From: a virus
Lineage: Duplodnaviria; Caudoviricetes
Reading direction: 5' to 3' (one strand)
IMG/VR virus record: IMGVR_UViG_3300009609_000004
Location: 1 to 62,220 of that record
Length of the DNA: 62,220 bases
Shown: one piece after another, positions 1 to 62,220 of the stretch
Layout: each line of letters starts with the position of its first letter
Position numbering within the stretch: position 1 is the stretch's first letter
Program-made: the position numbers and the translations under genes
The notes under the pieces: model-generated
Database searches by the model: none
What the model was told of the DNA's origin: nothing
The model's input: the letters and a program-made list of their open reading frames with translations, nothing else

Positions 1-123
1 CGCGTGGAAGCACTGTGGGGCTGGTCGACGCTGTACCCCGAGTGGGCTTGCCGCGAAGTGTCGAGTTCTTAACCGTCAACCGCAACCAGATTTCACCAAC
101 AAAACGAAAGGACAACAGAAAAC
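1..123. repeat. Terminal direct repeat (circular-assembly overlap), copy 1
   Basis: Bases 1-123 are identical to 62098-62220 and include the 3' end of the coat gene. Confidence 0.97.
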
Positions 124-125
124 GT

Positions 126-1157
126 ATGCGAAAAATTCTTCACATCCTGACGTTGGCTGCGGTTCTGCTGGCGGTCCAAGCGACCGCCTTCAGCCAGACG
201 CAGCCGACTTTCACGACACTTTCGGCCGCAGTTGCGGATGAGCGCACCACGCGACTCACCGTTACAAGCGCCACCGGATTCGTTGCCAGCAATCAAGCGA
301 CTGGTCTCGACTACGGACTTTTCGTCGACAACGAATTCATGCGTATCACCGCAGTCAGTGGTACGACGATCACGGTCGAGCGCGGCCAGGCGCGCACGAA
401 TGCTACGGCTCACAAATCAGGGGCCCGTGTATTTGTCGGCCAGTTCGGATCCCAACGGCAGAGTTCAACGCAGACCGGAGGCCCGTTTATCCAGTCTCCG
501 CTGTACGGTTCCTGCACGCGAACAACCGGGACGATCCTGCCGCTGATTCAGGTCAATCCGACGACGCTCGGCGGCCAGGCGCTCTACGATTGCAACAACG
601 GGAAGTGGATCAAGGCGACTCTGTTCGATGACCAGCCTCAATCCCCGCTCGTCGGCCCGTGTAGCGTTCCTATCGGCTCGGTCGCTTACGCTTCCTTCGG
701 CACGAACACCGCCGATGTTGCCAATAAGCGCATGTCGACGTCGATTTATGTACCGGTGACCGGTATCTATACCGGTGTGCAGTTCCTTCAGGGCGGCACG
801 GCTACGACCGATAACATCACGTTCGGGCTGTTCGATGCTGGAGGTAAGCCGATTGCGAATGCGGGGGCGACAGGCGTCCTGCTGGCGACGGCCGACACGT
901 TTAAGGCGGTGCCGTTCACTGCCGGCTCGTCTGGTAACGCTCAGACGTTGACGATTGTTCCTGGTCCGGCGAACTACTTCATCAGCCTGAACGCCAACGG
1001 TTCAACGGCTGGTGCAATCCGGACCGTTGCCGTGTCGACTTTCAAGAACGTTCTATCGGCCGGAACAACCAGCGTCACGTTTGGGACGTTTGTGGCATTC
1101 ACGCCCCCGACGACGTTCACTGCCGATCTTGCTCCTATCGGCTGCTTCTACAACTAA
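126..1157 (+). CDS. Signal-peptide-bearing virion accessory/decoration-like protein
   Basis: ATG 126 downstream of GAAAGGA; N-terminus MRKILHILTLAAVLLAVQATAFSQ; Thr/Gly/Ala-rich; follows the coat gene across the circular junction. Confidence 0.7.
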   Translation: MRKILHILTLAAVLLAVQATAFSQTQPTFTTLSAAVADERTTRLTVTSATGFVASNQATGLDYGLFVDNEFMRITAVSGTTITVERGQARTNATAHKSGARVFVGQFGSQRQSSTQTGGPFIQSPLYGSCTRTTGTILPLIQVNPTTLGGQALYDCNNGKWIKATLFDDQPQSPLVGPCSVPIGSVAYASFGTNTADVANKRMSTSIYVPVTGIYTGVQFLQGGTATTDNITFGLFDAGGKPIANAGATGVLLATADTFKAVPFTAGSSGNAQTLTIVPGPANYFISLNANGSTAGAIRTVAVSTFKNVLSAGTTSVTFGTFVAFTPPTTFTADLAPIGCFYN

Positions 1158-1173
1158 ACACCGCATGAAATAG

Positions 1174-1213
1174 GGTCCATAGCCGGGTCACCAGCCCGGC
1201 ATGGACCTTTTTT
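1174..1213 (+). terminator. Rho-independent terminator
   Basis: Hairpin GGTCCAT-A-GCCGGG...CCCGGC-ATGGACC followed by TTTTTT. Confidence 0.8.
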
Positions 1214-1245
1214 GCATTTCGTAAGAACAGAAAGGTCTCTCTTCA

Positions 1246-2742
1246 ATGAGAAAACTGTTACTTGCTCTACTGCTTCTGTTTATCCCAGCGATTGCAACCG
1301 CGAAGAATGCCCTCGGCGTGCTCTCTGCCTCTGCGAACTCGTGTACACCAACGACAGGCGTGGCGCTGACCCTTGATCAAAACGACAGTACCGCGACTAT
1401 TCAACTGAATGGAACATTCGTCGGAACGGTCACGTTCACCATTTCTTCGAACGGCGGCACATACACTGCGATTAAAGGGATTCCATCGACGCTCGGTTCG
1501 GCCACGTCGACGGCGACAAGTACCGGGGCGTGGATCTTCAGCGTTGCAGGATCGACGAATATCTGCGCCTACATATCCACTTACACGTCCGGGTCTGTAA
1601 TCGTCGTTATCAATTCGTCGTCGGCAATGGTCTCCGGGCTCACGAGTACGTCGCTTCCTCAGAGTCTCGACACGACGTCTTCCCCGACATTTGCCGCGCT
1701 GACTCTCAACCCAGGCGGTGCTACCGCTCTGACAGTTGAGGGTGCAACTGACGACACGGTTGAAACAATCGTCGCCTTTGCGGATCCAACATCCTCCGAC
1801 AAGACCGTGACGTTCGCCGATGCAACCGGCACGGTCATGCTCAGTACCCTTTCAACCAATGCTCCAGACGCTGCGAACAGTGTCACTGGCGCATCGAATG
1901 CCCTCGTGTTCGAGGGGGCCACGGCGGACGGCTTTGAGATTTCCGTCGCACCAGCAGACACAGGAGCGGATGTAACGATCACACTTCCTGCCGCAGCCGG
2001 AACCGTCATGCTGTCGACATTGGCAACCAACGCGCCGGACGCAGCAAACTCAGTGACCGGAGCGAGTGCGGCGCTCGTTTTCGAAGGAGCAACCGCCGAC
2101 GCATTTGAATTGAGCGTGACGGCGGCCGATCCAACGGTTGGCGACACGGTGCTGACGCTGCCCAATACCGGAGGCGTCAACGTCGCGGCAATGGTGAGCA
2201 CGCTCACAACAAACTCTCCGGATGCCGCGAATTCAGTGACAGGTGCCAGCGCCGCGCTGCTTTTCGAAGGTACCGCGGATGCCTTCGAAACCTCGCTGAC
2301 GGTCACCGATCCCACCGCAGACCGGACCGTGACAATTCCAGATTCCACCTTCACGGTCGGCCAGATCGAAGTGACCTACACCATGCTTGCGAACGGATCG
2401 CTCGCCGACCAGACGTTCTTCCTGGCCACGCGCGCTTACATCGTGACGGCAATTTCAGAAGTGCATTCAGTCGCCGGTAACGATGCGGGCGCCGTGAATC
2501 TACAGGTCACGAAAGACACTTCAACTAACGCGCCTGGGGCCGGCACGGACCTACTTACCAATAACGCCAATGCCGGATTTGACCTGAAGGGCACGGCAAA
2601 CACTGTCCAGGCGGGAACGCTCGCCGCTTCCGCCGCGACACTGACTCTTGCTGCTGGCGACCGGTTGGCCGTCGACTTCGCCGGAACCTTGGCGACTCTT
2701 GCTGGCGTGACGGTGACCGTCTCCATGCGACCAATCAACTAA
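1246..2742 (+). CDS. Signal-peptide-bearing fibre-like structural protein with internal repeats
   Basis: Leader MRKLLLALLLLFIPAIATA; three copies of STLxTNxPDAANSVTGASxALxFEG(A)TADxFE. Confidence 0.7.
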   Translation: MRKLLLALLLLFIPAIATAKNALGVLSASANSCTPTTGVALTLDQNDSTATIQLNGTFVGTVTFTISSNGGTYTAIKGIPSTLGSATSTATSTGAWIFSVAGSTNICAYISTYTSGSVIVVINSSSAMVSGLTSTSLPQSLDTTSSPTFAALTLNPGGATALTVEGATDDTVETIVAFADPTSSDKTVTFADATGTVMLSTLSTNAPDAANSVTGASNALVFEGATADGFEISVAPADTGADVTITLPAAAGTVMLSTLATNAPDAANSVTGASAALVFEGATADAFELSVTAADPTVGDTVLTLPNTGGVNVAAMVSTLTTNSPDAANSVTGASAALLFEGTADAFETSLTVTDPTADRTVTIPDSTFTVGQIEVTYTMLANGSLADQTFFLATRAYIVTAISEVHSVAGNDAGAVNLQVTKDTSTNAPGAGTDLLTNNANAGFDLKGTANTVQAGTLAASAATLTLAAGDRLAVDFAGTLATLAGVTVTVSMRPIN

Positions 2743-2763
2743 ACAGAAAGGAACTTTTCACCA

Positions 2764-3339
2764 ATGGCTTTCGATTACAAAAAACACCACACCCGCGCGA
2801 TGTATGCCCCGCAGGATTATGGCAGCATCAAAAAGGGCATGTCCAAGGAAGTGAACTCGCAGGATGAAGAGATCAATGCCCGTAAAGAGGGCTACACGAG
2901 CGAGCGTTACGTCAAGTCGGAGTACCCCACTACGTTCTGGCACAAGGAAACCGGTGCGACGCGAATCGTCGGGCGGATCGAGTGGTCGGTCGAGCAGAAC
3001 GATGAGGCAGTGGCGGCGGCGGAAAGAGACGGATTCGGACGCGAGCATGTAGCCGCAGCCGAAAAGAAAGCTGATGCGCAACTACAGCACGGCGGCTCCG
3101 GACTCATGGAACTGGCGACCCTAATCGCCGACATGCGAGCGAACCAGGAGGCCATCCTGCAGATCGGTGACGCCTGTTCGCGTATGGAAATCGCAGTGAC
3201 CGAACTCGTTGCGGCGAAGATCGCTGTAGATGCTCGCCTTGCCGAACTGGAGACCGCTCCAGACGCTCTGGCACCGCTCATTAAGCGACTCGATCAGATC
3301 GAAAAAGAACTGAAAAAAGAGCACAAGAAAAACGATTAA
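2764..3339 (+). CDS. Hypothetical protein with coiled-coil C-terminus
   Basis: RBS GAAAGGAA; clean ORF in the morphogenesis operon. Confidence 0.7.
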   Translation: MAFDYKKHHTRAMYAPQDYGSIKKGMSKEVNSQDEEINARKEGYTSERYVKSEYPTTFWHKETGATRIVGRIEWSVEQNDEAVAAAERDGFGREHVAAAEKKADAQLQHGGSGLMELATLIADMRANQEAILQIGDACSRMEIAVTELVAAKIAVDARLAELETAPDALAPLIKRLDQIEKELKKEHKKND

Positions 3340-3342
3340 CCA

Positions 3343-4122
3343 GTGACTGTCAACGACCTCATCTTTGAGGCTGGTGTCATGGCGGGCAACTTCTCGCCAT
3401 CGCAGGGCATGCCGCCGGAAGAAGCGGCGTACGGCTTTCGCAAGCTGGCTGACCTCATCGATCTCCTTAAAACCCACAGACTCACACTCTACCGTCGCCA
3501 GCGATGCGGTCCGTTCTCGGTGACCTCCGGGCAGGGAGACATCACCGCATCCAGCCCGATTACGATCGGGACAGGGGCGACGTGGAGTACGCCGCGTCCA
3601 GTCTGGATTGATGGCGCCGGACTGATCTACACGGCCGGCAGCGTTCCTTATCCCGAACTCCCGATGCGCGTCATGACCGTCAAGGAATGGCGCGCGGAAC
3701 AGGTCAAGGGGATAACGGCGACACTCTCCTACGCGTTGATCTACGACCAGACGTTTACTGCGGACGGCTACGGGCACATCTATCTGTATCCCGTGCCGAG
3801 CGCATCGTTTCAGGTTGTTCTCTACAACGGGATTCCGGTAGCGGAGTTCCCGCTCGACGCCAACGGCAATCCAGACTTCACGACGGCGATCGCGCTGCCG
3901 CCCGGCTATCGGATGATGCTGATTTCAAATCTGGCAAAAATCATGTGCCTGGGACTGCAGACGATCTCTGCCGATCTTCGCGAGACGGCCGAGAACAGCC
4001 TTGCCGACGTGAAGACCTCGAACCTTGTTCAGCACATGGACACGCTCAGTTGTGATAGCGCGGTGCGTCAGGACGGGAATAGAAGCGGCGGGTGGAATTG
4101 GATAACGGGAAACATAGAGTAA
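3343..4122 (+). CDS. Head-tail adaptor (P22 gp4-like)
   Basis: MTVNDLIFEA start, IYLYPVP and LPPGYRMMLISNLA motifs typical of podophage adaptors; position. Confidence 0.7.
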   Translation: MTVNDLIFEAGVMAGNFSPSQGMPPEEAAYGFRKLADLIDLLKTHRLTLYRRQRCGPFSVTSGQGDITASSPITIGTGATWSTPRPVWIDGAGLIYTAGSVPYPELPMRVMTVKEWRAEQVKGITATLSYALIYDQTFTADGYGHIYLYPVPSASFQVVLYNGIPVAEFPLDANGNPDFTTAIALPPGYRMMLISNLAKIMCLGLQTISADLRETAENSLADVKTSNLVQHMDTLSCDSAVRQDGNRSGGWNWITGNIE

Positions 4123-4482
4123 ATGGGCGAACTTCATCTCGGAATCGATTCTGTTCTTTTGTTCGCGCTCGGAATCATCGGCTACTTCCTCCGTTGGGTT
4201 CACAAGAAAAACGAAGAAACTCACACGGAGAACAAGGCGGCGTTGCAGGCGATCGAGAAGCGCCTTCTTTCCGACCTTGAAATCCTCGGCGTCGTCAACG
4301 GGAAGTACGTCAGCCGGAAAGAGCAGGATCTTGTGCTGAGGGAAAGCGAGACGCAGCACAGACATCTGAGCGAGAAGATCGAAACATTATCGAAGGAAGC
4401 GGCGGGACTGCGAACCCTCTGGGATAACAGCATTGCGACGCTCCTTTCCAACATCTACGCAGCACTGGAGCGCACGCGATGA
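4123..4482 (+). CDS. Membrane-anchored protein of the lysis region (holin-like or accessory)
   Basis: One N-terminal TM helix plus coiled coil; ATGA-coupled to the endolysin. Confidence 0.55.
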   Translation: MGELHLGIDSVLLFALGIIGYFLRWVHKKNEETHTENKAALQAIEKRLLSDLEILGVVNGKYVSRKEQDLVLRESETQHRHLSEKIETLSKEAAGLRTLWDNSIATLLSNIYAALERTR

Positions 4483-4964
4483 CGAAAGAAGAACTCGTAA
4501 AGATTGCCGTGCAGATTGCGCTGATGCGCGGTCTTGATCCGGCGCTCGTCTGTTCGATCTGCGCTCACGAATCTGCCGGCTGGAATATGTGGGCGACGCG
4601 ATACGAGCCCGCCTTCTACGCCCGATACATCGAGCCCATGAAAGACGTGCGGACATTCGGCCCGACGATCTCCCAGGCAACGGAGCGCCGCGATCGTGCG
4701 ACGTCCTTCGGGCTGATGCAGGTCATGGGCCAGGTGGCGCGCGAGTACGGATTCACGGGTGAATTCCTGAGCGAGTTACTCGATCAGCACAAAGGCATCC
4801 TGTACGGCTGCCTGAAACTGCAACGTTCGATCGATAAGAACAAGGGCAATGTTCCGGCAGGACTTCTTTCCTATAACGGTAGCGGCAACGCTCGCTACCC
4901 GGATCTGATCATGTCCCATTACAAAGACTACGCATATCTGAATTCAGCGACGAGGATACCGTGA
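4479..4964 (+). CDS. Endolysin, SLT-family lytic transglycosylase
   Basis: AHES, GLMQVM and SYNG motifs of SLT domains. Confidence 0.9.
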   Translation: MTKEELVKIAVQIALMRGLDPALVCSICAHESAGWNMWATRYEPAFYARYIEPMKDVRTFGPTISQATERRDRATSFGLMQVMGQVAREYGFTGEFLSELLDQHKGILYGCLKLQRSIDKNKGNVPAGLLSYNGSGNARYPDLIMSHYKDYAYLNSATRIP

Positions 4965-5242
4965 AGCAGTTCATTGAAGATCACTTCGACAAACTCCTGC
5001 TGGGCTGCATGCTCATGTACCTCGTCCACGTTGTTCTTTTTCTTTCCATGAGGCAGACAGCGCCGGAGGTCATCTCATGGGCTCGCGAATTGACCAGCGG
5101 GTTCGCGGGCGGACTGCTGGGACTGATCACCGGAATGCGTATTCAGAACGGAGGAAGTGATGTTAAGTCTCGCCTTAGCGTTTCTAAAATCGACAATCAA
5201 AAACAGGAAAAAGGCAGCGAAGATCGAGAAGGAGTTAATTGA
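4961..5242 (+). CDS. Putative holin
   Basis: Two hydrophobic segments and a charged C-terminal tail; overlaps the endolysin stop. Confidence 0.6.
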   Translation: MKQFIEDHFDKLLLGCMLMYLVHVVLFLSMRQTAPEVISWARELTSGFAGGLLGLITGMRIQNGGSDVKSRLSVSKIDNQKQEKGSEDREGVN

Positions 5243-5300
5243 GATCCGCGATCTGATCAACGAGTACCTGGAACTCCCACGTCCCGGCAAAACAAAATGA
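5160..5300 (+). CDS. Small cationic amphipathic peptide (46 aa), not in the ORF track
   Basis: GGAGG upstream of ATG 5160; MLSLALAFLKSTIKNRKKAAKIEKELIEIRDLINEYLELPRPGKTK. Confidence 0.55.
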   Translation: MLSLALAFLKSTIKNRKKAAKIEKELIEIRDLINEYLELPRPGKTK

Positions 5301-5350
5301 TGTTCCCCGGCCAGTAAGCCGAACAGGTTTCCCCTCACCGCTCCCTCGGT

Positions 5351-5383
5351 AAAGCCCCCGTCGCAAGGCGGGGGTTTCTTTTT
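5351..5383 (+). terminator. Rho-independent terminator after the lysis cassette
   Basis: GCCCCCGTC-GCAA-GGCGGGGGT hairpin followed by TTCTTTTT. Confidence 0.8.
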
Positions 5384-5395
5384 GGAGTCCAAACA

Positions 5396-6394
5396 ATGAA
5401 GAAAACTCTCATCGCGGCATTAATGCTGGCGTTGCTTCCTGTCGCGCTGTTCGCGCAGCAGCCTGTCACCGGGTCGATCACGGCAACCAGTTCGAACTGC
5501 ACGTCGACGGCTTGCGTCATGTGGCAGCTCCCGCAGGGCGGCAATACGACCAACATCGGTACGGTCGCCATGCAGGTCACTGGCACATTCTCGGCCACGC
5601 TGCAGTTCGAGGCGGCGATCGATGGGAACTCGTTAACGCCGACGTTTGTCGCGATCTACGGGTTCCCCATTGGATCGAGTACGCCGGCAACGTCCACTAC
5701 CAGCACCGGTCTCTGGCAGTTCTCAACGGCGGGACTCTCGGTCATACGCGTCCGCGCTTCTGCCTATACGAGCGGCACGGCGGTCGTTTTGATGACTGCA
5801 TCGAATCCCAACTTCGGAGGTGGAGGCGGTGGTGTTGGTGGAGGTGGCGGACCGGTCACGATAGCGGACGGCGCGGACGTTGCAGAAGGCTCGACGACGG
5901 TAGATCGCTGCGCAACTACCGATACGACGACATGCACCCTGGTTGGACTGGCCAAGCAAACGAATTGGTTTCTGGAAAACTCGACAGGTCAAACCACGCT
6001 TGCAGGTTCGAACTCGGTCAATCTGGCTTACCCGACCTTGGCGAGTGGGTTTATCTCCACTGCGATGACCGGAACGACGTCGACCGTCTTTGGCGGTGGG
6101 TTGGCCGCAACTGCGAATAACTACATCTATCTGACGTCCTGCACGACATCAAACTCAAGTCTGACTGTTTCGACGGACATCTTACTTCAGGACGGAAGCG
6201 GCGGAACAACGCTCTATGTTCTGCCTGCTCCAGCTGCAGCAGTGGCGACAACTGGCGGCGGTGGAGGGACGTTTACCTTCCCAATGCCGATCAAGGTTCC
6301 AACCGCAGGCAATGCGCTCTACGCAGCCAATGTAACCTCGGGATCGTCGACGAAGATTTCCTGCTCGGGCTTCAAGTCGACAATTAGCTACTGA
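5396..6394 (+). CDS. Signal-peptide-bearing structural-like protein
   Basis: Leader MKKTLIAALMLALLPVALFAQ; N-domain similar to that of 1246..2742; poly-Gly linker. Confidence 0.7.
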   Translation: MKKTLIAALMLALLPVALFAQQPVTGSITATSSNCTSTACVMWQLPQGGNTTNIGTVAMQVTGTFSATLQFEAAIDGNSLTPTFVAIYGFPIGSSTPATSTTSTGLWQFSTAGLSVIRVRASAYTSGTAVVLMTASNPNFGGGGGGVGGGGGPVTIADGADVAEGSTTVDRCATTDTTTCTLVGLAKQTNWFLENSTGQTTLAGSNSVNLAYPTLASGFISTAMTGTTSTVFGGGLAATANNYIYLTSCTTSNSSLTVSTDILLQDGSGGTTLYVLPAPAAAVATTGGGGGTFTFPMPIKVPTAGNALYAANVTSGSSTKISCSGFKSTISY

Positions 6395-6395
6395 T

Positions 6396-7247
6396 ATGAA
6401 GAAGGCGTTTCTCTTTATCGCGATTCTCTGCCCTGCTCTGCTGTTCGCGCAGAGTCTCCCAACGACAGGTTTAACCTACCACGCGAAAGCGCAGGTTGAC
6501 ACAGACATCTGGCAAGTCAACACGGGCGGGGTGTTCTCAGACCATCCTACGGACGGTGAAGCGGTCAAGTACGCCGATGACGTTGCGCACGGTCTGTATT
6601 CACTAGGGCAGAACGGCGCAGATCCTATCTGGGATGTCTCGACGCCGCTGATGGTCCTGCCGAACCTGGCATTCGACGGGACTGATGACCAGCTTCGCAC
6701 CGAACTAAGTTCGACAGAAGGCTCAGTCAACGCCAGTAATTTTGTAACGGTCAGCGCCGCCACCATGATTTTCGCAATCTACGTGGAGGCAGTAGACACA
6801 AACAACGCTGCCACATACGACAACGATGCCATCATTTCGGAGGGTACGGGGAATTTCGGACTTGTGCTGAAAAACAACGCAGGTGCCTATACCATCTGCT
6901 ACGCAAATTTCGACGGCTCCGACGACAGCGTTTGTAAATCCATCTCGATCAACACGACGTATGTAGTGATGGCTCGGCACGAATCAGGAAATATCTACAT
7001 CTCGATTAACGGAGGGGCCGAAACCTCAGCGGCGAGTGGGAACACGTCAGGCGTCGGAGCGCCTGTATACATTGGACGCAACTACAACGCGGCTCAGTTC
7101 TACGCTGGCCGAATTGGTGAGCTTGCTCTATGGAATGTTGCGCTGACAGGTACGGACCTTTCAGACGCTATTGCCTACTTCCGGAACATTTGGACGCCTT
7201 CTAACCGCAGATGCACGATGTCTTTACTTGGGGTGGGTGGATGTTAA
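6396..7247 (+). CDS. Signal-peptide-bearing LamG/ConA-like lectin-fold protein
   Basis: Leader ending ALLFAQ; FDGTDD and YIGR...YAGRIGELALWNVALT LamG-like motifs. Confidence 0.75.
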   Translation: MKKAFLFIAILCPALLFAQSLPTTGLTYHAKAQVDTDIWQVNTGGVFSDHPTDGEAVKYADDVAHGLYSLGQNGADPIWDVSTPLMVLPNLAFDGTDDQLRTELSSTEGSVNASNFVTVSAATMIFAIYVEAVDTNNAATYDNDAIISEGTGNFGLVLKNNAGAYTICYANFDGSDDSVCKSISINTTYVVMARHESGNIYISINGGAETSAASGNTSGVGAPVYIGRNYNAAQFYAGRIGELALWNVALTGTDLSDAIAYFRNIWTPSNRRCTMSLLGVGGC

Positions 7248-7452
7248 CCGCTCGTACATTACCTGCTGCTCGAGAGGTGGATCAGTGAGCCGCAATTGCG
7301 TCCCTCGTTCCGATAGCAGCGCCTGTCGGAATGGAACAAGCGAGAACTCTAACTGTTTCGCATTCGTTTCAGGCAGGAACGTTCCTGCTACATCCAGTAG
7401 CCAAAGAGCCAGTCGCATCCGCATATCGGTATTAACCCGCACCCTTGATCTT

Positions 7453-10188
7453 ATGTCAAGGTTCGTGGTAGCGGCTATGTTCATCCTCATTTTCTCGCTT
7501 TCCGCGCATGCCGCCTGTACCGGCTCCAGCCCAACATGGACCACTACTGTAGACAGAGCATCTGTTCAATCCTGCCTCGATTCAGCCGTTGACGGCGACA
7601 CGATCAACATCTCGGCAGGTTCGGACACCTGGACAACTGCGGTTTCGTACACAAATAAGAGGCTCAAGATACTAGGTCCAACCTGCACGCTGAATGCTGC
7701 CGGTCAGCCTACAGCCTGCCCCGTAGTCATCTCCGTCAACACTGGCAACTCGGCAATCGTCGCGACCATTTGCTCAGCCGATGACTTCATGGAAATCGGG
7801 CATTTGGAGTTCGTTCTCCTGTCAGTGTCAAACGCGGGCGTTATTGAGACCAATTGCACTGCCGCGAATGGCTACCCGGCTGAGGCGTTCCGCGTTCATC
7901 ACGTCAGGATGACTGGAAGCCCGGTCAGTGGCGGACGATGGATGCTGTTCTACGCGACCTACGGCCTCGTGGACCACGTGTATTTGTCCTCCGGAACGGT
8001 GGGCAATATCTCGATGGCGCAGGACAACACAAGCAGCACCTGCAACTCCTATCACGAGCCGTTTGCTCTCGGCGACGAATACGCGCTCTTCATCGAAGAC
8101 AGTTATCTTTACTCGACTGGCGTGAACGTTGGGAATGGCACCCAGGATCACTACATGGGTGCACGATACGTCTTCCGGATGAATACGGTTTACAACAACC
8201 ATTCCGGGCATCACGGACTGGACTCCGGCAATTGCGGCGTGCCGACGTTCGAGTATTACGGCAACACCTGGATATCCGAAAGTGGCATCCCGAGTGTTCA
8301 GTTGATCCACCCGAGAAGCGGAACCGGAATCGTGTGGGGAAACAAGGTCCAAAACAACGTCAACGCGGCGAATGGATATACGAGCCTTCTCCGGCCTATT
8401 TGTTATGCCTGCATGTCGGATTCTGAGGCGCTTGGCATCACCAATCTTGGCGACCTGGGTTTGTCCGCACGCGCCGCCCGCTACTACCCAACTGGCACGT
8501 GGGGAGCGCCGTACACGGGGACGTCCAACTATGACGACGGGCTCGGAAACTACGTCAAAAGCAACGTTCTCATCGATGGGAACCTGAACGGCAGCTATCC
8601 GCTCGGGAACATGGATTCTGGTTTAAGTCGAACAGTTACCGATATGGTGACGACGGCCGGAAGCACGACAATCACATCGACCAACGCAGACTTCGTTGCA
8701 GGTGACGTGACCGGAGTTCCCGTTACTCAAGCCGAAAACTTTGTAGCTGGGCGGTCGCTGTCCTGCACTGTCGTCAGCGGCGATCCAACGGTTGTATGTG
8801 CTGGAGGAAATTTCACCGCAGCCGATGATGGACGAGAAGTTAGTTCGCTGGATCAGTCAACAATCGTTTCGCCGAACGTGACCACGATTGATTCCATAAC
8901 GAACTCCACCACTGTGGAACTAGTCAACGCTCCAGAGACAACAGGAACGCAGGTACTAGTCTTTGCCGATCCTCGTATCGTCTCAATCTCAGATGAACAC
9001 ACGGCAGTAATGAACGTCCCGGCGACGGCAAACGGGACAGGAAAAACCCTAACCATCGGCTACAGCAATCAGCGTTACCCGCTCGCCGATCAACCAGGGT
9101 GGGGTTACTTCGCATCGGCGAATGCAGGGCTTTGGCCGACACAGACCTCCTATTCAACGGCAAACTTTGAAGGTCTGATGCCAATCTACATGGTCGGCAA
9201 TCTCTGGCAGACGGTCAACGATTCACTGGTTGTGCAGACAAGCACGAATCCGCCCGCGACGGCGGCGTTTTTCACTTCAACAGGCGGCTATCTCAAAGCA
9301 GATCGGGAGTGGTACGACCCCTATCCGAATCCAGCTGGGGCTGGCATTCAAACAAACGCGACCACGCCGTTTAACGGAACGTCGGGAACCGGCATCGGAA
9401 CGATAGAGAACATCCCAACGACATGCACGGCTGGAGTCGGTTATTGGGCAGTCAATGAAGGAACGTGGAACAGCGGCAGCTTCACCTACACGTATCCGAA
9501 CGGCGGCAGCACTTACACTCATGGCCGGTTCTATAAGTGCGTAGCTACGGATGATTGGGATCTGTTCTACACGCCCTTCGATTACCCGCACCCCCTTCAG
9601 GGCGCAGTTACTCTGACTTCAGTGTCACCCGATCAAGGTAGTCAAAACACGACGGCAGCGGTCACTCTGACCGGGACGGGATTTGACGGCGGCAACTTCG
9701 CTGTCCAAATTACCGGTTCCAACGTCACGATTAATAACATCGCTGGATCAGGCGGAACCACACGCACCGCAGACTTCGTAATTGCAGCGGGAGCGGCCAC
9801 GGGCGACCGAAGCGTTACCGTATCCACGGATGCCGGAACCAGCAACGCTGTCACATTTACCATTGTCGGGTCCAGTGCGCCAGTCTTGACGTCCTTCACC
9901 CCGACTCAGGGAGTTCAGGGCGCTTCCTACTCATTCACGGTTATTGGAACAGGGTTCGACGGTGGCTCTGGAACGTTGACGGAATCCTGCACAGGGTTGT
10001 CATTAAGCGGAATCACTGTTGTCAGTGCGACAAGGATCACGGCGACGCTGACGCTGGCGTCGGACGCTTCGTTAGCTGGCTGCGTTATCGCAGTCACAAC
10101 TACAGGCGGAACAAGCAATACTGAGGTTTTCCAGCCTCAGGCTCTTGCTCAAGCTGGTTATGGAGTAGGACGAACACGAAGAAGGTAG
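7453..10188 (+). CDS. Large signal-peptide-bearing protein: beta-helix-like N-part plus two C-terminal IPT/Ig-like domains
   Basis: Likely start ATG 7453 (MSRFVVAAMFILIFSLSAHA); two repeats of the LTSVSP...TLTGTGFDGG type; many paired Cys. Confidence 0.7.
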   Translation: MSRFVVAAMFILIFSLSAHAACTGSSPTWTTTVDRASVQSCLDSAVDGDTINISAGSDTWTTAVSYTNKRLKILGPTCTLNAAGQPTACPVVISVNTGNSAIVATICSADDFMEIGHLEFVLLSVSNAGVIETNCTAANGYPAEAFRVHHVRMTGSPVSGGRWMLFYATYGLVDHVYLSSGTVGNISMAQDNTSSTCNSYHEPFALGDEYALFIEDSYLYSTGVNVGNGTQDHYMGARYVFRMNTVYNNHSGHHGLDSGNCGVPTFEYYGNTWISESGIPSVQLIHPRSGTGIVWGNKVQNNVNAANGYTSLLRPICYACMSDSEALGITNLGDLGLSARAARYYPTGTWGAPYTGTSNYDDGLGNYVKSNVLIDGNLNGSYPLGNMDSGLSRTVTDMVTTAGSTTITSTNADFVAGDVTGVPVTQAENFVAGRSLSCTVVSGDPTVVCAGGNFTAADDGREVSSLDQSTIVSPNVTTIDSITNSTTVELVNAPETTGTQVLVFADPRIVSISDEHTAVMNVPATANGTGKTLTIGYSNQRYPLADQPGWGYFASANAGLWPTQTSYSTANFEGLMPIYMVGNLWQTVNDSLVVQTSTNPPATAAFFTSTGGYLKADREWYDPYPNPAGAGIQTNATTPFNGTSGTGIGTIENIPTTCTAGVGYWAVNEGTWNSGSFTYTYPNGGSTYTHGRFYKCVATDDWDLFYTPFDYPHPLQGAVTLTSVSPDQGSQNTTAAVTLTGTGFDGGNFAVQITGSNVTINNIAGSGGTTRTADFVIAAGAATGDRSVTVSTDAGTSNAVTFTIVGSSAPVLTSFTPTQGVQGASYSFTVIGTGFDGGSGTLTESCTGLSLSGITVVSATRITATLTLASDASLAGCVIAVTTTGGTSNTEVFQPQALAQAGYGVGRTRRR

Positions 10189-11853
10189 ATGGACTTCCCA
10201 CAACTGATAGGCCCCTCCTATACAACCTGGTCTCCGAAAGCTGAAATCCAGAGCTGCAAGAATCTCTACCTCGAGCGGATCGAGAGCGGTGCCGGTCGCA
10301 ACCGGTACGCGATGTACATGACGTTCGGGACGGAGGTTTGGCATGGCGCGCTTGGGTCGACGAATCGCGGCTTCCTGCTCGACCCGACGAACAATCACCT
10401 CTTTGCGCTTCAGGACAGCACGGTGTACGACCTACTGAGTGACGGCACGACGAACGCGAGTTACGCCGGTGTTTCAGATGACGGGCTTATGGCCAGCATC
10501 GACGCAACCAGCAACTCGCTTTTTATTGTAAGCAAGAACATTCTCTATCGGGTATTCGGCGGCGCGCTGACGACGCCGGCAACGCCATTCACGCCGGAAG
10601 CAGTGGCTGTGATCAATGGAATTGTCGTCACACTCGCCGCAGGAACGAATCGGTTCTATTTCTCGAATGACGATGGGGCGACATGGGGCGCGCTGGATTT
10701 TCAGACGGCGGAAGCCTACCCGAACACCCTGATCAACATGGTTGTTGATCATCAAGAACTGTGGCTCTTTGGGAATCGGCGCACGCAGGTCTTCGTCGTC
10801 GGCCTCGATCCGGACGCTCCGTTTGATCCGGTTTCTTCCGGAGTGATCGAGATGGGGCTTGCGGCAAAACGCGCCGTGGTCCGGATGGATAACTCGATTT
10901 ATTGGCTCGGCCGCAACAAGGACGGCGACCACATGGTTTACCGGGCGAACGGGTATCTGCCGGTTCGTGTGAGCACGCATGCCGTCGAGAACGCCTTCCG
11001 CTCCTATTCGGAACATGAAGACGCCTTCATGCAAGCGTTCCAGTTAAACGGTCACTCGTGCTTCCGGCTGACGTTCCCATCGGCGAATAACGGCCTCGGC
11101 GCCACATGGCAGTACGACGCGAGCCTGCCACCTGAATTAGCGTGGGTCGAAGTCCCCTGGTGGAATCTGCGGCAGGGGCAATACGAGCGGAACCGTGCAA
11201 ACGGCATCGTGTCTGCGTTTGGCAAGATCCTTGTAGGCGATTACGCGAACGGGCACATCTACGAAATGAGTCCGGACTTTGCCTACGATTGGGGTTTCCC
11301 GCTGCGATGGGAGCGGCGTTGCCCACACATCACTCAGGATCGAAAGCGCATTCGGTATCAGCGGTTCGATCTGTTTATTCAGCCCGGCGTCGGCCGCGTT
11401 GCTCCGTTGTGGCTGAATTCGTGGTCCCTGGACCCTGCCACCTTCGCGTCGGATCTGGCGGCCGCTGTGTTCCTCGGCTCGGTGACCTCGGCACAGGCGG
11501 TCACGCTTCAGCGTATCTACGATTACCTGCCTTACACGCCGCTCGATACGTGGCCTTCGCCGGATGTGATGAACGCCCTCGGTTTCTATCCGTGGGGGAG
11601 TGTTTCGAGTCTTTCAAATGGAACGACATTGGGAGATCCGCCTCAGCTTGCAGCTCGGTGGTCGGACGATGGCGGGGAAACCTTCGGGGCGTACCAGTAT
11701 CGCAGCATGGGCCTCAGCGGTGAGTACAGCAAGGAATTGTCATGGCTTCGCTGCGGCATGGGATTCGATCGGGTGTGGGAGATCAGCGGCGACGCGCCTG
11801 TGAAGACTGCCATCGTGCAGGGCACGTTCGATGCTGAGGTATGCCAGAACTGA
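10189..11853 (+). CDS. Tail hub / packaged-DNA stabilization protein (P22 gp10-like)
   Basis: AEAYPNTL, ELWLFG, RVSTHAVE and RWSDDGG motifs typical of the family. Confidence 0.85.
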   Translation: MDFPQLIGPSYTTWSPKAEIQSCKNLYLERIESGAGRNRYAMYMTFGTEVWHGALGSTNRGFLLDPTNNHLFALQDSTVYDLLSDGTTNASYAGVSDDGLMASIDATSNSLFIVSKNILYRVFGGALTTPATPFTPEAVAVINGIVVTLAAGTNRFYFSNDDGATWGALDFQTAEAYPNTLINMVVDHQELWLFGNRRTQVFVVGLDPDAPFDPVSSGVIEMGLAAKRAVVRMDNSIYWLGRNKDGDHMVYRANGYLPVRVSTHAVENAFRSYSEHEDAFMQAFQLNGHSCFRLTFPSANNGLGATWQYDASLPPELAWVEVPWWNLRQGQYERNRANGIVSAFGKILVGDYANGHIYEMSPDFAYDWGFPLRWERRCPHITQDRKRIRYQRFDLFIQPGVGRVAPLWLNSWSLDPATFASDLAAAVFLGSVTSAQAVTLQRIYDYLPYTPLDTWPSPDVMNALGFYPWGSVSSLSNGTTLGDPPQLAARWSDDGGETFGAYQYRSMGLSGEYSKELSWLRCGMGFDRVWEISGDAPVKTAIVQGTFDAEVCQN

Positions 11854-12254
11854 TCAGCCTCGATAACCTCGAGGTCCGCACCCCTATCGTTGAATTTCCG
11901 ACCAGGCAAGGAACGCCGATTGGGTTACAACTCACGGGCCCTTGGCAGCGGCGGTTTGAAAGCCTTTGGCGGTATGTGCAGCGCAAGCGAGCCGTTCGGG
12001 AAGTTTCTACTTCTCGCAACATCGCATACAGCGAGCGCAGCGCCATCCTGCTTGCAACCGGAACGATCACGCTGACACTGCCCGCTGCTGAGATCGGTGA
12101 CACCTTCTACGTTTTCAATTACGGTTCCGGGGTCATCACGATCGCCGGAACGATCAATGGAAATGCGCTCGGATACCAACTGACGAACCAGTACCAATAC
12201 GCCGAGTTCACCAACGTCGACGGCTCCAACTGGATCGTAACGATCAACAACTAA
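11841..12254 (+). CDS. Tail-associated protein
   Basis: Overlaps the hub gene; C-terminal ITLTLPAA...DGSNW beta domain seen in tail proteins. Confidence 0.55.
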   Translation: MPELISLDNLEVRTPIVEFPTRQGTPIGLQLTGPWQRRFESLWRYVQRKRAVREVSTSRNIAYSERSAILLATGTITLTLPAAEIGDTFYVFNYGSGVITIAGTINGNALGYQLTNQYQYAEFTNVDGSNWIVTINN

Positions 12255-12263
12255 CAACATAAA

Positions 12264-13052
12264 ATGAGATTCGCTGCGCTACTCGCTGCTGTTGCGCTTG
12301 CGGTCGCACCTATTCCACAGGGCGGCCAAGCCACCGTCGTTCGCCACGGCTCAAGCCTCCCGTCTGTCTGTACAGCAAATCAGGACCTCTTTATTCGGGA
12401 CAGCGTCGGCCCCTACTGGTGCTCCGCGGCGAATACGTGGTCGCTCATCGGTGAGCCTGCGGGCCTGATCGGCATGGTCGAGACGGGAACCTGTCCGACC
12501 GGCTACACGCAAGTCACCTCGATCGATGGCCGGATGGCTCTTGCAACGCTGGCGGCACACGGCGACGTGGGGACGACGGGCGGCAGCGACAACATCACGC
12601 CCGCTGGAACGAACAGCGCCCCTGTTTTTACCGGCAATCTAGAAGACACGACAGATGTGAGTGCGGGGACGCCGGCAGGAACAAACAGCGCGGCGACGTT
12701 TACCGGAAACGGCGCGGTCCTGACGGGGACGGTTTCTCAGCCGACCTTTGCCGGCGATGCGGTTACGGCGGCAAGCACGGCGGCTACGCCCGACCTTGTT
12801 GCAGCCGATGTCACCGGAGCGGGAGTCAGTCCCGTCACAACAGCAACGGGGACGGTTTCTCAGCCGACCTTGTCGATGGACAGCTACACGCCAACTGGGA
12901 CCAACAGCGCGGCCACATTTACAGGGAATGCGCTCCCGACACATGAGCATGAAGTGACTGCGACTGGCACGAATTCGGCGCCGACATTCACCGGCACTCA
13001 GTTCGACAACCGCAGCGGATTTATGCGCGTCATATTTTGCAAGAAAGCCTGA
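12264..13052 (+). CDS. Short tail-fibre/collar-like protein with signal peptide
   Basis: Leader MRFAALLAAVALAVA; collar-like PAGLI...CPTGY...GTTGGS; repeated GTNSAxxFTG; HEHE; C-terminal RVIFCKK. Confidence 0.65.
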   Translation: MRFAALLAAVALAVAPIPQGGQATVVRHGSSLPSVCTANQDLFIRDSVGPYWCSAANTWSLIGEPAGLIGMVETGTCPTGYTQVTSIDGRMALATLAAHGDVGTTGGSDNITPAGTNSAPVFTGNLEDTTDVSAGTPAGTNSAATFTGNGAVLTGTVSQPTFAGDAVTAASTAATPDLVAADVTGAGVSPVTTATGTVSQPTLSMDSYTPTGTNSAATFTGNALPTHEHEVTATGTNSAPTFTGTQFDNRSGFMRVIFCKKA

Positions 13053-13059
13053 AAGCCCT

Positions 13060-14931
13060 ATGAAAAAGATTTCCGCTCTGATCCTAATTCTCCTGTTCGT
13101 CATTGCTCCAGTCGCTGCGCAGAACACGGGCGAGCTTGCGACATGGACGATGCCGACGTTTGTGATTGCCGATGGGCACACGCCGGCGGCCCTGGGTTTT
13201 ATCTGTACGACCTCCAGCGGTGGGAGCACTCCGCTCGCGACCTACAGGGATACGGCCCTCACGCAGGCGAACCAGAATCCGATCCGGCTCAGCGCATCGG
13301 GGCAACCTGTCAACAGCGGCACTCCGGTATCGATCTATCTTCTTGCGCAGTCGTACCGGTTCACGCTGTATGCGGCGGGTACGGGCAACACTTGCAACGG
13401 GACGGCAGTCGGTACGCAACTCCGGCAGGTTGACGGGATCTACAATCTCGCTCAACTCTTCACGGAAGCCTTCGTCACAAAACTCGACGACAAAGTGTGC
13501 CACGCCGCGGCGTATACGACACTCGCGAACGCCGGAGCGAAGATCGCGGAATGCCTCTCCGTCCTTCCTTCAACGGGTGGAACAGTTGACGCGCGCGGCC
13601 TTGAAGGCGCTCAAACCGCAACTGCGAATCCGTTCGCAAGTGTGACGAAGCCGTTCGTTCTCCTACTGGGATGCGCGACGATATCGACTTCCGCGCAGTG
13701 GTCCCTTACCGGCCAGGGGCAAAGCATCGTCGGCGCTGGCCGCTGCAGTGTCCTGAAAGCCTCTGGCGCCATAGCGAGCGTACTGAAGCAAGACGGTACG
13801 GTAATCGGAGGAAACGGACTTCAGGGCGGCTATATCGGCCATCTTCGCATCGACGGCAACGGGCTCGCTACTGATGGCTGGATCGGCACGCGAATCTCTG
13901 GCGTGGTGGTTGATCAGGTATCGGTCACAAACGTCACGAGTGCCGGGTTCCGATGCGTCACCGCTTCTTTCGGATGCGTGACCGTCACGTTCAACACGCC
14001 GATTGTCAGCGTCAATTACGAAGCGTTTTCCACGGTTCCAACCTACGGAATTCGGTTCGATGATTCCGGATCTTCAAACAATACGATTATCACATCGAAG
14101 TTTGAAGGGATCACGACTGGCACAGGAATCGGGATTCTCGACGAAGGACAGGCCAACAATTATTACGGCGGAACAACTGAAGGAAACGATGTTGGAATCC
14201 GGACAGGAACGAACGGGCACCACACTTTCTATGGACTGTTTCTTGAGCTGAACACCGTCGCGGACATCCAGATTTACGGGTTTGAAAACGCGTTTATCAA
14301 CATGACCTCGACGTCGGACGTTGCGAATTCGACGCAGTTCATTGGCGCGAGTTCCTATAAGAACAGGCTACAGGATGGGTTCTATACGCGGATCACTCTG
14401 GACGTCGCGAGCGCCTACAACATTCTCGATAATGCCGATGCGACCGTCAGCCTGACGGATAACTCAGCAACAACAACGTGGCGCAATATCAATGTGGCTG
14501 GAGTGGCGCAGCAGGACCGCGGGCCTTATACGATCCTTGCGGAAACCATCACGACGCTCACAAGTACGACGGCAAGCATCACGACGGGCAATATCACGAC
14601 GGCAAACATCACGAACGCCGTGGTCTCTGACTCGGTTGTCGGGGCGGCAGGCGCTGGCCTCAGCCTGAATCTTCAACCTGGAAACAACTCCGCTGGCGAT
14701 GTGCTAATCCGGGACTATCAGAGCACCACGAGGGCTACCGTAGATCAGAACGGCTTCAAGATTGAGCCGGTCGCCTTCGCCGCTCTCGGTACGGCAACGC
14801 TTGGTCTGATCAAACCATGCTCCGACTGCACGGTGACCAGTGGCGCGGACAATACTTGCACGAATGGCGGGACCGGGGCTCTGGCGGTGGCTCTGAACGG
14901 TGTTTGGAGGTGTTTTAATGCGCAGAACTGA
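13060..14931 (+). CDS. Tailspike (head-binding domain plus beta-helix) with N-terminal signal peptide
   Basis: Leader MKKISALILILLFVIAPVAAQ; TPLATYRD...NQNPIRL...YRFTL...VDGI particle-binding motif; pectin-lyase-like central region. Confidence 0.75.
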   Translation: MKKISALILILLFVIAPVAAQNTGELATWTMPTFVIADGHTPAALGFICTTSSGGSTPLATYRDTALTQANQNPIRLSASGQPVNSGTPVSIYLLAQSYRFTLYAAGTGNTCNGTAVGTQLRQVDGIYNLAQLFTEAFVTKLDDKVCHAAAYTTLANAGAKIAECLSVLPSTGGTVDARGLEGAQTATANPFASVTKPFVLLLGCATISTSAQWSLTGQGQSIVGAGRCSVLKASGAIASVLKQDGTVIGGNGLQGGYIGHLRIDGNGLATDGWIGTRISGVVVDQVSVTNVTSAGFRCVTASFGCVTVTFNTPIVSVNYEAFSTVPTYGIRFDDSGSSNNTIITSKFEGITTGTGIGILDEGQANNYYGGTTEGNDVGIRTGTNGHHTFYGLFLELNTVADIQIYGFENAFINMTSTSDVANSTQFIGASSYKNRLQDGFYTRITLDVASAYNILDNADATVSLTDNSATTTWRNINVAGVAQQDRGPYTILAETITTLTSTTASITTGNITTANITNAVVSDSVVGAAGAGLSLNLQPGNNSAGDVLIRDYQSTTRATVDQNGFKIEPVAFAALGTATLGLIKPCSDCTVTSGADNTCTNGGTGALAVALNGVWRCFNAQN

Positions 14932-14940
14932 GAGGGGCCC

Positions 14941-16377
14941 ATGCCAAGCATCGGACAGGTAGCTGCCGGAGCGTCACTCCCGACGTCGGTCGGCCTGAGC
15001 CTGATGAAGGTTCCGAATCCTTATGTTGTCGCTGCGGGCGCCGCCCTTTCGCTCGTCGGCCTCGTCGATAAGATCGGGCAGGGCCGAAAGGCGGCGAACA
15101 AGTTCACGCAGAACGGCGGGCCGCAGGACATCCTGAATAAGCAACTCGCCGCGATCTCGGCAAGTGGTGCGAGCGCGCAAGAGAAGTCGCAGGCTACGGA
15201 TGTCGCATGGCGTTCATTCCTTCAGGCGGCCGATCAGTTCGCTTCTGCAAACCCGAAGCAGTCGAAGGTTGTCAAGCAGGCCATTTACGAGACTCCCGAC
15301 CTGACGAATACCGTCCAGTCTCTTCTCGGAAATAACCCTCTCGATAAGTCCTACACGGATCTCGCAGCGCCGGGAATGGCTACTGGTAACACGCGGCCAA
15401 ATCCCGGGCCGAGTGTCGGCGGGACATTGCTGCGCACGGCTGCGAATGTCGGGCTTCCGTTTGCGATGAACGCCCTTCAGGGCAATCAGCCTATCTCATC
15501 CACAGAATGGAATCCGGAGACGGGGCAATGGGAGACGATTCCGGGAACTTCTTCTGGCGGTGGGGGCGGCGGTGGAATCACACTGCCAGGCGGGAACGCG
15601 AACGCTCCCGGCGGCGGATCGCTTCTTCAGCGTCTGTTGCCGAGCCTAATCTCCGGTGGAACCTCCATCCTCGGCGGCATCTTTGGTTCAAACGCTGCGA
15701 ACCGGGCGGCGGAAACTCAGTCCGATGCCGCACTGGAAGCTGCGCGTCTTCAAACTCAGGCGGGACAGGATGCACTCAACTTCAACCGCGAGGCACTCGC
15801 GCAGCAACAGCAGAACCTGCAGCCGTGGCTGGACTCTGGCGCTGGCGCGCTGCGCTCAATCGAGGAGATGCTTGCCAATCCATTCGTAATGCCAACACAG
15901 GAAGAAGCCATGCAGGATCCGGGCATCCAGTTTCAGATGCAGCAGGGCCAGCGGGCACTTGAGGCGTACGAGCGCGCTCACGGGAAACTGCTTTCGGGGA
16001 AGGCCGTCAAGGACATCAACACTTTCGCCCAGGGCGTCGCTTCGCAGGGTTATTCGAACGTCGCGAACCGCAAACTGCAGGAACGCGAGGCCAATCTGAA
16101 TCCGCTTTTGTCGATGGCCGGGCTCGGGCAAACGTCGATGTCACAGTCCAATGCCGCGATCAGTAACGCTGCGAATCAGAACGCGAACATCGGACTGACG
16201 ACGGCCGGCAATGTCGGCAACTTCCAGACGCAGGGCGCGAACGCCCGAGCGAGCGGGTATGTGGGCAGCGCGAATTCGATGATTAACGCCGTTCAGAACA
16301 TCGGTAACAACATCATGCAGTCGCAGTCGATTGCCGACATCATGCGCCGGTTGCAGCCGAATATGGGGTTTGCATGA
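14941..16377 (+). CDS. DNA ejection/pilot protein (P22 gp7-like C-half)
   Basis: QPWLDSG, DPGIQFQ, GKLLSG and ANARASGYVG motifs; Ala/Gly/Gln-rich. Confidence 0.75.
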   Translation: MPSIGQVAAGASLPTSVGLSLMKVPNPYVVAAGAALSLVGLVDKIGQGRKAANKFTQNGGPQDILNKQLAAISASGASAQEKSQATDVAWRSFLQAADQFASANPKQSKVVKQAIYETPDLTNTVQSLLGNNPLDKSYTDLAAPGMATGNTRPNPGPSVGGTLLRTAANVGLPFAMNALQGNQPISSTEWNPETGQWETIPGTSSGGGGGGGITLPGGNANAPGGGSLLQRLLPSLISGGTSILGGIFGSNAANRAAETQSDAALEAARLQTQAGQDALNFNREALAQQQQNLQPWLDSGAGALRSIEEMLANPFVMPTQEEAMQDPGIQFQMQQGQRALEAYERAHGKLLSGKAVKDINTFAQGVASQGYSNVANRKLQEREANLNPLLSMAGLGQTSMSQSNAAISNAANQNANIGLTTAGNVGNFQTQGANARASGYVGSANSMINAVQNIGNNIMQSQSIADIMRRLQPNMGFA

Positions 16378-17816
16378 TCGATCCTTCGATTCCTCTCAAC
16401 GTCCGCCAGATCCAGCCGCTCAGTCCGATGGATGCGATTCAGCGCAGCATCGCGATCGCCGACATGGTTGCTGGGATGCAGGAACGGCAGCAGGTGGCCA
16501 AACAACGAAAGGAAGAGGCACCACTGCGGACGGCTCGCATCGATAAGGAGAAGCGGGAACTCGCGGACGTTTCCATGCTCGATAGCGTCCTCGACAAACA
16601 TTGGAAACTGAACGACGCGGGCGACACGATTATGGATGACGCCGCGGCGAAGCGAGAACTCCCGGGCCATCTTCATCCGATCTACGATGCGCAAAAGACG
16701 GCGTTCCTGAAGTCGAAGCGCCAGGGCATCCTTGACGAGTACAGCACTCAAAAGCAGGTCATCGACAACCTCGGCAGTGCGGCCGATAGCTTTCTTGACC
16801 TCGACGATGAGCAGCGCGCGGCGCAGTATCCAGCGTTCCTGGAGACCGTGCGTGGTGTCAATCCAGCACTCGCTCAGTCATTTCCGCCGCAGTACGACCC
16901 GACAAATGCAGCATCGAAGGTGCAGGATCTTTCCTATGAAGCCTTTCGGGTTAAAGATGCTACGTCGAAAGTGAAGTGGCATCAGGATCGTGATGACCTG
17001 CGCGTTTTCAAGATGACTCCGCAGCAAATCTGGAAAGAGGACCATCCGGAGGACGCGGACAGCGAAGCGCCAGAATGGTGGGTGAACGCGATCGAGGCAC
17101 GGAAGCGCGGACTGAAAGAGCCACCGGTGTCGATGTACAAGCCGACGAGGATCGGGACGCTGACTGGCGACAACCTGCCTGCGGATGCGACCGATGATCA
17201 GGGCAATAGCATCGCTGCGGACCTGCGGCGCGCCGAGGTATCGTTCGATCGATTCCGGGATCCGGCGACTGGCAAGTCCTACTATCAAGCCGGGAAGACG
17301 GCGGCGAAGACTTCGCGGGAAAAAGAGCACGAGCGCGTCGAACGTGCGTATGCCGTCGCGGTCGGTAAGAAGTACGAGGATCTTGACGACAGGGACCGTG
17401 TCGCGGCTGACGCTTGGTACAAGAAACTCACGCCGGCGAAGGCGACTGAATTCGATAAACGGCTCGCGTTGTACTCGCGCGATCCTGAGACCTATGCCGC
17501 CCTTTATGGCCACGGCGCAGACGACAAGCCGCTAACTCAGGCACAGAAGGCAACAATCATAAATCGCATTAATGCCGACATTTCAAAGCAGGGCCTCACT
17601 GGAGAGACGGCTGCAAATTACCGTGCTTCCCGAGTGAAGGAATTGAAAGAGGCTGGGATTGAGATTTCGGTGGCTGCCGCTACTCCCACGGCAAAACCGC
17701 AGCCTGGCGGAATGGTCGTTGTTGAACTGAAAAACGGTAAGCGCGGGAACATTCCTGCAGCGAACGTCGATAAGTTCCTGAAAGAGAATCCCGGCTCGAA
17801 GCGTGTCAAATCTTGA
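16374..17816 (+). CDS. Putative ejection protein (gp20-like position)
   Basis: MIDPSIPL start; helical; lies between the pilot and large ejection genes with overlapping stop/start codons. Confidence 0.6.
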   Translation: MIDPSIPLNVRQIQPLSPMDAIQRSIAIADMVAGMQERQQVAKQRKEEAPLRTARIDKEKRELADVSMLDSVLDKHWKLNDAGDTIMDDAAAKRELPGHLHPIYDAQKTAFLKSKRQGILDEYSTQKQVIDNLGSAADSFLDLDDEQRAAQYPAFLETVRGVNPALAQSFPPQYDPTNAASKVQDLSYEAFRVKDATSKVKWHQDRDDLRVFKMTPQQIWKEDHPEDADSEAPEWWVNAIEARKRGLKEPPVSMYKPTRIGTLTGDNLPADATDDQGNSIAADLRRAEVSFDRFRDPATGKSYYQAGKTAAKTSREKEHERVERAYAVAVGKKYEDLDDRDRVAADAWYKKLTPAKATEFDKRLALYSRDPETYAALYGHGADDKPLTQAQKATIINRINADISKQGLTGETAANYRASRVKELKEAGIEISVAAATPTAKPQPGGMVVVELKNGKRGNIPAANVDKFLKENPGSKRVKS

Positions 17817-20800
17817 GCACACAAGATCCGTTCGCAAAGTACGGCGGTTCGGCAGTCGCTGAACCCGAACAAGATGATCCGTTTGCGAAGTACGGTGGCT
17901 CTGCTGTCATCGCGCCTGTAAAGGCCCCCACTCCCACTCCATTCGTCCGCACCACGAAAGTTTCCTCTGATCGTGCTGCATTCCAGCAGAAATTCGAACG
18001 TGCGCAGAACGTGCATACTACCCAGCGTCCGCCAGATCCGGACCGTTCGGCTGTAACTCCATCACTGGAAGATGCGATGGAACCCATAACGCAGAAGGCT
18101 TTCGGCTTCAGTGTTACCAACATCGCAGAAAAGCTACTCCCTGAAACTGAACCCAGGCCTCTTCGTGATGACACAGCCGTCGCCGTGGCCGAAGCCGGCG
18201 GCGTGGATCTTCCGCTTTACGATATGGCTCGCAGGGGCGCGAAGATGGCGGCTGGAATTGTCGACTTCATGCAGTCCCCCATAGGCTTAGCTGCTGCCTT
18301 GGCTGGCGTTGCCGGCCGAACGGCAGGTCAAGTCGCGGGTTCACTCCTCGGAATTCAGTTCGGTATTCAGGGGACGAATGACGTTATCGACGGCCTCGAA
18401 GACATGCGCAAGCGTGGTGTTACGCCAGAAAATGCCGAAAAATTCCTGAATGGACTGGCGATGGTCGAAGGGGTCGCGCTCGGTGGGGTCGCGCTCGGGA
18501 CGAAGCGGAAGAAGGTTAAAGCCGCGGACGTCGCGAAAGCGAACGAACTTGCAGCGACGGAAGTCGCTGACCGGGTGGCACCTTTAGCGCAACCGCGGCA
18601 GGCAGAACCGATCACCCCGAAAATCGCGTCTGAGAGGGCCGTCCCGGTGCAGGAAAACGTTGCCACGGTCACGCCAGACGCTCCGGTGGCAGTTTTAAGC
18701 GAACCGGCAGAGATCTCCCTTCGTCCCTCCTCCACTGTCCCCGAATTCCACAAAGCCCTTGGTGTCCTCCGGACTCACAAGGCAAAGGGCAAACTCGGCG
18801 ACGCGGCGGAAACTCTTACCGCTGACGACCTATTCAGTTATCTCGACGAGATGCAGGCTGTCTCGGAAGGTCACTATCCGGCGGCAATCGAGATGATCAC
18901 GGAGGCCCAGGATACCCTGATGACGTCAGGCGACAAGGTAGCGACAGCAAAACTCGCGGAACAAGCCCGCAAAGAAATGCGTGGCGAGTACGGGCGTCGA
19001 CTCGCCGCATCCGAAGCAGCGAAACACGGGATTGAGTTGCCGAAAGAGGAACCTGCTCCGGACACTGCGGTTTCCGAAGTCCGTCAAATGCTCGACGAAC
19101 AGAAGGAACTGGACGCAGTTGCCACGGAACGCGATCGGATTATTCGCGATGCTTCCGACAATGAGATGCGCGTGTGGGCCGATGATACCGACGAACTTAT
19201 CGGGGCGCGTGAGGCCGAGAAGAACGCGATGACAATGGAGTCGAATGTCGCCGGCAAGGAGATCGAAGAGGCCACCGTCGCACGCGGCAATGCGATTCGG
19301 TCGCTGGGTGCGAAGGAGAACTCTCCACTCGCTCACTTCAAGGAAAGCCCGAAGGTGCTGAGTGAGGCGATTCGTAAGGGCGACGGCGTTCTTTATGACC
19401 GGATTCGCAAGGCGTTCCGTGAATCATACGAAACAGCGCATGGTGGCAAGGCCGACGATTTCCTTGCGAGTGCCAGCGAACGCCAGAAGCAGGATCTCCT
19501 CGGTGAGACTGCGGAACCGGTTGACGCGGACGTCAGTTTCGACTTTGGCGAAAACGCGCTGAAGTCGATCGGCGAATTCGAGACGCGACAGAAACAGGCA
19601 ATCAAGGACCTGATGAGAGGCGCTGCGTCAGGGGAGACTGCCGGCGCCGGACTGCCGATCGAGATTGCCGGTCGCCTTGCCGCGATCGGTGCTGCGAAGA
19701 TTGCGAAGGGTTCGATCCGTTTTGCGCAGTGGTCGGCTGAAATGCTGCGCGATCTTGGCGACGAGGTTGCTGAACAGGTGAGGCCGTATCTCCGTGACAT
19801 CTGGAAAGACTCGCTGAATCGTACTGCAGAACTGAAGAAACTCGATGCTGACGATTACTTCAATTTCCGGCGTGCCAATATCAGCGACGGCGAAAAGCAG
19901 GCTTTGAAAGCGCAGACGATTGCGACCGTGCTCGAGACGGGGCGCGTGCCAAAGGAGCGCGAATCCTGGGCGACGATCAGGGAGCAGGCACGAAAACTCG
20001 GCGGCCCGGAACTGGTCGCTCAACTAGCCGAAGCGCGCGGTCAACAGCCGGAACTCCGCGGCGTCCGCTTGGCCGCGCGTCAGCGCATCAACACGCTCAA
20101 CCGGGAAATCACGGAACTCAGTGAAAAGGCAGCACTGGCCCGCGGTGAAGAGGGCCTCGCGATCGAGCGCGTCATCCTTGAGAAGGAAAACGATCTGCGG
20201 GGCCTTCATGACATCTGGATGCGGATGCGATCGGAAGACGGTCGCAATCTCGCCATGCACCGGATGATGTCGGATTCGACGTGGGACGCATCGTACTGGC
20301 TGGCCCGGGCGAAACGGGCGAAGGGGATTCCCGCTGGGGCCGAACTGCCGACGAAAGTACAACGCGATATCGGCGATATCCTTACCAACGGCCAAAAGGC
20401 TGCCGACAAAGTAGGCGGGGCACGGAAAGAAATTGCGCGGAAACTCGGCATTCCGGAGAACGATGTTCCGAATCTACCGGAATTGACGGGCGGACGCCCT
20501 GAGACGCTATACGGCACGCAGGAAGCGACAATCGGCAAGCGCGGCGACGCTCCGAAAGGTGAGGACGGTGTCGTTCCAGGTGAACAACTCGACCTGAATC
20601 CAGCACGCGCCGTTCCTGAACTCCCGCCCGGTCCCCCTGTGAGTACGAAGGGAATCCAACAGGACATCGCGAATTACCGGCAAGGCATGGAGGAGTTGAA
20701 GCAGCACAAGATTCGGCTCGCACGAAAGATGCGCGAGCTCGATCGAAGCGGCTGGATGGAGACCTTGATCGCATTACGAAATGTTGGGCTTCTGACTGGA

Positions 20801-22438
20801 CTGAAGACACACATGCGCAATATCGGTGGTAATGCGTCGTTTCAGATCCTTGAAGAACTCTCGCGGCTGCCGGCAGCGACCGTTGATCTCGTGATGTCGC
20901 TCAAGACCGGACAGCGCACGATGCAGGGCGCTAGTCCAAAGGCATTACTCGCGGCATTGAATGAGGCACGCACGAAGGGTATCGCCGATGCACGGGAGGT
21001 ATTCAGAACGGGAGCGACCGTCGACGAACTCGGCAAAGTTGAACTGCATCGGGAATTGAACAGCGGAATCCCGTGGCTTGACGGTTATGCACGATTCATC
21101 ACACGTACGATGGCGGCAGAGGATCGAGTGTTTAAGTCGTTCGCGTTCCGGCGGTCACTCGAAGAGCAGGCGGCGCTTACGGCAAAGAACGGCGGACCAT
21201 CGATTATCGAGACCATTCGGAATCCGCCGGACGCGATGATTCAGCAGGCCATCTACGATGCGCAGGTTGCGACGTTTAATAACCCGAACGTCTTCGCGCA
21301 AGGGGTAAAGGCCATGCAGGGTCGGATGCGCAGCGAGGGGACTCCCGGTAAGATGGCTGCCGCGGCGATCGACATTGCCGTCCCGTTCAAAAACACACCT
21401 GCAAACATCATTGCCCGAGTTTTCGATTACGCAGGCGGCGGGTTCGCGAAGGCTGGATTTCACGCAATCCGCGCGATGGTTGATGGCACCATGACTCCGG
21501 CAATGCAGCGAGCGATATCGCAAGGCGTTGGTAGAGGAATGACTGGCGCGGCACTGATCACACTCGGGTACATGCTCGGAAAGAAGGGACTCGCGACAGG
21601 TGTGCAGCCGACAGATCCAGGCGCACAGAATGTCGCACAGGCCGCAGGGAGACTGCCTGGGTCGGTGCAGGTCGCTGGCCGGTGGCATCAGGTGGCTCCG
21701 TTCTCGCCGGCCGGAAACCTCATCACGATCGGTGCGACGATCGCACGTGAATCCTCAAAGCCTCTCCGAGATGAATCCCGACGCCCGGGTAACATTGCAG
21801 CAATCGCCGCGCGGACCGCACTTGAGCAGCCGATGCTGAAAGGGTTGAGCGACACCGTTGAGGCGCTGCGCAATCCTGCGGCGACTGGCGAACGTGTCAC
21901 GAGTACGACGATCGGCAGTTTCATTCCAACGTTGCTGGCGGACTCGGCCGCCCTCTTCGATCCGTACATGCGAGATGCGCGCACCGATGGCTTCCTTGAG
22001 AGTCTGTACAAAGGGTTCCAACTTCGCACTCCAGGCTGGCGCAACGTCTTGCCTCAGCGATTCGATGTTCTCGGTGATCCAGTTCGAAATACGCCGGGCA
22101 CGTTCGTCAATCCGATGATCTCGGCGCCGGCTAAAGAACTCTCGGATCCGGCAATCCAGCGGCTCATCACGACAGAAACGGCGATTGGCTTCCCGCGACG
22201 TGATCCGGGTGAAAGCAAGGAATCTTTCTCGTTGAGGTCTCAGATTGTTGGCAGGGAAATCAAGCGGCGCGTGGGACAGATCGAATTCGATGCAGCGTCG
22301 GATATGGACCAGCGAAGGACTCAGGTGAAGCGCGCTGTTGACGCGTCGCGCGATCAGTTCGCGGATTTCTTCAGGGCGATGCGGGCACTACCGGAAGCCG
22401 AACGGATCGAGCGGCTACGCGCCAGGCTTGCACAGTGA
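17813..22438 (+). CDS. Large internal virion/ejection protein (1541 aa)
   Basis: Helical; N-terminal DPFAKYGGSAV tandem repeat; PFKNTPANI and C-terminal motifs typical of large podophage internal proteins; last late gene. Confidence 0.7.
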   Translation: MSTQDPFAKYGGSAVAEPEQDDPFAKYGGSAVIAPVKAPTPTPFVRTTKVSSDRAAFQQKFERAQNVHTTQRPPDPDRSAVTPSLEDAMEPITQKAFGFSVTNIAEKLLPETEPRPLRDDTAVAVAEAGGVDLPLYDMARRGAKMAAGIVDFMQSPIGLAAALAGVAGRTAGQVAGSLLGIQFGIQGTNDVIDGLEDMRKRGVTPENAEKFLNGLAMVEGVALGGVALGTKRKKVKAADVAKANELAATEVADRVAPLAQPRQAEPITPKIASERAVPVQENVATVTPDAPVAVLSEPAEISLRPSSTVPEFHKALGVLRTHKAKGKLGDAAETLTADDLFSYLDEMQAVSEGHYPAAIEMITEAQDTLMTSGDKVATAKLAEQARKEMRGEYGRRLAASEAAKHGIELPKEEPAPDTAVSEVRQMLDEQKELDAVATERDRIIRDASDNEMRVWADDTDELIGAREAEKNAMTMESNVAGKEIEEATVARGNAIRSLGAKENSPLAHFKESPKVLSEAIRKGDGVLYDRIRKAFRESYETAHGGKADDFLASASERQKQDLLGETAEPVDADVSFDFGENALKSIGEFETRQKQAIKDLMRGAASGETAGAGLPIEIAGRLAAIGAAKIAKGSIRFAQWSAEMLRDLGDEVAEQVRPYLRDIWKDSLNRTAELKKLDADDYFNFRRANISDGEKQALKAQTIATVLETGRVPKERESWATIREQARKLGGPELVAQLAEARGQQPELRGVRLAARQRINTLNREITELSEKAALARGEEGLAIERVILEKENDLRGLHDIWMRMRSEDGRNLAMHRMMSDSTWDASYWLARAKRAKGIPAGAELPTKVQRDIGDILTNGQKAADKVGGARKEIARKLGIPENDVPNLPELTGGRPETLYGTQEATIGKRGDAPKGEDGVVPGEQLDLNPARAVPELPPGPPVSTKGIQQDIANYRQGMEELKQHKIRLARKMRELDRSGWMETLIALRNVGLLTGLKTHMRNIGGNASFQILEELSRLPAATVDLVMSLKTGQRTMQGASPKALLAALNEARTKGIADAREVFRTGATVDELGKVELHRELNSGIPWLDGYARFITRTMAAEDRVFKSFAFRRSLEEQAALTAKNGGPSIIETIRNPPDAMIQQAIYDAQVATFNNPNVFAQGVKAMQGRMRSEGTPGKMAAAAIDIAVPFKNTPANIIARVFDYAGGGFAKAGFHAIRAMVDGTMTPAMQRAISQGVGRGMTGAALITLGYMLGKKGLATGVQPTDPGAQNVAQAAGRLPGSVQVAGRWHQVAPFSPAGNLITIGATIARESSKPLRDESRRPGNIAAIAARTALEQPMLKGLSDTVEALRNPAATGERVTSTTIGSFIPTLLADSAALFDPYMRDARTDGFLESLYKGFQLRTPGWRNVLPQRFDVLGDPVRNTPGTFVNPMISAPAKELSDPAIQRLITTETAIGFPRRDPGESKESFSLRSQIVGREIKRRVGQIEFDAASDMDQRRTQVKRAVDASRDQFADFFRAMRALPEAERIERLRARLAQ

Positions 22439-22532
22439 GGGGCAATCTCCGCCACTTGTTCAATGTGTTTCTGCAGACCTGGGCGCGTTCGGCCGCCTCG
22501 TCGAGAGTCAGGTAATCGTGTGTTTCTTTCAC
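22371..22532 (-). CDS. Small Xis/HTH_17-like protein (53 aa), not in the ORF track
   Basis: GAGGA upstream of GTG; MKETHDYLTLDEAAERAQVCRNTLNKWRR; overlaps the end of the large ejection gene. Confidence 0.55.
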   Translation of the reverse strand: MKETHDYLTLDEAAERAQVCRNTLNKWRRLPLTVQAWRVAARSVRLPVVPASP

Positions 22533-22550
22533 GTTTAAAGTCCTCAAGGT

Positions 22551-22826
22551 TTATGCCTTGCGCTGAATTGCCCTAATGAAGTCGTTCTTGGTTAAACCTT
22601 TGGCGAGTACCTGCTGAAGCAACTCACGTCTCACCTGAAGCGCATGTCGATTAATCAGGCCTAGCTGCTCCGAATCTCTTGGAATCGCTATACCGTCACG
22701 TCGTCCCGTGCATACGGTTTGATCGTAGGCTTCGCATCGTTCGTGATACTGCTGCGCCAGATCGTAGAGAAAACGGTCCTTTTCGCTGATCTCAAACGTG
22801 CCCATGAACTGCTTTCCGAAATCCAC
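22551..22826 (-). CDS. Hypothetical protein (cassette array)
   Basis: ORF starts at the linker repeat containing GGGAGGG. Confidence 0.65.
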   Translation of the reverse strand: MDFGKQFMGTFEISEKDRFLYDLAQQYHERCEAYDQTVCTGRRDGIAIPRDSEQLGLINRHALQVRRELLQQVLAKGLTKNDFIRAIQRKA

Positions 22827-23011
22827 TATTTCCCTCCCATCGCCAACTTGAGTTTTGCGGCGAGTTCCTGCGCAAGTCGCGATTCGTCAACGGTGATTCC
22901 TCTCGGGCATATCACCTCGCCAGCAAAGGCGCTCCGCAACTCCTTCTTTTCCTCTTCGCTGAACTGTTCGCGTATCCGCTCCCAAGTGCGATCGGTGATT
23001 AAGATCGACAT
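22826..23011 (-). CDS. Hypothetical protein ending ...LAMGGK
   Basis: ORF bounded by linker repeats. Confidence 0.6.
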   Translation of the reverse strand: MSILITDRTWERIREQFSEEEKKELRSAFAGEVICPRGITVDESRLAQELAAKLKLAMGGK

Positions 23012-23059
23012 TTGCTATTTCCCTCCCATCGCCACATACCCTAAAAAGGGTCAGTAGTT

Positions 23060-23275
23060 TTACGCCCCAGCGGTGTCACTTTGCGTTGAGGTTTCCGATT
23101 CGAACGCCCGATTCTCATCGTCCCAATCAATGCCGAACATCGATTGGTACGTAGCCTTCAGATTGTCGAGGTCGATCTGGTCAATCTTTATGCGAGTACT
23201 GAATTGTTCTATAACTGCGCTGCACTGCTCTTTTGTCATCATTGCCGTTTCTCCTTTTGTTCGCTTTCGGTTCAT
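23060..23275 (-). CDS. Hypothetical protein
   Basis: ATG directly after a linker copy. Confidence 0.55.
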   Translation of the reverse strand: MNRKRTKGETAMMTKEQCSAVIEQFSTRIKIDQIDLDNLKATYQSMFGIDWDDENRAFESETSTQSDTAGA

Positions 23276-23313
23276 CTATTTCCCTCCCAACTTGAGTGGT
23301 GTTTCTTTCACCT

Positions 23314-23439
23314 TTACTCCATGCTTATCTTTCGCAGTTCGTCACGGATTTCTTTGAGTACTTCTCTAATATGGCGCATGTAGTCAGCGCAGAGTCCAAC
23401 GGAGATAGCCATTGCACTAAACACTAAGACCTCCAGCAT
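23314..23439 (-). CDS. Small single-TM protein (41 aa), not in the ORF track
   Basis: ATG directly after a linker copy; MLEVLVFSAMAISVGLCADYMRHIREVLKEIRDELRKISME. Confidence 0.55.
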   Translation of the reverse strand: MLEVLVFSAMAISVGLCADYMRHIREVLKEIRDELRKISME

Positions 23440-23467
23440 CTATTTCCCTCCCATCGCCACACCGTTG

Positions 23468-23878
23468 TCATCTCTCCTCCTGAATCACCCACGGATGAGG
23501 TCCAGCATGATTATTCGGGAGTCCGCATATTCTGTTCTTTTCGCTGTAGGCACCGCATTCGTTCTTCGGTGAATGCTCCCCAGTGTGGCCGTATTGTTTG
23601 CGGCAGTGCCAGATGATCCCTTCCGGTGTCCCGTCATCGACTGGAATCTCCTGCCAGCACGGCATTCCGTCGTGCTGGTCATAATTTCGAGCCTGCTGTA
23701 TACACCTTGACCCGTAATCACGAATCCAGTCCCAGTCCGGCTTCGGCGGGCAATGCTCAACCATCGCTCCGTCAACAACGATATTAGGCACAACCATAAA
23801 CCCGGCATGACAAACACCCTCATTGCGACACTCGAAGTCAATTAAGCAGCGCATACATCTATGAATATGATGTGTCAT
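23468..23878 (-). CDS. Cys/His-rich hypothetical protein
   Basis: CxxC plus two C-x5-H-x-G-x-H motifs. Confidence 0.65.
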   Translation of the reverse strand: MTHHIHRCMRCLIDFECRNEGVCHAGFMVVPNIVVDGAMVEHCPPKPDWDWIRDYGSRCIQQARNYDQHDGMPCWQEIPVDDGTPEGIIWHCRKQYGHTGEHSPKNECGAYSEKNRICGLPNNHAGPHPWVIQEER

Positions 23879-24029
23879 CTCTCATCCTATCTTTTCCGCC
23901 ATTGAGCCAATGAGCGCGCTTCGCCGCCTCTTCAGGTGACGAATGGTCAGACTCGGCAATGAATCGGCCCTGAGGATCGTAATGACCAACAGTCCAAAGT
24001 CGCGGTTCCGATTGCAAGTAAACCCACAT
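23859..24029 (-). CDS. Small phage protein (56 aa), not in the ORF track
   Basis: MWVYLQSEPRLWTVGHYDPQGRFIAESDH...AHWLNGG; resembles a recurrent small phage family; TAATG-coupled. Confidence 0.6.
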   Translation of the reverse strand: MWVYLQSEPRLWTVGHYDPQGRFIAESDHSSPEEAAKRAHWLNGGKDRMRDDTSYS

Positions 24030-24340
24030 TATTTAGCCCTCACGTGATAGCCATGACCACTCCCGTCGAGCTTCCATTCGCGTTTGCGGTTGATTGCCAT
24101 CTTCAAGTCGATTTGATGATGCAGGTCGACGCCAAGCCGCCATGCCAGCCGGTAGAGCACGATTACGACGTCCGCCAACTCTTCGGCCGCTTTCGGATTG
24201 TTGTCGTCTACGGTCAGCGCACGGAGCAATTCGGCCATTTCTTCGTTGGCGCGCGTTGCAACGCGGATGTTTGAACCTGCCGGCCCGAAAGCGTCATTAG
24301 CCCATTCTGAGATACTTAACTGCGTTTCTCGATTACTCAT
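24029..24340 (-). CDS. MazG-like NTP pyrophosphohydrolase
   Basis: EEMAEL...EELADV...KMAINRKREW motifs. Confidence 0.8.
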   Translation of the reverse strand: MSNRETQLSISEWANDAFGPAGSNIRVATRANEEMAELLRALTVDDNNPKAAEELADVVIVLYRLAWRLGVDLHHQIDLKMAINRKREWKLDGSGHGYHVRAK

Positions 24341-24726
24341 TGTTTCCCTCCCATCGCCACATACATAGCCAGTGCTCGGGCTTCAGAAGGAGTGGAGCCG
24401 TATCTGAGAACGCTGAGGCCGTCCGGCGCGTCTTCGTAAATTAAGCAACTGACCATTGGTACGCCGTCACTTGCTGGCGAAGATTTGAATACGCTCCACA
24501 GCCACCCCTTCTCCTTGCATATTTCCTCTAACCAGGATTCAGAGATAGCGGGGTCAGATTCGACGGCAGGCAACCACACGTCTACCTCTGCCTTATTCGG
24601 CGCATCACCGACAAAGCCGCACTCCGTTCCAGGTCCAGCGCGGTGCGCGTATTGAATATTCGTCCATCCGCGCAACTCACTAACAGCGCGACGTAACTCC
24701 AATCCTCTAATGGTTGGTTCATTCAT
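24337..24726 (-). CDS. Phage ABA-sandwich-like protein (paralog 1)
   Basis: L-RRAVSELRGW...P..SD...TPSEARALA pattern. Confidence 0.55.
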   Translation of the reverse strand: MNEPTIRGLELRRAVSELRGWTNIQYAHRAGPGTECGFVGDAPNKAEVDVWLPAVESDPAISESWLEEICKEKGWLWSVFKSSPASDGVPMVSCLIYEDAPDGLSVLRYGSTPSEARALAMYVAMGGKQ

Positions 24727-24986
24727 GATTTCTCTTTCTGTTCTGTAGGGGTGAGGGCTTCAAGGGCGAATACTTGCACGTCACTTAGGATGTGGCTGGC
24801 ATGCTTGCCGATAGTGGACCACTCGTTGATTCGTCGCAGCGCCTCTTCCAGTTCCTTCACGCGGGCTTCACGTTGCCGATTTGCTTCATACAGACTTGCG
24901 TTTTGCCGACGTAGCTGTCCGTTGCTCTTATTGGCACTCTTAAGTTGACAATCACGACATGGACCGGGACCGCATCGATGGATCAT
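24723..24986 (-). CDS. Hypothetical coiled-coil protein
   Basis: ATGA-coupled on both sides. Confidence 0.6.
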   Translation of the reverse strand: MIHRCGPGPCRDCQLKSANKSNGQLRRQNASLYEANRQREARVKELEEALRRINEWSTIGKHASHILSDVQVFALEALTPTEQKEKS

Positions 24987-25294
24987 GCCGACTCCTTTTG
25001 TCTCGCCACCTTCAGAGCAGCGTTGACTATTGCTGTTTTGCGGTCAGCATGGCTTTCGATCACTTCGCACTCGTCGTCAATATTAGGTTCGCACGTCCAT
25101 TGACCGTTGGGGTTATGCCACAGTCCGACGTTCGACATCTTCTCTATCAGCATCGCTGACGCTGTTTCGTCGCGGTAGAAGTCGGGTGGATGACAAAGCC
25201 GACAACCGATGCCAATCTCATGGACGTGCTCGAATCCCAAAAATCGCGCCAACCTCTCGCAGTTCTCGCGCTGTTCGGGTGTTAGTTCAGTCAT
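24983..25294 (-). CDS. Phage ABA-sandwich-like protein (paralog 2)
   Basis: LARFLGF...PDFYRD...LIEKM...TAIVNAAL pattern. Confidence 0.55.
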   Translation of the reverse strand: MTELTPEQRENCERLARFLGFEHVHEIGIGCRLCHPPDFYRDETASAMLIEKMSNVGLWHNPNGQWTCEPNIDDECEVIESHADRKTAIVNAALKVARQKESA

Positions 25295-25578
25295 CGACGT
25301 TCCTTACCAATGAGCTTCTCGCACAACACCACTGCTGGATCATCGCGAGTAAGCATCGGAATGGTCCGCAACGTGACCTCTCGCACTTGCCACCACTCAC
25401 GGTTGGACATATGCACCTCGTGATCATTCGAAAAGACCCGCGCAATCAACCACGAGAGATACACCGTTACACCATTCTTTCTGTTGCTGATAATGGTGCG
25501 CTGGCTGTACGGATTCCGCTCCCATTCTTCCGGATGTGCTTCGATGTTTGCGATTAGTTCCTTGATGGCTTTCTTCAT
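25291..25578 (-). CDS. Hypothetical protein
   Basis: ATGA-coupled on both sides. Confidence 0.6.
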   Translation of the reverse strand: MKKAIKELIANIEAHPEEWERNPYSQRTIISNRKNGVTVYLSWLIARVFSNDHEVHMSNREWWQVREVTLRTIPMLTRDDPAVVLCEKLIGKERR

Positions 25579-25952
25579 AACACCCCCTCAGGTTTCGCAG
25601 GTATCAGGTTGTGCGCGAGCGCGAATGCTTCCGCGACGGCACGCTCTAGCCGTCCGTTGTACACAGCCTCGATACCAAGACCGTCGACCATTGCAAGCCC
25701 GCTCGGATCGACGTGCATGATGATTGAGAAGCCGGTATCCACTGCTGCCCTACGCATCAACATCAGCGTCATTTCTGGTTCCAGCATGTTGCGTGGAACC
25801 TCTTCGCAGTCAGCGCCACAGTCCAGTGCCGCAGCAGACATCTCGCTCGGATTGCGCGTTATTCGCCAGCACTTTGAGTCAGCGATAGAAACATCTGGCT
25901 CCAAGTAGCACGCGATCAGCCGGCTCAACTGTTCATCGGTTAGTTCAGTCAT
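25575..25952 (-). CDS. Phage ABA-sandwich-like protein (paralog 3)
   Basis: Start MTELTDEQLSRLIA at 25952; C-terminal RAVAEAFALA. Confidence 0.5.
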   Translation of the reverse strand: MTELTDEQLSRLIACYLEPDVSIADSKCWRITRNPSEMSAAALDCGADCEEVPRNMLEPEMTLMLMRRAAVDTGFSIIMHVDPSGLAMVDGLGIEAVYNGRLERAVAEAFALAHNLIPAKPEGVL

Positions 25953-26127
25953 GGTCTGGTCCTTCTTCAATCTGGATAAGTTGAGCGTGCAGTCCAATCG
26001 CTTCGGCGACACGCTTTAGCTTCGGCGCGTGCTCTGCACAGATTCCCGCCTGGTCTTTGCCCGGCCATGTGAAGAGAAACGCGGCCTTGTTGTCACAGCC
26101 TATTTGATTGCACGTAAGTTCAGTCAT
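25945..26127 (-). CDS. Small Zn-finger-like protein
   Basis: C-x4-C...C-x2-H; GGAGG RBS. Confidence 0.6.
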   Translation of the reverse strand: MTELTCNQIGCDNKAAFLFTWPGKDQAGICAEHAPKLKRVAEAIGLHAQLIQIEEGPDHD

Positions 26128-26387
26128 GCGGACCTCCCAGCCTTACGTTTGCTTTTTGGTTTATCCGACGTCTGAGTTGATGCCGATGTGTCGTCAAGTG
26201 CGTCCAAAACTTGCTTGGCTACGTCGTCGTACTTCATGTTGTTCATGCTGATTTTGGTGTGGATGGAATCCAGAATGGCTTGACGTGTCGCAACGAGAGC
26301 GGATCTCAGCATTGCAATCGTTTCGTGCAACCTTTGGTTTTCTTCAAATAACTTTGCAATACGCTCGTTCATTTGTTTTGAATTCAT
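26124..26387 (-). CDS. Hypothetical coiled-coil protein
   Basis: Likely start MNSKQMNERIAKL at 26387. Confidence 0.5.
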   Translation of the reverse strand: MNSKQMNERIAKLFEENQRLHETIAMLRSALVATRQAILDSIHTKISMNNMKYDDVAKQVLDALDDTSASTQTSDKPKSKRKAGRSA

Positions 26388-26521
26388 AGAAGTTTTACGC
26401 CCAAAGCGATATCGAACCGCCGATGTTTCGCGCAAATGGATGCTCGCCAGTTCCGAATGGATGCCATGTGCCAGACTCTTCGGATTTCCAGTATGGCCAG
26501 ACGTACACGCCGCCTTTGTAG

Positions 26522-26911
26522 TTAGGAAAGCAGAACATCGGCTTCGCCTTCCGTTAACTGCGCACGCTCCGGCACGCTGAGCAGAATCAGCGGCCGGTGG
26601 ATGCCTGCTTCGATGGCCTTCCGCGCCGTCTCTTCGGTGCACGGATTCAGCGCGTAGATGGAGCTGGGCCCGACAAGGCACGACTTCGCAGGAATAGCCG
26701 TGCGCTTCACCTTTGAACCGGCTGGGACCATGCGCCCGTCGACGTACTGCGGGCGATCCAGTTCAAACTCGCGCTCCTCAAATTCCGGACTGTCGACGCG
26801 AGACAATGAAGCCGCGCCGTAATGTTCCGTCGTGACGTATCCAATCTCGCGGCGATGGCCCATCATTTCTACAATCGCCCAACCTTCAAACCTTGATTGC
26901 TCTTGCTCCAT
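26522..26911 (-). CDS. Phage hypothetical protein
   Basis: FEGWAIVEMMGHRR...SSIYALNPCTEETA; resembles a recurrent phage family. Confidence 0.7.
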   Translation of the reverse strand: MEQEQSRFEGWAIVEMMGHRREIGYVTTEHYGAASLSRVDSPEFEEREFELDRPQYVDGRMVPAGSKVKRTAIPAKSCLVGPSSIYALNPCTEETARKAIEAGIHRPLILLSVPERAQLTEGEADVLLS

Positions 26912-26935
26912 TATTTCGACTCCTTCACGTTCACG

Positions 26936-27355
26936 TCAGAGAGAGGATTCAGAGATGACGATCTCAACGCGTTCAGGTTCACAGTAAAACTTCCTCGCGG
27001 CCACACTGACGATCTGCGCGTCGTCGTGAAACAGGATGCCCTTGCACGCATCGAAACACGCGCGAATCAGCTTATCGACGTCTGGCTTTGTCGTCATACC
27101 GGGACGTTTCTTGACGCTCGCGGTCTTCGGCCTTGCGAAATAGAAGTCCAGCGTCACAGTCACTGGCACGTGCGCCGGAAAGGCTTCTACGTCGAGACTC
27201 GCCGCAGTGCCGGAGACCTGTTGGCGCCACGGCTTCAGTTTCGTGTTGTCGGTGGTGATGATCGCGCGCTTCCATCCTTTCGGAATGAAGGCCCGCGTTG
27301 AGCCCTGCGGTACAGGCGTGCCATGCACAACAAACCGGATCTCGCGCATCTTCAA
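26936..27355 (-). CDS. rusA: RusA-family Holliday junction resolvase
   Basis: GTPVPQGS...KPDVDKLIRACFDA...DDAQIV catalytic motifs. Confidence 0.9.
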   Translation of the reverse strand: MKMREIRFVVHGTPVPQGSTRAFIPKGWKRAIITTDNTKLKPWRQQVSGTAASLDVEAFPAHVPVTVTLDFYFARPKTASVKKRPGMTTKPDVDKLIRACFDACKGILFHDDAQIVSVAARKFYCEPERVEIVISESSL

Positions 27356-27389
27356 TACGCCTCCGTCTTCTCGATTGCGTGTTCAGACA

Positions 27390-27698
27390 TCACACTAACG
27401 GCAGACTGCGGCCGGCCTTCTCGCTGCCGAATCGGTACTGCATCTTTACTACTTCGAGTTGCGCCTTTGCCGCGTTGCAGATTGCATTCGCCCTGCCGAC
27501 TTCGATTCTATCGGCCGCGATATCCGCCATCAGCGCAGACATACCGTGCGCGAACTCCCTCGCGTTGGTTATTCCCTTTTCGGCGATTTCGAGAAATCTT
27601 GGGGCGACTTTTTTTGGTGGCTTCGTTCTCGATGTCCAAGTGGTTCTCGTCCTGGAATACAACGAGTTTCTTTCCGCACAGATGACACTGGACTTCAA
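27390..27698 (-). CDS. Hypothetical protein (start uncertain)
   Basis: Helical C-part MSALMADI...ANAICNAA; overlaps an alternative ORF at 27508..27759. Confidence 0.4.
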   Translation of the reverse strand: MKSSVICAERNSLYSRTRTTWTSRTKPPKKVAPRFLEIAEKGITNAREFAHGMSALMADIAADRIEVGRANAICNAAKAQLEVVKMQYRFGSEKAGRSLPLV

Positions 27699-27956
27699 CC
27701 TTTTTGCGGTTGAAGCGACGATGGATAAAACCGTTGGAGCAGCGGGTCTGCATCGTCATGGCTGCGTCTCCATGTCGAAGATCACGCTGGCGATCGAGCC
27801 GTCACCCTTTGCGGGGACGCTGACTTGCTTTACCTTCTTATCTTTGATGAGTTCGAGCACATACCGGTCGTCGGAGGTTTCGGCCTGTAGTTCGACTCGG
27901 ATGCCGCCGTTGATCGTGGTCACGACTTTCATCGTGTGGTCCCTCTGAGAAATGCG

Positions 27957-29030
27957 TCAGTCGGTGACGCGGGTTATGGAAAATGAGAACCGCCCTGCCT
28001 CGTCGACCGTGCGATACCTCTTGGCCTCTTCCTCCGGGATGTCCAGTGTTGAGTTCTTGCCCCAGCCGCACTCGATTAAGAATGCGCCGGCGATGATCTG
28101 TTTCTTGTTCCTGCCTTTGAATTCCTTCGGCGTCATCCGCTTCAGGTACTCCGCGAGGTCGTCGTGAACGTCGTCGTATTCGCCTTTGCCGGGCTTCAGG
28201 GTCTCGTGCTGCTCGATCTGAGCCAGAACCTCATCCTGGGTGATGATCGACGCGCCATCGTATGAGAGTGGAGGGTTGCAGGCACTGCCGAAGAACGAGC
28301 AAGAGCGACATTCGCTGGGATCGTCTACGAAGGGCGGCAGAAGCGCGGCCTGAACGATGGACATCGAACGATCGATGCCGATAGCCTCTGCTTTCATTAC
28401 GGCTTCACGGGCATCCTGCGCGATCTCAGCTCTTCGAAGAAAATCCTCAACGCGCTCGAGGTGGTCGAATAGACGAACCTCGATCGAGCGCGGAATACCA
28501 GGCCGGTCCAGCAGCATGAATCCAACAGGCTCGTTAGTCGCGAGCAAATAAGACAAGAGTTGCATTGCCCCTTTTCGCGTCCAGCGATTCGAGAAAAGAT
28601 CCTCAAATGTCTTCACGTTCTGGATCAGATTCGGGTGCCAGGATTTCGTTTCAACCGGCGCGGATCCTTTCTGGCCGACAAACTTCAGCCGAAAGTCCAC
28701 CTTGCCGACAATGACGACGCGGCCCTTCTTGTCGCGCAACTCGAACCGTTCCTCGGCACCGACAACATCGAACGGTGGATTGCACAGCCGGCCGACCCTG
28801 GTCATGTCTGCCTTTAAATCCCGGGCCCGATCGTTGCCGCGCCGGAAGTTCGCGAGGGTATCGACTGGAAACTGCGGCCGTGCGTCAGGCACAAGCATGT
28901 CGAGAGCCATCGATCGAGTACACGCCGACCAGGCCGAGGCGTACACATGACTGCGTGCGCCTTGCAAGGATCGGCGCTCCTCGGTCTCGATAAAGGATTC
29001 GTAGGCTTGCTGGATTGCGTCGGCGTTCAT
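27957..29030 (-). CDS. Cas4-like/PD-(D/E)XK exonuclease
   Basis: C near the N-terminus, GKVD...ETKS, QLLSY and C-x2-C-x5-C cluster. Confidence 0.75.
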   Translation of the reverse strand: MNADAIQQAYESFIETEERRSLQGARSHVYASAWSACTRSMALDMLVPDARPQFPVDTLANFRRGNDRARDLKADMTRVGRLCNPPFDVVGAEERFELRDKKGRVVIVGKVDFRLKFVGQKGSAPVETKSWHPNLIQNVKTFEDLFSNRWTRKGAMQLLSYLLATNEPVGFMLLDRPGIPRSIEVRLFDHLERVEDFLRRAEIAQDAREAVMKAEAIGIDRSMSIVQAALLPPFVDDPSECRSCSFFGSACNPPLSYDGASIITQDEVLAQIEQHETLKPGKGEYDDVHDDLAEYLKRMTPKEFKGRNKKQIIAGAFLIECGWGKNSTLDIPEEEAKRYRTVDEAGRFSFSITRVTD

Positions 29031-29290
29031 AACTTGTGAATATCCTTCGTGAAGAATTGAACGAGTTGGGCATCGAGGCGCTCAAGGTAGCCAACGCCTT
29101 CATCGTCACTAACTTCCGGTATCTCGAATTTGATGACATGAAAGAGGCTCGCGACACCCGCCATGAACGATTTCTTCATCTCGACGTGCTGGATCGTCGG
29201 GGCGTCAACAGGTACGCAGTTCCCCTCCCAATCGGTGTGCATTTCTTCGAGTGTTGGGAATTGGCGGCGAACAAAGTCCGGCTTGTTCAT
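29027..29290 (-). CDS. Hypothetical protein
   Basis: Q..EMKKSFMAG motif; ATGA-coupled. Confidence 0.6.
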   Translation of the reverse strand: MNKPDFVRRQFPTLEEMHTDWEGNCVPVDAPTIQHVEMKKSFMAGVASLFHVIKFEIPEVSDDEGVGYLERLDAQLVQFFTKDIHKL

Positions 29291-29495
29291 TGGGAGCTAC
29301 CCTTCCGCTCCCAGAGCTCGCCGAGGCCCATCAACTCGCGGTACTTCTTTTTACCGGGTTCATGTCCATGCGTGCGCCGCAACAACGCACGGAGAACCTG
29401 TCTGCTTTCCATCCCGAAGAATCGAGCCCTGCGATCGTCTTCAGTTGCGTGCTTTCGGTGCTCATAAGGGACTTGCCTGCCTGCTCGTGATTTCT

Positions 29496-30383
29496 TCATC
29501 CATCACTCCCAGGTTCCCGCTTCGACGCCTTCTCTTTCTCCAGCCGCTCGACAAGCGCAGCGTGCGACACGAAACTGCTCGTCTTCTCGTGCGCTTTCCA
29601 GTTCGGGCAGTACCAGCCGGGCTGCTTATCCTTGCCCATCTCTTTCTTGAAAGCCATCGTGGTCGTCTTCGGCGGGTTCAGCGACAGGCACACATCGCAG
29701 ATTGGATAGTCGGCTGGGGCAATGCCATGATCGGCAGACTCAGCGCCGCGGCGCTCGCCAGATGATCCGTAGCCGAATCCCTTCGTGGCGAATTTCTCAA
29801 AGTCCTTGTTACCTGACACCGCGATCAGCTCTTCGAGGGGCACATTGTTCAGACCTGCGAGGTTCCTCACGATACGGCCTTCGCAGTTCGCCCGGGCCGC
29901 CTTCTTCACTGCCACCTCGCGCTGTATTCCGTCCGGCTTCTCCTGCGCGTAGCGCTCGGTAGAGTACCGCGTCCCTTCCATGCTCTCGACTGTGCGGCGC
30001 GTCACGCTGCAGTAACCGTCCGCGATGACCGTATAGGCGTAGCTTTGCCCGTCCTCGGAGTTCTCGCGGACAGGCGCGGTGATGTTTGTGACCTTCACGC
30101 CCCATAAATCCATCAACCGCTGACAGCCGCCGTCCTCCAGGTACGCTCGCACCTTCCCGTCGCGGTCCTTGTTCAAGATCCAATCGGATGGGTGTGTCTG
30201 CTTGATCGATGCCGCGCGCAGCGTTCGAATGATCTGCACGCGGGATTCAATGATTGCTTTCGCCTGCTCCGGCCCCAGCGCCGCAATCTCTTCAACCGTG
30301 ATCGGAACATCCGGGCGCCGCAGATCGAGAGCCTCGTCTTCCTCAACCACTTCCGGCTCATGAACGATGTCAGCTTCTGCCAT
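29496..30383 (-). CDS. Possible ssDNA-annealing recombinase with C-terminal Zn ribbon
   Basis: Near the exonuclease gene; AVKKAA motif; CxxC...YCP; C-terminal REPGSDG. Confidence 0.45.
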   Translation of the reverse strand: MAEADIVHEPEVVEEDEALDLRRPDVPITVEEIAALGPEQAKAIIESRVQIIRTLRAASIKQTHPSDWILNKDRDGKVRAYLEDGGCQRLMDLWGVKVTNITAPVRENSEDGQSYAYTVIADGYCSVTRRTVESMEGTRYSTERYAQEKPDGIQREVAVKKAARANCEGRIVRNLAGLNNVPLEELIAVSGNKDFEKFATKGFGYGSSGERRGAESADHGIAPADYPICDVCLSLNPPKTTTMAFKKEMGKDKQPGWYCPNWKAHEKTSSFVSHAALVERLEKEKASKREPGSDG

Positions 30384-30767
30384 TGCTTCCTCCGAGTTTC
30401 TTCAGGATGTTTTCGGCAAAGGCAATTTGCCCAGCACCGAAATCTGTTGTGGGCATGGACTGCAGGACGTCAATCGTCGCGCTGCAGTAGGACTCGATTC
30501 CTGCGATTTCCTTCTGGTAGTTCCGCCGCGTGCGCTTGCGTTTTCCGGTTGTTCCGGTGAGTGTGGATTGTTGCTCAGCCATTGGACTCCTCCTTGACGA
30601 ACTTGAGGTCGTATTTAAGGTCGCAGAGTTCGATCCATTCCTCCCTGGACATCTCGATATGTGGGCTATTACCACTCCCTGAATAAATGACAAGAGACAG
30701 CGTGTCCGGTTTCTCGGTTTCACAGACCGAAAGGTATACCCCATCTTTCGATTTGGTTTTGTAGCCT

Positions 30768-31205
30768 CTAAGCACGGTTCGCCTCCGCTTGGAATTGCTC
30801 CCCAACCATCGGCGTTTCCGCAATCGCGATGATCTCCTCGGCGTGATTCCGCTTCATGTGCCGGATGGTGTTCTGAAGCCGGATGATGTGTTCGTTGCGC
30901 TCGGTGAGAGCGTCGGCAACGTGGCCATTTGCGAGCTTGTTCCGCTCCTGCGCCTTGATGCGTTCCTGATCGCGGATGATGCAGATCATGTTGCGGACGC
31001 GGCGAAGGGCCTCCGTTCTGCCGCCATTACGGAATTGAATTCCGTCGAATAAGTGCGGGAATTCGTCAACTGGCGCGGACGTGGTGGCCTCGTTGAAGCG
31101 ATCGACAGCCGTTTTCAGGTTTTTCAGTGACGGCGGGGTTTCGCCGGTCAGGCGGCGTGCGACTTCGCGCTCGATTGATTTCTTCTTCATTTCGATTTCC
31201 TTCAT
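30768..31205 (-). CDS. Hypothetical coiled-coil protein
   Basis: AGGAGG RBS; ATGA-coupled. Confidence 0.6.
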   Translation of the reverse strand: MKEIEMKKKSIEREVARRLTGETPPSLKNLKTAVDRFNEATTSAPVDEFPHLFDGIQFRNGGRTEALRRVRNMICIIRDQERIKAQERNKLANGHVADALTERNEHIIRLQNTIRHMKRNHAEEIIAIAETPMVGEQFQAEANRA

Positions 31206-31363
31206 TTCGATTTCCTCCTGCTTCTGCCTTTCTTGCGAGGGCGCCCGCCCTTCATTCCATTTCGGGCTGAAGAACGGGCTTTACGTGGAGACGTAACTGA
31301 GCCGCGGCAAGCCGGGCAAAAGCAAACAAGTTTGATGTGATGGATTGGGCAGGTTGTTCTCAT
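31202..31363 (-). CDS. Small basic DNA-binding-like peptide (53 aa), not in the ORF track
   Basis: CPIH...CPAC plus KARSSARNGMKGGRPRK; starts 8 nt after a -10 box. Confidence 0.6.
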   Translation of the reverse strand: MRTTCPIHHIKLVCFCPACRGSVTSPRKARSSARNGMKGGRPRKKGRSRRKSK

Positions 31364-31371
31364 GAACCGCG

Positions 31372-31400
31372 AGACTACCTTGCTAGGTTTCAGTTGTCAA
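31372..31400 (-). promoter_or_regulatory. Sigma70-type promoter for the recombination operon
   Basis: TTGACA-17 nt-TAGTCT on the - strand. Confidence 0.7.
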
Positions 31401-31435
31401 TAAAAACAAACATGGTAGCGTAAAGTATCCCACCA

Positions 31436-33705
31436 CTATATCAACTCGCGCTTCGCCTCCTTCATTCGCGTTGTCATTTCTTCGCACAGTTCTGCAGCAT
31501 CGTCTTCGATCCCCTGCAACAACACAACGAAGCCGCTGAATTCGGGTGTCCCTGGTGGAACAAGCCCCAGTAGCGCCATGATGGCCTCAAGCTCGTCGCA
31601 GAGTTTCTGAATTCGTCGTAGGTCGCTTTCGGTCAACGGAATCATTGCTTCCATGTCTGCCCTTCAATGCCATGACCTGAAAACAAGGCCACGGCAAACC
31701 GAAAAAATTATATGCGTCAGGTTAATTGATCTCGGATGCCTGTACAGAGATAACCTCGGCGCGAACCTCGACGTTTGCGATGATTCCCTGCTTCAGGATC
31801 GACTGCAGGCACGCATTGCCGTATGCCAGCGCGAAGAACGTCAGAATTGCGGCATTCTCGCGGACCTGTTCAACAGTCGCCCCCGCCTTAGTCGCCAGCA
31901 TCTCTTCGCCGATTGCGCGGAACTTGTCCTGGATATGGGCAAACGCTTCGATACGTGACGGCATGTCGAGTGCCTGGCCGATGCTTCCGCCTAACATCGT
32001 CAATAGCTGTACGGTGGCCTCCTCGATCGATCCGATATCGGCAAGCCCATTTGAAAACTGAAGTACGACGCGCGGTTTCTCGGTCATCATCGCGTAAGCC
32101 TTTCTGCCGTTTCGGCGGCGGACTGAATGATTGCCCGGCCGGTCTGCCGGACGATTGCCTTGATATCGGCTCCGTGCATGATCTCTGTCACGGCGGCACC
32201 GATAACCTGATTAACGTGGTTGTGGAGTTCGAAGAGTTCGTCGCAAACCTTCACGCGTTCATCGCGATCTGGCAGTGTGTTGGTTTTCAGCACGGGATTG
32301 CTCCTGTTGCAGTTTGTAGAGTTCAAGGCCACAGTTCGGGCAAGTGACCATGTCCGGATCCTTCGTTGTCGCTCCAGCGTCAAAGATCGAGGATCCGCAG
32401 AGCGTCGTGAAGGATTCGGTGGTTGGGATAAAGCAGCGCGGCTTCGGTCTCTTCTTCATGGCTGAATAATCACAATCCGCTTAACTTCCGGAATCAGTGC
32501 GCAGATTTCCTCAAATGTCGGCGCTGCCTTTTCGTTGAGAAATTCGCGTTGCAGGGCGTCAGCATTGCCGCGCGCGAATTCGTGTGTCCATACCGGACGA
32601 TGGAGGCACTTCGAAACTGCTTCTTGGAAGTCCGCCCAATCCATACACAGACGCTCTTCGAACAGTTGAAAACTAACAATGGCTTCAGGTGGCTGATTCT
32701 TCCACCATCCGGTATTCGCTAGAGCAATAGCTTCTTCTTTTGTCATCGCGTAAGCTCCCAGATAATCAGAACAATTCCGAAAACCGCGAATGCCGGCGTG
32801 AGCATCGCGACTGCACGCAGTGTTTGATGCCGAAAATGTTTGCGCAGGTACAGCCGCTCACACGTTCGGCACGGCGTTACGAGTGGCACGCGGTGATCGC
32901 AGACGGCGGCAGCGACGCGGCGGTAGTGAATGACGGCGCTCATTTGCGCTTCCTCGCGGCCTTCTTCTCGGCGCGTTCCTTTGCGACACGTTGCTTGACG
33001 GCCAAGGAATAAATGGCCTCAATGGTGATGATCTCTTCGCGTCGGGTTTTCGACGGTCTCAGTCCGACAATGCCGCCAGGGTACAGTGTGATAACCAGCG
33101 GTCGCCGTCGTGAGCCGTCGCGGATTTCGTTGTCGGTTCGGCGGGTGATGGGCTTTGTGAGTGAGGTCATAGCAGCCTCCGATTCTGGCTCGCCATGTCA
33201 GCGAGAACCCACCGCGCGATCTCATTGTCAGTAAGAAACCGAATCCATGTGAACTTGACACACGGACAAGCCGTGCATTTACAAGCCGTGCATTTACCGT
33301 GGCCGATTGCGCCGGCGTGGTCGGATATTTGCCCGTCGCCAGCATGGCCACACCTGCAAAGTGATTTCGGTGCTTTTTCTTCAACGCTCAAAACAACCTC
33401 CGGTTAAAGAGCGGCGACATCGCCAGCCGCTCGGTGTCAAAGATTTTGCCTTCACGGAGGCTCACATCTTGGCGGCCTCCCGTGAAGGCGTGAGTAGCGG
33501 TCTCGGTCGGCTGGTCCGGAGTTATTTCAAGTCTTCGCTTGTCCTGGACCAGGCTGGCGATTTCGGCCTTGAGCGTGACCAGTTCGGCCTTCGCTAAAAT
33601 CATGGCTTCGCGGTGCTCCTCGGATTCCTTCCGCCGTTCAGCGAAGCAAACGAAACCGAAATCACTGTCAATCGCCCGCTCGATCTCCAACCGCATGTCG
33701 AGCAA
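31436..33705 (-). other. Block of about 8 small, mostly coupled hypothetical ORFs
   Basis: 31436..31654, 31722..32090, 32087.., 32456..32746, 32743..32943, 32940..33170, 33167..33391 and 33388..33705, mostly with ATGA-type overlaps. Confidence 0.6.
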
Positions 33706-34044
33706 AATGTCTCTTACATATCCGTCTGGCGTGCTTCCGATGATGTCCGCCAGAAGTTCCTTTTCGTCGGCTTTGGGTCAAGTGGCCTGCAATTGTTTTC
33801 ATGCTGCCATGTAAAGCAATCCTGCCGCCAAACACGCAAACATCTGAAAACTCAAACACTTGACCATGAAAGGCAAACATTACCATTCGGAAAGTGACGA
33901 AATTCCGCATTGGTGGCTCCACATTCTATGTGCAATCAATGCTTCATGTGATCAAATAGGCGTGTGTATTCAATTACTTGAATGAATGTTGCCGAAAAAC
34001 GGCATACGTCCTTGACGTTTTACGGCGCATGAATGGATGTGACA

Positions 34045-34074
34045 TGGCATAGCATGGTAATGTAGACTATGCCA
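34045..34074 (+). promoter_or_regulatory. Inverted repeat overlapping a probable leaderless promoter
   Basis: TGGCATAG-N14-CTATGCCA; TAGACT -10 box 7 nt before ATG 34076. Confidence 0.5.
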
Positions 34075-34075
34075 C

Positions 34076-34582
34076 ATGATACATATCGCCTTCCCCGTAG
34101 ACACAACAATGGATGAGCTTATTGATGCCGCAAGACGCGAGTGGGCGCGAGCCAATATCCAGCAAGATGAAAGTTATTTCGCCTTCGCTCAACGGATCGG
34201 CGTGTCGTACCGCACCGTGCTGCGGTGGATTGGCCGGCAAAGCACGCGGCCCAATATCGTGCGCCGGGCATTGGAGCGACGCAAACCAACCCAGCCGTTC
34301 GATATCGCCGTGCTACCAAAGCCCCTGCAGTGGTCCAATGCCGAGATCCAGACATACTACGGTCCACTCGTGTATGTCGTACTGAAAGATGGCCATGCCC
34401 AATACGTCGGATCTTCAAAGATGGGGGCCTTTCGCTTATTCAATTCACACGACCACGAAGACGTTATTCGTGCAGCCTCCGCGATCCTCTTCTACCGATG
34501 TCCCACACGCGCCGACGCTGCACGTCTCGAAGCACAACTGATCCGACAATACGAGCCACTCTTGAATATCAACAAGACGTAG
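34076..34582 (+). CDS. HTH plus GIY-YIG nuclease-like protein
   Basis: FAQRIGVSYRTVLRW helix-turn-helix; VYV...YVGSS...R...E..LI....P.LN GIY-YIG pattern. Confidence 0.7.
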   Translation: MIHIAFPVDTTMDELIDAARREWARANIQQDESYFAFAQRIGVSYRTVLRWIGRQSTRPNIVRRALERRKPTQPFDIAVLPKPLQWSNAEIQTYYGPLVYVVLKDGHAQYVGSSKMGAFRLFNSHDHEDVIRAASAILFYRCPTRADAARLEAQLIRQYEPLLNINKT

Positions 34583-34653
34583 CACCCCCTACCTCCCCAA
34601 CGCTAAATCGGTATACGATACCCATCCATGACAGCCATAGGGTGTATCTCGTA

Positions 34654-35187
34654 ATGCCAGTCTTGGACCGTGCGAACTGGGAAGTCTACGCACAAAACCG
34701 CGCAGCCGGCAAAAATAAGTCTGTAAGTGCTCGTAACGCTGGCTATAGCGATTCATGCGCTCACGTCCAGGCCAGCCGTCTCGAAAAGAAACCTGAAGTG
34801 ATAGCCAGGATAAGAGAGTTATCCGACAGGGCTAATAACATCGCTGTTGCGAATGTGCAGATTTCGCGTGAGTGGGTCTTATCTGAACTCGTATCACTCG
34901 AAGCGATCGCGAAGCAAAAGCAGCAGGTCTCATCCGCCACACGATGCGTTGAACTCGTCGGTAAAGAGCTCGGCATGTTCCAGGACGTCATCCCGCGCGA
35001 GATGTTCAACCTGATGATGGCTTTGATGGGTGCCACGGTGACCAGGTACGTGAGCGATCCCGCAATCCTCGAGCGAATCATCGAAGAGTGGGAGAAGATC
35101 AGCGTGGCTCAACCACGAGAACTCAAAGCCGGCATGGTGGTTGTGTCGAAGGGCGATGAACTCGTACCCGATATCCCGTCTGAATAG
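34654..35187 (+). CDS. terS: Terminase small subunit
   Basis: SARNAGYS...ASRL...PEVIARIREL...ISREWVL.EL...ELVGKELGMF signature; start ATG 34654. Confidence 0.8.
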   Translation: MPVLDRANWEVYAQNRAAGKNKSVSARNAGYSDSCAHVQASRLEKKPEVIARIRELSDRANNIAVANVQISREWVLSELVSLEAIAKQKQQVSSATRCVELVGKELGMFQDVIPREMFNLMMALMGATVTRYVSDPAILERIIEEWEKISVAQPRELKAGMVVVSKGDELVPDIPSE

Positions 35188-35439
35188 GAAATCGTTATCC
35201 GACGCGCACGGCCTAACTCTAACCCGTGGTCGATCACTATCTATTCCACGCGCATATTGCTGACCATTTTCAGACACAATTCAAAAGCCTCAGGGAAAAA
35301 ACCGGTTTCATCGAACACCCACCCCCTCTCCCGCACTACCCATACATCCCCTCTCTTCATGTCTCCAGGGAGGGGCGGCCCAAAATCACTTAAAACCAAC
35401 TTTTAACCATCGTCTGATAATGGTATTGTTATCCAGACA
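35177..35439. promoter_or_regulatory. res-like serine-resolvase binding sites
   Basis: CGTCTGAATA-N8-TTATCCGACG (35177-35204), half-site TTTTCAGACA (35267-35276) and CGTCTGATAA-N8-TTATCCAGACA (35411-35439). Confidence 0.6.
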
Positions 35440-36020
35440 TGGGAGGGTTTATGAAACGAGTAGGGTTGTACGCGAGAGTATCGACGTTGGATGGCCAGAC
35501 GACGGAAACGCAGCTGCGGGAGTTGCGAGTGTTTGCGGAGCGGAAGGGTTTCCAGGTGGTTCGCGAGTACGTTGACGAGGGTGTCAGTGGAGTGAAACAG
35601 AGTCGGCCGGCGCTGGATGAGTTGATGCGCGATGCCAGGATGGGGCTGCTCGATGTGGTCGTGGTTTGGAGATTTGATCGATTCAGCCGGTCAGTGTTGC
35701 ACCTGGTGCAGTCGCTTGAGGAGTTCCGTGCGTTGCAGGTGGATTTCGTGAGCCTGTCGGAGGCGATCGATACGTCAACACCGATGGGCCGGATGATCTT
35801 CACGATCACGGGGGCGTTTGCGGAGTTTGAGCGGAACGTGATTCGAGAGAGGGTTGTTGCTGGGATGGGCCGGGCCCGGGCTGAGGGGAAGCATTTGGGC
35901 AGACCGCGGAGGATCTTTGATCGCGATCGCGCGAAGGAGTTGAAGGCTTCAGGGATGAGCCTTCGACAGATTGCGGAGGAACTGGGGGTTGGGAAGGATA
36001 CGGTGAGGGCGGCGCTGTGA
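35439..36020 (+). CDS. Small serine recombinase (resolvase/invertase)
   Basis: YARVST, RPAL, DRFSRS, AEFER, LGRP motifs and C-terminal HTH; true start probably ATG 35451. Confidence 0.93.
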   Translation: MGGFMKRVGLYARVSTLDGQTTETQLRELRVFAERKGFQVVREYVDEGVSGVKQSRPALDELMRDARMGLLDVVVVWRFDRFSRSVLHLVQSLEEFRALQVDFVSLSEAIDTSTPMGRMIFTITGAFAEFERNVIRERVVAGMGRARAEGKHLGRPRRIFDRDRAKELKASGMSLRQIAEELGVGKDTVRAAL

Positions 36021-36523
36021 CGGATCGTCTCGCAGTTGCGTTGGAATGGGCGGCCACGCTGGCTTCCGGATTAAAGCCCAGGCGTTCACACTCCGCGCTG
36101 GTTCAGGCGGACATCGATCTCGTTGACGCTATCTTCAGGTCCAGGCGATCCAGAGCGCAGGTACGTCATCAGAATCGTAGAGGTCTGAAACTCCAAAGTT
36201 CCGGTGAGTTCACACGCGAGGAGTGGCTGCACCTTGTCGAGTCTTACAGTGGTCGGTGTGCCTATTGTGGCGCTCAAGAACCGATGACAGTTGATCATGT
36301 AATTCCGTTGAGTAAAGGCGGGTCGAACGGCATCGAAAACATTCTCCCTGCATGCAGGCCATGCAACACGAGCAAAGGCACAAAATCAGTGGAAGAATTC
36401 ATCATGGGAAGAAGGGAAAGTGGGGAACTGGTGCGTGCTCACACATCACCTGTATGCAGTCCGGACAAACACGTAAAAAACAACGGGCTTATTTTAAATG
36501 CCACCGATTTCGCGGCAGGATGA
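36017..36523 (+). CDS. HNH endonuclease
   Basis: CAYC...DHVIPLSKGG...N..PACRPCN.SK. Confidence 0.9.
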   Translation: MTDRLAVALEWAATLASGLKPRRSHSALVQADIDLVDAIFRSRRSRAQVRHQNRRGLKLQSSGEFTREEWLHLVESYSGRCAYCGAQEPMTVDHVIPLSKGGSNGIENILPACRPCNTSKGTKSVEEFIMGRRESGELVRAHTSPVCSPDKHVKNNGLILNATDFAAG

Positions 36524-36995
36524 GCGTAGGACGCGTTTTAGTAGTCCGGAAAGGGATGGGCACACTTTGGACCAGAGGGTGTTTTACACGAACGCGAAAG
36601 CGGGTTTACGGAAGCAGGGCGTTATTGGGCCTTTTCCGAGTTCCGTCCGGGCAGGTGTTTGCCGCCCGGCTGTAATGATGGGAACCACATCGCCGCCACC
36701 GGTTTCTGTATAGCCGGGGTTTCGCTTCGCTGGCTCCTCACGGTTATCGGAGCGGTCGTGCGCTGGTACGTCCGTTTCCCGTCAGGCAAATCCTGCTTTG
36801 CCCTATTGCGATTTAGCTTCACGGCGGGCCGCCGGTCGGTTTTTTCTGACGACACCCACGCAGAATCACTCCACATGGGGCGTTGAAGTTGCCGGATCAC
36901 CGATGGGGTTGGGGCGGCGGCACTCCTCGTAAATTCGGCCGCAACTCTATCGCGCATCATTGCAATTCTCAACCCTCTCTGGAACCTCGTTGAAA

Positions 36996-37361
36996 TCACG
37001 ATCGTCGATCTTTCAATGGATTGTGCTGAAACCTTGGCGTCGTCCACCACGCGCCTTTCAGCGGCTTCGGCGGCTTCCTCTCCTGCTCCTGCTGCTGCTG
37101 CTGCCGCTCGAGTTCTTGAACAACCGGCTTTGTCACGAAAATCGTTTGATAGCGGTTGCAAAACTCTCGTACTGTCTTCACCGCATCCAGGAATCGGCCG
37201 GCAAAAATCCAACCACATCGCCGCGTCGAAAGTTCTTCGTTGTCATTAGGAAGTACAAATAGAACTGGGCGTGCGAGTGTGCAGGTTAGCTTGATATCGG
37301 GATCGAAGGAAAACTCGCTGTGGTGGCAGTCGTCGCAGAGCCTTTGTATCGATATCGTCAT
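36996..37361 (-). CDS. Cys-rich hypothetical protein with poly-Gln tract
   Basis: CDDC...C...C motifs; QQQQQEQE from a CAG repeat; TTGACA upstream. Confidence 0.5.
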   Translation of the reverse strand: MTISIQRLCDDCHHSEFSFDPDIKLTCTLARPVLFVLPNDNEELSTRRCGWIFAGRFLDAVKTVREFCNRYQTIFVTKPVVQELERQQQQQEQERKPPKPLKGAWWTTPRFQHNPLKDRRS

Positions 37362-37703
37362 CGTGCTTGCATTTCTGCATATAAAACACTACCATGTCAA
37401 GTGTTTGGTTCCGTGTCGCAGCGGAACCAGAGTTCACTATCTCATCTGCATCGAACCCCGGCCCTTGAAAGCCGGGGTTTGGTGCGTCTGGACCTGTTTG
37501 CACTCCCATGTTGCGGAAACATTCCCGGCGGAACATAATGCGCGCATGGGACCACATGACTTCGAAGTGATCATGGCGCTGCGTGATGCGATCGGAATTC
37601 TCGTTGTGTGCCGGCATCTTTGTCGCGATTACGAGGGCGGCGCGCTGCTTGATCGGGTGCGTCGCCGCGTTCTCCAAGGTTTACCGGTGCAGTCAAGAGT
37701 CCA

Positions 37704-37841
37704 ATGAAGCTCTTCGTCAACGTCGCCCAGGCGGTCGCGATCGCTGGCCTCACCCCGCGGCATTTCACGCGGAAGTACGTGGATACCGGCATGCTGAAGC
37801 CGCTTCGCCCTGACTGGACCATGATCCGGTTTCGCGCTTAG
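37704..37841 (+). CDS. Small winged-HTH (Xis/MerR-like) peptide, not in the ORF track
   Basis: MKLFVNVAQAVAIAGLTPRHFTRKYVDTGMLKP; ATGA-coupled to a 53-aa ORF from ATG 37546 behind TTGCGG-17-CATAAT. Confidence 0.4.
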   Translation: MKLFVNVAQAVAIAGLTPRHFTRKYVDTGMLKPLRPDWTMIRFRA

Positions 37842-38283
37842 CTTCATGGTGATTTGCTTCGTGTACCAATGTCGCGCAGATGGATTCGGCGGTTCGGCCT
37901 TTCGTGGTTACGGTTGCAGTTCGCTTCCCGTTAGATTTAAGCGTCGCCCGCCCAGTCCACTCATTGCCGTCGTCGCTTAACGCCTCGAACTTATCGACAT
38001 AGGTTACTTCGTCGAGATTCAGTGTCACGTAATCCAACCAGCCGGCAGACTCCAGAATGTCGCGGTGTTCATCGCGGAGCCTTAAAGGATGGGAAGGAAT
38101 CAGGGCCGGACTTTTAATCGGCGGCGGCATAGGTGGCGGCTCGGCATCACTCATGTCCACAATGGCAGCACAGGCGAGCGTAAGAATACATACGATAAAC
38201 GCCCTACCGATGAAGTGGTCAGTGTCCACGATCACTCCGTACCACGGGATTTTCTTTCTGGGTGTCGGCCCAAGCGCAATCAT
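37765..38283 (-). CDS. Membrane-anchored HExxH (zincin-like) protein
   Basis: TM segment, Pro-rich linker, LVHEANH. Confidence 0.55.
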   Translation of the reverse strand: MIALGPTPRKKIPWYGVIVDTDHFIGRAFIVCILTLACAAIVDMSDAEPPPMPPPIKSPALIPSHPLRLRDEHRDILESAGWLDYVTLNLDEVTYVDKFEALSDDGNEWTGRATLKSNGKRTATVTTKGRTAESICATLVHEANHHEAKRETGSWSSQGEAASACRYPRTSA

Positions 38284-38735
38284 TTGGCCTCCTTCGTTTC
38301 AGTCGCATGTTTCGCGTCCCATTCAGCTGCGCGTCGTTCGCGTTCCTTTGCCCGTTGCGCATCTTTGATAGGCTCTAGTTCGCGCTCCTTGGCTCGCAAC
38401 AGGAGAGAGTAACGAGCACTTTCAATGGCCTCCTGTAGCGTGTTCTCCCATACGAACCCGAAGCTATCCCGGCTGTATAGCGCGAACTCATACCCATATT
38501 TGCTATAAGCCTCGCGGCCTTGTTCGAACTTGATCGGATAGCCAGTCTCTTGCTCCAGCGCGATTACCTCGGCCGGCCGCGTGTCGACTGGAGCGATAAT
38601 TCTCCCGCGATCTTCACCTGTCGGGAGTTGGATTGTTGTTGTACCCCGCTTCACTTGTCGGTTGATTCCATGTGCCAGCGTTAATAAGAAGCTGACAGCG
38701 AATATCAAAAGCAGAATTCCGTGTGTAATTTTCAT
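38280..38735 (-). CDS. Membrane-anchored hypothetical protein
   Basis: N-terminal hydrophobic segment; coupled. Confidence 0.6.
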   Translation of the reverse strand: MKITHGILLLIFAVSFLLTLAHGINRQVKRGTTTIQLPTGEDRGRIIAPVDTRPAEVIALEQETGYPIKFEQGREAYSKYGYEFALYSRDSFGFVWENTLQEAIESARYSLLLRAKERELEPIKDAQRAKERERRAAEWDAKHATETKEAK

Positions 38736-38956
38736 CAGCTCACCCTCGCCTTCCTGTACGCCAGCACGCGTATCCGGTGCATGACGTCGCTTTCGCCTTC
38801 TTCACGCGGGAATTCTCCGAGGTAATGGAACCGGCCACTGCAGCGCGAGCACGCAGCCTGGTTGCCTTGCGTCTTGCGGTAGATCCGGTGGCGATCTTTC
38901 CCAGAACACTCGTAGAGGTGCAGGTTTGTGGGTTCGTGCTTGGTGTCGATCATGTT

Positions 38957-39526
38957 TTAGTCCCAATATGCAGCAGGGTTGCGCCAGTCCGGATACTTCT
39001 CGTCAAGCCACGCTTCGGTCTGCTCGCGGAGTGCGTATTTCGCGTCATAGTCTCCTCCGACTCCGAGTTCATGGATGCGCTGATTGCCGTCCTTGACTGC
39101 CACGACGTTGTCGCCTGAGTAGCCGGCATCGACGCTGTAACGGGTGCTAACGCTCAACGCGGCATTGCGATCGTAGAATGCGGCCTTGTAGAAGATGCTG
39201 GCCCGCTCGCGGCCCTTGTCATCGACAAGTCTTGACCACATCGAATGATCCGTCGCGATTTTCTTCCAGCCGTTCGGCAGCGACGCGTTGATAAACAGTG
39301 GATCCCCAACAACGACTTCGCCGAACTGAACACCGGCCGCTTCCAGGACGGCGCGACCATTCACACCCATACTGGACGGCAGCGTTTCAGACGCGACGAA
39401 GGTACGCTGCCCAGCCGCCTCCTGCCGCTCAATTCCTCCGGGCGTCGAAGCCGCGATAAAGTTTTCGATATTGCCATCGACGAGTGCATTGATTGCCGCT
39501 GGACTGATTCCTTCTTCTTTCTTCAT
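38957..39526 (-). CDS. Phage hypothetical protein
   Basis: GGIERQEAAGQ...LP.GW...TDHSMWS...IFYKAAFYDR...YPDWRNP..YW; AAGGAG RBS. Confidence 0.75.
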   Translation of the reverse strand: MKKEEGISPAAINALVDGNIENFIAASTPGGIERQEAAGQRTFVASETLPSSMGVNGRAVLEAAGVQFGEVVVGDPLFINASLPNGWKKIATDHSMWSRLVDDKGRERASIFYKAAFYDRNAALSVSTRYSVDAGYSGDNVVAVKDGNQRIHELGVGGDYDAKYALREQTEAWLDEKYPDWRNPAAYWD

Positions 39527-39737
39527 TGGATCTCCTTGTGGTTGATGTTTAAGAGTCGTTCACGCTTTGCCGGTTCACACATCTTCTAAGGCGTCCCGTC
39601 CAGGTGCTGCGGGTTCGTCCCGCCGGGCTGTTCCGCGATGATCTCTTCTCGGCAGTGGAAACAAAAATTCTTACGCTCGTATGATTCTCTTGGCTCCGAT
39701 GACTGCTGAACTCGCCTCGGCGCTGGTTTTCTTTTTT

Positions 39738-40376
39738 TCAGAACAGCCCTGTCTTCGTGACAGGCGTGTTGTGCTCGACGCGCTTACTGCAGTCCGTCTT
39801 CGTGAGATCGCAGAATCGGCATTCCTGGAAACTCGGTGCGATCGGCGCCGGCGTTGAACTGGCAATGCGGTCGATCGTGGCGATGATCATTTCGCGCTGT
39901 TTCTTCGGGAGGCAACCGATCTCGAGCCGGTCACCAACGTACTGCAGTTCTCCGCGGACCGGTCGGTCAATGCACGCTGGATGCGTCAGTGGAAGGACCA
40001 TCATGTAGATCAGAACCTGAAAATGATCACTATCGCGCTGCTTTCCGGATTTGCAGTCGACGACAACGATGTCGTCTTCCTTGACCGCCACGATATCGGG
40101 CTTCCCCTGTAGCGTGCATGATCGGCCATTGAGCGTGAATTTGTTTTGATCCTCGACTGTGACCGCGTATCCCTGCTGGCGCAACTCTTCGGCTCGATTG
40201 CGAACCATTTCGCCGTGTCTGGCTGTCCAGGCGATTAGGTCGCCGGACCGAGGCGCTTTCTCGTAGTCTTTGTAGTGCGCCTTAAACCAGGCCGACCATT
40301 CGCAACTCTGCTCGCCAGCAAGAATCTTCGTGATCCATGTGGGCCAGATGTACGGTTCGTTTCTAGGATTGGCCAT
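39738..40376 (-). CDS. PD-(D/E)XK (Cas4/RecB-like) nuclease
   Basis: GKPDIV...DCKSG...FQVLIY, C-x2-C-x6-C. Confidence 0.8.
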   Translation of the reverse strand: MANPRNEPYIWPTWITKILAGEQSCEWSAWFKAHYKDYEKAPRSGDLIAWTARHGEMVRNRAEELRQQGYAVTVEDQNKFTLNGRSCTLQGKPDIVAVKEDDIVVVDCKSGKQRDSDHFQVLIYMMVLPLTHPACIDRPVRGELQYVGDRLEIGCLPKKQREMIIATIDRIASSTPAPIAPSFQECRFCDLTKTDCSKRVEHNTPVTKTGLF

Positions 40377-40397
40377 GTTTTCTCCCTTGTTGAGTCT

Positions 40398-41225
40398 TCA
40401 TCGTTTTCCCCGCTTCCTTTCCCTCGCATACGTAAACCCGCGTTCCCACGCCTGGGCCATTGCTGCGTTGGAATAGGGAACGTTTGAGACGCCACGGCCC
40501 TTTTCGCAATCCGATCTGCCACGCTGGAATGCTGCCCGAATTTTGTCCTGCGTGACGCCCGCGTGCGCAAGAGGACCGATACGGCTGGGGTTGATTCGGT
40601 TCATTGGAGGCCGTCCCGACCGAAATCATTCGATCGCCACGGATCGCTGCTCTGACCGGGCCCGGTTGGTTTATTCGCCTTCTGCCGTTCCTCTAAGGCT
40701 TGTGCGATCCTGTTGAGTTTTTCAACGACAAACACCAGGCATGCGACGATGCACACAAGTGACGTGAGTCCGAGTGCCACAGCGAGTGCGACGTTTCTCA
40801 TTTGCGTTTCCTCCCATGCAGACCATCGACGAACTCGCGCCTGGAATCGAGCAGATCGACGTTGAAGTAGGTCTTGTGGTCGGTGAAATAACAGGTGCGA
40901 GTCATGGGGTCGAGTTCACCCTTCGAACTTCTCAGAACCTGAGCGCAGAATGGACGGTAATTACTGCACTGCCCACACGACTTCCCGTCCGGGATCGTCA
41001 TGCTTGCCACAAGATTGCGGGCTTGATCAGGGGTGAGGGTCACAGCTTCTGCCACTTACACATTCGATGCAGGACGTACCACCAGCCAACACTAGAGCGC
41101 CAAAAGTTCGCCTTATCCTCCGTAATAAAACACAGGACCATCGCTGCTCCACACATGAACAAGCAAAGCCTTTGCATGGCCCGTTCGACCTTTGTGTACG
41201 GCGGTCTAATTTGATCCATTCGCAA
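40398..41225 (-). other. Four small coupled hypothetical ORFs
   Basis: 40398..40604, 40601..40801 (TM), 40798..41055 (Cys-rich) and 41040..41225. Confidence 0.5.
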
Positions 41226-41847
41226 TCTCCTTCAGCTTCCCAATCAACTGCTTCGCCTCCGCTCTGGTAGGACCGATGAGTCCGTGCGTTTCGGAATGGC
41301 GACGGTGACACTGCAGAAACCCTTTGCGAGTGAAGTCGAACTCACTCCCGGCCGGCAGCGTTGCAATTCTCTGAAGCCCCCCAACGTTCTCAATCGCAAA
41401 TTGCGTACGCGCGTCGAACGGCTTCGGTCGAATGAGATAGCCGCCGTTGTACGGCTCCTGAGTCGTGTTCGCCTTCCATCGCTCTGAAAGGCGCACGTCG
41501 AGTCCGATAAACAACGGCTCAATTTGTGTTTCGTTGCGCCAGAACGCATTGAGCACCCATCGCACAAGGTTCCACGCCTTCTCGGCTTCGTACTGGTCGA
41601 TCGCGTCTTCGTGGCCAGTGATCAAAGAGCGAATCTCCCCCGGGACCGGGAAGTGCTTCCCAGTGCGATGCCACTCTTCGAACGCCGCGGCGAGGGCCGA
41701 TACTGGAACGTCCATCAGTGCCTCAAGAAAACTGTCATTGATCGTGTGCAGGTCTTCTGCCTTCCGGTCGTACTTCGGGAAGATGTCGTGAAAGCGTGCC
41801 GTCCATGGGCCAATAATCGCGATACGGAGTTCTTCGTCGGTTGGCAT
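41206..41847 (-). CDS. Replication-associated protein (helicase loader/inhibitor-like)
   Basis: L.D.P...L.AA.......FP.PGEI...EA..AW pattern. Confidence 0.55.
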   Translation of the reverse strand: MPTDEELRIAIIGPWTARFHDIFPKYDRKAEDLHTINDSFLEALMDVPVSALAAAFEEWHRTGKHFPVPGEIRSLITGHEDAIDQYEAEKAWNLVRWVLNAFWRNETQIEPLFIGLDVRLSERWKANTTQEPYNGGYLIRPKPFDARTQFAIENVGGLQRIATLPAGSEFDFTRKGFLQCHRRHSETHGLIGPTRAEAKQLIGKLKEIANGSN

Positions 41848-42014
41848 TATTTTGGTGACCGTTTTCGCAGTGGCGTTCGCTTTCCTTGTTTCAGAAGTTC
41901 GGCCTCCAGCCTCTTCACCAGCGCCCAGAGGGATGCGATCTCAATGCGTTGACTCTCGATGATTTCGTTCAGTCGCTTAGTGGTCATTTGGTTACCTCTT
42001 CGTGGTGGTCGGAC

Positions 42015-43289
42015 TCATATCAGCCCTGCCTTTCTCGCGAGAGTAACGAACGCAAGCGCAGCGCACAGCGGGACCACTGCGTTTCCATAGCTTCTGAGCT
42101 GATCGACGCGGTGATGTCCGCCCAATTGGGATGAAATCCCATCAGCCATCCAACGAAGTTCGGGTTGAGTTTCTTCTTCTTGCCGGTCGTCTGTCGGACC
42201 GCATCCGTCAGCTTCGTCCCCGAATGCCTGCCGCTCTCTGTTGAGTAGGACATCGCGGCGCTCGATGCTGCGTCCTGACTCGTCGCCGTCGGCCACAGCG
42301 GGCGCGAGTTCCGGCCATCGTTCGATGATTTCTCGCCATGCTTCACGGTTTGGTCCCGGTGGAAAGGTTGGAAGATGTGCGTAACGAAGTTCGGGAGCTG
42401 ATCCAGATGTTTCCTGCCCCCCCCCTGTTTCCGTTACGTGCAGGGTTGAGTTGTCGCCCTTGTAATCCCGGTTCGCTGGCGTCGGCCACTGCCCGGCCTC
42501 CCGGTTCAGGTTCCGTCCCTGCGTGCTCTTGTCGTCTACCCCCGGCCGGCGTCCGTCGTGAGCGTTCGGCGTGCTCCAGAATTCCGCCGCGTTCTCCAGT
42601 CCGACTTGCGCCTTGCCGTTCGGTGTCTGACCTTTCGTCGCTACGTATTTCGGGTCGAGCTTCCGGCCTCCGTTCGGAACGTTGAGAGTCGGCCAATCGT
42701 CCACCTGGTGCGACAGGTAAATCTGATCGTGATTCTTCGTGCGATTGCCCAGCTTGGATGGGCGATGGTCGCGATTCTGCGGAGTACGCCAAGATGAACA
42801 CTCGCTCTCGTCGATGGCTCGCGCCGACTTCAGACGCTGAAAACACGCCCCATTCCGCATCGAACCCCATCGCGGAAAGGTCTCCGAGTACTCGTCCCAT
42901 GTTTGCGTTAGTAAGGAGCCCTGGCACGTTCTCCACGAACACGAATCTTGGTCGAGCCTCGCGAATGGCTCTTGCGAACTCAAACCAGAGTCCACTGCGG
43001 TTGCCTTCTTGAATTCCAGCGCGCTTGCCGGCAACAGAGAGGTCTTGGCAAGGGAAGCCTCCGATAATCCCATCGACTCCGCGCCAATCTTCAAAGTTGA
43101 TGGCGCTAACGTCAGAAAAGATAGGAGCGTCATCAAGCGCCCCTTCTTTAATCCGTTTCGCCAGAACTGCGGCTGCATAGATTTCCCTCTCCACGTACAG
43201 AACGCAGCGAGCATCGGCGGCAAGGTGGAGTCCGAGATCAAGCCCCGCGACACCTGTGAAGAGAGAGATGTAGGTAAGTGGAACCACAC
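42015..43289 (-). CDS. Alternative-frame (beta-like) methyltransferase polypeptide; as sequenced it ends in the motif-X tail
   Basis: GTG 43289; FPRWGSMRNG and repeated W(P/S/R)TP motifs; after the G9 tract it reads RVDQLRSYGNAVVP. Confidence 0.65.
   Translation of the reverse strand: MWFHLPTSLSSQVSRGLISDSTLPPMLAAFCTWRGKSMQPQFWRNGLKKGRLMTLLSFLTLAPSTLKIGAESMGLSEASLAKTSLLPASALEFKKATAVDSGLSSQEPFARLDQDSCSWRTCQGSLLTQTWDEYSETFPRWGSMRNGACFQRLKSARAIDESECSSWRTPQNRDHRPSKLGNRTKNHDQIYLSHQVDDWPTLNVPNGGRKLDPKYVATKGQTPNGKAQVGLENAAEFWSTPNAHDGRRPGVDDKSTQGRNLNREAGQWPTPANRDYKGDNSTLHVTETGGGQETSGSAPELRYAHLPTFPPGPNREAWREIIERWPELAPAVADGDESGRSIERRDVLLNRERQAFGDEADGCGPTDDRQEEETQPELRWMADGISSQLGGHHRVDQLRSYGNAVVPLCAALAFVTLARKAGLI
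42343..43287 (-). CDS. C5-cytosine DNA methyltransferase (motifs I-VIII), frameshifted before motif X
   Basis: SLFTGVAG, GGFPCQD, ENVPG and HRRERVF; stop at 42343; motif X lies in another frame. Confidence 0.85.
   Translation of the reverse strand: MVPLTYISLFTGVAGLDLGLHLAADARCVLYVEREIYAAAVLAKRIKEGALDDAPIFSDVSAINFEDWRGVDGIIGGFPCQDLSVAGKRAGIQEGNRSGLWFEFARAIREARPRFVFVENVPGLLTNANMGRVLGDLSAMGFDAEWGVFSASEVGASHRRERVFILAYSAESRPSPIQAGQSHEESRSDLPVAPGGRLADSQRSERRPEARPEIRSDERSDTERQGASRTGERGGILEHAERSRRTPAGGRRQEHAGTEPEPGGRAVADASEPGLQGRQLNPARNGNRGGAGNIWISSRTSLRTSSNLSTGTKP
42417..42425 (-). repeat. G9 homopolymer at the frameshift point
   Basis: CCCCCCCCC on the + strand. Confidence 0.95.
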
Positions 43290-43291
43290 CG

Positions 43292-43666
43292 CTACGCCTT
43301 CCCCAATTTATTTCGCATCCAATCCTTCGCCACATCGACCGACGTCTTCTCGACTCGCCCGCATTCATCCGCCCAACGATCGATCCGTGCGCAGAATATC
43401 GAGAGCGGCGGCTGCTTCTTTTCAAAGCTGTCTCGACGCTTGAGGTAGCAGAGCCAGTACTGCTTCAACTGCTCGATGCCGTATTCGTCGGGGTACGACT
43501 TCGTAGCCTTCAGCATGTCGCGCACGGCTCCGATGTCACGCGGCCGGATGATCAGCGGACTGCCTGTCCCTTCCCGGTAGGTCGTCGCAGCGAAGTCGAG
43601 GAACGGCTGGTGCCGAGGATCCGCCGGCTCGCGCTGCTGCTTAATGCCTGGGAAGAGGGTGGTCAT
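43292..43666 (-). CDS. Hypothetical protein resembling the C-terminal domain of phage replication initiators
   Basis: Start MTTLFPG (ATGA-coupled); pattern resemblance only. Confidence 0.4.
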   Translation of the reverse strand: MTTLFPGIKQQREPADPRHQPFLDFAATTYREGTGSPLIIRPRDIGAVRDMLKATKSYPDEYGIEQLKQYWLCYLKRRDSFEKKQPPLSIFCARIDRWADECGRVEKTSVDVAKDWMRNKLGKA

Positions 43667-43949
43667 GCGCGCTTCCCTCGCTTGAACTGATCCCGCGCCG
43701 CACAGTCCGCCCAATGCGGTTGCCATCGGCCGTCATCCATGCGCGACAGCGGCATCGGCTTTCCGTTCGGGGTCGTGGCAAATACGATCATCGTTGGACA
43801 GCCCTTACAGCGGACCCACTGCTTGCCAGACGTGTAGCCCTGCTCGCGTAACTGCTCCCCGGTTTTCGGCCATTGCTGTTTCCGCATACGCTTCCTCTGC
43901 CCGCAGACGATTGCGACGGTTCCGTCTGGAAGTTGGACCTTACTGCAGG

Positions 43950-44297
43950 TCACTGCTTGATTTCTGGGAACGTAGCCACGGTCCGCCATGTCTTGTTATC
44001 TGAACTGCATTGCAATTGGAACGGTCGCTGTCCTTTGAAGACGCGTATCCATCCGCATCCATCAAGCACCGGAGCGCCCCTTTTCGTCGTAGCTTGAACG
44101 GATGCAGTCGTCACTTCGTGAAGCTGCGCGGCGAGCCGCTGTCCTTCCAGTTGAAGTGCGTTATTCATGTCTTTCAGCATCTCGACGTGCCTGTCTTGGA
44201 CTGGCTGCGAGGTCTCGACGAACTGGTATTCGTACACGCTGCGAGTGATCAGCCAGCCGAACAGAAGTCCGAGGGCGGCGCACATGACCGTTTTCAT
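43950..44297 (-). CDS. Membrane-anchored hypothetical protein
   Basis: N-terminal TM; coupled to the SPFH gene. Confidence 0.55.
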   Translation of the reverse strand: MKTVMCAALGLLFGWLITRSVYEYQFVETSQPVQDRHVEMLKDMNNALQLEGQRLAAQLHEVTTASVQATTKRGAPVLDGCGWIRVFKGQRPFQLQCSSDNKTWRTVATFPEIKQ

Positions 44298-45244
44298 GAC
44301 CGCTCCGATGTCGCAAGCAACGAACCTTGAAGCTGTGTGAGCAGGTCCTGTAGGGCGCCGGGGCTATGCGGCATCAATATCGTGTTCGACTTTCCTGTCG
44401 CGCCGATCTCCTTCAGCGTGTCGAAATACTGCGTCAGAAGGACCATCGACATCACTTCCTTGGCCTCGACGCCTGTTGTTTTCTCGAATGCCTGGACCGA
44501 TTCCTGAAGTCCGGCAACAATCGCTTTTCGCTGATTTGCGATACCTTCGCCCTGGAGTTTCTTCGACTCGGCTTCAGCCTCTGCGGCCTTAATCGCGAGA
44601 ATCTTACTCGCCTCACCGCGCGCCTCTGCTGCGATGCGTTCGCGCTGCGACGCAACAATGTCGTTCATTGCAGCCTTGACTCGCCCCTCAGGCTCGACGT
44701 CGGTAACGAGCGCGCCAATAATCTCGTAGCCGAAGTCCCCCATGTCCTGCGACAGTTCCCCCTTTACCTGATTCGCGATCTCGTTTTTCTTTTCGAACGC
44801 CTCGTCGATCAGCATGTGAGGAACCTGCGATCGAACAACGTCGAACACGTAGGCCGATATCTGCGCCTTGGGGTCGTCGAGTTTGTAGAACGCTTTCTCA
44901 GCGTCTATTACCTGATACTGAATCGCGAGGTAGACTTTGACGAACGTGTTGTCCTTCGTCTTCGTTTCCACTTCCAGATCGAGTTGCTGTATCCGCATAT
45001 CCATCGGCTCATCGCGATCACCGTCATCGTCAATGTGGCCGGCCGCGGCGATTTGATCGATGAACGGCACTTTGAAGTTGAGTCCTGGATCGGCAACGCG
45101 AAGGAATCGGCCGAACCGCTGCACGATCTTGCGTGTTCCGGTATCGACGGTGAAGAGAGCGGATGCGAGCGCCGACGCAGCGACACCAGCGAGAAAAACT
45201 GCGACTGCGATAAAGATGATCGTTTCGGTAGTGAGTTCGGGCAT
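44294..45244 (-). CDS. SPFH/band-7 domain membrane protein
   Basis: TM; IVQRFGRF...PGLNFKVPFID...VETKTKDN...YVFDVVRS...LLTQYFDTLKEIG. Confidence 0.93.
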   Translation of the reverse strand: MPELTTETIIFIAVAVFLAGVAASALASALFTVDTGTRKIVQRFGRFLRVADPGLNFKVPFIDQIAAAGHIDDDGDRDEPMDMRIQQLDLEVETKTKDNTFVKVYLAIQYQVIDAEKAFYKLDDPKAQISAYVFDVVRSQVPHMLIDEAFEKKNEIANQVKGELSQDMGDFGYEIIGALVTDVEPEGRVKAAMNDIVASQRERIAAEARGEASKILAIKAAEAEAESKKLQGEGIANQRKAIVAGLQESVQAFEKTTGVEAKEVMSMVLLTQYFDTLKEIGATGKSNTILMPHSPGALQDLLTQLQGSLLATSERS

Positions 45245-45246
45245 GG

Positions 45247-45624
45247 TTAATCGGGCCTCCGTCTATTTGGGTAGTCTCGAAATTCGCTAGCGCACAAGAT
45301 CGCGTCCATCGCCTTCGCGCGGATTCTTTCGTACTTCGGATCGGCTTCCGTGAGGTTTGCTGCGATGGTCAGCGCGTTTTCCGCCCACCCCTTCACGAAT
45401 CGGTCCGCCGTGTCATCTTGAGCTCGCAGCACAAAGATCGGCTCGTCATCTGCGGCTTTCACGATGCAGGGTGAGTCCGTGGTGTTGTTCCTGAGAACGT
45501 GGGTCGCCTCGTCGAGCGCGACGGTAAATCGATCGCCGCCGCCTTCAGGGCAAAGCGACTCCAGAATTGAAACGAGTTTCTTGATCTTGTCCTGAAACTC
45601 GAGCGTGCGTTTTGTGTGGCTCAT
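45247..45624 (-). CDS. Phage hypothetical protein
   Basis: CIVKAADDEPIFVLRAQD motif. Confidence 0.65.
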   Translation of the reverse strand: MSHTKRTLEFQDKIKKLVSILESLCPEGGGDRFTVALDEATHVLRNNTTDSPCIVKAADDEPIFVLRAQDDTADRFVKGWAENALTIAANLTEADPKYERIRAKAMDAILCASEFRDYPNRRRPD

Positions 45625-45711
45625 ACCGTCTCCCCTAATTTCTTCTGTAGGTGGTGGATCATCGCGATCACGACCACTGGCAGGTGGTTGATTTCGTACT
45701 GGTCGATCGTC

Positions 45712-46818
45712 TTACGTCTCGATTGCCGGCGCGTACTCGCGCTCGGTCATCCCAAATGTCCATGCGACTGCCTGTCTCGCGGTTTTCATATCTGGAGGAA
45801 CGCGGAGCGCGTATTTCTTGAATGTTCCGTCCGGTTCTTCCGTCGAATTCACGACGTGAACAACCACCAGCGGCTCATCCTCGGGAAGTTCCTTGCGATA
45901 GAGCGCGCCGGTTTCGTCGGAGTGGATCAGCTTGGCGCCGCTCTCGAGGATGTACCGCTCGTACCCCATGCGCTCGATCATCACGCGTCGGACTTCGGCG
46001 TTTTGTTCGGACTCGATGCGTTCGGCCGTAATGGATTCGGGTTGCTCGATCACATCTTGGGGTACGCGGACACCGTGCCAGTAGTAGACCGCCCAGCCAT
46101 CTCGGAATGCGACGGCTGGCCCGTTGGGATTGTGGAGCCGCGTGCGTTCGTCTTTGTGAATTGCGGATGGCCGTTCCGACATGAATACGATTCCTTCGAA
46201 TGGCCACCACCAGAACGCAGAGTCCGCCAAGTCGGCCCATTGATCAAGCAACGCCGCTTTCGCCGGATCGTATGGCATGTGCATCTGCAGGTATCGATGG
46301 GGGAATACGTAAAAGGAAATCCAGTACGCTTCAAGTGAGCCCCAGAAGTAGTCGCTAAAATATTGAAGGCCGTTGTCCCGGAGGTTGTCCCCGAGGTTGG
46401 CCCCGAGGTTGTCCCCGAGGTTGTCCCGGAGGTTGGCCCCGAGGTTGGCCCCGAGGTTGGCCCAGAGGTTGTCCCCGAGGTTGGCCCCGAGGTTGGCCCA
46501 GAGGTTGTCCCCGAGGTTGGCCCAGAGGTTGGCCCGGAGAGAATTACTTGCTTTCTCAGAAACCGGCTGCTGTTTTTTAGCAGCCGGCGAACGTAGCAAT
46601 AAGTTCATCGCGAGCTGCGACACCATGACGCCGTCAGACCACCAAAAATACGGCGCTGGGCGGCCGATCTGACGATAAAAATCCGTGATCGTCGCCTCCG
46701 CACTCGTGCGACTAGCTGGCTCCGTCGATAGGCCGCGTTGCAGCCATTCGCTACGAAACGCCACCAGTTGCCGTTCCTGGTCGGGTGACAACGAGTCGAT
46801 TTTCTTGACCTGTCGCAT
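45712..46818 (-). CDS. DUF6745-like protein with tetrapeptide repeat array
   Basis: WWWPFEG...SERP...LHNPNGPA...YYWHGV...NAEVRR...YALRVPP...AVAWTF; start ATG 46818 after GGAGG. Confidence 0.75.
   Translation of the reverse strand: MRQVKKIDSLSPDQERQLVAFRSEWLQRGLSTEPASRTSAEATITDFYRQIGRPAPYFWWSDGVMVSQLAMNLLLRSPAAKKQQPVSEKASNSLRANLWANLGDNLWANLGANLGDNLWANLGANLGANLRDNLGDNLGANLGDNLRDNGLQYFSDYFWGSLEAYWISFYVFPHRYLQMHMPYDPAKAALLDQWADLADSAFWWWPFEGIVFMSERPSAIHKDERTRLHNPNGPAVAFRDGWAVYYWHGVRVPQDVIEQPESITAERIESEQNAEVRRVMIERMGYERYILESGAKLIHSDETGALYRKELPEDEPLVVVHVVNSTEEPDGTFKKYALRVPPDMKTARQAVAWTFGMTEREYAPAIET
46372..46539 (-). repeat. 14 x 12-bp tandem repeat CTC-NGG-GMC-AAC
   Basis: Encodes L[G/W/R][A/D]N fourteen times. 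Confidence 0.95.
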
Positions 46819-46831
46819 GGGATGCCTCCGC

Positions 46832-47143
46832 TTAGTCGGCCACGTTGCGAATTTCTTCCGGCGAATACTCGCGTTGAATAACCCGCTCGTAGTTGCCAGG
46901 CGCCAGGGTGACCGTCGCGTGCTCCTCGTGGTTAAGGTCGGCAGGCTCTTTAACAGCGAGGTACATCGTGCCGTCACCCTTCACGAAGACATCGACGTTA
47001 TCGAGATCGTGAATCGCATGCGCGTGTCCGGTAACTTCGCCATAAGCGAGCACGATTCGCTCTTTCTGTTCAGTTAGTTTTGCATCGACCGGAATCGCAT
47101 CGATGCGCTTCAGTAGCACATCACCTTGTCTGTACATTTCCAT
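46832..47143 (-). CDS. Small His-motif protein upstream of the DUF6745-like gene
   Basis: YRQGDV...LAYGEVTGHAH...HEEH...QREY; AAGGAG RBS. Confidence 0.8.
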   Translation of the reverse strand: MEMYRQGDVLLKRIDAIPVDAKLTEQKERIVLAYGEVTGHAHAIHDLDNVDVFVKGDGTMYLAVKEPADLNHEEHATVTLAPGNYERVIQREYSPEEIRNVAD

Positions 47144-47763
47144 TTCGTGTTCTCCTTTTCAGTTTCTATTCGGTACAACGCTTCGCGTTCGGATAAAGAA
47201 ATTTTTTCTGGGTATGCCTCTTGGGATACCCACAACCAACTGACATCCCAAACATCAACGCATCGAATCCCGCGTCAACCTCTTACCCTTGAGGAACGCA
47301 GCTTGACCCAGGCGCCCGGCACGTAATTCCGGGACACGTAGGCTCCCATACTGTTGAAAGGCCCTTTGCGCTGAAAATTTCGGGAGTGCTGACAGGAAGT
47401 ACGTTCTGGATTGGGACAATGCCGCGTTTCATTGTGCTGCCTCTTCCTGAACCGGCAGCTCCGGCGATCGCGGACAAGCATCGTCGGATGGCGTCTTATA
47501 CCGAACAAGGCGACCGCCGCAGAGTGAGCATCGTTTTCTGCCTTTCGGAAGCCATACGAACTTACGCTGGCATCCAAGGCATTTACCGATGATCCAGAGA
47601 CCGCTTGATGTTTGTTCGGTTGCAAGCACCATATGATTTCGTTGCCGGCTTCGACACCACAGCGGCCGGCGCACTGCGGATTAGGGTGAGTTACCCTTGG
47701 CGTCTACCGACGGCACCCGCCGCCGGATCTTCTGTTACGTCCCATCACCCCGTTACGCCGCCT

Positions 47764-48366
47764 TCATTGCGCTCGGCCTTGTCCGTACTGAGGTAAACCT
47801 GTTCGGGACTGGATGAATTTCTGGGTTTCTGCCTCTACTTGCAATGCGCCAGCGTGAGAGGCTACACGTCGACGCAATGTGTTTTCTTTTAAGATGCCGT
47901 TCTTGCAAATCCGGCACGCCTTATGGCGGCCATTCCAATGGGTGCAATCTCGCGGGAAGTCGTTCAGGTCCTTAACGGTTTTGCAGCTGTAGCAGCGCGC
48001 CTCCGTATCGGGATTGATTCCGCGGGCGATCCAGTTCATGCGTGCGTGGATGAGCGCGTGATACGAAGCGTTCTCGCAGATGACAAGATTGCGATTGGCG
48101 TTGTTGGCTTTATTGCGATCGTGATGATGGACGACGGCACCGGTGGGCAGTGCATGGCCGAGAGCGCGCTCTGCGATTGCTATGTGCTCCTGCTTTGTTT
48201 TGGGATGAAAACTCCCGATTACTGGTGTCCTGTAATTAGGGTCCACAAGCGTGATGTATCCGGACCGCAAGGCGTACACTTTGGGCAGTTGAATCTCTTC
48301 GTAGCCGCAAGACTCGCAGCAAATCCCGTCAAATCCGGACTCGTCACATCGTGGACACTGTTTCAA
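47764..48366 (-). CDS. HNH endonuclease with Zn ribbons
   Basis: EHIAIAE...VHHHD.NK.NN...NL...H..IH plus CxxC pairs. Confidence 0.8.
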   Translation of the reverse strand: MKQCPRCDESGFDGICCESCGYEEIQLPKVYALRSGYITLVDPNYRTPVIGSFHPKTKQEHIAIAERALGHALPTGAVVHHHDRNKANNANRNLVICENASYHALIHARMNWIARGINPDTEARCYSCKTVKDLNDFPRDCTHWNGRHKACRICKNGILKENTLRRRVASHAGALQVEAETQKFIQSRTGLPQYGQGRAQ

Positions 48367-48517
48367 TTATCCCTGCCCGTACCTGCCCAAAAGGAAAACG
48401 GTGGTTGGCAACCGGGCAGGAGGCTGTCCTCGCATTGGAAGCAAGTGAGCCAACCGCGGAGATTATTTTCACGGGTTCATGGAATTGTCAAGAATAACTT
48501 TCATGGATAGGCAAACT

Positions 48518-48757
48518 TTACCGTCCACAGATTTCAGCAATGGCATCGTTCACCATGCGATCGATGTCCTCGATCGACACCTGCCGCATGTTCATGAATT
48601 GCTCAAGGTCTGAGAGCTTGATACAGATTCGCGCGCCGACGCGGACGTGTGGAAGTTTGCCGGAGGCGCACTGGTTGTAGAGTGCCACCCGGCTCAAACT
48701 TGTCAGCTTGGATGCGTCCTTGACGCTGATGTATCGGTCCTGCTCTATCGCCGCCAT
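48518..48757 (-). CDS. Excisionase-like HTH protein
   Basis: YISVKDASKL..LSR.ALY.....GKLP..RVG..I.I...DL..FM. Confidence 0.75.
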   Translation of the reverse strand: MAAIEQDRYISVKDASKLTSLSRVALYNQCASGKLPHVRVGARICIKLSDLEQFMNMRQVSIEDIDRMVNDAIAEICGR

Positions 48758-48758
48758 G

Positions 48759-48983
48759 TTATTCAATCTTGCGGAGAAGTTTCGAAAGTGTCGTCCGGTA
48801 GACCCTGACAAGTTTCGCGAGCGGCGCAAGTCCTGGATTCGGGATCTTGCCGTGCTCCATCAGCAGAATGTTGTTCCGGTGAATACCTGAGAGTTCGCTG
48901 GCTTTCCTGAGAGACAGTCCGTATTTTTCCCGAGCCGCCCTCAGTAGTTTTCCCAATTTGGTTATTTGCAGTTCGGTTGACAT
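48759..48983 (-). CDS. Cro-like XRE HTH regulator
   Basis: LRAAREKYGLSLRKAS..SGI....I...E.G...NPGL; divergent from the repressor. Confidence 0.85.
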   Translation of the reverse strand: MSTELQITKLGKLLRAAREKYGLSLRKASELSGIHRNNILLMEHGKIPNPGLAPLAKLVRVYRTTLSKLLRKIE

Positions 48984-49100
48984 GGCACTGTGTATAGTGC
49001 CACAACTTGCGCTTGAGTCAAGAGACTCGCGGCAGTTTTTAAGTTGACAGAAGTTTGACTGTTGTACAGTCTGAATGTAATGGCATCGTTTGTTGTGCCA
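48983..49100. promoter_or_regulatory. Genetic-switch operators TGGCA-N10-TGCCA
   Basis: Two 20-bp palindromes at 48983-49002 and 49081-49100 between the divergent HTH genes. Confidence 0.7.
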
Positions 49101-49123
49101 CTCAACTTAAGAGGGAGCAGTTA

Positions 49124-49483
49124 ATGGATATCGGAAGAAGGCTCAATTTGTTGGTTAAGCAATCCGATGCAAGGACGTATCGTGGTTTCGCCAGGAAGGC
49201 AAAACTCTCACGACCGTCGCTGATGGCGATTATTGAGGACAGGTCGAGTCCAACGCTTGACACTTTGGAAAAGATTTTAAAGGCGGCAGGCTCGAGCTTC
49301 TCGGAGTTTTTCAAGAGTCCAGTTGTGCGCTCGTATCACGATCCGGAGCACCAGGAACTTCACGAGATGCTTCAGGAACTATTGGTGAGCGGTGGCAACG
49401 GGGCGATTATGGCGCGAGAAACGATACGCGCTGCTTATGACCGGCACGTGCGGCATATCGGGAGGAGTGCTGTTACAGCGTAG
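49124..49483 (+). CDS. CI-like repressor (XRE HTH)
   Basis: FARKAKLSR..L..I.....SPTLDTLEKI......FSEFF; GAGGGAG RBS; no S24 autocleavage domain. Confidence 0.75.
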   Translation: MDIGRRLNLLVKQSDARTYRGFARKAKLSRPSLMAIIEDRSSPTLDTLEKILKAAGSSFSEFFKSPVVRSYHDPEHQELHEMLQELLVSGGNGAIMARETIRAAYDRHVRHIGRSAVTA

Positions 49484-49635
49484 GCGGTGCCGTTGTCGTT
49501 GCTTCTGCAATGGGGGAAGAGGCCCTTTCCTGTGAATCTACATCAGCGGCTTGATTTCATTTTGTATTCCGGGCAGTGGGAAAGAATTGTCGCTGTCCGG
49601 GAAGTCCTTATCAACTTATCCAATGCGGTAACCGA

Positions 49636-50799
49636 GTGGGAGTCAAAGTCCGGGAAAAAGAAACGGGCTCGGGTGTCTGGTGGGTTTTCATCGCTCACAA
49701 AGGTAAACGCCGGTCCAAGCGAATCGGTTCGCGTGATGCGGCTGAGCGCGTCAAAGCCGTCATTGAAGCCCAGATAAAACTCGGCCAGTTTAGCGTTCAC
49801 CCGAAGCGCCGCAGCGTCACGCTTCAGAAGTATTACGACACGACGTATCAGGATTATCTCGACACGGCTGTGAAACCCAGCACGGCGTACTCGTATGTTC
49901 TGACGTTCAAGAACTACATTCTGCCGGAACTAGGGCACTTCGTGTTGAGTGATATCACGCGCGGCGTGCTGAAGGGTTTCATTGCTGGACTTGTCCGCCG
50001 GAAGCTGGCGCGAAATACGATCGCGAGCATCATGCATGCGGCGAGCGGCCTGTTGCAGAATGCCGTCGACGATGAAGTGTTGTCGGCAAATCCTGTGCGC
50101 CGGATGCGGCGGTTCTACAGGAACGCGCCAGGGGTTGCCGATATTGAGCCATTGACGACTCAGGAGGTCGAGCGCCTGCTCACCGTAACGCGGGAGAAGC
50201 TCGCGCACTTCTACCCTGTACTTCTCTGCGCGCTCCATGCGGGCCTCCGGATCGGGGAGTTGCGCGGACTCCGATGGGCTGACGTCGACTTCAATGGACG
50301 GTTCCTGCTTATCCGTCACAACGTCTGGCGTCGTGTTGCCGGGACAACGAAGGGCGGCCGTGCGGCTCGTGTCGATCTGTCCGACGCGCTGCTGCTTGAG
50401 CTGAAAACATGGAAGGCGAAGCGGCGAGAGGCGAATCTTGCGGCCGGCCGGGGTGAGTTGACGCTGGAGGATACTGTTTTCCTCGTTCCAGATTCAAAAG
50501 ATCGTGGGCGGCGGAAGGCGGATCGCGGCGGAAGGATGGGCGCCGCCTATATTCGAAACCTGTTCAAGCGGGCACTGCAGGCGGCCGGGATTCGCGACGT
50601 GAAGTTTCACAACCTGCGCCACACGTTCGTCACGCAGCTTTTGATGGCAGGGCATAGTCCGGTCTACGTTTCACAGCAGGCGCGCCACAAGAGCATTCAG
50701 ACAACAATCGGGACGTACTCGCATTGGATCCCGGGCCACGGTCGGGAGGCGATGAATACGCTGCCGTCGGACGTCAAGAAGGGAAACGATGCCATGTAG
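49636..50799 (+). CDS. int: Tyrosine integrase
   Basis: GLRIGEL, FHNLRHTF, HKSIQTT..TYSH; likely start GTG 49636. Confidence 0.93.
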   Translation: MGVKVREKETGSGVWWVFIAHKGKRRSKRIGSRDAAERVKAVIEAQIKLGQFSVHPKRRSVTLQKYYDTTYQDYLDTAVKPSTAYSYVLTFKNYILPELGHFVLSDITRGVLKGFIAGLVRRKLARNTIASIMHAASGLLQNAVDDEVLSANPVRRMRRFYRNAPGVADIEPLTTQEVERLLTVTREKLAHFYPVLLCALHAGLRIGELRGLRWADVDFNGRFLLIRHNVWRRVAGTTKGGRAARVDLSDALLLELKTWKAKRREANLAAGRGELTLEDTVFLVPDSKDRGRRKADRGGRMGAAYIRNLFKRALQAAGIRDVKFHNLRHTFVTQLLMAGHSPVYVSQQARHKSIQTTIGTYSHWIPGHGREAMNTLPSDVKKGNDAM

Positions 50800-50807
50800 C
50801 CCGTTTC

Positions 50808-51022
50808 ATAGGGTGCAGATAGGGTGCAGAGCGCGTTTTTGCCGAAGGTGTAGAATCAGCAACTTCTCTAGCGAATGAGAATAAAAAGAACTCGCTAAGT
50901 CGCTGATTCCTTGAAAACACAGATGGACAGGCAAATCAAAGTCATCTGCGCGGTGAACTGGAGGGGCCGGTAAATCAGTAGCTTACGCGACCCCATTTTG
51001 CGTGAGTGCAGATCAGGTGCAT
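50808..51022. other. Probable attP region
   Basis: ATAGGGTGCAG twice (50808-50829) and related GAGTGCAG/CAGGTGCA (51004-51021) arm-like repeats; inverted TAAGTCGCTGATT/AATCAGTAGCTTA flanking a central segment; directly after int. Confidence 0.6.
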
Positions 51023-51720
51023 GGGTCTTGCGAAGCAGGCGGTAGCGCGAGTCGTTCAAATCCTGTCGTGACCGCCCGCTGATAGTACCGAATTTTTCGC
51101 ACCTGAATCCCTACCGCGCCGTTGACGTGCGGTCCGCACCATGCCGACTGATCCATGCCGAGATATTCCGCCTTCGCATCGCAGACGCCGCAGAATATTT
51201 CCTTCCCGCTTTCCACTTCCGCATCGCTCAGGATGATCGGCTTCTTGTCGTCAGTGTCGAACAATTCCTGCTGCGCTTCAACGAGTGTGATGAAGGCAGT
51301 TTTCTTGTAGTACTTCCGCACGAGGTCGAGTGAGTGTGCGTCGAGCGGCAGAACCACTTTCCAGATCAACGACCAGTCGGGCTTGTCGGCGAAGAGCTTG
51401 TCGCAGAAGACTTCCGTAATGCGGCAGCCGGGAACCATTTGACCGGCACCATCAGCGCCTTCGTCTGAATGCGGATAGAGTTCCAGGTTGTGAATTCCGA
51501 GTTCGCCGAGGTTGAGCACGGTCTTGCCTAGCTCGGAAACCGGAAGGTGGTTCGTGCCTTCGCGTCGGAATAGCTGCTTCGCAACGCGCTCGTCGACCTC
51601 GTAGAGCAGGTCGTAGCTGACAGGTGTGATGTAAAACGAGCATTGCAGCGTGGCCTTGTCGGCTTCTCCTGAAAACTTACAACTCTGAAGATAATTCTCA
51701 ACTTTATGACTGGAATACAT
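51013..51720 (-). CDS. Hypothetical protein
   Basis: AAGGAG RBS; 235-aa ORF; C-terminal CxxC...CxxH. Confidence 0.7.
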   Translation of the reverse strand: MYSSHKVENYLQSCKFSGEADKATLQCSFYITPVSYDLLYEVDERVAKQLFRREGTNHLPVSELGKTVLNLGELGIHNLELYPHSDEGADGAGQMVPGCRITEVFCDKLFADKPDWSLIWKVVLPLDAHSLDLVRKYYKKTAFITLVEAQQELFDTDDKKPIILSDAEVESGKEIFCGVCDAKAEYLGMDQSAWCGPHVNGAVGIQVRKIRYYQRAVTTGFERLALPPASQDPCT

Positions 51721-51762
51721 CGGAACGGCTCCTTTCGGATGGGTGGTTACTAAAAACGATCA

Positions 51763-51791
51763 TTGACAGGTAAACAGGTCCGGTGCATTAT
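51763..51791 (+). promoter_or_regulatory. Sigma70-type promoter
   Basis: TTGACA-17 nt-CATTAT. Confidence 0.55.
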
Positions 51792-51800
51792 GCACGGGTA

Positions 51801-52037
51801 ATGAGTTCAATGCAACGTAGAACGCTTAAGGAAGCCGAAAGTCAAATCCGAGACGCGAGGCGGTATCGTGCGCTGCGAAAGTCACTGGGCACTCAGGGTG
51901 TCGTCGCTGCTCAACTCGGTATCGCAATGAACACAATTTCGCGCCGGGAGCTTGGGCTTCAGCGGATCGACAAGGAAGCGTTCTTAGCACTTAGGTATCT
52001 GTTGTCTTTATCGAAATCCACCACGAAAGGCGACTAG
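51801..52037 (+). CDS. XRE HTH protein
   Basis: YRALRKSLGTQ..VA..LGI..NTISRRE.G. Confidence 0.75.
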   Translation: MSSMQRRTLKEAESQIRDARRYRALRKSLGTQGVVAAQLGIAMNTISRRELGLQRIDKEAFLALRYLLSLSKSTTKGD

Positions 52038-52077
52038 GGTGAAGAGGGTACAGTCTGGTGAGGTAGAGGGCATGGTT

Positions 52078-52276
52078 GATCGGACAGCCCCCGGGGTTAC
52101 CGATCTGGCTATCGCGGCGATCTCGACTAGTTCAAGTAGCGATAGGACAAAAACTGCGACCGGGGCTCTCACTGTCAGCCGAGGCCACTTCGTTTCACCT
52201 GGAAGCCGCATGATGAGATCGGGAGCAATCCTACCGATCAGGGCGGGCGTCGATGCGTCGAGTGTGCGGCGCCCGT
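52078..52276 (+). ncRNA. Candidate structured RNA (four hairpins)
   Basis: GATCGG..CCGATC twice, CTATCGC..GCGATAG, CGGGCGTCG..CGGCGCCCG and a GCAA tetraloop; folded by eye only. Confidence 0.3.
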
Positions 52277-52474
52277 TACGGAATTATTAAATTATGAAAG
52301 TCATCGCACTCACCCCCGAAGAGACCGAGGAGTTGAAGAAACTCTAATGGGCTACAACGACGGTCTCGGCTGTGTTGCTGAAGACGAAGACGACGAATAC
52401 TGCGAGTGTGGCGGTCGTAACGGGATTCACTTTGCAGGCTGTCCGCATCTGGACCCAACACCGGAGGACGATCA

Positions 52475-52720
52475 GTGACCGACAAGCAGGGCAATGAACT
52501 CGCCATCGGCGATACGGTTGATGTGCCTGTCGATGGCATTATGAGCGCGGTCGTCTCTCAGATTCAGGAGGGCGGACTTGTCGGTCCTGATGGAAAGCCG
52601 CAGCCTGCCTTACTTGTGCTGACGATCCCGATCCCGATGCGTCTTGCGCCGGGCCAGCCTGCGCCAGTCTACTTGACACGCAAGGCCGAGAAGCCGCAGC
52701 AAAAGGAGAAAGTGCATTGA
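52475..52720 (+). CDS. Hypothetical SH3/KOW-like small protein
   Basis: GGAGG RBS; DKQGNELAIGDTV motif. Confidence 0.65.
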   Translation: MTDKQGNELAIGDTVDVPVDGIMSAVVSQIQEGGLVGPDGKPQPALLVLTIPIPMRLAPGQPAPVYLTRKAEKPQQKEKVH

Positions 52721-53091
52721 AAGCGAAACTGGAAGTGAAGCAACCGAAAGTGAAAGCGAAGATTCGCGCTGGCACGGACTACTGGTGCCCGATAGTGAAA
52801 GCGAAGATTCGCGCTGGCACGGACTTCTACTGGTGCGTTCCACTGAGGGAGCGCGTCGTCAACGGGATCATCGTGCCTGACAACGCGATGGATGAGACGA
52901 ATCCGCTCGAAGGAATCATTGTGGCGGTTGGAAGTGGCCTGCGCGAGGGCGGTGTTATCACGCCGCTGGAGTTTAAGGTCGGCGATCACGTCCGGTTTCC
53001 GAAGCACGCTGGGACTGTTGTGCATCTTCGCGAGACGGAAGAAACGTTCTTCGTTTTGAGAGAGAACCAGGTTTTCGGGGCGATTGAGTGA
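52717..53091 (+). CDS. groES: GroES-like co-chaperonin with N-terminal duplication
   Basis: GIIVPD...GIIVAVGSG...PLEFKVGD.V.F.K.AGT...VLRE..V.GAIE. Confidence 0.85.
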   Translation: MKAKLEVKQPKVKAKIRAGTDYWCPIVKAKIRAGTDFYWCVPLRERVVNGIIVPDNAMDETNPLEGIIVAVGSGLREGGVITPLEFKVGDHVRFPKHAGTVVHLRETEETFFVLRENQVFGAIE

Positions 53092-53094
53092 GTC

Positions 53095-53280
53095 ATGCGA
53101 CGCTTTGGCCGATCGGCGCGCCGTCGTAAGGATTCATGTGTCGGCAAGTTGCGCTATCGTTCTCTCGCTGAAGCCGGACTGGAAATCGAGCGCGCGAAGA
53201 CATACCGCGGTGAAACGCTACGAGCCTACGAATGCCTTAAGTGCGGCAAGATTCATCTGACTTCAATGGCACGTCCGTAG
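53095..53280 (+). CDS. Small Zn-binding phage protein
   Basis: C..K.RY...AYEC..C...HLTS. Confidence 0.7.
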   Translation: MRRFGRSARRRKDSCVGKLRYRSLAEAGLEIERAKTYRGETLRAYECLKCGKIHLTSMARP

Positions 53281-53749
53281 CCTGCCTTCTTTGCCTACCT
53301 TGGCAGTGTATTCTTGACAGCCAGCATAAACTGATTGCAGCACAGCCTGTAGTGGTTGAGCCATTGGCCCGACCCCTTCGGTCGGGTAAAGCGATCAGGT
53401 AACTGAACGCGGGGGAAGGGGGGACTATTACCCGAATCTCCCGCAAACCCACCTACCTTTCAGGAATTTCACATTTGGCAAAAAAGCGGTTTTTGCGACC
53501 CCTCATACCAGTTGAGGGCGGCACGTACATGCTTCTTGCACGAGCGAATGTACTCGTGAATGCCGGTCGCGCGCGCATCGTGAACGGCCGAGTTCGGATA
53601 TTGAAAGTATTCAACCCGACTGATGCTGGGTACGAGCGAGCGCGCGGATTCGTCCGCGTGGGCGGGAGTTTAAGTTTCGATCCTGATATGGGGGGAGGTC
53701 CGCAAGTTATGCAGTTCCATCGCGGCAACAAGGGGCGGCGCGGGGCAGC

Positions 53750-54700
53750 TTGAATCCTCCGGTAACCGGTCGCGCTCCAATCGGGGCCGCCGCTGCGATC
53801 GAAGCGATCCGCCGGCGCAGCTCAATTCGGGTTCACGGTGAAACGCCTGCGCTGAGGCTGCTCGGCATCGAGGATAAGTTTGCGGCGCGAGTCCAGTGGC
53901 GCGAGCAAGTCGGCAAGCCTGTAGTCGATTCGGAACTGAGCACGCTTGACGGCGTACGCAACGATATTGCCAGGCGCTCGAAAAACGAACTGCAGAACGC
54001 TCGCGATGAGTTCCGTAGGCGGAACAAGATCGCGACGTACTTCCCGGACGAGGGGCCGTTTCGGAGAGAGTTGTATCCGAAGCACATGGAGGTGATTCGG
54101 TACACAAAAGAAGATGACGAGATTCTCTTCATGGCGGCGAATAAGGTCGGCAAGACGGATCTCGGTGGCTATTGCGTAGCGCGGTGGGCAATGGGCCGGT
54201 ATCCGGATTGGTGGCCAGGGCGCGTGTTCGATGGCCCGATTACTGCATGGGTCGTCAACAAGACCGCGAAGGATACACGGGACATCAATGAAGCGGTCCT
54301 ATTGGGGCCACCAGGGAACGACGCCGACCGCGGAACTGGCATGCTGCCGGCGCATCTTATTCAGCGATGTACCCCAAAGCCGGGCACGCCGCACGCGTTC
54401 GAGTTCATCAACGTTGAGCACGTGAGTGGCGGCACATCGTACATCGTTAGTAAGTCGTATGACCAAGGGCGAGAAGCATTCCAGGGTCGCAATCTACCAG
54501 TTTGCTGGAATGACGAGGAGGTACCCAAGGACATCTACGACGAAGAGATGCTGCGCATTATGGTTTGCGGCGGCCTCATCTTGTCGACGTTCACCCCGAT
54601 TCACGGTCTGACGGATATGACGACGTGGTTCATGGAAGCAGCCGGTTTCAGTCTCGACGCCTTGCGTCATTCACAGGAGAATGCGGACGATGTGGAGTAA
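53750..54700 (+). CDS. terL: Terminase large subunit, N-terminal ATPase half (P22 gp2-like)
   Basis: MAANKVGKT Walker A, KSYDQGREAFQG, WNDEE Walker B and TFTP coupling motif; stops soon after. Confidence 0.9.
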   Translation: MNPPVTGRAPIGAAAAIEAIRRRSSIRVHGETPALRLLGIEDKFAARVQWREQVGKPVVDSELSTLDGVRNDIARRSKNELQNARDEFRRRNKIATYFPDEGPFRRELYPKHMEVIRYTKEDDEILFMAANKVGKTDLGGYCVARWAMGRYPDWWPGRVFDGPITAWVVNKTAKDTRDINEAVLLGPPGNDADRGTGMLPAHLIQRCTPKPGTPHAFEFINVEHVSGGTSYIVSKSYDQGREAFQGRNLPVCWNDEEVPKDIYDEEMLRIMVCGGLILSTFTPIHGLTDMTTWFMEAAGFSLDALRHSQENADDVE

Positions 54701-54709
54701 AATAATGCC

Positions 54710-55288
54710 ATGTCACGTATACCCTCCACTCGACGTGGTCCGGTTGCAGCCTATGGTGGCGTGCTCCGTTTATCGGAAAAGCTCTGTCGTAAGTGTGAGA
54801 CGACCAAGCCGATTGCTGATTTTAGGATTAGCAAATACACGACACTGTCAGGCAAACAAAGCCTTCGGGTTTCCACTCATTGCCGTGAATGCAATCGAAT
54901 CAATAAGCGTGGTTATCACTGGAAAAACAGGGCTAAGTTTGTTGCTAAAGCAAAGGCGTGGGCTGCTGCCAACCCCGAGATATGGAACGCCAGAAATCGG
55001 CGGATTCAGCTCAAGAAGCGACTAAAGAAGTTCGGGCTAACGCTCCAAGATTATGATCGCCTCGTTACTGAGCAGGACGGAAAATGCGCAGTCTGCAAGC
55101 AGCCGCCGCCGCGGCACCAGTGCCGTAAGTACGACTATCTTCCTGACCTGTTGTCTATTGATCACGACCATCAAACGAATCGGGTACGCGGCTTACTGTG
55201 CCGTCGCTGCAATCTTGCTCTCGGAAATATTTCGGAGAGTCCCGAAACCGCAGCCGGACTACTGGAATACATTCACTCGAAATGCTGA
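54710..55288 (+). CDS. Endonuclease VII-like (homing) endonuclease
   Basis: Q.GKCAVC...IDHDH....VRGLLC..CN.ALG; N-terminal CxxC pairs. Confidence 0.88.
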   Translation: MSRIPSTRRGPVAAYGGVLRLSEKLCRKCETTKPIADFRISKYTTLSGKQSLRVSTHCRECNRINKRGYHWKNRAKFVAKAKAWAAANPEIWNARNRRIQLKKRLKKFGLTLQDYDRLVTEQDGKCAVCKQPPPRHQCRKYDYLPDLLSIDHDHQTNRVRGLLCRRCNLALGNISESPETAAGLLEYIHSKC

Positions 55289-55297
55289 GAGCCTTCC

Positions 55298-56068
55298 GTG
55301 AAGAGGCTCGTTTTTTGTGACTGGTCCTCCGTCCCGCATTTAACGGAAGCGATGAAGGCCAAGCAGTTGGCCGACATGGATCCGCACCTGCGCGATGCCA
55401 GAACCCGCGGCATTCCGTTCCTCGGTTCCGGTGCCGTCTATCCGGTAGCAACGGAAGTTATCGAGATCAAGCCGTTCGCCATTCCGGATCACTGGCCGCG
55501 CGCATTCGGTCTTGATGTTGGCTGGAATCGAACGGCCGCAATCTGGGGCGCGCTCGATCGAGACAGCGACATTCTGTACCTCTACGACGAGCATTACGTT
55601 GCGCAGGAGACTCCGCAGGTACACGTGCAGGCGATCCTCGGGTACGCCGGGAAGAGCAATCTTCGGGCGAAGTGGATACCAGGCGTGATCGATCCGGCTT
55701 CAAAGGGCCGCACGCAGACCGACGGCGAGAAACTGCTCGAGACCTATCGCAATCTTGGGCTCGACGTGGAGACGGCGGTCAATGCGATCAATGCCGGGGT
55801 TCACGAAGTTTGGCTGCGACTGAGTTCTGGGCGACTGAAAGTGTTCTCGACGCTACAGTTTTTCTTCAAGGAGTACCTGCTGTATCGGCGTGATGAGAAC
55901 GGAAAGATCATCGAGAGCAAATCGCGGCCGAACCATTTGATGGATGCGGCTCGGTATCTCGTGATGTCGGGGATTCAGAACATGAAAGCTGTTCCGTATC
56001 GAAGCAATGAAATTCCAGATTGGGGCGATCCGCAGTTGGTGTCCTCGCAGGGATGGATGTCTTCGTGA
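55298..56068 (+). CDS. terL: Terminase large subunit, C-terminal nuclease half
   Basis: W..VPHL...RDAR..GIP..GSG.VYP...GLDVGW...IDPA...HLMDA.RY. Confidence 0.88.
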   Translation: MKRLVFCDWSSVPHLTEAMKAKQLADMDPHLRDARTRGIPFLGSGAVYPVATEVIEIKPFAIPDHWPRAFGLDVGWNRTAAIWGALDRDSDILYLYDEHYVAQETPQVHVQAILGYAGKSNLRAKWIPGVIDPASKGRTQTDGEKLLETYRNLGLDVETAVNAINAGVHEVWLRLSSGRLKVFSTLQFFFKEYLLYRRDENGKIIESKSRPNHLMDAARYLVMSGIQNMKAVPYRSNEIPDWGDPQLVSSQGWMSS

Positions 56069-56433
56069 GGGTGCTCATGGCGGCGCTGTTGATACTCGCG
56101 GGATTCATTGCAGGTGTCGTGTTGGTCGAAGCGCAGGACCATGCCGTGCCTGATCTGACGGTGCGAGAGATCGTCGAAGTTCTCGCCGAGTTTGACGTCA
56201 AGCATGCGGATCAACAGCCGTTCTTTAAGCCGGCGTACGGAGTCACGGACTTTTCGAGCACTCCTCCGACGATCTGGCTTTTCAACGTTGGCGATACCAC
56301 TCTTCGCCGGATGACAGTAATCCATGAGTTGATCCACGTGCGCTGCCGCAAGGCTGTTGTTGACTGCCCGGAGGAGTACGTCGGGGCTGAAGAGATGCGG
56401 CAGTATCAGAAGCTATTCGGGGTTGCGCAGTGA
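56065..56433 (+). CDS. Exported/membrane HExxH metallopeptidase-like protein
   Basis: Hydrophobic leader ending VEAQ; TVIHELIH. Confidence 0.6.
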   Translation: MRVLMAALLILAGFIAGVVLVEAQDHAVPDLTVREIVEVLAEFDVKHADQQPFFKPAYGVTDFSSTPPTIWLFNVGDTTLRRMTVIHELIHVRCRKAVVDCPEEYVGAEEMRQYQKLFGVAQ

Positions 56434-57370
56434 GCGAAATCAATCTTGGCGATGAGGTTAAAGACATTATCACCGGGTTTGAAGGCGTCGTTATTGCACG
56501 GCAGGAAGGTTTATTCGAAACGACGTCCTGCAAGGTTCAGCAGCGTGGCGTGAACGATGACCATCGGCCCTTCGAGCCGATCTGGTTTGAAGAATCCAGG
56601 CTGGAGCGGCAGTGTAAATCAGCTGTGGTTCCAAAGGAGGAACTGGATGAAGCCGGCAAGAGCCAAGGCTGAAAAAGAACGCCTCGCCGAAGTGAAGTTT
56701 CGCAAGCTGATACGGCGAGTCCCGGACAACGCGACCTTCGTGAGCATTCTCCTCGGATTTGACGACAAGCCGTTTCGTGCGGACTTCTACCGGCGCGCAG
56801 TTCCTTATCTGAAGTTTGAGCCTATCCCTTTGGAGGCAGTCAATGGTTGAGATTGGATACGGTGGCCGCGGAACGCATGCGGTCCTGAAGCAGCCGTCGA
56901 AGCCAAACCTGAAGTCATTCGATCTGACGAACATCAGCATTCGGGAAATCGAGAACGCCTGCATTGTCGAGTGCCGGTACAAGATGAAGGCGTCAGTTGA
57001 AGAGAAACTGAAGTCGCAGTCGAAGGAGAAATATGTCGATTACGACCTGAAGAACACGAGCGAGGAGCACTCGTTTCCGACACGTGAAGAGGCTGCGCAA
57101 TTCATCACGGCACGCCTGTTGGGCAAGGACTACAAGACGCCGGAAAAGGTCGACGCCGCGCCAAAGACAAAAGTGACGACGAGGGCTTGAGTTATGCCGA
57201 TGGCTGGTTCCCTCGGTAATCGCATCCGCGAGTTCCATCACGGAAAGACGTACGCCCGAACGAAGGCGAAGCACGGCGCCGCTGTTGCAAATAAGCAGGC
57301 CGTCGCTGCCGCGCATGAAAGTATGCGGACAATAGGTTCGATGCACCGGAGCATGAAGAAGAAAAAGTAG
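56430..57370 (+). other. Small ORFs between TerL and portal
   Basis: 56430..56672 (LGDEVKD.ITGFEG family), about 56647..56850, 56843..57190 and 57194..57370 (basic, MPMAGSLGNRIREF...KQAVAAA). Confidence 0.6.
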
Positions 57371-59665
57371 ATGGGCCGCCGCGTAATCCCGGAATCTCCT
57401 GAGGCAAAATTTAAACGTAAAGCAAGGGTCACCACCGCAGCTACGAATCTTACGCGTACCGAGATCGACATCGTTCCGGATGATCCGACGCAGCCGACCA
57501 GGGAAGGCAACGTTAGGGAGTTCCTCGATCAGGCACTACAGCGGTTCAAGATCGCAGCCGACGCGGAGTTCTACAACCGGACTGAGGGCCTGCAGGATGC
57601 GCTCATGGTCGACGGCGAGCGCCAGTGGGACGAAGATGTACGCTGCCGGCGCAAGCGCAAGAAGCGCCCGTGCCTGACGCTCAATCGGTTTATTCCGATG
57701 ATTGCTCACGTGGCAAACGAGCATCGGATGTCGAAGGTCGGGATCGATATCAAGCCGGTCGGTGGCGGTGCGGACGTGCAATCTGCAGAGATCCGGCAGG
57801 GCCTCATTCGCCATATCGAAGTCATTTCCTGTGCCGACACCGTATACGACACGGCCTTTGAGCGAATGATCGAAAAGGGCTGGTCGTGGTTCCGTGTGGT
57901 GACGGATTGGGAGTCCGATACATCGTTCCATCAGGTCGTTCGCATTGAGGGCTTCACAAACGATTTCGCAGTGTACTCGGATCCGAGCGCGGAAGATCCG
58001 ACGCGTAAGGACATGAAGTTCGGCTTCATCGTGCGAGATGTCCCTCGCGGTGAATACCTGACTCAGTATCCGAAGTCAAAGGCGGCCGGGCTTACATCGT
58101 TCGCGAGCATCGGCGATGACAAGATGGGTTGGCTAACGCCGGACTCGGTTCGCATTTGCGAGTACTACTACATGGACGAGGAGCCGGCAATCGCGGTGCG
58201 ACTCGCAGACGGCGAAGGCGTGTGGCGCGATGAAATCGAAGAGCGCGACGGACTCTGGTACAACGCGCTGCAGTTGAAAGCGATGGACGAGGGGCTTCTT
58301 CAGCCGGAGATGGTGCTTCCGATTCCAGTCGATCAGGACAGGGACGGGAACCTGATCACGCGCGAAAGCGTTCGAATGCGTCCCAAGTGGGCAAAGATCA
58401 ACGCGGTCGAGATCCTCGATGGCGACCAGGGTAGCGATTTCACGAAGAGCACGGCCGGCCGAGACATCCCGGGCAAGTTTATTCCGCTGATTCACGTTGC
58501 GGGTCGTGAGCGCGTCGTTGAAGGACAGCGGCGGCTTTCCGGTATGGTTCGCAACAACAGGGACGCACAGCGGATCTACAACTACATGGCGTCCGGATTC
58601 GTTGAGATGGTGGCTCTCGCGCCGAAGTCGCCTTTCATTGCAGCCATCGGTCAAATTGAAGAATTTAAGCCGCTATGGGATTCGCTCAATGAAGAGAACT
58701 GGCCGTACCTGCCATACAAGCCGAAGGATGTCAGTGGTCAACTTGTACCGCCGCCGATTCGCCAGGATAACCGAATAGCGGAATCGGCTATCGGATACCT
58801 GCAGGGACTGCGCGAGTTCGACAACATCATCAAGATCGGCTTCAACATTTTTGATCCGTCGCTCGGAGTGCCAAAGGCGGATCAGTCTGGCCGGGCTGTT
58901 GCGGCGCTCCAGGCACGAAGCGATTCAGCGAACTACAACTGGCTAGACAACATGAATCGAGCGCGTGTGCATGCGGGCGAAGTGATTCTCCACATGCTGC
59001 CAGTCGTCTACGACGCGGCGCGCATCGTCACGATTGTTCGTCCTGACAACGAACGGCAGGAGATCGCGATCAACCAGGAGTTCCCGGATCCTAAGACCGG
59101 CAAAGCTGTCAATTACGATATGTCAGTCGGTAAGTACTCGGTCACGGTGTCGATTGGCCAATACGCTTCGAAGCGCGAAAAGGCTGTTGCGGCGCTCACG
59201 GATATTGCAAAGAACGTTCCTCAGGTGGCTATCGCTCTGCTGCCGATGATTCTCGAAAACATGGATGCGCCGATGGCAGAAGAGGCCGCGGCGATCGTGA
59301 AGCGTCTTCAGCCGCCGGAGTTGCAGGAGCCGGGTTCTCCGGAAGCTATGCAGGCGCAGTTCGCCTCGCTCATGCAGCAGCATCAGTTGCTGATTCAGGC
59401 GCTCGAACGTGCGAACCGACTCATTGAAACCGACGTTCTCGATAGCGAGACGAAGAAGGAAGTCGCGTCGATTCAGGCGCGCGCACAGATGGCCGTCGCA
59501 ATGGCGAAGCTTGGCAGCGCGGATGGAATCGCACGATTGAATGCAGAGTACAAATCGATCCAGGCCGATGCCGATCGTATCCACGATCAGATCGTGGGCG
59601 CGCTGGACCGGAAGCATGAAAAGGAAGTCGTGCAGATGAAGCCTGCTCCGACCTCCAAGAAATAG
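57371..59665 (+). CDS. Portal protein (P22-like)
   Basis: G.QW...RPCLTLN...VYSDP...DAQRIYNY..S...APK...SGRA...VYD..R motifs. Confidence 0.92.
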   Translation: MGRRVIPESPEAKFKRKARVTTAATNLTRTEIDIVPDDPTQPTREGNVREFLDQALQRFKIAADAEFYNRTEGLQDALMVDGERQWDEDVRCRRKRKKRPCLTLNRFIPMIAHVANEHRMSKVGIDIKPVGGGADVQSAEIRQGLIRHIEVISCADTVYDTAFERMIEKGWSWFRVVTDWESDTSFHQVVRIEGFTNDFAVYSDPSAEDPTRKDMKFGFIVRDVPRGEYLTQYPKSKAAGLTSFASIGDDKMGWLTPDSVRICEYYYMDEEPAIAVRLADGEGVWRDEIEERDGLWYNALQLKAMDEGLLQPEMVLPIPVDQDRDGNLITRESVRMRPKWAKINAVEILDGDQGSDFTKSTAGRDIPGKFIPLIHVAGRERVVEGQRRLSGMVRNNRDAQRIYNYMASGFVEMVALAPKSPFIAAIGQIEEFKPLWDSLNEENWPYLPYKPKDVSGQLVPPPIRQDNRIAESAIGYLQGLREFDNIIKIGFNIFDPSLGVPKADQSGRAVAALQARSDSANYNWLDNMNRARVHAGEVILHMLPVVYDAARIVTIVRPDNERQEIAINQEFPDPKTGKAVNYDMSVGKYSVTVSIGQYASKREKAVAALTDIAKNVPQVAIALLPMILENMDAPMAEEAAAIVKRLQPPELQEPGSPEAMQAQFASLMQQHQLLIQALERANRLIETDVLDSETKKEVASIQARAQMAVAMAKLGSADGIARLNAEYKSIQADADRIHDQIVGALDRKHEKEVVQMKPAPTSKK

Positions 59666-59681
59666 TTTCAGTTACAACTTA

Positions 59682-59755
59682 GCCCTCGTAGCTCAGGTGG
59701 AAAGAGCAGTCGGCTTCTAACCGACAGGCCGCAGGTTCGAATCCTGCCAAGGGCT
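59682..59755 (+). tRNA. tRNA-Arg (anticodon TCT)
   Basis: Acceptor GCCCTCG/CAAGGGC (one mismatch), D-arm GCTC/GAGC, anticodon arm GTCGG-CTTCTAA-CCGAC, T-arm GCAGG-TTCGAAT-CCTGC; no encoded CCA. Confidence 0.9.
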
Positions 59756-59835
59756 CTCGCGGAGTTCTCCGCGTTATCGGCCACCGCTTGTGCCGTCAAA
59801 CAGGCGAACCCATCCCACATTCAGGAGTGAATTGA

Positions 59836-60873
59836 ATGTCCATTGAAATCGAGACCAGTACAGACACGCCCGAACAAGTCAAGGAAGCACTCGGCAAAGC
59901 CGTCGAGATCGACGAATCGGACGTACCACCAGAAGAGAAGCCGCCCGCGAAAACACCTCCCAAAGAGGAGTCGGGCGAACCCAGCACGGAAGAGGAATCC
60001 GAAGAAAAAGAGGAACAAAAAGGCGACGAGGAAGAGGACGAGGAACCCGAAGAAAAAGCGGCAGCGAAACCCAAAAAGCCAGCACCAGACATGGTGCCAC
60101 GCGCGCGGCTGAACGAGGAAATCCGAAAGCGTAAGGACGCGGAGGCGAAAGTTGCTGACCGTTCGAAGGCTGACGAGGAACCGGAGCCGCAAAAGGACGA
60201 GCGACCGCAGACATTTTCGGGAAAGCCTGAGCCGAAGCTTGAAGACTTCACGAAGAACATCGACCCGTACGACAACAAGGCGATGTCTGAAGCGACGGCC
60301 GAATTCACAAAGGGCTACCAGTCGTGGTCTCGCGAAGAGGCCAGGGCTGAAGCCACCTACGACCGCAGACAGCATGAAGCAGAAGCGGAACGTCAGGAAA
60401 AGATCGGTCCGTTCCTTGAACGAGTCAAGGCAACGACCGAGCGGCATCCGGATTATGACAACGTTGTACCAACGTCGAAGATTCAGATTTCCGGGCTCAT
60501 GGAGGAATTTATCTATGAGTCGGAGATTGGTCCGGACCTCCTCTATTACCTCGTTGAGCATTCCGACGAGACAAAAGCAATTCGCGGCATGAAGGCGCGA
60601 AGTCAGTCGAAGGCGATGCTCGATCTCGAAGCCAAGGTGCACGGCGAAATCGAAGCCGCATCTGGCGACGAAGGCACAGTTCCTCCCAAGAAAACGGTGA
60701 CTCCTCCTGCAAAGAAAACAAGCTCAGCCCCACCGCCAGCGACGCGATTGAAATCGACCGGCCCGGAACCGAAAACCGAGCAGCAGCTTGCCGGAACCCA
60801 GGACAAGACCGGAGTCGATATCGAGTTCAAGCCGGAATACGAGAAAGCGGTAAAGGCAAGGCGATCCACGTAA
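59836..60873 (+). CDS. Scaffolding protein
   Basis: Acidic, disordered N-part; PKLEDF, PDYD and GPDLLYYL motifs; between portal and coat. Confidence 0.8.
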   Translation: MSIEIETSTDTPEQVKEALGKAVEIDESDVPPEEKPPAKTPPKEESGEPSTEEESEEKEEQKGDEEEDEEPEEKAAAKPKKPAPDMVPRARLNEEIRKRKDAEAKVADRSKADEEPEPQKDERPQTFSGKPEPKLEDFTKNIDPYDNKAMSEATAEFTKGYQSWSREEARAEATYDRRQHEAEAERQEKIGPFLERVKATTERHPDYDNVVPTSKIQISGLMEEFIYESEIGPDLLYYLVEHSDETKAIRGMKARSQSKAMLDLEAKVHGEIEAASGDEGTVPPKKTVTPPAKKTSSAPPPATRLKSTGPEPKTEQQLAGTQDKTGVDIEFKPEYEKAVKARRST

Positions 60874-60921
60874 ATATGCTCAACGATCCCATCAGTTGGG
60901 AGTTGAGCGGAGGATACCCAT

Positions 60922-62169
60922 TTGTCCAATCAATTCCTGACGACCAGCGAGGTGCTTCAGCGGTCCTTGCCGGTTCTTCGAAACAACCTGACGTTTTCGA
61001 GATACTGCAATTCCCAATATTCAGACCAGTTCGCCCGTGAAGGCGCGAAAGTCGGGACTGTAGTTACAGCCCGTAAACCCCCCAAATATCGCGGCCGGTA
61101 TGGCAACGCGATCGACGTTGAAGACATTCAAGAGACGCCGGTGCCTGTCGTTTGCGACAAGCTCTTCGGTGTCGATCTTGAGTACGACGACGTTGCCCTA
61201 ACCCTCACGATGGACAACTTCCAGGACCGGTACATCGATGGAGTCATGGCGCGGATTGCCAATGAAATCGATTACACCGGCATGCAGTTGTACAAGGACG
61301 TCTACAACTTTGTCGGCGTTCCGAATGCCGTTCCTTCTTCGCGTACCACATATCTCAGCGCCGGCGTGTTGCTCGACAACACGGCCACTCCTCGTCGAGG
61401 AAAGGGTTCGCGATCGAACGTCATCAGCCCCCAGATGCAGGCGACTCTCGCCGACAACCAGGCGACGCTGTTCAATCGTCAGTCTACGATTGCCGAGCAG
61501 AACGACACGGGCGAGATGGGCTATGCGCTCGGGTTCCAGTTCGCGATGGATCAGAACACCCCGGCGCACACCATTGGCGCTCTCGGCAGTACGCCTCTCG
61601 TTAATGGTGCAGGCCAGACCGGCTCGAGCATCCTTTGCGACGGCGCCGGCGGCACGGTGAGCGGTTACCTGAAGCAGGGCGATTGCATCACGTTCGATGC
61701 CGTGTATGGCATCGTTCCGAACACGGCGACGAAGACTGGCGGCGGTGTCTCTACTGGAGCGCTTCAGCAGTTCGTCGTGACGCAGGATATCGATGCGACG
61801 TCCGGCGATTTCACTGTCCTGATCTCGCCGCCGATCATCACGACCGGCGCCTTCCAGACCGTTACGAATTCTCCGGCAGACAACGCGGCGATTCTCATCT
61901 TCGGTCACGCGTCTTCGTACGCAAACCTGGTCTGCAAGCAGGGTCTGGCCTTCAATCAGAACGCATTCACCCGCGTCATGGTTGATCTGCCGGTTCCAGG
62001 CGGCGTCGACATGGGAGGCAGAATCAAAGACAGGGAGTCGGGCCTCGCATTCCGACTTGTGCGTGCTTACGACGTGCGTGGAAACAGCCGGCCTACCCGC
62101 GTGGAAGCACTGTGGGGCTGGTCGACGCTGTACCCCGAGTGGGCTTGCCGCGAAGTGTCGAGTTCTTAA
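60922..62169 (+). CDS. Major capsid protein (P22 coat-like)
   Basis: N.FLT...L.NNL.F...KVG...GFQF.MDQN...GD.ITF...LAFN.NAF..V..DLP...LR.VR.YD...R.E.LWG. Confidence 0.92.
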   Translation: MSNQFLTTSEVLQRSLPVLRNNLTFSRYCNSQYSDQFAREGAKVGTVVTARKPPKYRGRYGNAIDVEDIQETPVPVVCDKLFGVDLEYDDVALTLTMDNFQDRYIDGVMARIANEIDYTGMQLYKDVYNFVGVPNAVPSSRTTYLSAGVLLDNTATPRRGKGSRSNVISPQMQATLADNQATLFNRQSTIAEQNDTGEMGYALGFQFAMDQNTPAHTIGALGSTPLVNGAGQTGSSILCDGAGGTVSGYLKQGDCITFDAVYGIVPNTATKTGGGVSTGALQQFVVTQDIDATSGDFTVLISPPIITTGAFQTVTNSPADNAAILIFGHASSYANLVCKQGLAFNQNAFTRVMVDLPVPGGVDMGGRIKDRESGLAFRLVRAYDVRGNSRPTRVEALWGWSTLYPEWACREVSSS

Positions 62170-62220
62170 CCGTCAACCGCAACCAGATTTCACCAACAAA
62201 ACGAAAGGACAACAGAAAAC
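62098..62220. repeat. Terminal direct repeat, copy 2
   Basis: Identical to 1-123. Confidence 0.97.

Follow-up and report, generated by a model that had tools for sequence, protein, structure and literature searches.

Seven proteins encoded in the morphogenesis block of a P22-like podovirus, a tailspike among them, carry N-terminal leaders that on sequence grounds are real, conserved and under selection. Export of the seven is well supported by indirect evidence, because the leaders are conserved, the mature parts are phage add-on parts and their cysteines are paired. We give roughly an even chance to the reading that these are P22-like virion add-on parts (a tailspike together with smaller fibres or lectins and, probably, capsid decoration) that are exported and then docked onto particles at lysis. 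No description of tailed-phage outer parts with export leaders was found in the literature searched.

The window, by which we mean the whole stretch of DNA analysed, contains the complete genome (62,220 bp) of a temperate podovirus of P22-like type. The phage is of soil or groundwater origin. Two genome-collection scans found no prophage, and the only hint of a host taxon is one weak homolog labelled Acidobacteriota.

Leaders in the morphogenesis block

An earlier note had described leader-type N-termini on seven ORFs, here SP1 to SP7 (Table 1). All are present at the starts it gave, each with a basic n-region and a strongly hydrophobic h-region. The leaders were called with our own n/h/c-region script rather than SignalP. 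It flagged 8 of the 29 ORFs of at least 200 aa, namely these seven and an eighth (14941), which was rejected, being flagged only from an internal Met. The mostly AxA-like cleavage also described was recovered as a clear small-residue site in six of the seven, with Gln directly after the predicted cut in four. These are Sec-type leaders without a twin-arginine motif, and they show neither a lipobox nor a weakly hydrophobic SAR-type segment. Leaders occur on 7 of the 15 large ORFs of the block and, in agreement with the note, on no core part: portal, scaffold, coat, adaptor, hub and the three ejection proteins are unflagged at the N-terminus. Outside the block, leader-like N-termini were seen only in two small minus-strand ORFs (38280-38735 and 43950-44297).

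Table 1. Features of the window; a slash marks the predicted leader cut
Feature	Position	Strand	Leader	Predicted junction	Mature Cys	Remarks
SP1 (ORF 126), 343 aa	126..1157	+	residues 1-23 (nt 126-194), AFS/Q	MRKILHILTLAAVLLAVQATAFS/QTQP	4
SP2 (ORF 1246), 498 aa	1246..2742	+	~residues 1-19	MRKLLLALLLLFIPAIATA/KNAL	2
Tail adaptor (P22 gp4 / SU10 adaptor-like)	3343..4122	+	none			Pfam SU10_adaptor E 7.5e-5 (below cut-off); phrog_12985 E 1.6e-10
Putative lysis cassette	4123..5242	+				within tail block
Putative spanin-like or holin-like protein	4123-4482	+				N-terminal TM segment, coiled coil
SLT transglycosylase	4479-4964	+	none			Pfam SLT E 8.4e-7
Holin candidate	4961-5242	+				two TM segments
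Intrinsic-terminator-like hairpin	5352..5377	+				11-pair stem, 7 GC pairs, T tail
SP3 (ORF 5396), 332 aa	5396..6394	+	residues 1-20, LFA/Q	MKKTLIAALMLALLPVALFA/QQPV	6
SP4 (ORF 6396), 283 aa	6396..7247	+	residues 1-18, LFA/Q	MKKAFLFIAILCPALLFA/QSLP	4
SP5 (ORF 7453), 911 aa	7453..10188	+	residues 1-20, AHA/A	MSRFVVAAMFILIFSLSAHA/ACTG	16
Tail hub (P22 gp10-like, 'head closure Hc3')	10189..11853	+	none			phrog_578 E 1.3e-75
137-aa protein after hub	11841..12254	+	none		0
SP6 (ORF 12264), 262 aa	12264..13052	+	leader-like, site unclear	MRFAALLAAVALAVAPIPQG/GQAT	4
SP7 (ORF 13060), tailspike, 623 aa	13060..14931	+	residues 1-20 (nt 13060-13119), VAA/Q	MKKISALILILLFVIAPVAA/QNTG	12
SP7 P22-type head-binding domain	~residues 30-130 (nt 13147-13449)	+				beta-helix after
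Three ejection / internal virion proteins (478, 480, 1541 aa)	14941..22438	+	none		0	phrog_598 DNA ejection E 9e-19; phrog_6651 internal virion protein E 2e-9
Portal	57371-59665	+	none			PF16510 E 6e-124
tRNA-Arg	59682-59756	+				between portal and scaffold genes
Scaffold	59836-60873	+	none
P22-type coat	60922-62169	+	none

The starts at the leaders are supported by several features. Five of the seven ORFs begin at their first possible start; 126 and 7453 have upstream in-frame GTG/TTG codons, and for both the ATG is favoured by orthologs that start at the leader. A GAAAGG motif precedes the ATG of 126, and the translation of 7171-7452, upstream of the 7453 ATG, is non-protein-like; both features favour the ATG starts. 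Could the hydrophobic N-termini be uncleaved anchors, structural or membrane-penetrating helices, or wrong start calls rather than export signals? SP6 has no clear cleavage site and AF2 renders the leaders simply as helices, as this explanation would have it, but we consider it very improbable given a canonical n/h/c organisation whose -3/-1 positions hold small residues in six of the seven, starts backed by orthologs and gene packing, a Gln invariant at the junction across families, leader character that persists while leader sequence drifts, and even, co-varying cysteines found only in leader-bearing versions.

Conservation in related and control phages

Homologs keep the leaders, a point on which the earlier note had proposed a check. 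Among the tailspike homologs examined, 25 of 29 have one (Gln at +1 in 22 of these 25), and three of the four leaderless sequences are N-terminally short or truncated, the fourth having a different N-terminus. In the SP1 family, 86 of 91 full-length-like representatives have a leader, and 76 of these 86 show Gln at +1. The leader sequence itself varies among homologs and only its character is conserved. Three related viral contigs have leaders, which adjoin the hub in L001/L002, L005 and L006; L001/L002 encodes six leader proteins, two tailspikes among them.

The same trait is present in Tunturi_2, an unrelated cultured podophage of Acidobacteriota, on gp12, gp13 ('tail fiber'), gp14 ('pectin lyase'), gp16 and gp17 ('virion structural protein'), where the 'structural' labels are depositor annotations and the main text of the paper does not mention mass spectrometry. 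Its four large leader proteins have 20, 10, 20 and 34 mature cysteines. With the same script, the siphovirus Tunturi_4 shows no leader in its tail module. The distal tail parts of Tunturi_4 must initiate tail assembly. Two controls were scored likewise. In PBR31, a Xanthomonas P22-like phage, 3 of 25 proteins were flagged (an internal-start false positive, an accessory 'putative structural protein' and an esterase with a previously reported signal peptide) and the tailspike was unflagged; in L003, 0 of 10 were flagged.

Virion-type folds of the mature proteins

The tailspike head-binding domain of SP7, which the earlier note had called recognisable, is so by fold (AF2 and Foldseek) and not by Pfam, which gave no match. 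Foldseek aligned the SP7 model with full-length P22 gp9 (E 2.3e-6) and with Sf6 tailspike chains, and the P22, Pam1 and Sf6 head-binding domains matched with TMt 0.50-0.68 and prob 1.0.

SP1 consists of a small N-terminal beta domain and a C-terminal jelly-roll-like domain (AF2 pLDDT 87.9). Its best Foldseek match is chain Z of the cyanophage A4 capsid asymmetric unit (PDB 9jwb; E 2.9e-5, TMt 0.56), a capsid-bound protein that its C-terminal domain resembles, and the 82 viral-library matches at E<=0.001 include fibre modules among their folds. The SP1 gene directly follows that for the coat: the portal-to-coat block (57371..62169, +; phrog_8865 and phrog_283 matches) runs on into SP1 across the ends of the record, and in contig L002 the SP1 ortholog is directly 3' of the coat gene. 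SP1 differs from the A4 protein and from phage decoration proteins by its leader, by an additional N-terminal domain and by two Cys pairs, and its capsid binding is putative. SP1 is likely a capsid decoration or head fibre.

SP2 and SP3 have a common N-terminal domain of ~110 aa (35% identity over 111 aa, E 6e-10) followed by different C-termini. Atlas structures, as leads only, place SP2 near viral clusters and a phage cement cluster; the nearest Atlas clusters of SP3 are ~90% viral. SP4 has a concanavalin/LamG-type lectin domain (Pfam PF13385, E 2.6e-10, above its cut-off), and the TIG/Ig-like repeats of SP5 are sub-threshold (Pfam TIG E 5e-4; score 20.4 bits, cut-off 20.9). SP6 had no match in Pfam or PHROG; inspection by eye shows recurring GTNSAxTFTG motifs as well as an HxH motif, of the kind usual in fibre proteins.

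Cysteine pairs

Mature cysteine counts are even in all seven leader proteins (Table 1), and those of the leaderless neighbours are 1, 3, 3, 1, 5, 4, 6 or 0. Over five phage records, even counts occur in 17 of 20 proteins with a leader and in 30 of 55 without one (Fisher p 0.014), and 85 of 86 SP1 relatives have an even count. The two pairs of SP1 (130/156 and 179/340) are each both present or both absent, never single, across 48 aligned relatives. In the tailspike family, C49 and C112 are both present in 25 sequences and both absent from 4, with 0 sequences having just one of them, and a 190/214 pair is found in the same 4 sequences. Of 16 homologs of the SP1 C-domain encoded on other viral contigs, 15 are leaderless and one has a probable leader; 179 and 340 occur together in 0 of the 16. 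Counter-evidence comes from the tailspike homologs, of which only 17 of 25 have even counts and two (P0026 and P0029) have an unpaired Cys at one alignment column, and from the 3 odd leader proteins among the 20 of the genome set. The strict, co-varying pairs are missing from leaderless homologs and therefore point to disulfides formed outside the cytoplasm. The proposal of the earlier note that outer parts are exported and fold there is thus supported in part, and indirectly, by conserved leaders, virion add-on modules and co-varying Cys pairs.

Export might also be partial or bypassed late, so that a cytoplasmic fraction assembles as in P22 and the exported fraction has an envelope role. In SP7, residue 31, just past the leader, is an in-frame Met, and dual-start designs are known in phage lysis genes; Met31 is, however, not conserved in homologs, and none of the other six genes offers a comparable start near the leader. 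The strict pairing argues for an oxidised functional form, and a precursor that kept its 15-residue Leu/Ile/Phe core would probably be aggregation-prone in the cytoplasm. We regard such a split into two pools as improbable.

Operon position and lysis genes

The gaps around 7453/hub, 12264 and 13060 are only 0-9 nt, which places these three genes inside the late operon; the SP5 stop abuts the start of the hub gene. The hub, whose tblastn matches are annotated as stabilization protein or tail tubular protein B, is the expected docking partner of the tailspike. The 137-aa protein behind it had no family match in Pfam or PHROG; its N-terminus is conserved in L001 and L005, and from its position it is possibly a needle or plug. 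A putative lysis cassette, with TM segments called by hydrophobicity, lies within the tail block; no lipoprotein o-spanin was seen in it. Between this cassette and SP3 stands the only strong intrinsic-terminator-like hairpin of positions 1-16000; in the leader-gene operon no promoter-like + strand site was found and the terminator count was 1.

The same proteins might be exported without being virion parts, as periplasmic or secreted lectins and glycan-degrading enzymes that reshape or destroy the surface polysaccharide of the infected cell. They might thereby eliminate the receptor, ease release, keep other phages out or break down matrix, and cell binding by the particle would fall to another protein, such as the needle. 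We think this unlikely. A report on WceF of Pantoea stewartii describes an exported bacterial tailspike-like enzyme with a signal peptide, a P22 head-binding-like domain and a trimeric beta-helix (PMC7949094). Since WceF has this fold without a virion role, the fold alone is no proof of docking. WceF is encoded in a chromosomal exopolysaccharide cluster and has a Tat signal, whereas the window genes lie in a phage late operon beside the hub and have Sec-type leaders. Leader-bearing accessory proteins coexist with a leaderless tailspike in PBR31, SP4 and SP5 have no particle-binding domain recognised by Pfam, and Porphyromonas phage proteins with Gln+1 signal peptides, of unknown function and not tailspikes, are regarded as host-surface modifiers in the paper that noted them (PMC10367356). 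Against these points, the window offers no other receptor-binding candidate, the block leaving only leaderless ORFs of 191 aa and 137 aa, and the hub, normal holder of six tailspikes, is present. Moreover, essentially all complete tailspike-family members combine a leader with a head-binding-type domain while C-terminal enzyme domains are swapped behind the constant N-domain, as in true tailspikes, and the genes are translationally packed between hub and ejection genes.

Discussion

In the reading that we prefer, export followed by docking, each protein would be synthesised late, as a precursor bearing a Sec leader that signal peptidase I can cleave, and moved into the periplasm, where the leader would be removed, mostly exposing an N-terminal Gln able to cyclise, and the exported proteins would be locked by disulfide bonds. 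Meanwhile, DNA-filled heads with portal, adaptor, hub and ejection proteins would be built in the cytoplasm as usual. Heads and exported pool would meet only once inner membrane and wall are opened by the transglycosylase, which has no leader, and its membrane partners, whose genes lie in the same block as those of the leader proteins. Attachment of the tailspike to the hub and decoration of the capsid would for this reason come last and be coupled to lysis. Such docking, at lysis or later, is plausible. Finished P22 heads accept tailspikes in vitro, and the lesions that canonical holins open in the membrane are very large. Docking after lysis would carry the risks of dilution and incomplete particles.

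The window resembles the P22/Sf6 tail machine (tailspike gp9/gp14, hub gp10/gp8, adaptor gp4/gp7) in its P22-type portal, coat, hub and adaptor, and in a tailspike whose head-binding fold precedes a beta-helix, with the C-terminal enzyme domains exchanged within the family. In P22 and Sf6 the tailspike lacks a leader and its assembly is cytoplasmic; in contrast, the window family has a fixed Sec-type leader and Cys pairs (C49/C112 and others). Filamentous phages mature virion proteins with Sec leaders outside the cytoplasm (g3p and g8p, the receptor-binding protein included), but they are unrelated and are extruded through the envelope without lysis, whereas the window phage is icosahedral, tailed and DNA-packaging and has a lysis cassette. 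Host Sec is also used before lysis by signal-peptide and SAR endolysins, spanins, and tail-region lipoproteins and outer-membrane proteins (Llp, Cor, Lom, Bor), to which the spanin and esterase of PBR31 are comparable; these are small lysis or exclusion factors, unlike the 262-911-aa proteins of virion modules that bear leaders here. The Gln exposed in four window proteins and in most tailspike and SP1 relatives recalls Gln+1 ('Q-rule') signal peptides, which the accessible text of one paper describes as Bacteroidetes-specific, Acidobacteria not being named there (PMC5837995); Gln+1 leaders nevertheless also occur in a phage of an Acidobacteriota host.

If the preferred reading is true, the outer parts of this tailed phage would fold after leaving the cytoplasm and be added to the particle only as the cell opens.

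Putative Sec-type leaders on seven morphogenesis proteins

An earlier note on this DNA had described leaders, that is, predicted N-terminal Sec-type signal peptides, on seven morphogenesis-operon proteins (SP1 to SP7; SP7 is the tailspike and SP1 a likely capsid decoration protein or head fibre), and had raised possible export, periplasmic folding and docking at or after lysis. All seven ORFs were found at the starts it named, and each begins, as described, with a basic n-region and a hydrophobic h-region. The n-regions, which open with M(K/R)(K/R), MSR or MR, lack acidic residues and contain one to three basic ones, and the h-regions form a 10-15-residue Leu/Ile/Val/Phe/Ala core. All seven leaders passed the 9-residue hydrophobicity threshold of 2.3 in our script, and the best 10-residue Kyte-Doolittle mean was 2.8-3.8, with the scoring window starting at residues 3-6, in the five ORFs for which scoring began at the first start codon. 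The cleavage site is mostly clear, as had also been claimed: small residues occupy -3/-1 in six of the seven (AFS-Q, ATA-K, LFA-Q, LFA-Q, AHA-A and VAA-Q, the hyphen marking the predicted cut), with Gln at +1 in four, ATA-K belonging to SP2 and AHA-A to SP5, while the script found no clean site in SP6. No leader among the seven ends its h-region with a lipobox, L-(A/S)-(G/A)-C; in SP5, a Cys lies two residues past AHA, but the -3 residue is His. The twin-arginine (Tat) motif RR was likewise found in none of the seven n-regions. Taken together, the N-termini of SP1 to SP7 resemble Sec and signal peptidase I leaders in charge, in h-region and, for six of them, in a clear c-region.

Leader calls were made with our own n/h/c-region heuristic script, not SignalP, on ORFs of at least 200 aa. 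The script flagged 8 of 29 such ORFs in the window, seven of which are SP1 to SP7; the eighth (ORF 14941) was rejected because its signal arises from an internal Met. By hydrophobicity and by the script, the core parts (portal, scaffold, coat, adaptor, hub and three ejection proteins) have no leader, which agrees with the note. Outside the morphogenesis block, two small minus-strand ORFs, 38280-38735 and 43950-44297, are leader-like or membrane-anchored.

True starts downstream of the hydrophobic segments would have removed the leaders. The tight packing of genes around SP5, SP6 and SP7 (gaps of 0-9 nt) backs their starts, and start codons of leader genes are further supported by a GAAAGG motif upstream of three of them and by orthologs that begin at the leader.

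Conservation of the leaders among relatives

The leaders are kept by homologs. Leaders were scored by script in 29 of 33 database homologs of SP7 and were present in 25; of the remaining four, three have a short or truncated N-terminus and the fourth starts with a different sequence that lacks a leader. Gln is exposed at +1 in 22 of the 25, and in an alignment of eight sequences of the family the junction Gln is invariant although the leader sequence itself is not conserved. For SP1, a library of cluster representatives yielded 974 relatives at E<=0.001; among the best 150 of these, 91 are of full-length size, of which 86 have a leader and 76 an exposed Gln, and the five leaderless ones match the C-terminal domain only. 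Moreover, a related viral contig whose hub and coat are 57% and 81% identical to those of the window (L001/L002) encodes six leader proteins, two of them tailspikes, and in two further related contigs (L005 and L006) a leader-bearing tailspike adjoins the hub. The predicted leaders are thus not peculiar to the window genome.

Two controls were included. The script flagged none of 10 ORFs in L003, a more distant podophage contig. In PBR31, a P22-like Xanthomonas phage, the tailspike is leaderless, unlike SP7, and two accessory proteins do carry leaders. One PBR31 gene, orf035 (24674-25483, 'putative structural protein'), lies directly 3' of the leaderless tailspike and begins with a Sec-type leader, MKKLIALFSLFC..., so that leader-bearing accessory proteins near tailspikes are not limited to the lineage of the window.

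Paired cysteines in the leader-bearing proteins

After the leader, SP1 to SP7 contain 4, 2, 6, 4, 16, 4 and 12 Cys, an even number in every case. Their leaderless neighbours have odd numbers (1, 3, 3, 1 and 5), the portal has 4, the coat 6 and the others none. Across five phage records, the count is even in 17 of 20 leader proteins versus 30 of 55 leaderless ORFs (Fisher p 0.014).

The families behave in the same way. An even count was found in 85 of 86 SP1-family members, and among 48 aligned members the pairs 130/156 and 179/340 are both complete in 28, the first alone in 19 and the second alone in one, with a single Cys of a pair never seen. Comparison of the SP1 C-terminal domain covered 16 of 28 viral-contig homologs that were aligned, duplicates and fragments being left out; a leader is absent from 15 of the 16 and probably present in the other. 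None of these combines Cys 179 with Cys 340, and two have Cys 179 alone. In the SP7 family, C49 and C112, which lie inside the head-binding-type domain, are both present in 25 sequences and both missing in 4, and neither is ever found alone. A second pair (147 or 149 with 165 or 178) moves in concert in 18 sequences, with two exceptions, and the residues of a third (190/214) are present in the same four sequences. Whole-protein parity is weaker among SP7 homologs (17 of 25 even). Co-varying, paired Cys confined to leader-bearing versions give these proteins the look of exported proteins with predicted disulfide bonds.

These patterns bear on two alternatives. That the hydrophobic N-termini are something other than signal peptides is less likely, since the leaders recur with a Gln junction and the paired Cys track the leader-bearing versions. 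A two-pool model, with part of the protein exported and part cytoplasmic, is also less likely, as Met31 of SP7 is not conserved and the Cys are strictly paired. An internal start at Met31 was rejected because homologs do not conserve this Met.

Organization of the late block

The window, which spans an entire virus record of 62,220 bp, encodes a P22-type portal (PF16510, E 6e-124), a scaffold and P22-type coat (phrog_8865 and phrog_283; PF11651 on close coat homologs), a gp4/SU10-like adaptor (PHROG match, the Pfam match being below cut-off), a gp10-like hub (phrog_578, E 1.3e-75; tblastn matches annotated 'stabilization protein' or 'tail tubular protein B') and three ejection or internal virion proteins, with phrog_598 among the matches. 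Because the genes for portal, coat, scaffold, hub and ejection proteins share a single block, the phage is classed as a P22-like podovirus, and the presence of a tyrosine integrase and a serine recombinase indicates that it is temperate.

Features of the window and their positions
Feature	Position	Strand	Match
Morphogenesis block	57371 (portal gene), across the record ends, to 22438
SP1	start 126
SP2	start 1246
SP3	start 5396
SP4	start 6396
SP5	start 7453
SP6	start 12264
SP7	start 13060
Strong terminator	5352-5377
Small terminase, sub-threshold match	34225-35187	+	PF03592, 25.4 vs cut-off 26.1 bits
Serine resolvase/invertase	35439-36020	+	PF00239, E 7e-47
SPFH/Band-7 membrane protein	44294-45244	-	PF01145, E 2e-30
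DUF6745 protein	45712-46977	-	E 2e-71
Tyrosine integrase	49576-50799	+	PF00589, E 6.5e-26
Large terminase, seemingly split	53750-56068	+
ATPase-type N-part of terminase	53750-54700	+	PF03237
Endonuclease VII-like ORF	54710-55288		phrog_2633, E 5e-29
Nuclease-type C-part of terminase	55298-56068	+	phrog_5653 / phrog_2
tRNA-Arg(TCT) gene	59682-59756	+

The leader genes lie within the morphogenesis block, and in L002 the coat gene is directly followed by the SP1 ortholog. We considered whether they are morons, each with its own promoter and terminator. No promoter-like site was found on the + strand of 1-16000 in a scan for sigma-70-type sites only, which makes this a weak test; the same region has a single strong terminator, and the gaps around SP5, SP6 and SP7 are 0-9 nt. 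On this evidence the leader genes do not look like morons.

Between SP3 and the adaptor gene, the tail block also encodes a leaderless SLT transglycosylase (PF01464) and two small membrane proteins. A lipoprotein o-spanin was not found in 4100-5420, and no export or disulfide helper was found among 20 other ORFs of the window.

Several further features were observed. The two parts of the large terminase are separated by the endonuclease VII-like ORF, which suggests a homing-endonuclease insertion or an intron, and the candidate small terminase lies ~19 kb from them. Within the late operon, the tRNA gene separates the portal gene from the scaffold gene. In the early region, the SPFH/Band-7 gene adjoins the membrane-anchored ORF and shares its stretch with the DUF6745 gene; these genes may form a membrane-associated accessory or defence-like module (43950-46977).

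Predicted folds of the mature proteins

An AlphaFold model of SP7 built with 29 sequences was confident over residues 31-300, with pLDDT of 85-95 at 31-130. Foldseek matched full-length P22 gp9 (E 2.3e-6) and Sf6 tailspike chains, and residues ~30-130 matched the head-binding domains of the P22, Sf6 and cyanophage Pam1 tailspikes (prob 1.0, TMt 0.50-0.68). The head-binding domain that had been recognised in SP7 is therefore right by fold, though the Pfam Head_binding family has no match in this protein. The first turns of the putative right-handed parallel beta-helix are well modelled (140-300), whereas the C-terminal half has pLDDT <50. Several homologs match PF13229 or PF12708. The N-domain is constant across the family and the C-terminal domains are exchanged between homologs, which is the usual tailspike design.

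The SP1 model has a pLDDT of 87.9 (AlphaFold). In Foldseek, the C-terminal domain resembles a capsid-bound chain of cyanophage A4 (E 2.9e-5, TMt 0.56) as well as the central fibre of a mycobacteriophage, and the N-domain resembles one chain from the portal-tail complex of phage GP4. SP1 had 82 matches in a viral structure library (E<=0.001), among them tail-fibre, minor-tail and collagen-repeat proteins. The N-terminal domain (~50-80 aa) occurs in 24 copies in one database homolog of 7472 aa (P0172) and in 10 copies in another of 2172 aa (P0264); it is thus also used as a repeat in giant proteins of uncertain source.

As for the others, the leaders of SP2 and SP3 are followed at once by a domain of ~110 aa that the two proteins share (35% identity, E 6e-10), Pfam identifies SP4 as a LamG-type lectin, SP5 contains Ig-like repeats that are sub-threshold in Pfam, and SP6 has fibre-like repeats seen by eye only. 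Pfam and PHROGs returned no match for SP2, SP3, SP6 or SP7, and PDB sequence searches with SP7, SP5 and SP1 gave nothing useful. An uncontrolled complex prediction of the hub with three copies of the mature SP7 N-domain scored 0.01 and favours neither side. Genes and folds together are best explained if SP1 to SP7 are add-on parts of the virus particle, with the hub as the predicted partner of SP7.

The main competing reading is that the proteins are exported without ever becoming part of the particle. WceF of Pantoea stewartii is an exported bacterial enzyme that retains a head-binding-like fold, according to the available text of PMC7949094; uncharacterised leader proteins with Gln at +1 in Porphyromonas phages are thought to act on the host surface (PMC10367356); and PBR31 has its leader-bearing accessory proteins. 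Against this, the window encodes a tailspike hub and, in the morphogenesis block, no large receptor-binding candidate other than SP1 to SP7. Furthermore, the leader is coupled to a particle-binding-type domain throughout the SP7 family, and the leader genes are tightly embedded in the operon.

The same trait in an isolated phage of an acidobacterium

Tunturi_2 (PP885685), an isolated podophage of the acidobacterium Tunturiibacter psychrotolerans, is unrelated to the lineage of the window and shows the same trait; Tunturi phages were absent from the best 30 of 45 records hit in the hub search. Sec-type leaders were called in gp12 (1190 aa), gp13 'tail fiber', gp14 'pectin lyase', gp16 and gp17 'virion structural protein' (1280 aa). 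The four large leader proteins have an A-Q cut in three cases and 20, 10, 20 and 34 Cys in the mature parts. The earlier observation of leaders was thus confirmed and extended, to homologs, to related contigs and to Tunturi_2. The terms 'signal peptide', 'transmembrane' and 'mass spectrometry' do not occur in the available main text of the Tunturi_2 paper (PMC11924767), and on that text the 'structural' labels are annotations.

In the siphovirus Tunturi_4, from a sister host, the tail module has no leader within the first 50 kb. This one genome fits the view that passage via the periplasm is open only to parts that join a finished particle last.

The predicted cuts exposing Gln at 9802-22744 of Tunturi_2 are ASA-Q, GFA-Q, ANA-Q and AGA-Q. 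The Gln+1 rule is described as Bacteroidetes-specific in the available text of PMC5837995; these cuts suggest that it may extend to Acidobacteriota or their phages.

Host and occurrence

Scans of a bacterial and archaeal genome collection with hub and tailspike alignments found no relatives or prophages. The sole host-taxon label came from a cluster look-up, in which one weak homolog is marked Acidobacteriota. In tblastn searches of isolated phages, SP7 had just two weak beta-helix matches, both in Escherichia phages. DNA of the window is present in groundwater and freshwater-sediment metagenomes (two datasets, one possibly the source), and no RNA dataset containing it was found.

Discussion

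To our knowledge, assembly of tailed-phage particles is regarded as an entirely cytoplasmic process. A leaderless endolysin reaches the wall only via the holin lesion, and P22 tailspikes bind finished heads in vitro. The lesion that serves a leaderless endolysin would also bring tailspikes and decoration proteins from the periplasm into contact with heads from the cytoplasm, before the cell bursts or as it does so. Proteins facing soil or groundwater would probably benefit from disulfide cross-links and from having their N-terminus blocked, and a second role of the exported proteins in remodelling the surface of the dying cell is possible. The reading with the best support is that add-on virion parts are exported and fold oxidatively, and we hypothesize that docking takes place at lysis.

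A wider proposal is that the periplasm is a compartment of tailed-phage morphogenesis in some environmental podoviruses, among them the lineage of the window and the unrelated Tunturi_2. All late-addable parts (tailspikes, side fibres, lectins and capsid decoration) would be Sec-routed, trimmed to a pyroglutamyl N-terminus and disulfide-linked by host machinery, and infectious virions would reach completion only once holin and endolysin merge cytoplasm and periplasm. We regard this as a serious possibility that falls somewhat short of probable. Since completion would await that merger, maturation would be mechanically coupled to lysis, and the exposed virion parts would thereby be hardened for life in soil or groundwater.

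A lack of signal peptides was once used to support the phage origin of a binding protein (PMC6199706, in its available text). Our search of open-licence papers and preprints turned up no account of tailed phages whose tailspikes or tail fibres carry Sec leaders; such leaders may be mentioned in the annotation tables of the Tunturi and Porphyromonas-phage papers. The window presents a whole class of receptor-binding and decoration proteins with conserved export signals and paired Cys, and with Tunturi_2, which shows this trait and is in culture together with its host T. psychrotolerans, the question can be tested at the bench. If the proteins are not virion parts, the phage would spend ~16% of its genome on secreted surface-active proteins and have no obvious tailspike, which is also unusual. 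If they are virion parts, they would reveal an undescribed last assembly step outside the cytoplasm, tie the timing of lysis to particle completion and explain how phages of soil bacteria stabilise their exposed proteins. Annotation and host-range pipelines that discard leader-bearing proteins as host-interaction or contaminant genes would then need correction, and, if periplasmic morphogenesis is true, having a signal peptide would no longer argue against a structural role in a tailed phage.

Follow-up and report, generated by a model that had tools for sequence, protein, structure and literature searches.

The window (the whole stretch of 62,220 nucleotides that was analysed) carries on its minus strand a C5 methyltransferase locus whose modules are spread over three overlapping frames. 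A sequence-only reading of this DNA had described two GTG starts 2 nt apart, at 43289 and 43287, that open two long frames; every element of that description was found in place. The features of the locus are as follows.

43285..43304 (−): twin-start region, including the purine-rich GGGGAAGG at 43304–43297 (from the sequence and the layout of relatives)
43289–43287 (−): GTG of frame B (beta), read from the sequence
43287–43285 (−): GTG of frame A (alpha), 2 nt from that of frame B
42343..43287 (−): frame A, a truncated alpha with a PF00145 match; stop at 42343–42345
42712..43275 (−): catalytic large-domain core of alpha (PF00145, 135.9 bits)
42015..43289 (−): frame B, a chimera of 424 codons; stop at 42015–42017
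42414..42881 (−): small-domain part of beta in frame B, from FPRWGSMRNG through four W-x-T-P units to HVTETGGG
42417..42425 (−): G9 run, the frame-change site, one base longer than in the in-frame state
42018..42377 (−): tail module of alpha, now in frame B; FPPGP..W..I..PELAPA, then RVDQLRSYGNAVVP and a C-terminal helix
42020..42433 (−): open stretch of frame C (phase of 43288), the stranded tail of beta, with GGGRKHLDQLPNFV, LWPTA and motif IX; matches phrog_1008 positions 183–294
42122..42169 (−): motif IX-like LNPNFVGWLMGFHPNW in frame C (from the sequence and the motifs of relatives)

Frame A runs through motifs I–VIII, continues across the repeat region out of frame, and ends 26 codons past the G run, without motif X. 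Its assignment to motifs I–VIII agrees with the PF00145 profile, which matches residues 5–192 (E 2.4e-39) over profile positions 2–183 of 324, that is, motifs I–VIII only. In the translation, motif I reads FTGVAGLDLG, motif IV GFPCQDLS (with the P-C-Q catalytic cysteine), motif VI ENV and motif VIII HRRERVF, all on one chain, as in a C5 methyltransferase. The variable region, motif IX and motif X, which a single-chain enzyme would carry on the same polypeptide, fall in frames B, C and B, respectively. Frame B, in whose translation the FPRWGSMRNG string and W-x-T-P units noted earlier can indeed be read, is composed of a beta leader (the +1 reading of motifs I–VIII), the beta repeat domain, and the motif X tail of alpha. 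Motif X lies in RVDQLRSYGNAVVP, with GNAVV at 42086–42072; the start of the NP motif is 80 nt before GNAVV, versus 77 nt in most relatives. The earliest start codon within the frame C stretch is the GTG at 42346. No stop interrupts the +1 frame over 424 codons, versus 3.1 stops per 100 codons for the other long ORFs of the window, and this double openness is more than chance would give.

Two open frames across the relatives

The comparison set comprises 112 sequences (111 loci plus the window), 59 of which carry motifs IV/VI together with the IX/X pair. Motif X lies in frame 0 and motif IX in the +1 frame in 54 of these 59, such that the alpha frame holds motifs I–VIII plus motif X, and the +1 (beta) frame holds the W-x-T-P repeats and motif IX. 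In 53 of the 54, neither frame meets a stop from motif IV to X or IX, a distance of 966–1651 nt; across the same span, the third frame contains 6–24 stops and the reverse frames 2–25. When the first 27 loci were read independently by tblastn, 14 proved to have all four modules, and each of these 14 showed this layout again. The two-chain, two-frame scheme proposed earlier for this gene is hence the standard arrangement of its relatives, and conservation of the second frame, on which that proposal depended, extends to the homologs examined. In most of the 54 standard-layout loci, NP.F..WLMG (frame +1) sits 77 nt before GNGVV (frame 0), a spacing that presumably resembles that of M.HhaI. Conserved blocks alternate between the frames, and the conserved residues of the beta leader all lie over the motifs of alpha. 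The residues conserved in alpha (up to motif VIII) and in beta (from W-P-x-W-G) overlap over about 30 codons. In phi1026b-like phages, the beta frame continues past motif IX into a ParB-like domain, forming one ORF of 706 codons.

A profile of beta retrieved 17,162 protein clusters at E ≤ 1e-10. Beta itself has no Pfam match; beta-like proteins carried no Pfam domains in 75 of 75 cases, nor in any of the 120 listed among 835, and no single-chain form was seen among them. DNA matches in Mycobacterium and Gordonia phages, from the search of phage records, are short, cover motifs IV–VIII only, and were set aside as unrelated short methyltransferases of another family. In our literature searches, we found no description of this family. 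Predicted dual coding with twin starts is a family-wide, whole-gene trait, and not a peculiarity of the window gene.

The start of beta lies 2 nt upstream of that of alpha in 19 of 47 distinct loci, 5 nt upstream in 18, and 4 nt downstream in 4. Starts no more than 5 nt apart are thus paired in 41 of the 47, a count in which close pairs are favored, as start codons were chosen by nearness to the expected position; only the conserved twin-start strings ATGTGGCT and ATGACATGGCT, often found behind a GGAGG-like site, are free of this bias. We also considered an internal start for beta. Within 60 codons upstream of the beta domain, no conserved ATG with a ribosome site was present across 36 loci (19 of the 36 have any ATG, and 8 have any start with a Shine–Dalgarno-like string), and such a start was set aside.

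When the synonymous codons of beta are permuted in the repeat region, the alpha frame acquires a mean of 4.6 stops, and the median fraction of permutations with zero stops is 0.002; none is observed in 38 of 38 loci. The same permutation in the N region gives 1.16 expected stops and a zero-stop fraction of 0.20, again with none observed in 38 of 38; here stop avoidance is not significant for any one locus, and its force comes from many loci, which are mutually related. Ordinary genes have 2.2–3.1 stops per 100 codons in the +1 frame. The third codon position of alpha is the most variable in the N region (0.48 of differences). The repeat region shows a weak codon-position pattern (0.27/0.32/0.40 for the positions of beta). 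By these counts, the openness of both frames is apparently under selection.

Structure prediction offers a further view of the two chains. In the fold model of alpha from one relative (L105), pLDDT exceeds 90 for residues 1–180, falls below 40 for residues 187–291, and returns to about 90 at the motif X helix; the family alpha profile matches M.HhaI (E 1.6e-20). Beta alone folds poorly (mean pLDDT 54.7, pTM 0.23). By sequence, no solved relative of beta was found; matches to protein A and MS2 coat involve the leader only, and were dismissed as chance. Modeled together, L105 alpha and beta residues 125–351 give a complex score of 0.85 (runs 0.90, 0.85, 0.85), versus 0.00 for the best control. 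Of 80 solved complexes, 58 reach the mark for this score, as do 2 of 110 mismatched pairs; this calibration holds only roughly here, given the custom alignments. The three runs share at least 41% of contacts, with a partner pLDDT of 50–54. Motif X is predicted to contact motif IX, and alpha 139–147 to contact beta 135–145; the stretch homologous to the small domain of the window's beta is placed on alpha. The model supports alpha–beta binding, although its success may stem from likeness to solved single-chain C5 methyltransferases.

The repeat tract and its out-of-frame alleles

The window differs from the standard layout by a single base at the G run. The effect is that alpha lacks motif X, beta gains motif X, and motif IX is left in the third frame. 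The G run is shared by TETGGG (frame B) and GGGRKHLDQLPNFV (frame C), while relatives read TGGGRKHMDQL straight through, and the shift is therefore placed inside the tract. In the sequence-only reading, dropping one G from the G9 was said to join frame A to the motif X tail and frame B to the motif IX tail. This frame arithmetic is right, and the in-frame relative L009, which has G8 and an unbroken T-G-G-G-R-K-H-M-D-Q, confirms that G9 is one base over the in-frame state. Overall, in-frame relatives have tracts of G6, G8 or G9, and out-of-frame relatives, which belong to several lineages, have G7, G9, G10, G11 or (ACGG)x7 at the same junction. As in phase-variable genes, a simple repeat within the ORF sets the frame by its length. 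No further lesion is seen in either downstream frame of the window, L037 or L052.

Window-like alleles make up 5 of the 59 motif-bearing sequences, along with several database proteins. The arrangement is seen in L037/L038, L052/L054, L040 and L032, and in proteins P0004, P0006, P0008, P0010, P0011, P0019 and P0020. Since out-of-frame alleles cluster at repeat tracts across lineages, the comparison shows the repeat-tract junction to be a mutational hot spot. The earlier proposal was of a two-chain methyltransferase with a slippage switch; its two-chain layout holds, and a working switch at the tract, with bet-hedged methylation, would be a further, conjectural step. We also considered selection for the homopolymer itself, which is unproven: three glycine codons of beta, lying over an unconstrained alpha linker, could yield G8–G9 by chance in a sizable fraction of lineages.

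Interpretation and relation to known systems

We consider it probable that the window gene belongs to a large family of two-chain, end-to-end overlapping C5 methyltransferases of phages and prophages, and that the window copy is inactive or weak. Alpha, in frame 0, would comprise motifs I–VIII, an unstructured linker across the repeat region, and motif X, making up the large, catalytic domain. Beta, in frame +1, would initiate 2–5 nt from the start of alpha, using the same ribosome site. Its leader of 135–170 residues, in which motifs I–VIII are read out of frame, would be translated as a passenger, followed by the W-x-T-P repeat domain and motif IX, which together would form the small, DNA-recognising domain. 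The sequence-only reading was right to place motif IX on beta, but the share of beta appears larger than motif IX alone, encompassing the whole small domain. As the complex model suggests, alpha and beta may assemble into one enzyme. The window carries one surplus G in the poly-G run that separates the repeat domain from motif IX; because of it, alpha would end without motif X, beta would be fused to the motif X tail of alpha, and motif IX would be stranded in a third frame that has no good start. The G9 allele is most likely inactive or weak. A single slippage at the tract, in DNA or RNA, would restore both chains together.

Other explanations concern either the extra G or the two frames themselves. 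The G may be a homopolymer error, introduced in sequencing or assembly, with the phage truly having G8 and a standard two-frame gene. We regard this as unlikely, though by no means negligible. A nine-base run in a metagenome contig of about 10x depth is error-prone, and the frameshift is the sole lesion in the gene. Moreover, an error in the window's assembly is possible because tract length was read from contigs, not reads, and the contigs of a second run have no cover over 42257–42613, hence none over the tract. Against this, a separate Logan assembly of the probable source run also has G9 and no differences, though it is not independent data, and out-of-frame tracts are found again in other lineages, as well as in pairs of distinct records (G9 in L037/L038, G10 in L052/L054). 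It is also conceivable that the window-like arrangement, a truncated alpha plus a beta–motif X chimera, with or without a separately produced motif IX piece, represents another functional version of the enzyme. Such alleles are hardly rare, recurring in the loci and seven database proteins listed above, and therefore could have a function of their own; the chimera is open to its end, and split C5 methyltransferases tolerate many break points, as described in the passages of PMC3404938 on fragment complementation. Yet motif IX in this form would lack a start, the first being the GTG at 42346, well inside the frame and with no obvious ribosome site. The activity of M.EcoHK31I requires the motif IX chain, according to the relevant portion of PMC2836561, and the alleles are tied to repeat tracts, as slippage products would be. 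We consider a second working form improbable.

We likewise give little credence to the idea that two programmed ribosomal frameshifts (+1 past motif VIII, −1 between IX and X) yield a single polypeptide and rebuild a canonical single-chain enzyme, with the full-length ORFs being incidental. The order of modules along the DNA is canonical (I–VIII, variable region, IX, X), and in most loci a constant 77 nt separates NP..LMG from GNGVV, as such a scheme would have it. But frameshifting needs no openness beyond the part of each frame that is used, and in 53 of 54 loci the two frames, with paired starts of their own, run from end to end without a stop; the zero frame is not closed after the shift site. 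Furthermore, because the conserved blocks of alpha and beta overlap by about 30 codons, no single shift point keeps the conserved residues of both chains, and the phi1026b-like beta runs on past motif IX into its ParB-like domain. Very improbable indeed is the remaining idea, that alpha alone is real and the beta frame a passenger chosen by gene callers for its length. Beta has neither a Pfam match nor a solved sequence relative, and the motifs of alpha fully explain the conservation of the beta leader. In the repeat region, however, the conservation (W-x-T-P, motif IX) is that of beta, and alpha is predicted to be disordered there; alpha by itself would lack both a recognition domain and motif IX. 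In addition, 53 of 54 loci keep the beta frame free of stops for more than 1 kb, one clade joins it to a ParB-like domain, and the complex model that includes beta passes its controls.

Returning to the two-chain family, we lean slightly towards a broader proposal. There may exist a very large class of phage and prophage C5 methyltransferases, so far unrecognised, in which one ancestral gene was recast as two full-length genes that overlap completely, with twin starts at one ribosome site. The folded parts of each product would lie over disordered passengers of its partner, the two chains would correspond exactly to the large and small domains, and, in a subclade, the tract would let one slippage rewire both. 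Same-strand overlaps of more than 1 kb kept across dozens of diverged dsDNA phages are very rare, and the size of this one allows a study of how two proteins are fitted into a single sequence, with its alternating conserved blocks and disordered passenger segments. Annotation is also affected, in that gene callers report one frame of the two. Two phage records in GenBank label the beta frame, one as 'cytosine-specific methyltransferase' and the other as 'chromosome partitioning protein'; neither includes the catalytic alpha. The division into large and small domains would be a third natural split of a C5 methyltransferase, useful for engineered split methyltransferases, and the tract offers a testable case of a single repeat governing two subunits jointly.

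The closest known case is M.EcoHK31I, a precedent the sequence-only reading had cited correctly. As described in the parts of PMC2836561 and PMC3404938 devoted to it, two polypeptides must associate, with motifs I–VIII and X on alpha, and motif IX on a beta encoded in a different frame inside the alpha gene. The phage family likewise has motif IX on a predicted second chain, read from a different frame of the alpha gene. By the same accounts, the alpha of M.EcoHK31I keeps the recognition domain, and a small ORF inside the alpha gene, with internal starts, encodes its beta. The phage proteins differ in both respects: the middle of alpha has a pLDDT below 40 and the conserved repeat domain is in beta, which comprises all of the small domain (the repeats and motif IX), extends over the full alpha gene, and starts beside alpha; the two betas are compared here by layout. 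M.AquI is another natural two-subunit C5 methyltransferase, in which, as outlined in PMC3404938, one cut within the variable region yields consecutive genes (I–VIII plus half of the region, and the other half plus IX–X). In the phage family, by contrast, the N-terminal half retains motif X, and overlap between the genes is complete.

The tract and the overlap each have counterparts elsewhere. In phase-variable methyltransferases (the mod genes of phasevarions), a simple repeat within the gene sets the reading frame. The phage tract, G6–G11 or an ACGG repeat at one site, would act similarly; unlike in mod genes, one indel would alter two proteins, swapping their tails rather than truncating one. 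Rz and Rz1 of phage lambda are two proteins from overlapping frames that act in one complex, Rz1 being a short gene embedded in Rz. They are unrelated to methyltransferases; in the phage pair described here, both frames are full length, and together they would rebuild one ancestral enzyme.

A methyltransferase gene with two overlapping open frames

At 62,220 bases, the window takes in a whole virus record, which carries direct terminal repeats. The sequence-only reading had described two overlapping frames and a G9 run in its minus-strand C5 cytosine methyltransferase gene, and this observation is confirmed, down to the paired GTG codons. Reading of the sequence and its ORFs gives the following features:

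43292, minus strand: end of the upstream gene
between the upstream gene end (43292) and the starts, minus strand: purine-rich GGGGAAGG, then GTGTGG
43289 to 42015, minus strand: frame B, from a GTG at 43289, open for 424 codons with no stop inside
43287 to 42343, minus strand: frame A, from a GTG at 43287 to a stop at 42343

Frame A encodes the N-terminal half of a C5 cytosine methyltransferase, its residues 5–192 matching positions 2–183 of the 324-position PF00145 profile (E 2.4e-39). Frame B has no Pfam match; it contains the words FPRWGSMRNG and HVTETGGG and several W-x-T-P units, and past the G9 run (42417–42425) it continues with FPPGP..W..I..PELAPA and then RVDQLRSYGNAVVP, which is motif X. 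From the run onward, frame C reads GGGRKHLDQLPNFV, LWPTA and LNPNFVGWLMGFHPNW, the last of which we take, from general motif definitions and the account of the small domain in PMC3404938, to correspond to motif IX of C5 methyltransferases.

In what follows, alpha is the large-domain chain (frame 0, motifs I–VIII plus X) and beta the small-domain chain (frame +1, W-x-T-P repeats and motif IX). PHROG matches hint at a double meaning of the gene: residues 71–187 of frame B match phrog_1008 (E 2.2e-21) over the same nucleotides that encode motifs IV–VIII in frame A, and frame C matches later positions of phrog_1008. This family ('DNA methyltransferase') appears to be that of the beta frame; the alpha frame is represented by phrog_363, where the gap from motif VIII to X is short, and by phrog_29583, where it is long. 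PHROG thus files the two frames of a single gene under different families.

Elsewhere in the window, two long plus-strand ORFs overlap (5318–6391 and 5353–6117), and the 255-codon one is stop-free in its +1 frame, perhaps by chance given the G+C-rich DNA, or perhaps as a further case of dual coding. A long antisense pair of 316 and 294 codons lies at 44294–45244 (minus) and 44366–45250 (plus), its minus-strand member matching phrog_200 (lipoprotein, E 2.3e-18), and one tRNA-Arg (anticodon TCT) is found at 59682–59756 (plus).

Layout and selection in relatives

A protein search with frame B returned 75 proteins, none with any Pfam domain. The conserved N-terminal words in their alignment are, in our reading, +1 readings of methyltransferase motifs (WRTSQxSLL of ENVPGLL; S-R-A-R-T of F-P-C-Q-D). 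Against 1.84 billion representatives, a beta profile matched 34,158 proteins at E <= 0.001; a cut-off of E <= 1e-10 leaves 17,162 of them and one of E <= 1e-30 leaves 3,099, and by our count about 122 of the best 150 matches start at profile position 1–2.

For comparison, 111 loci were fetched, 21 of them from viral contigs, 6 from genomes and 80 from metagenomes; five segments of annotated phage records were also included, as was one from the record of the window itself. When parts of the window's three frames were used as tblastn queries, the 14 loci among the first 27 that have all four modules all shared one layout, with motifs I–VIII and the motif X tail in one frame and the repeats and motif IX tail in the +1 frame; three deviate (L008, L021 and L027) and ten lack one or more modules. 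Motif patterns across all 112 sequences left 59 with motifs IV/VI and the IX/X pair, the other 53 being dropped because their contigs were cut or the patterns missed them; among the 59, six repeat the gene region of another locus. This standard layout is seen in 54 of the 59, and the window's layout, with the tails swapped, in five (the window, L037, L038, L052, L054). The structural part of the sequence-only reading was right, and understated. Both frames are open over the same 966–1651 nt in 53 of the 54 standard sequences, where the third frame has 6–24 stops and the reverse frames 2–25.

Deviating locus L008 (120–1803), whose gene contains five G6–G7 runs and changes frame several times, is either decayed or poorly assembled. 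L021 (1560–1990) and L027 have a third arrangement, in which motif IX shares alpha's frame and an ORF of its own, 197 codons long, holds motif X.

Stops in the +1 frame number 3.1 per 100 codons in the window's ordinary long ORFs and 2.2 in those of the loci's flanks, and of 376 blocks of 144 codons, just 49 contain none. When synonymous codons were shuffled within each gene, which leaves that gene's codon usage, itself already adapted, unchanged, the repeat region gave a mean of 4.6 stops in alpha's frame (median zero-stop fraction 0.002) and the N region 1.16 in beta's frame (median 0.20), versus none in either region in all 38 sequences tested. Alpha's read-through to motif X is thus clearly selected. 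For beta's open leader, the support is that it stays open in numerous loci that have diverged but are related to one another. Substitutions in the N region fall mostly on alpha's third position (0.32/0.21/0.48), and the leader's conserved residues all sit over alpha's motifs; the leader sequence is thus a passenger of which only the openness is kept. In the tail, conserved blocks take turns: FAPGP..W..P.LAPA in alpha, LNP.F..WLMG.P..W in beta, R..LR..GNGVV in alpha. Very probably, selection has kept both frames across the family.

Among 47 distinct standard loci, beta's start precedes alpha's by 2 nt in 19 (ATGTGGCT) and by 5 nt in 18 (ATGACATGGCT), and lies 4 nt downstream of it in four, with six lacking clear spacing; the start-picking rule favours nearby starts, and the conserved strings are independent of it. 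A GGAGG-like site often lies just upstream of the paired starts, and no conserved internal start before beta's domain was found in relatives.

The G tract as a hot spot

In standard relatives, beta reads T-G-G-G-R-K-H-M-D-Q-L unbroken (L009 with G8 and L033 with G6 are examples). In the window these words fall partly in frame B and partly in frame C, with the break right on the G run, so the extra base lies inside the run. That a one-base change rejoins both chains, as had been proposed for the window, holds by frame reading in the window, L037 and L052; in all three, the frame with the stranded motif IX becomes open no more than 8 nt from the tract, with no further lesion.

Run length varies at this junction. 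In-frame loci with runs of eight or more carry G8 (L009, L062, L072, L086, L101) or G9 (L043, L085, L092). Out of frame are the window, L037 and L038 (G9), L052 and L054 (G10), L032 (G7), L077 (G11) and L040 (an ACGG repeat). Tract-free loci are almost all in frame, one exception being L021/L027, which have no long homopolymer but are shifted close to this junction. These out-of-frame alleles and the lesion-free stranded frame show a hot spot whose alleles would be young or reversible; an adaptive or bet-hedging switch is not implied, and we consider an adaptive one rather unlikely. The G9 itself is probably real.

At L040 (2707–2734), seven ACGG units occupy the junction where other lineages have poly-G, and the gene shows the kind of out-of-frame layout seen in the window. 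The beta-like database protein P0006 has the same repeat, read as TDGRTDGR.

Probable two chains, annotated phages and known split enzymes

The fold model of alpha from the relative L105 (352 residues) has pLDDT >90 over residues 1–180, <40 at 187–291 and about 90 in the motif X helix, with a predicted linker between. In the N half, alpha's profile finds matches in M.HhaI and M.HaeIII. Beta modelled alone folds poorly (pLDDT 54.7). A complex model of alpha with beta 125–351 scored 0.85 (0.90, 0.85, 0.85) versus 0.00 for the best control, a mark that 58 of 80 solved complexes attained, as did 2 of 110 mismatched pairs. The runs have 41% or more of their contacts in common (partner pLDDT 50–54). 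Motif X (alpha 327–338) contacts motif IX (beta 307–322), and alpha 139–147 contacts beta 135–145. This passing score may stem from a resemblance to single-chain enzymes of solved structure, in which case it indicates that alpha and beta resemble one such enzyme and is not proof of binding. We infer, with reasonable confidence, that the two chains are made and assembled.

Acidovorax phage Alfacinha1 has beta's frame annotated as gp46, 'cytosine-specific methyltransferase', and its alpha frame of 385 codons is unannotated. In Burkholderia phage phi1026b (L031, 1691–3811), the beta frame runs without a stop past motif IX into a ParB-like domain or gene as one 706-codon ORF; the record annotates only alpha and a shorter ParB gene. 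Phage vB_E253 (L113, 1191–3311) has the long beta-ParB ORF, also 706 codons, annotated whole as 'chromosome partitioning protein', with alpha left out.

A search of full-text literature, little of it from subscription journals, found no paper describing this phage family, its complete overlap or its twin starts. According to PMC2836561 and PMC3404938, motif IX of M.EcoHK31I is carried by a beta chain encoded inside alpha in another frame, and in the latter source M.AquI is cut within the variable region. In the phage family, the split is domain against domain.
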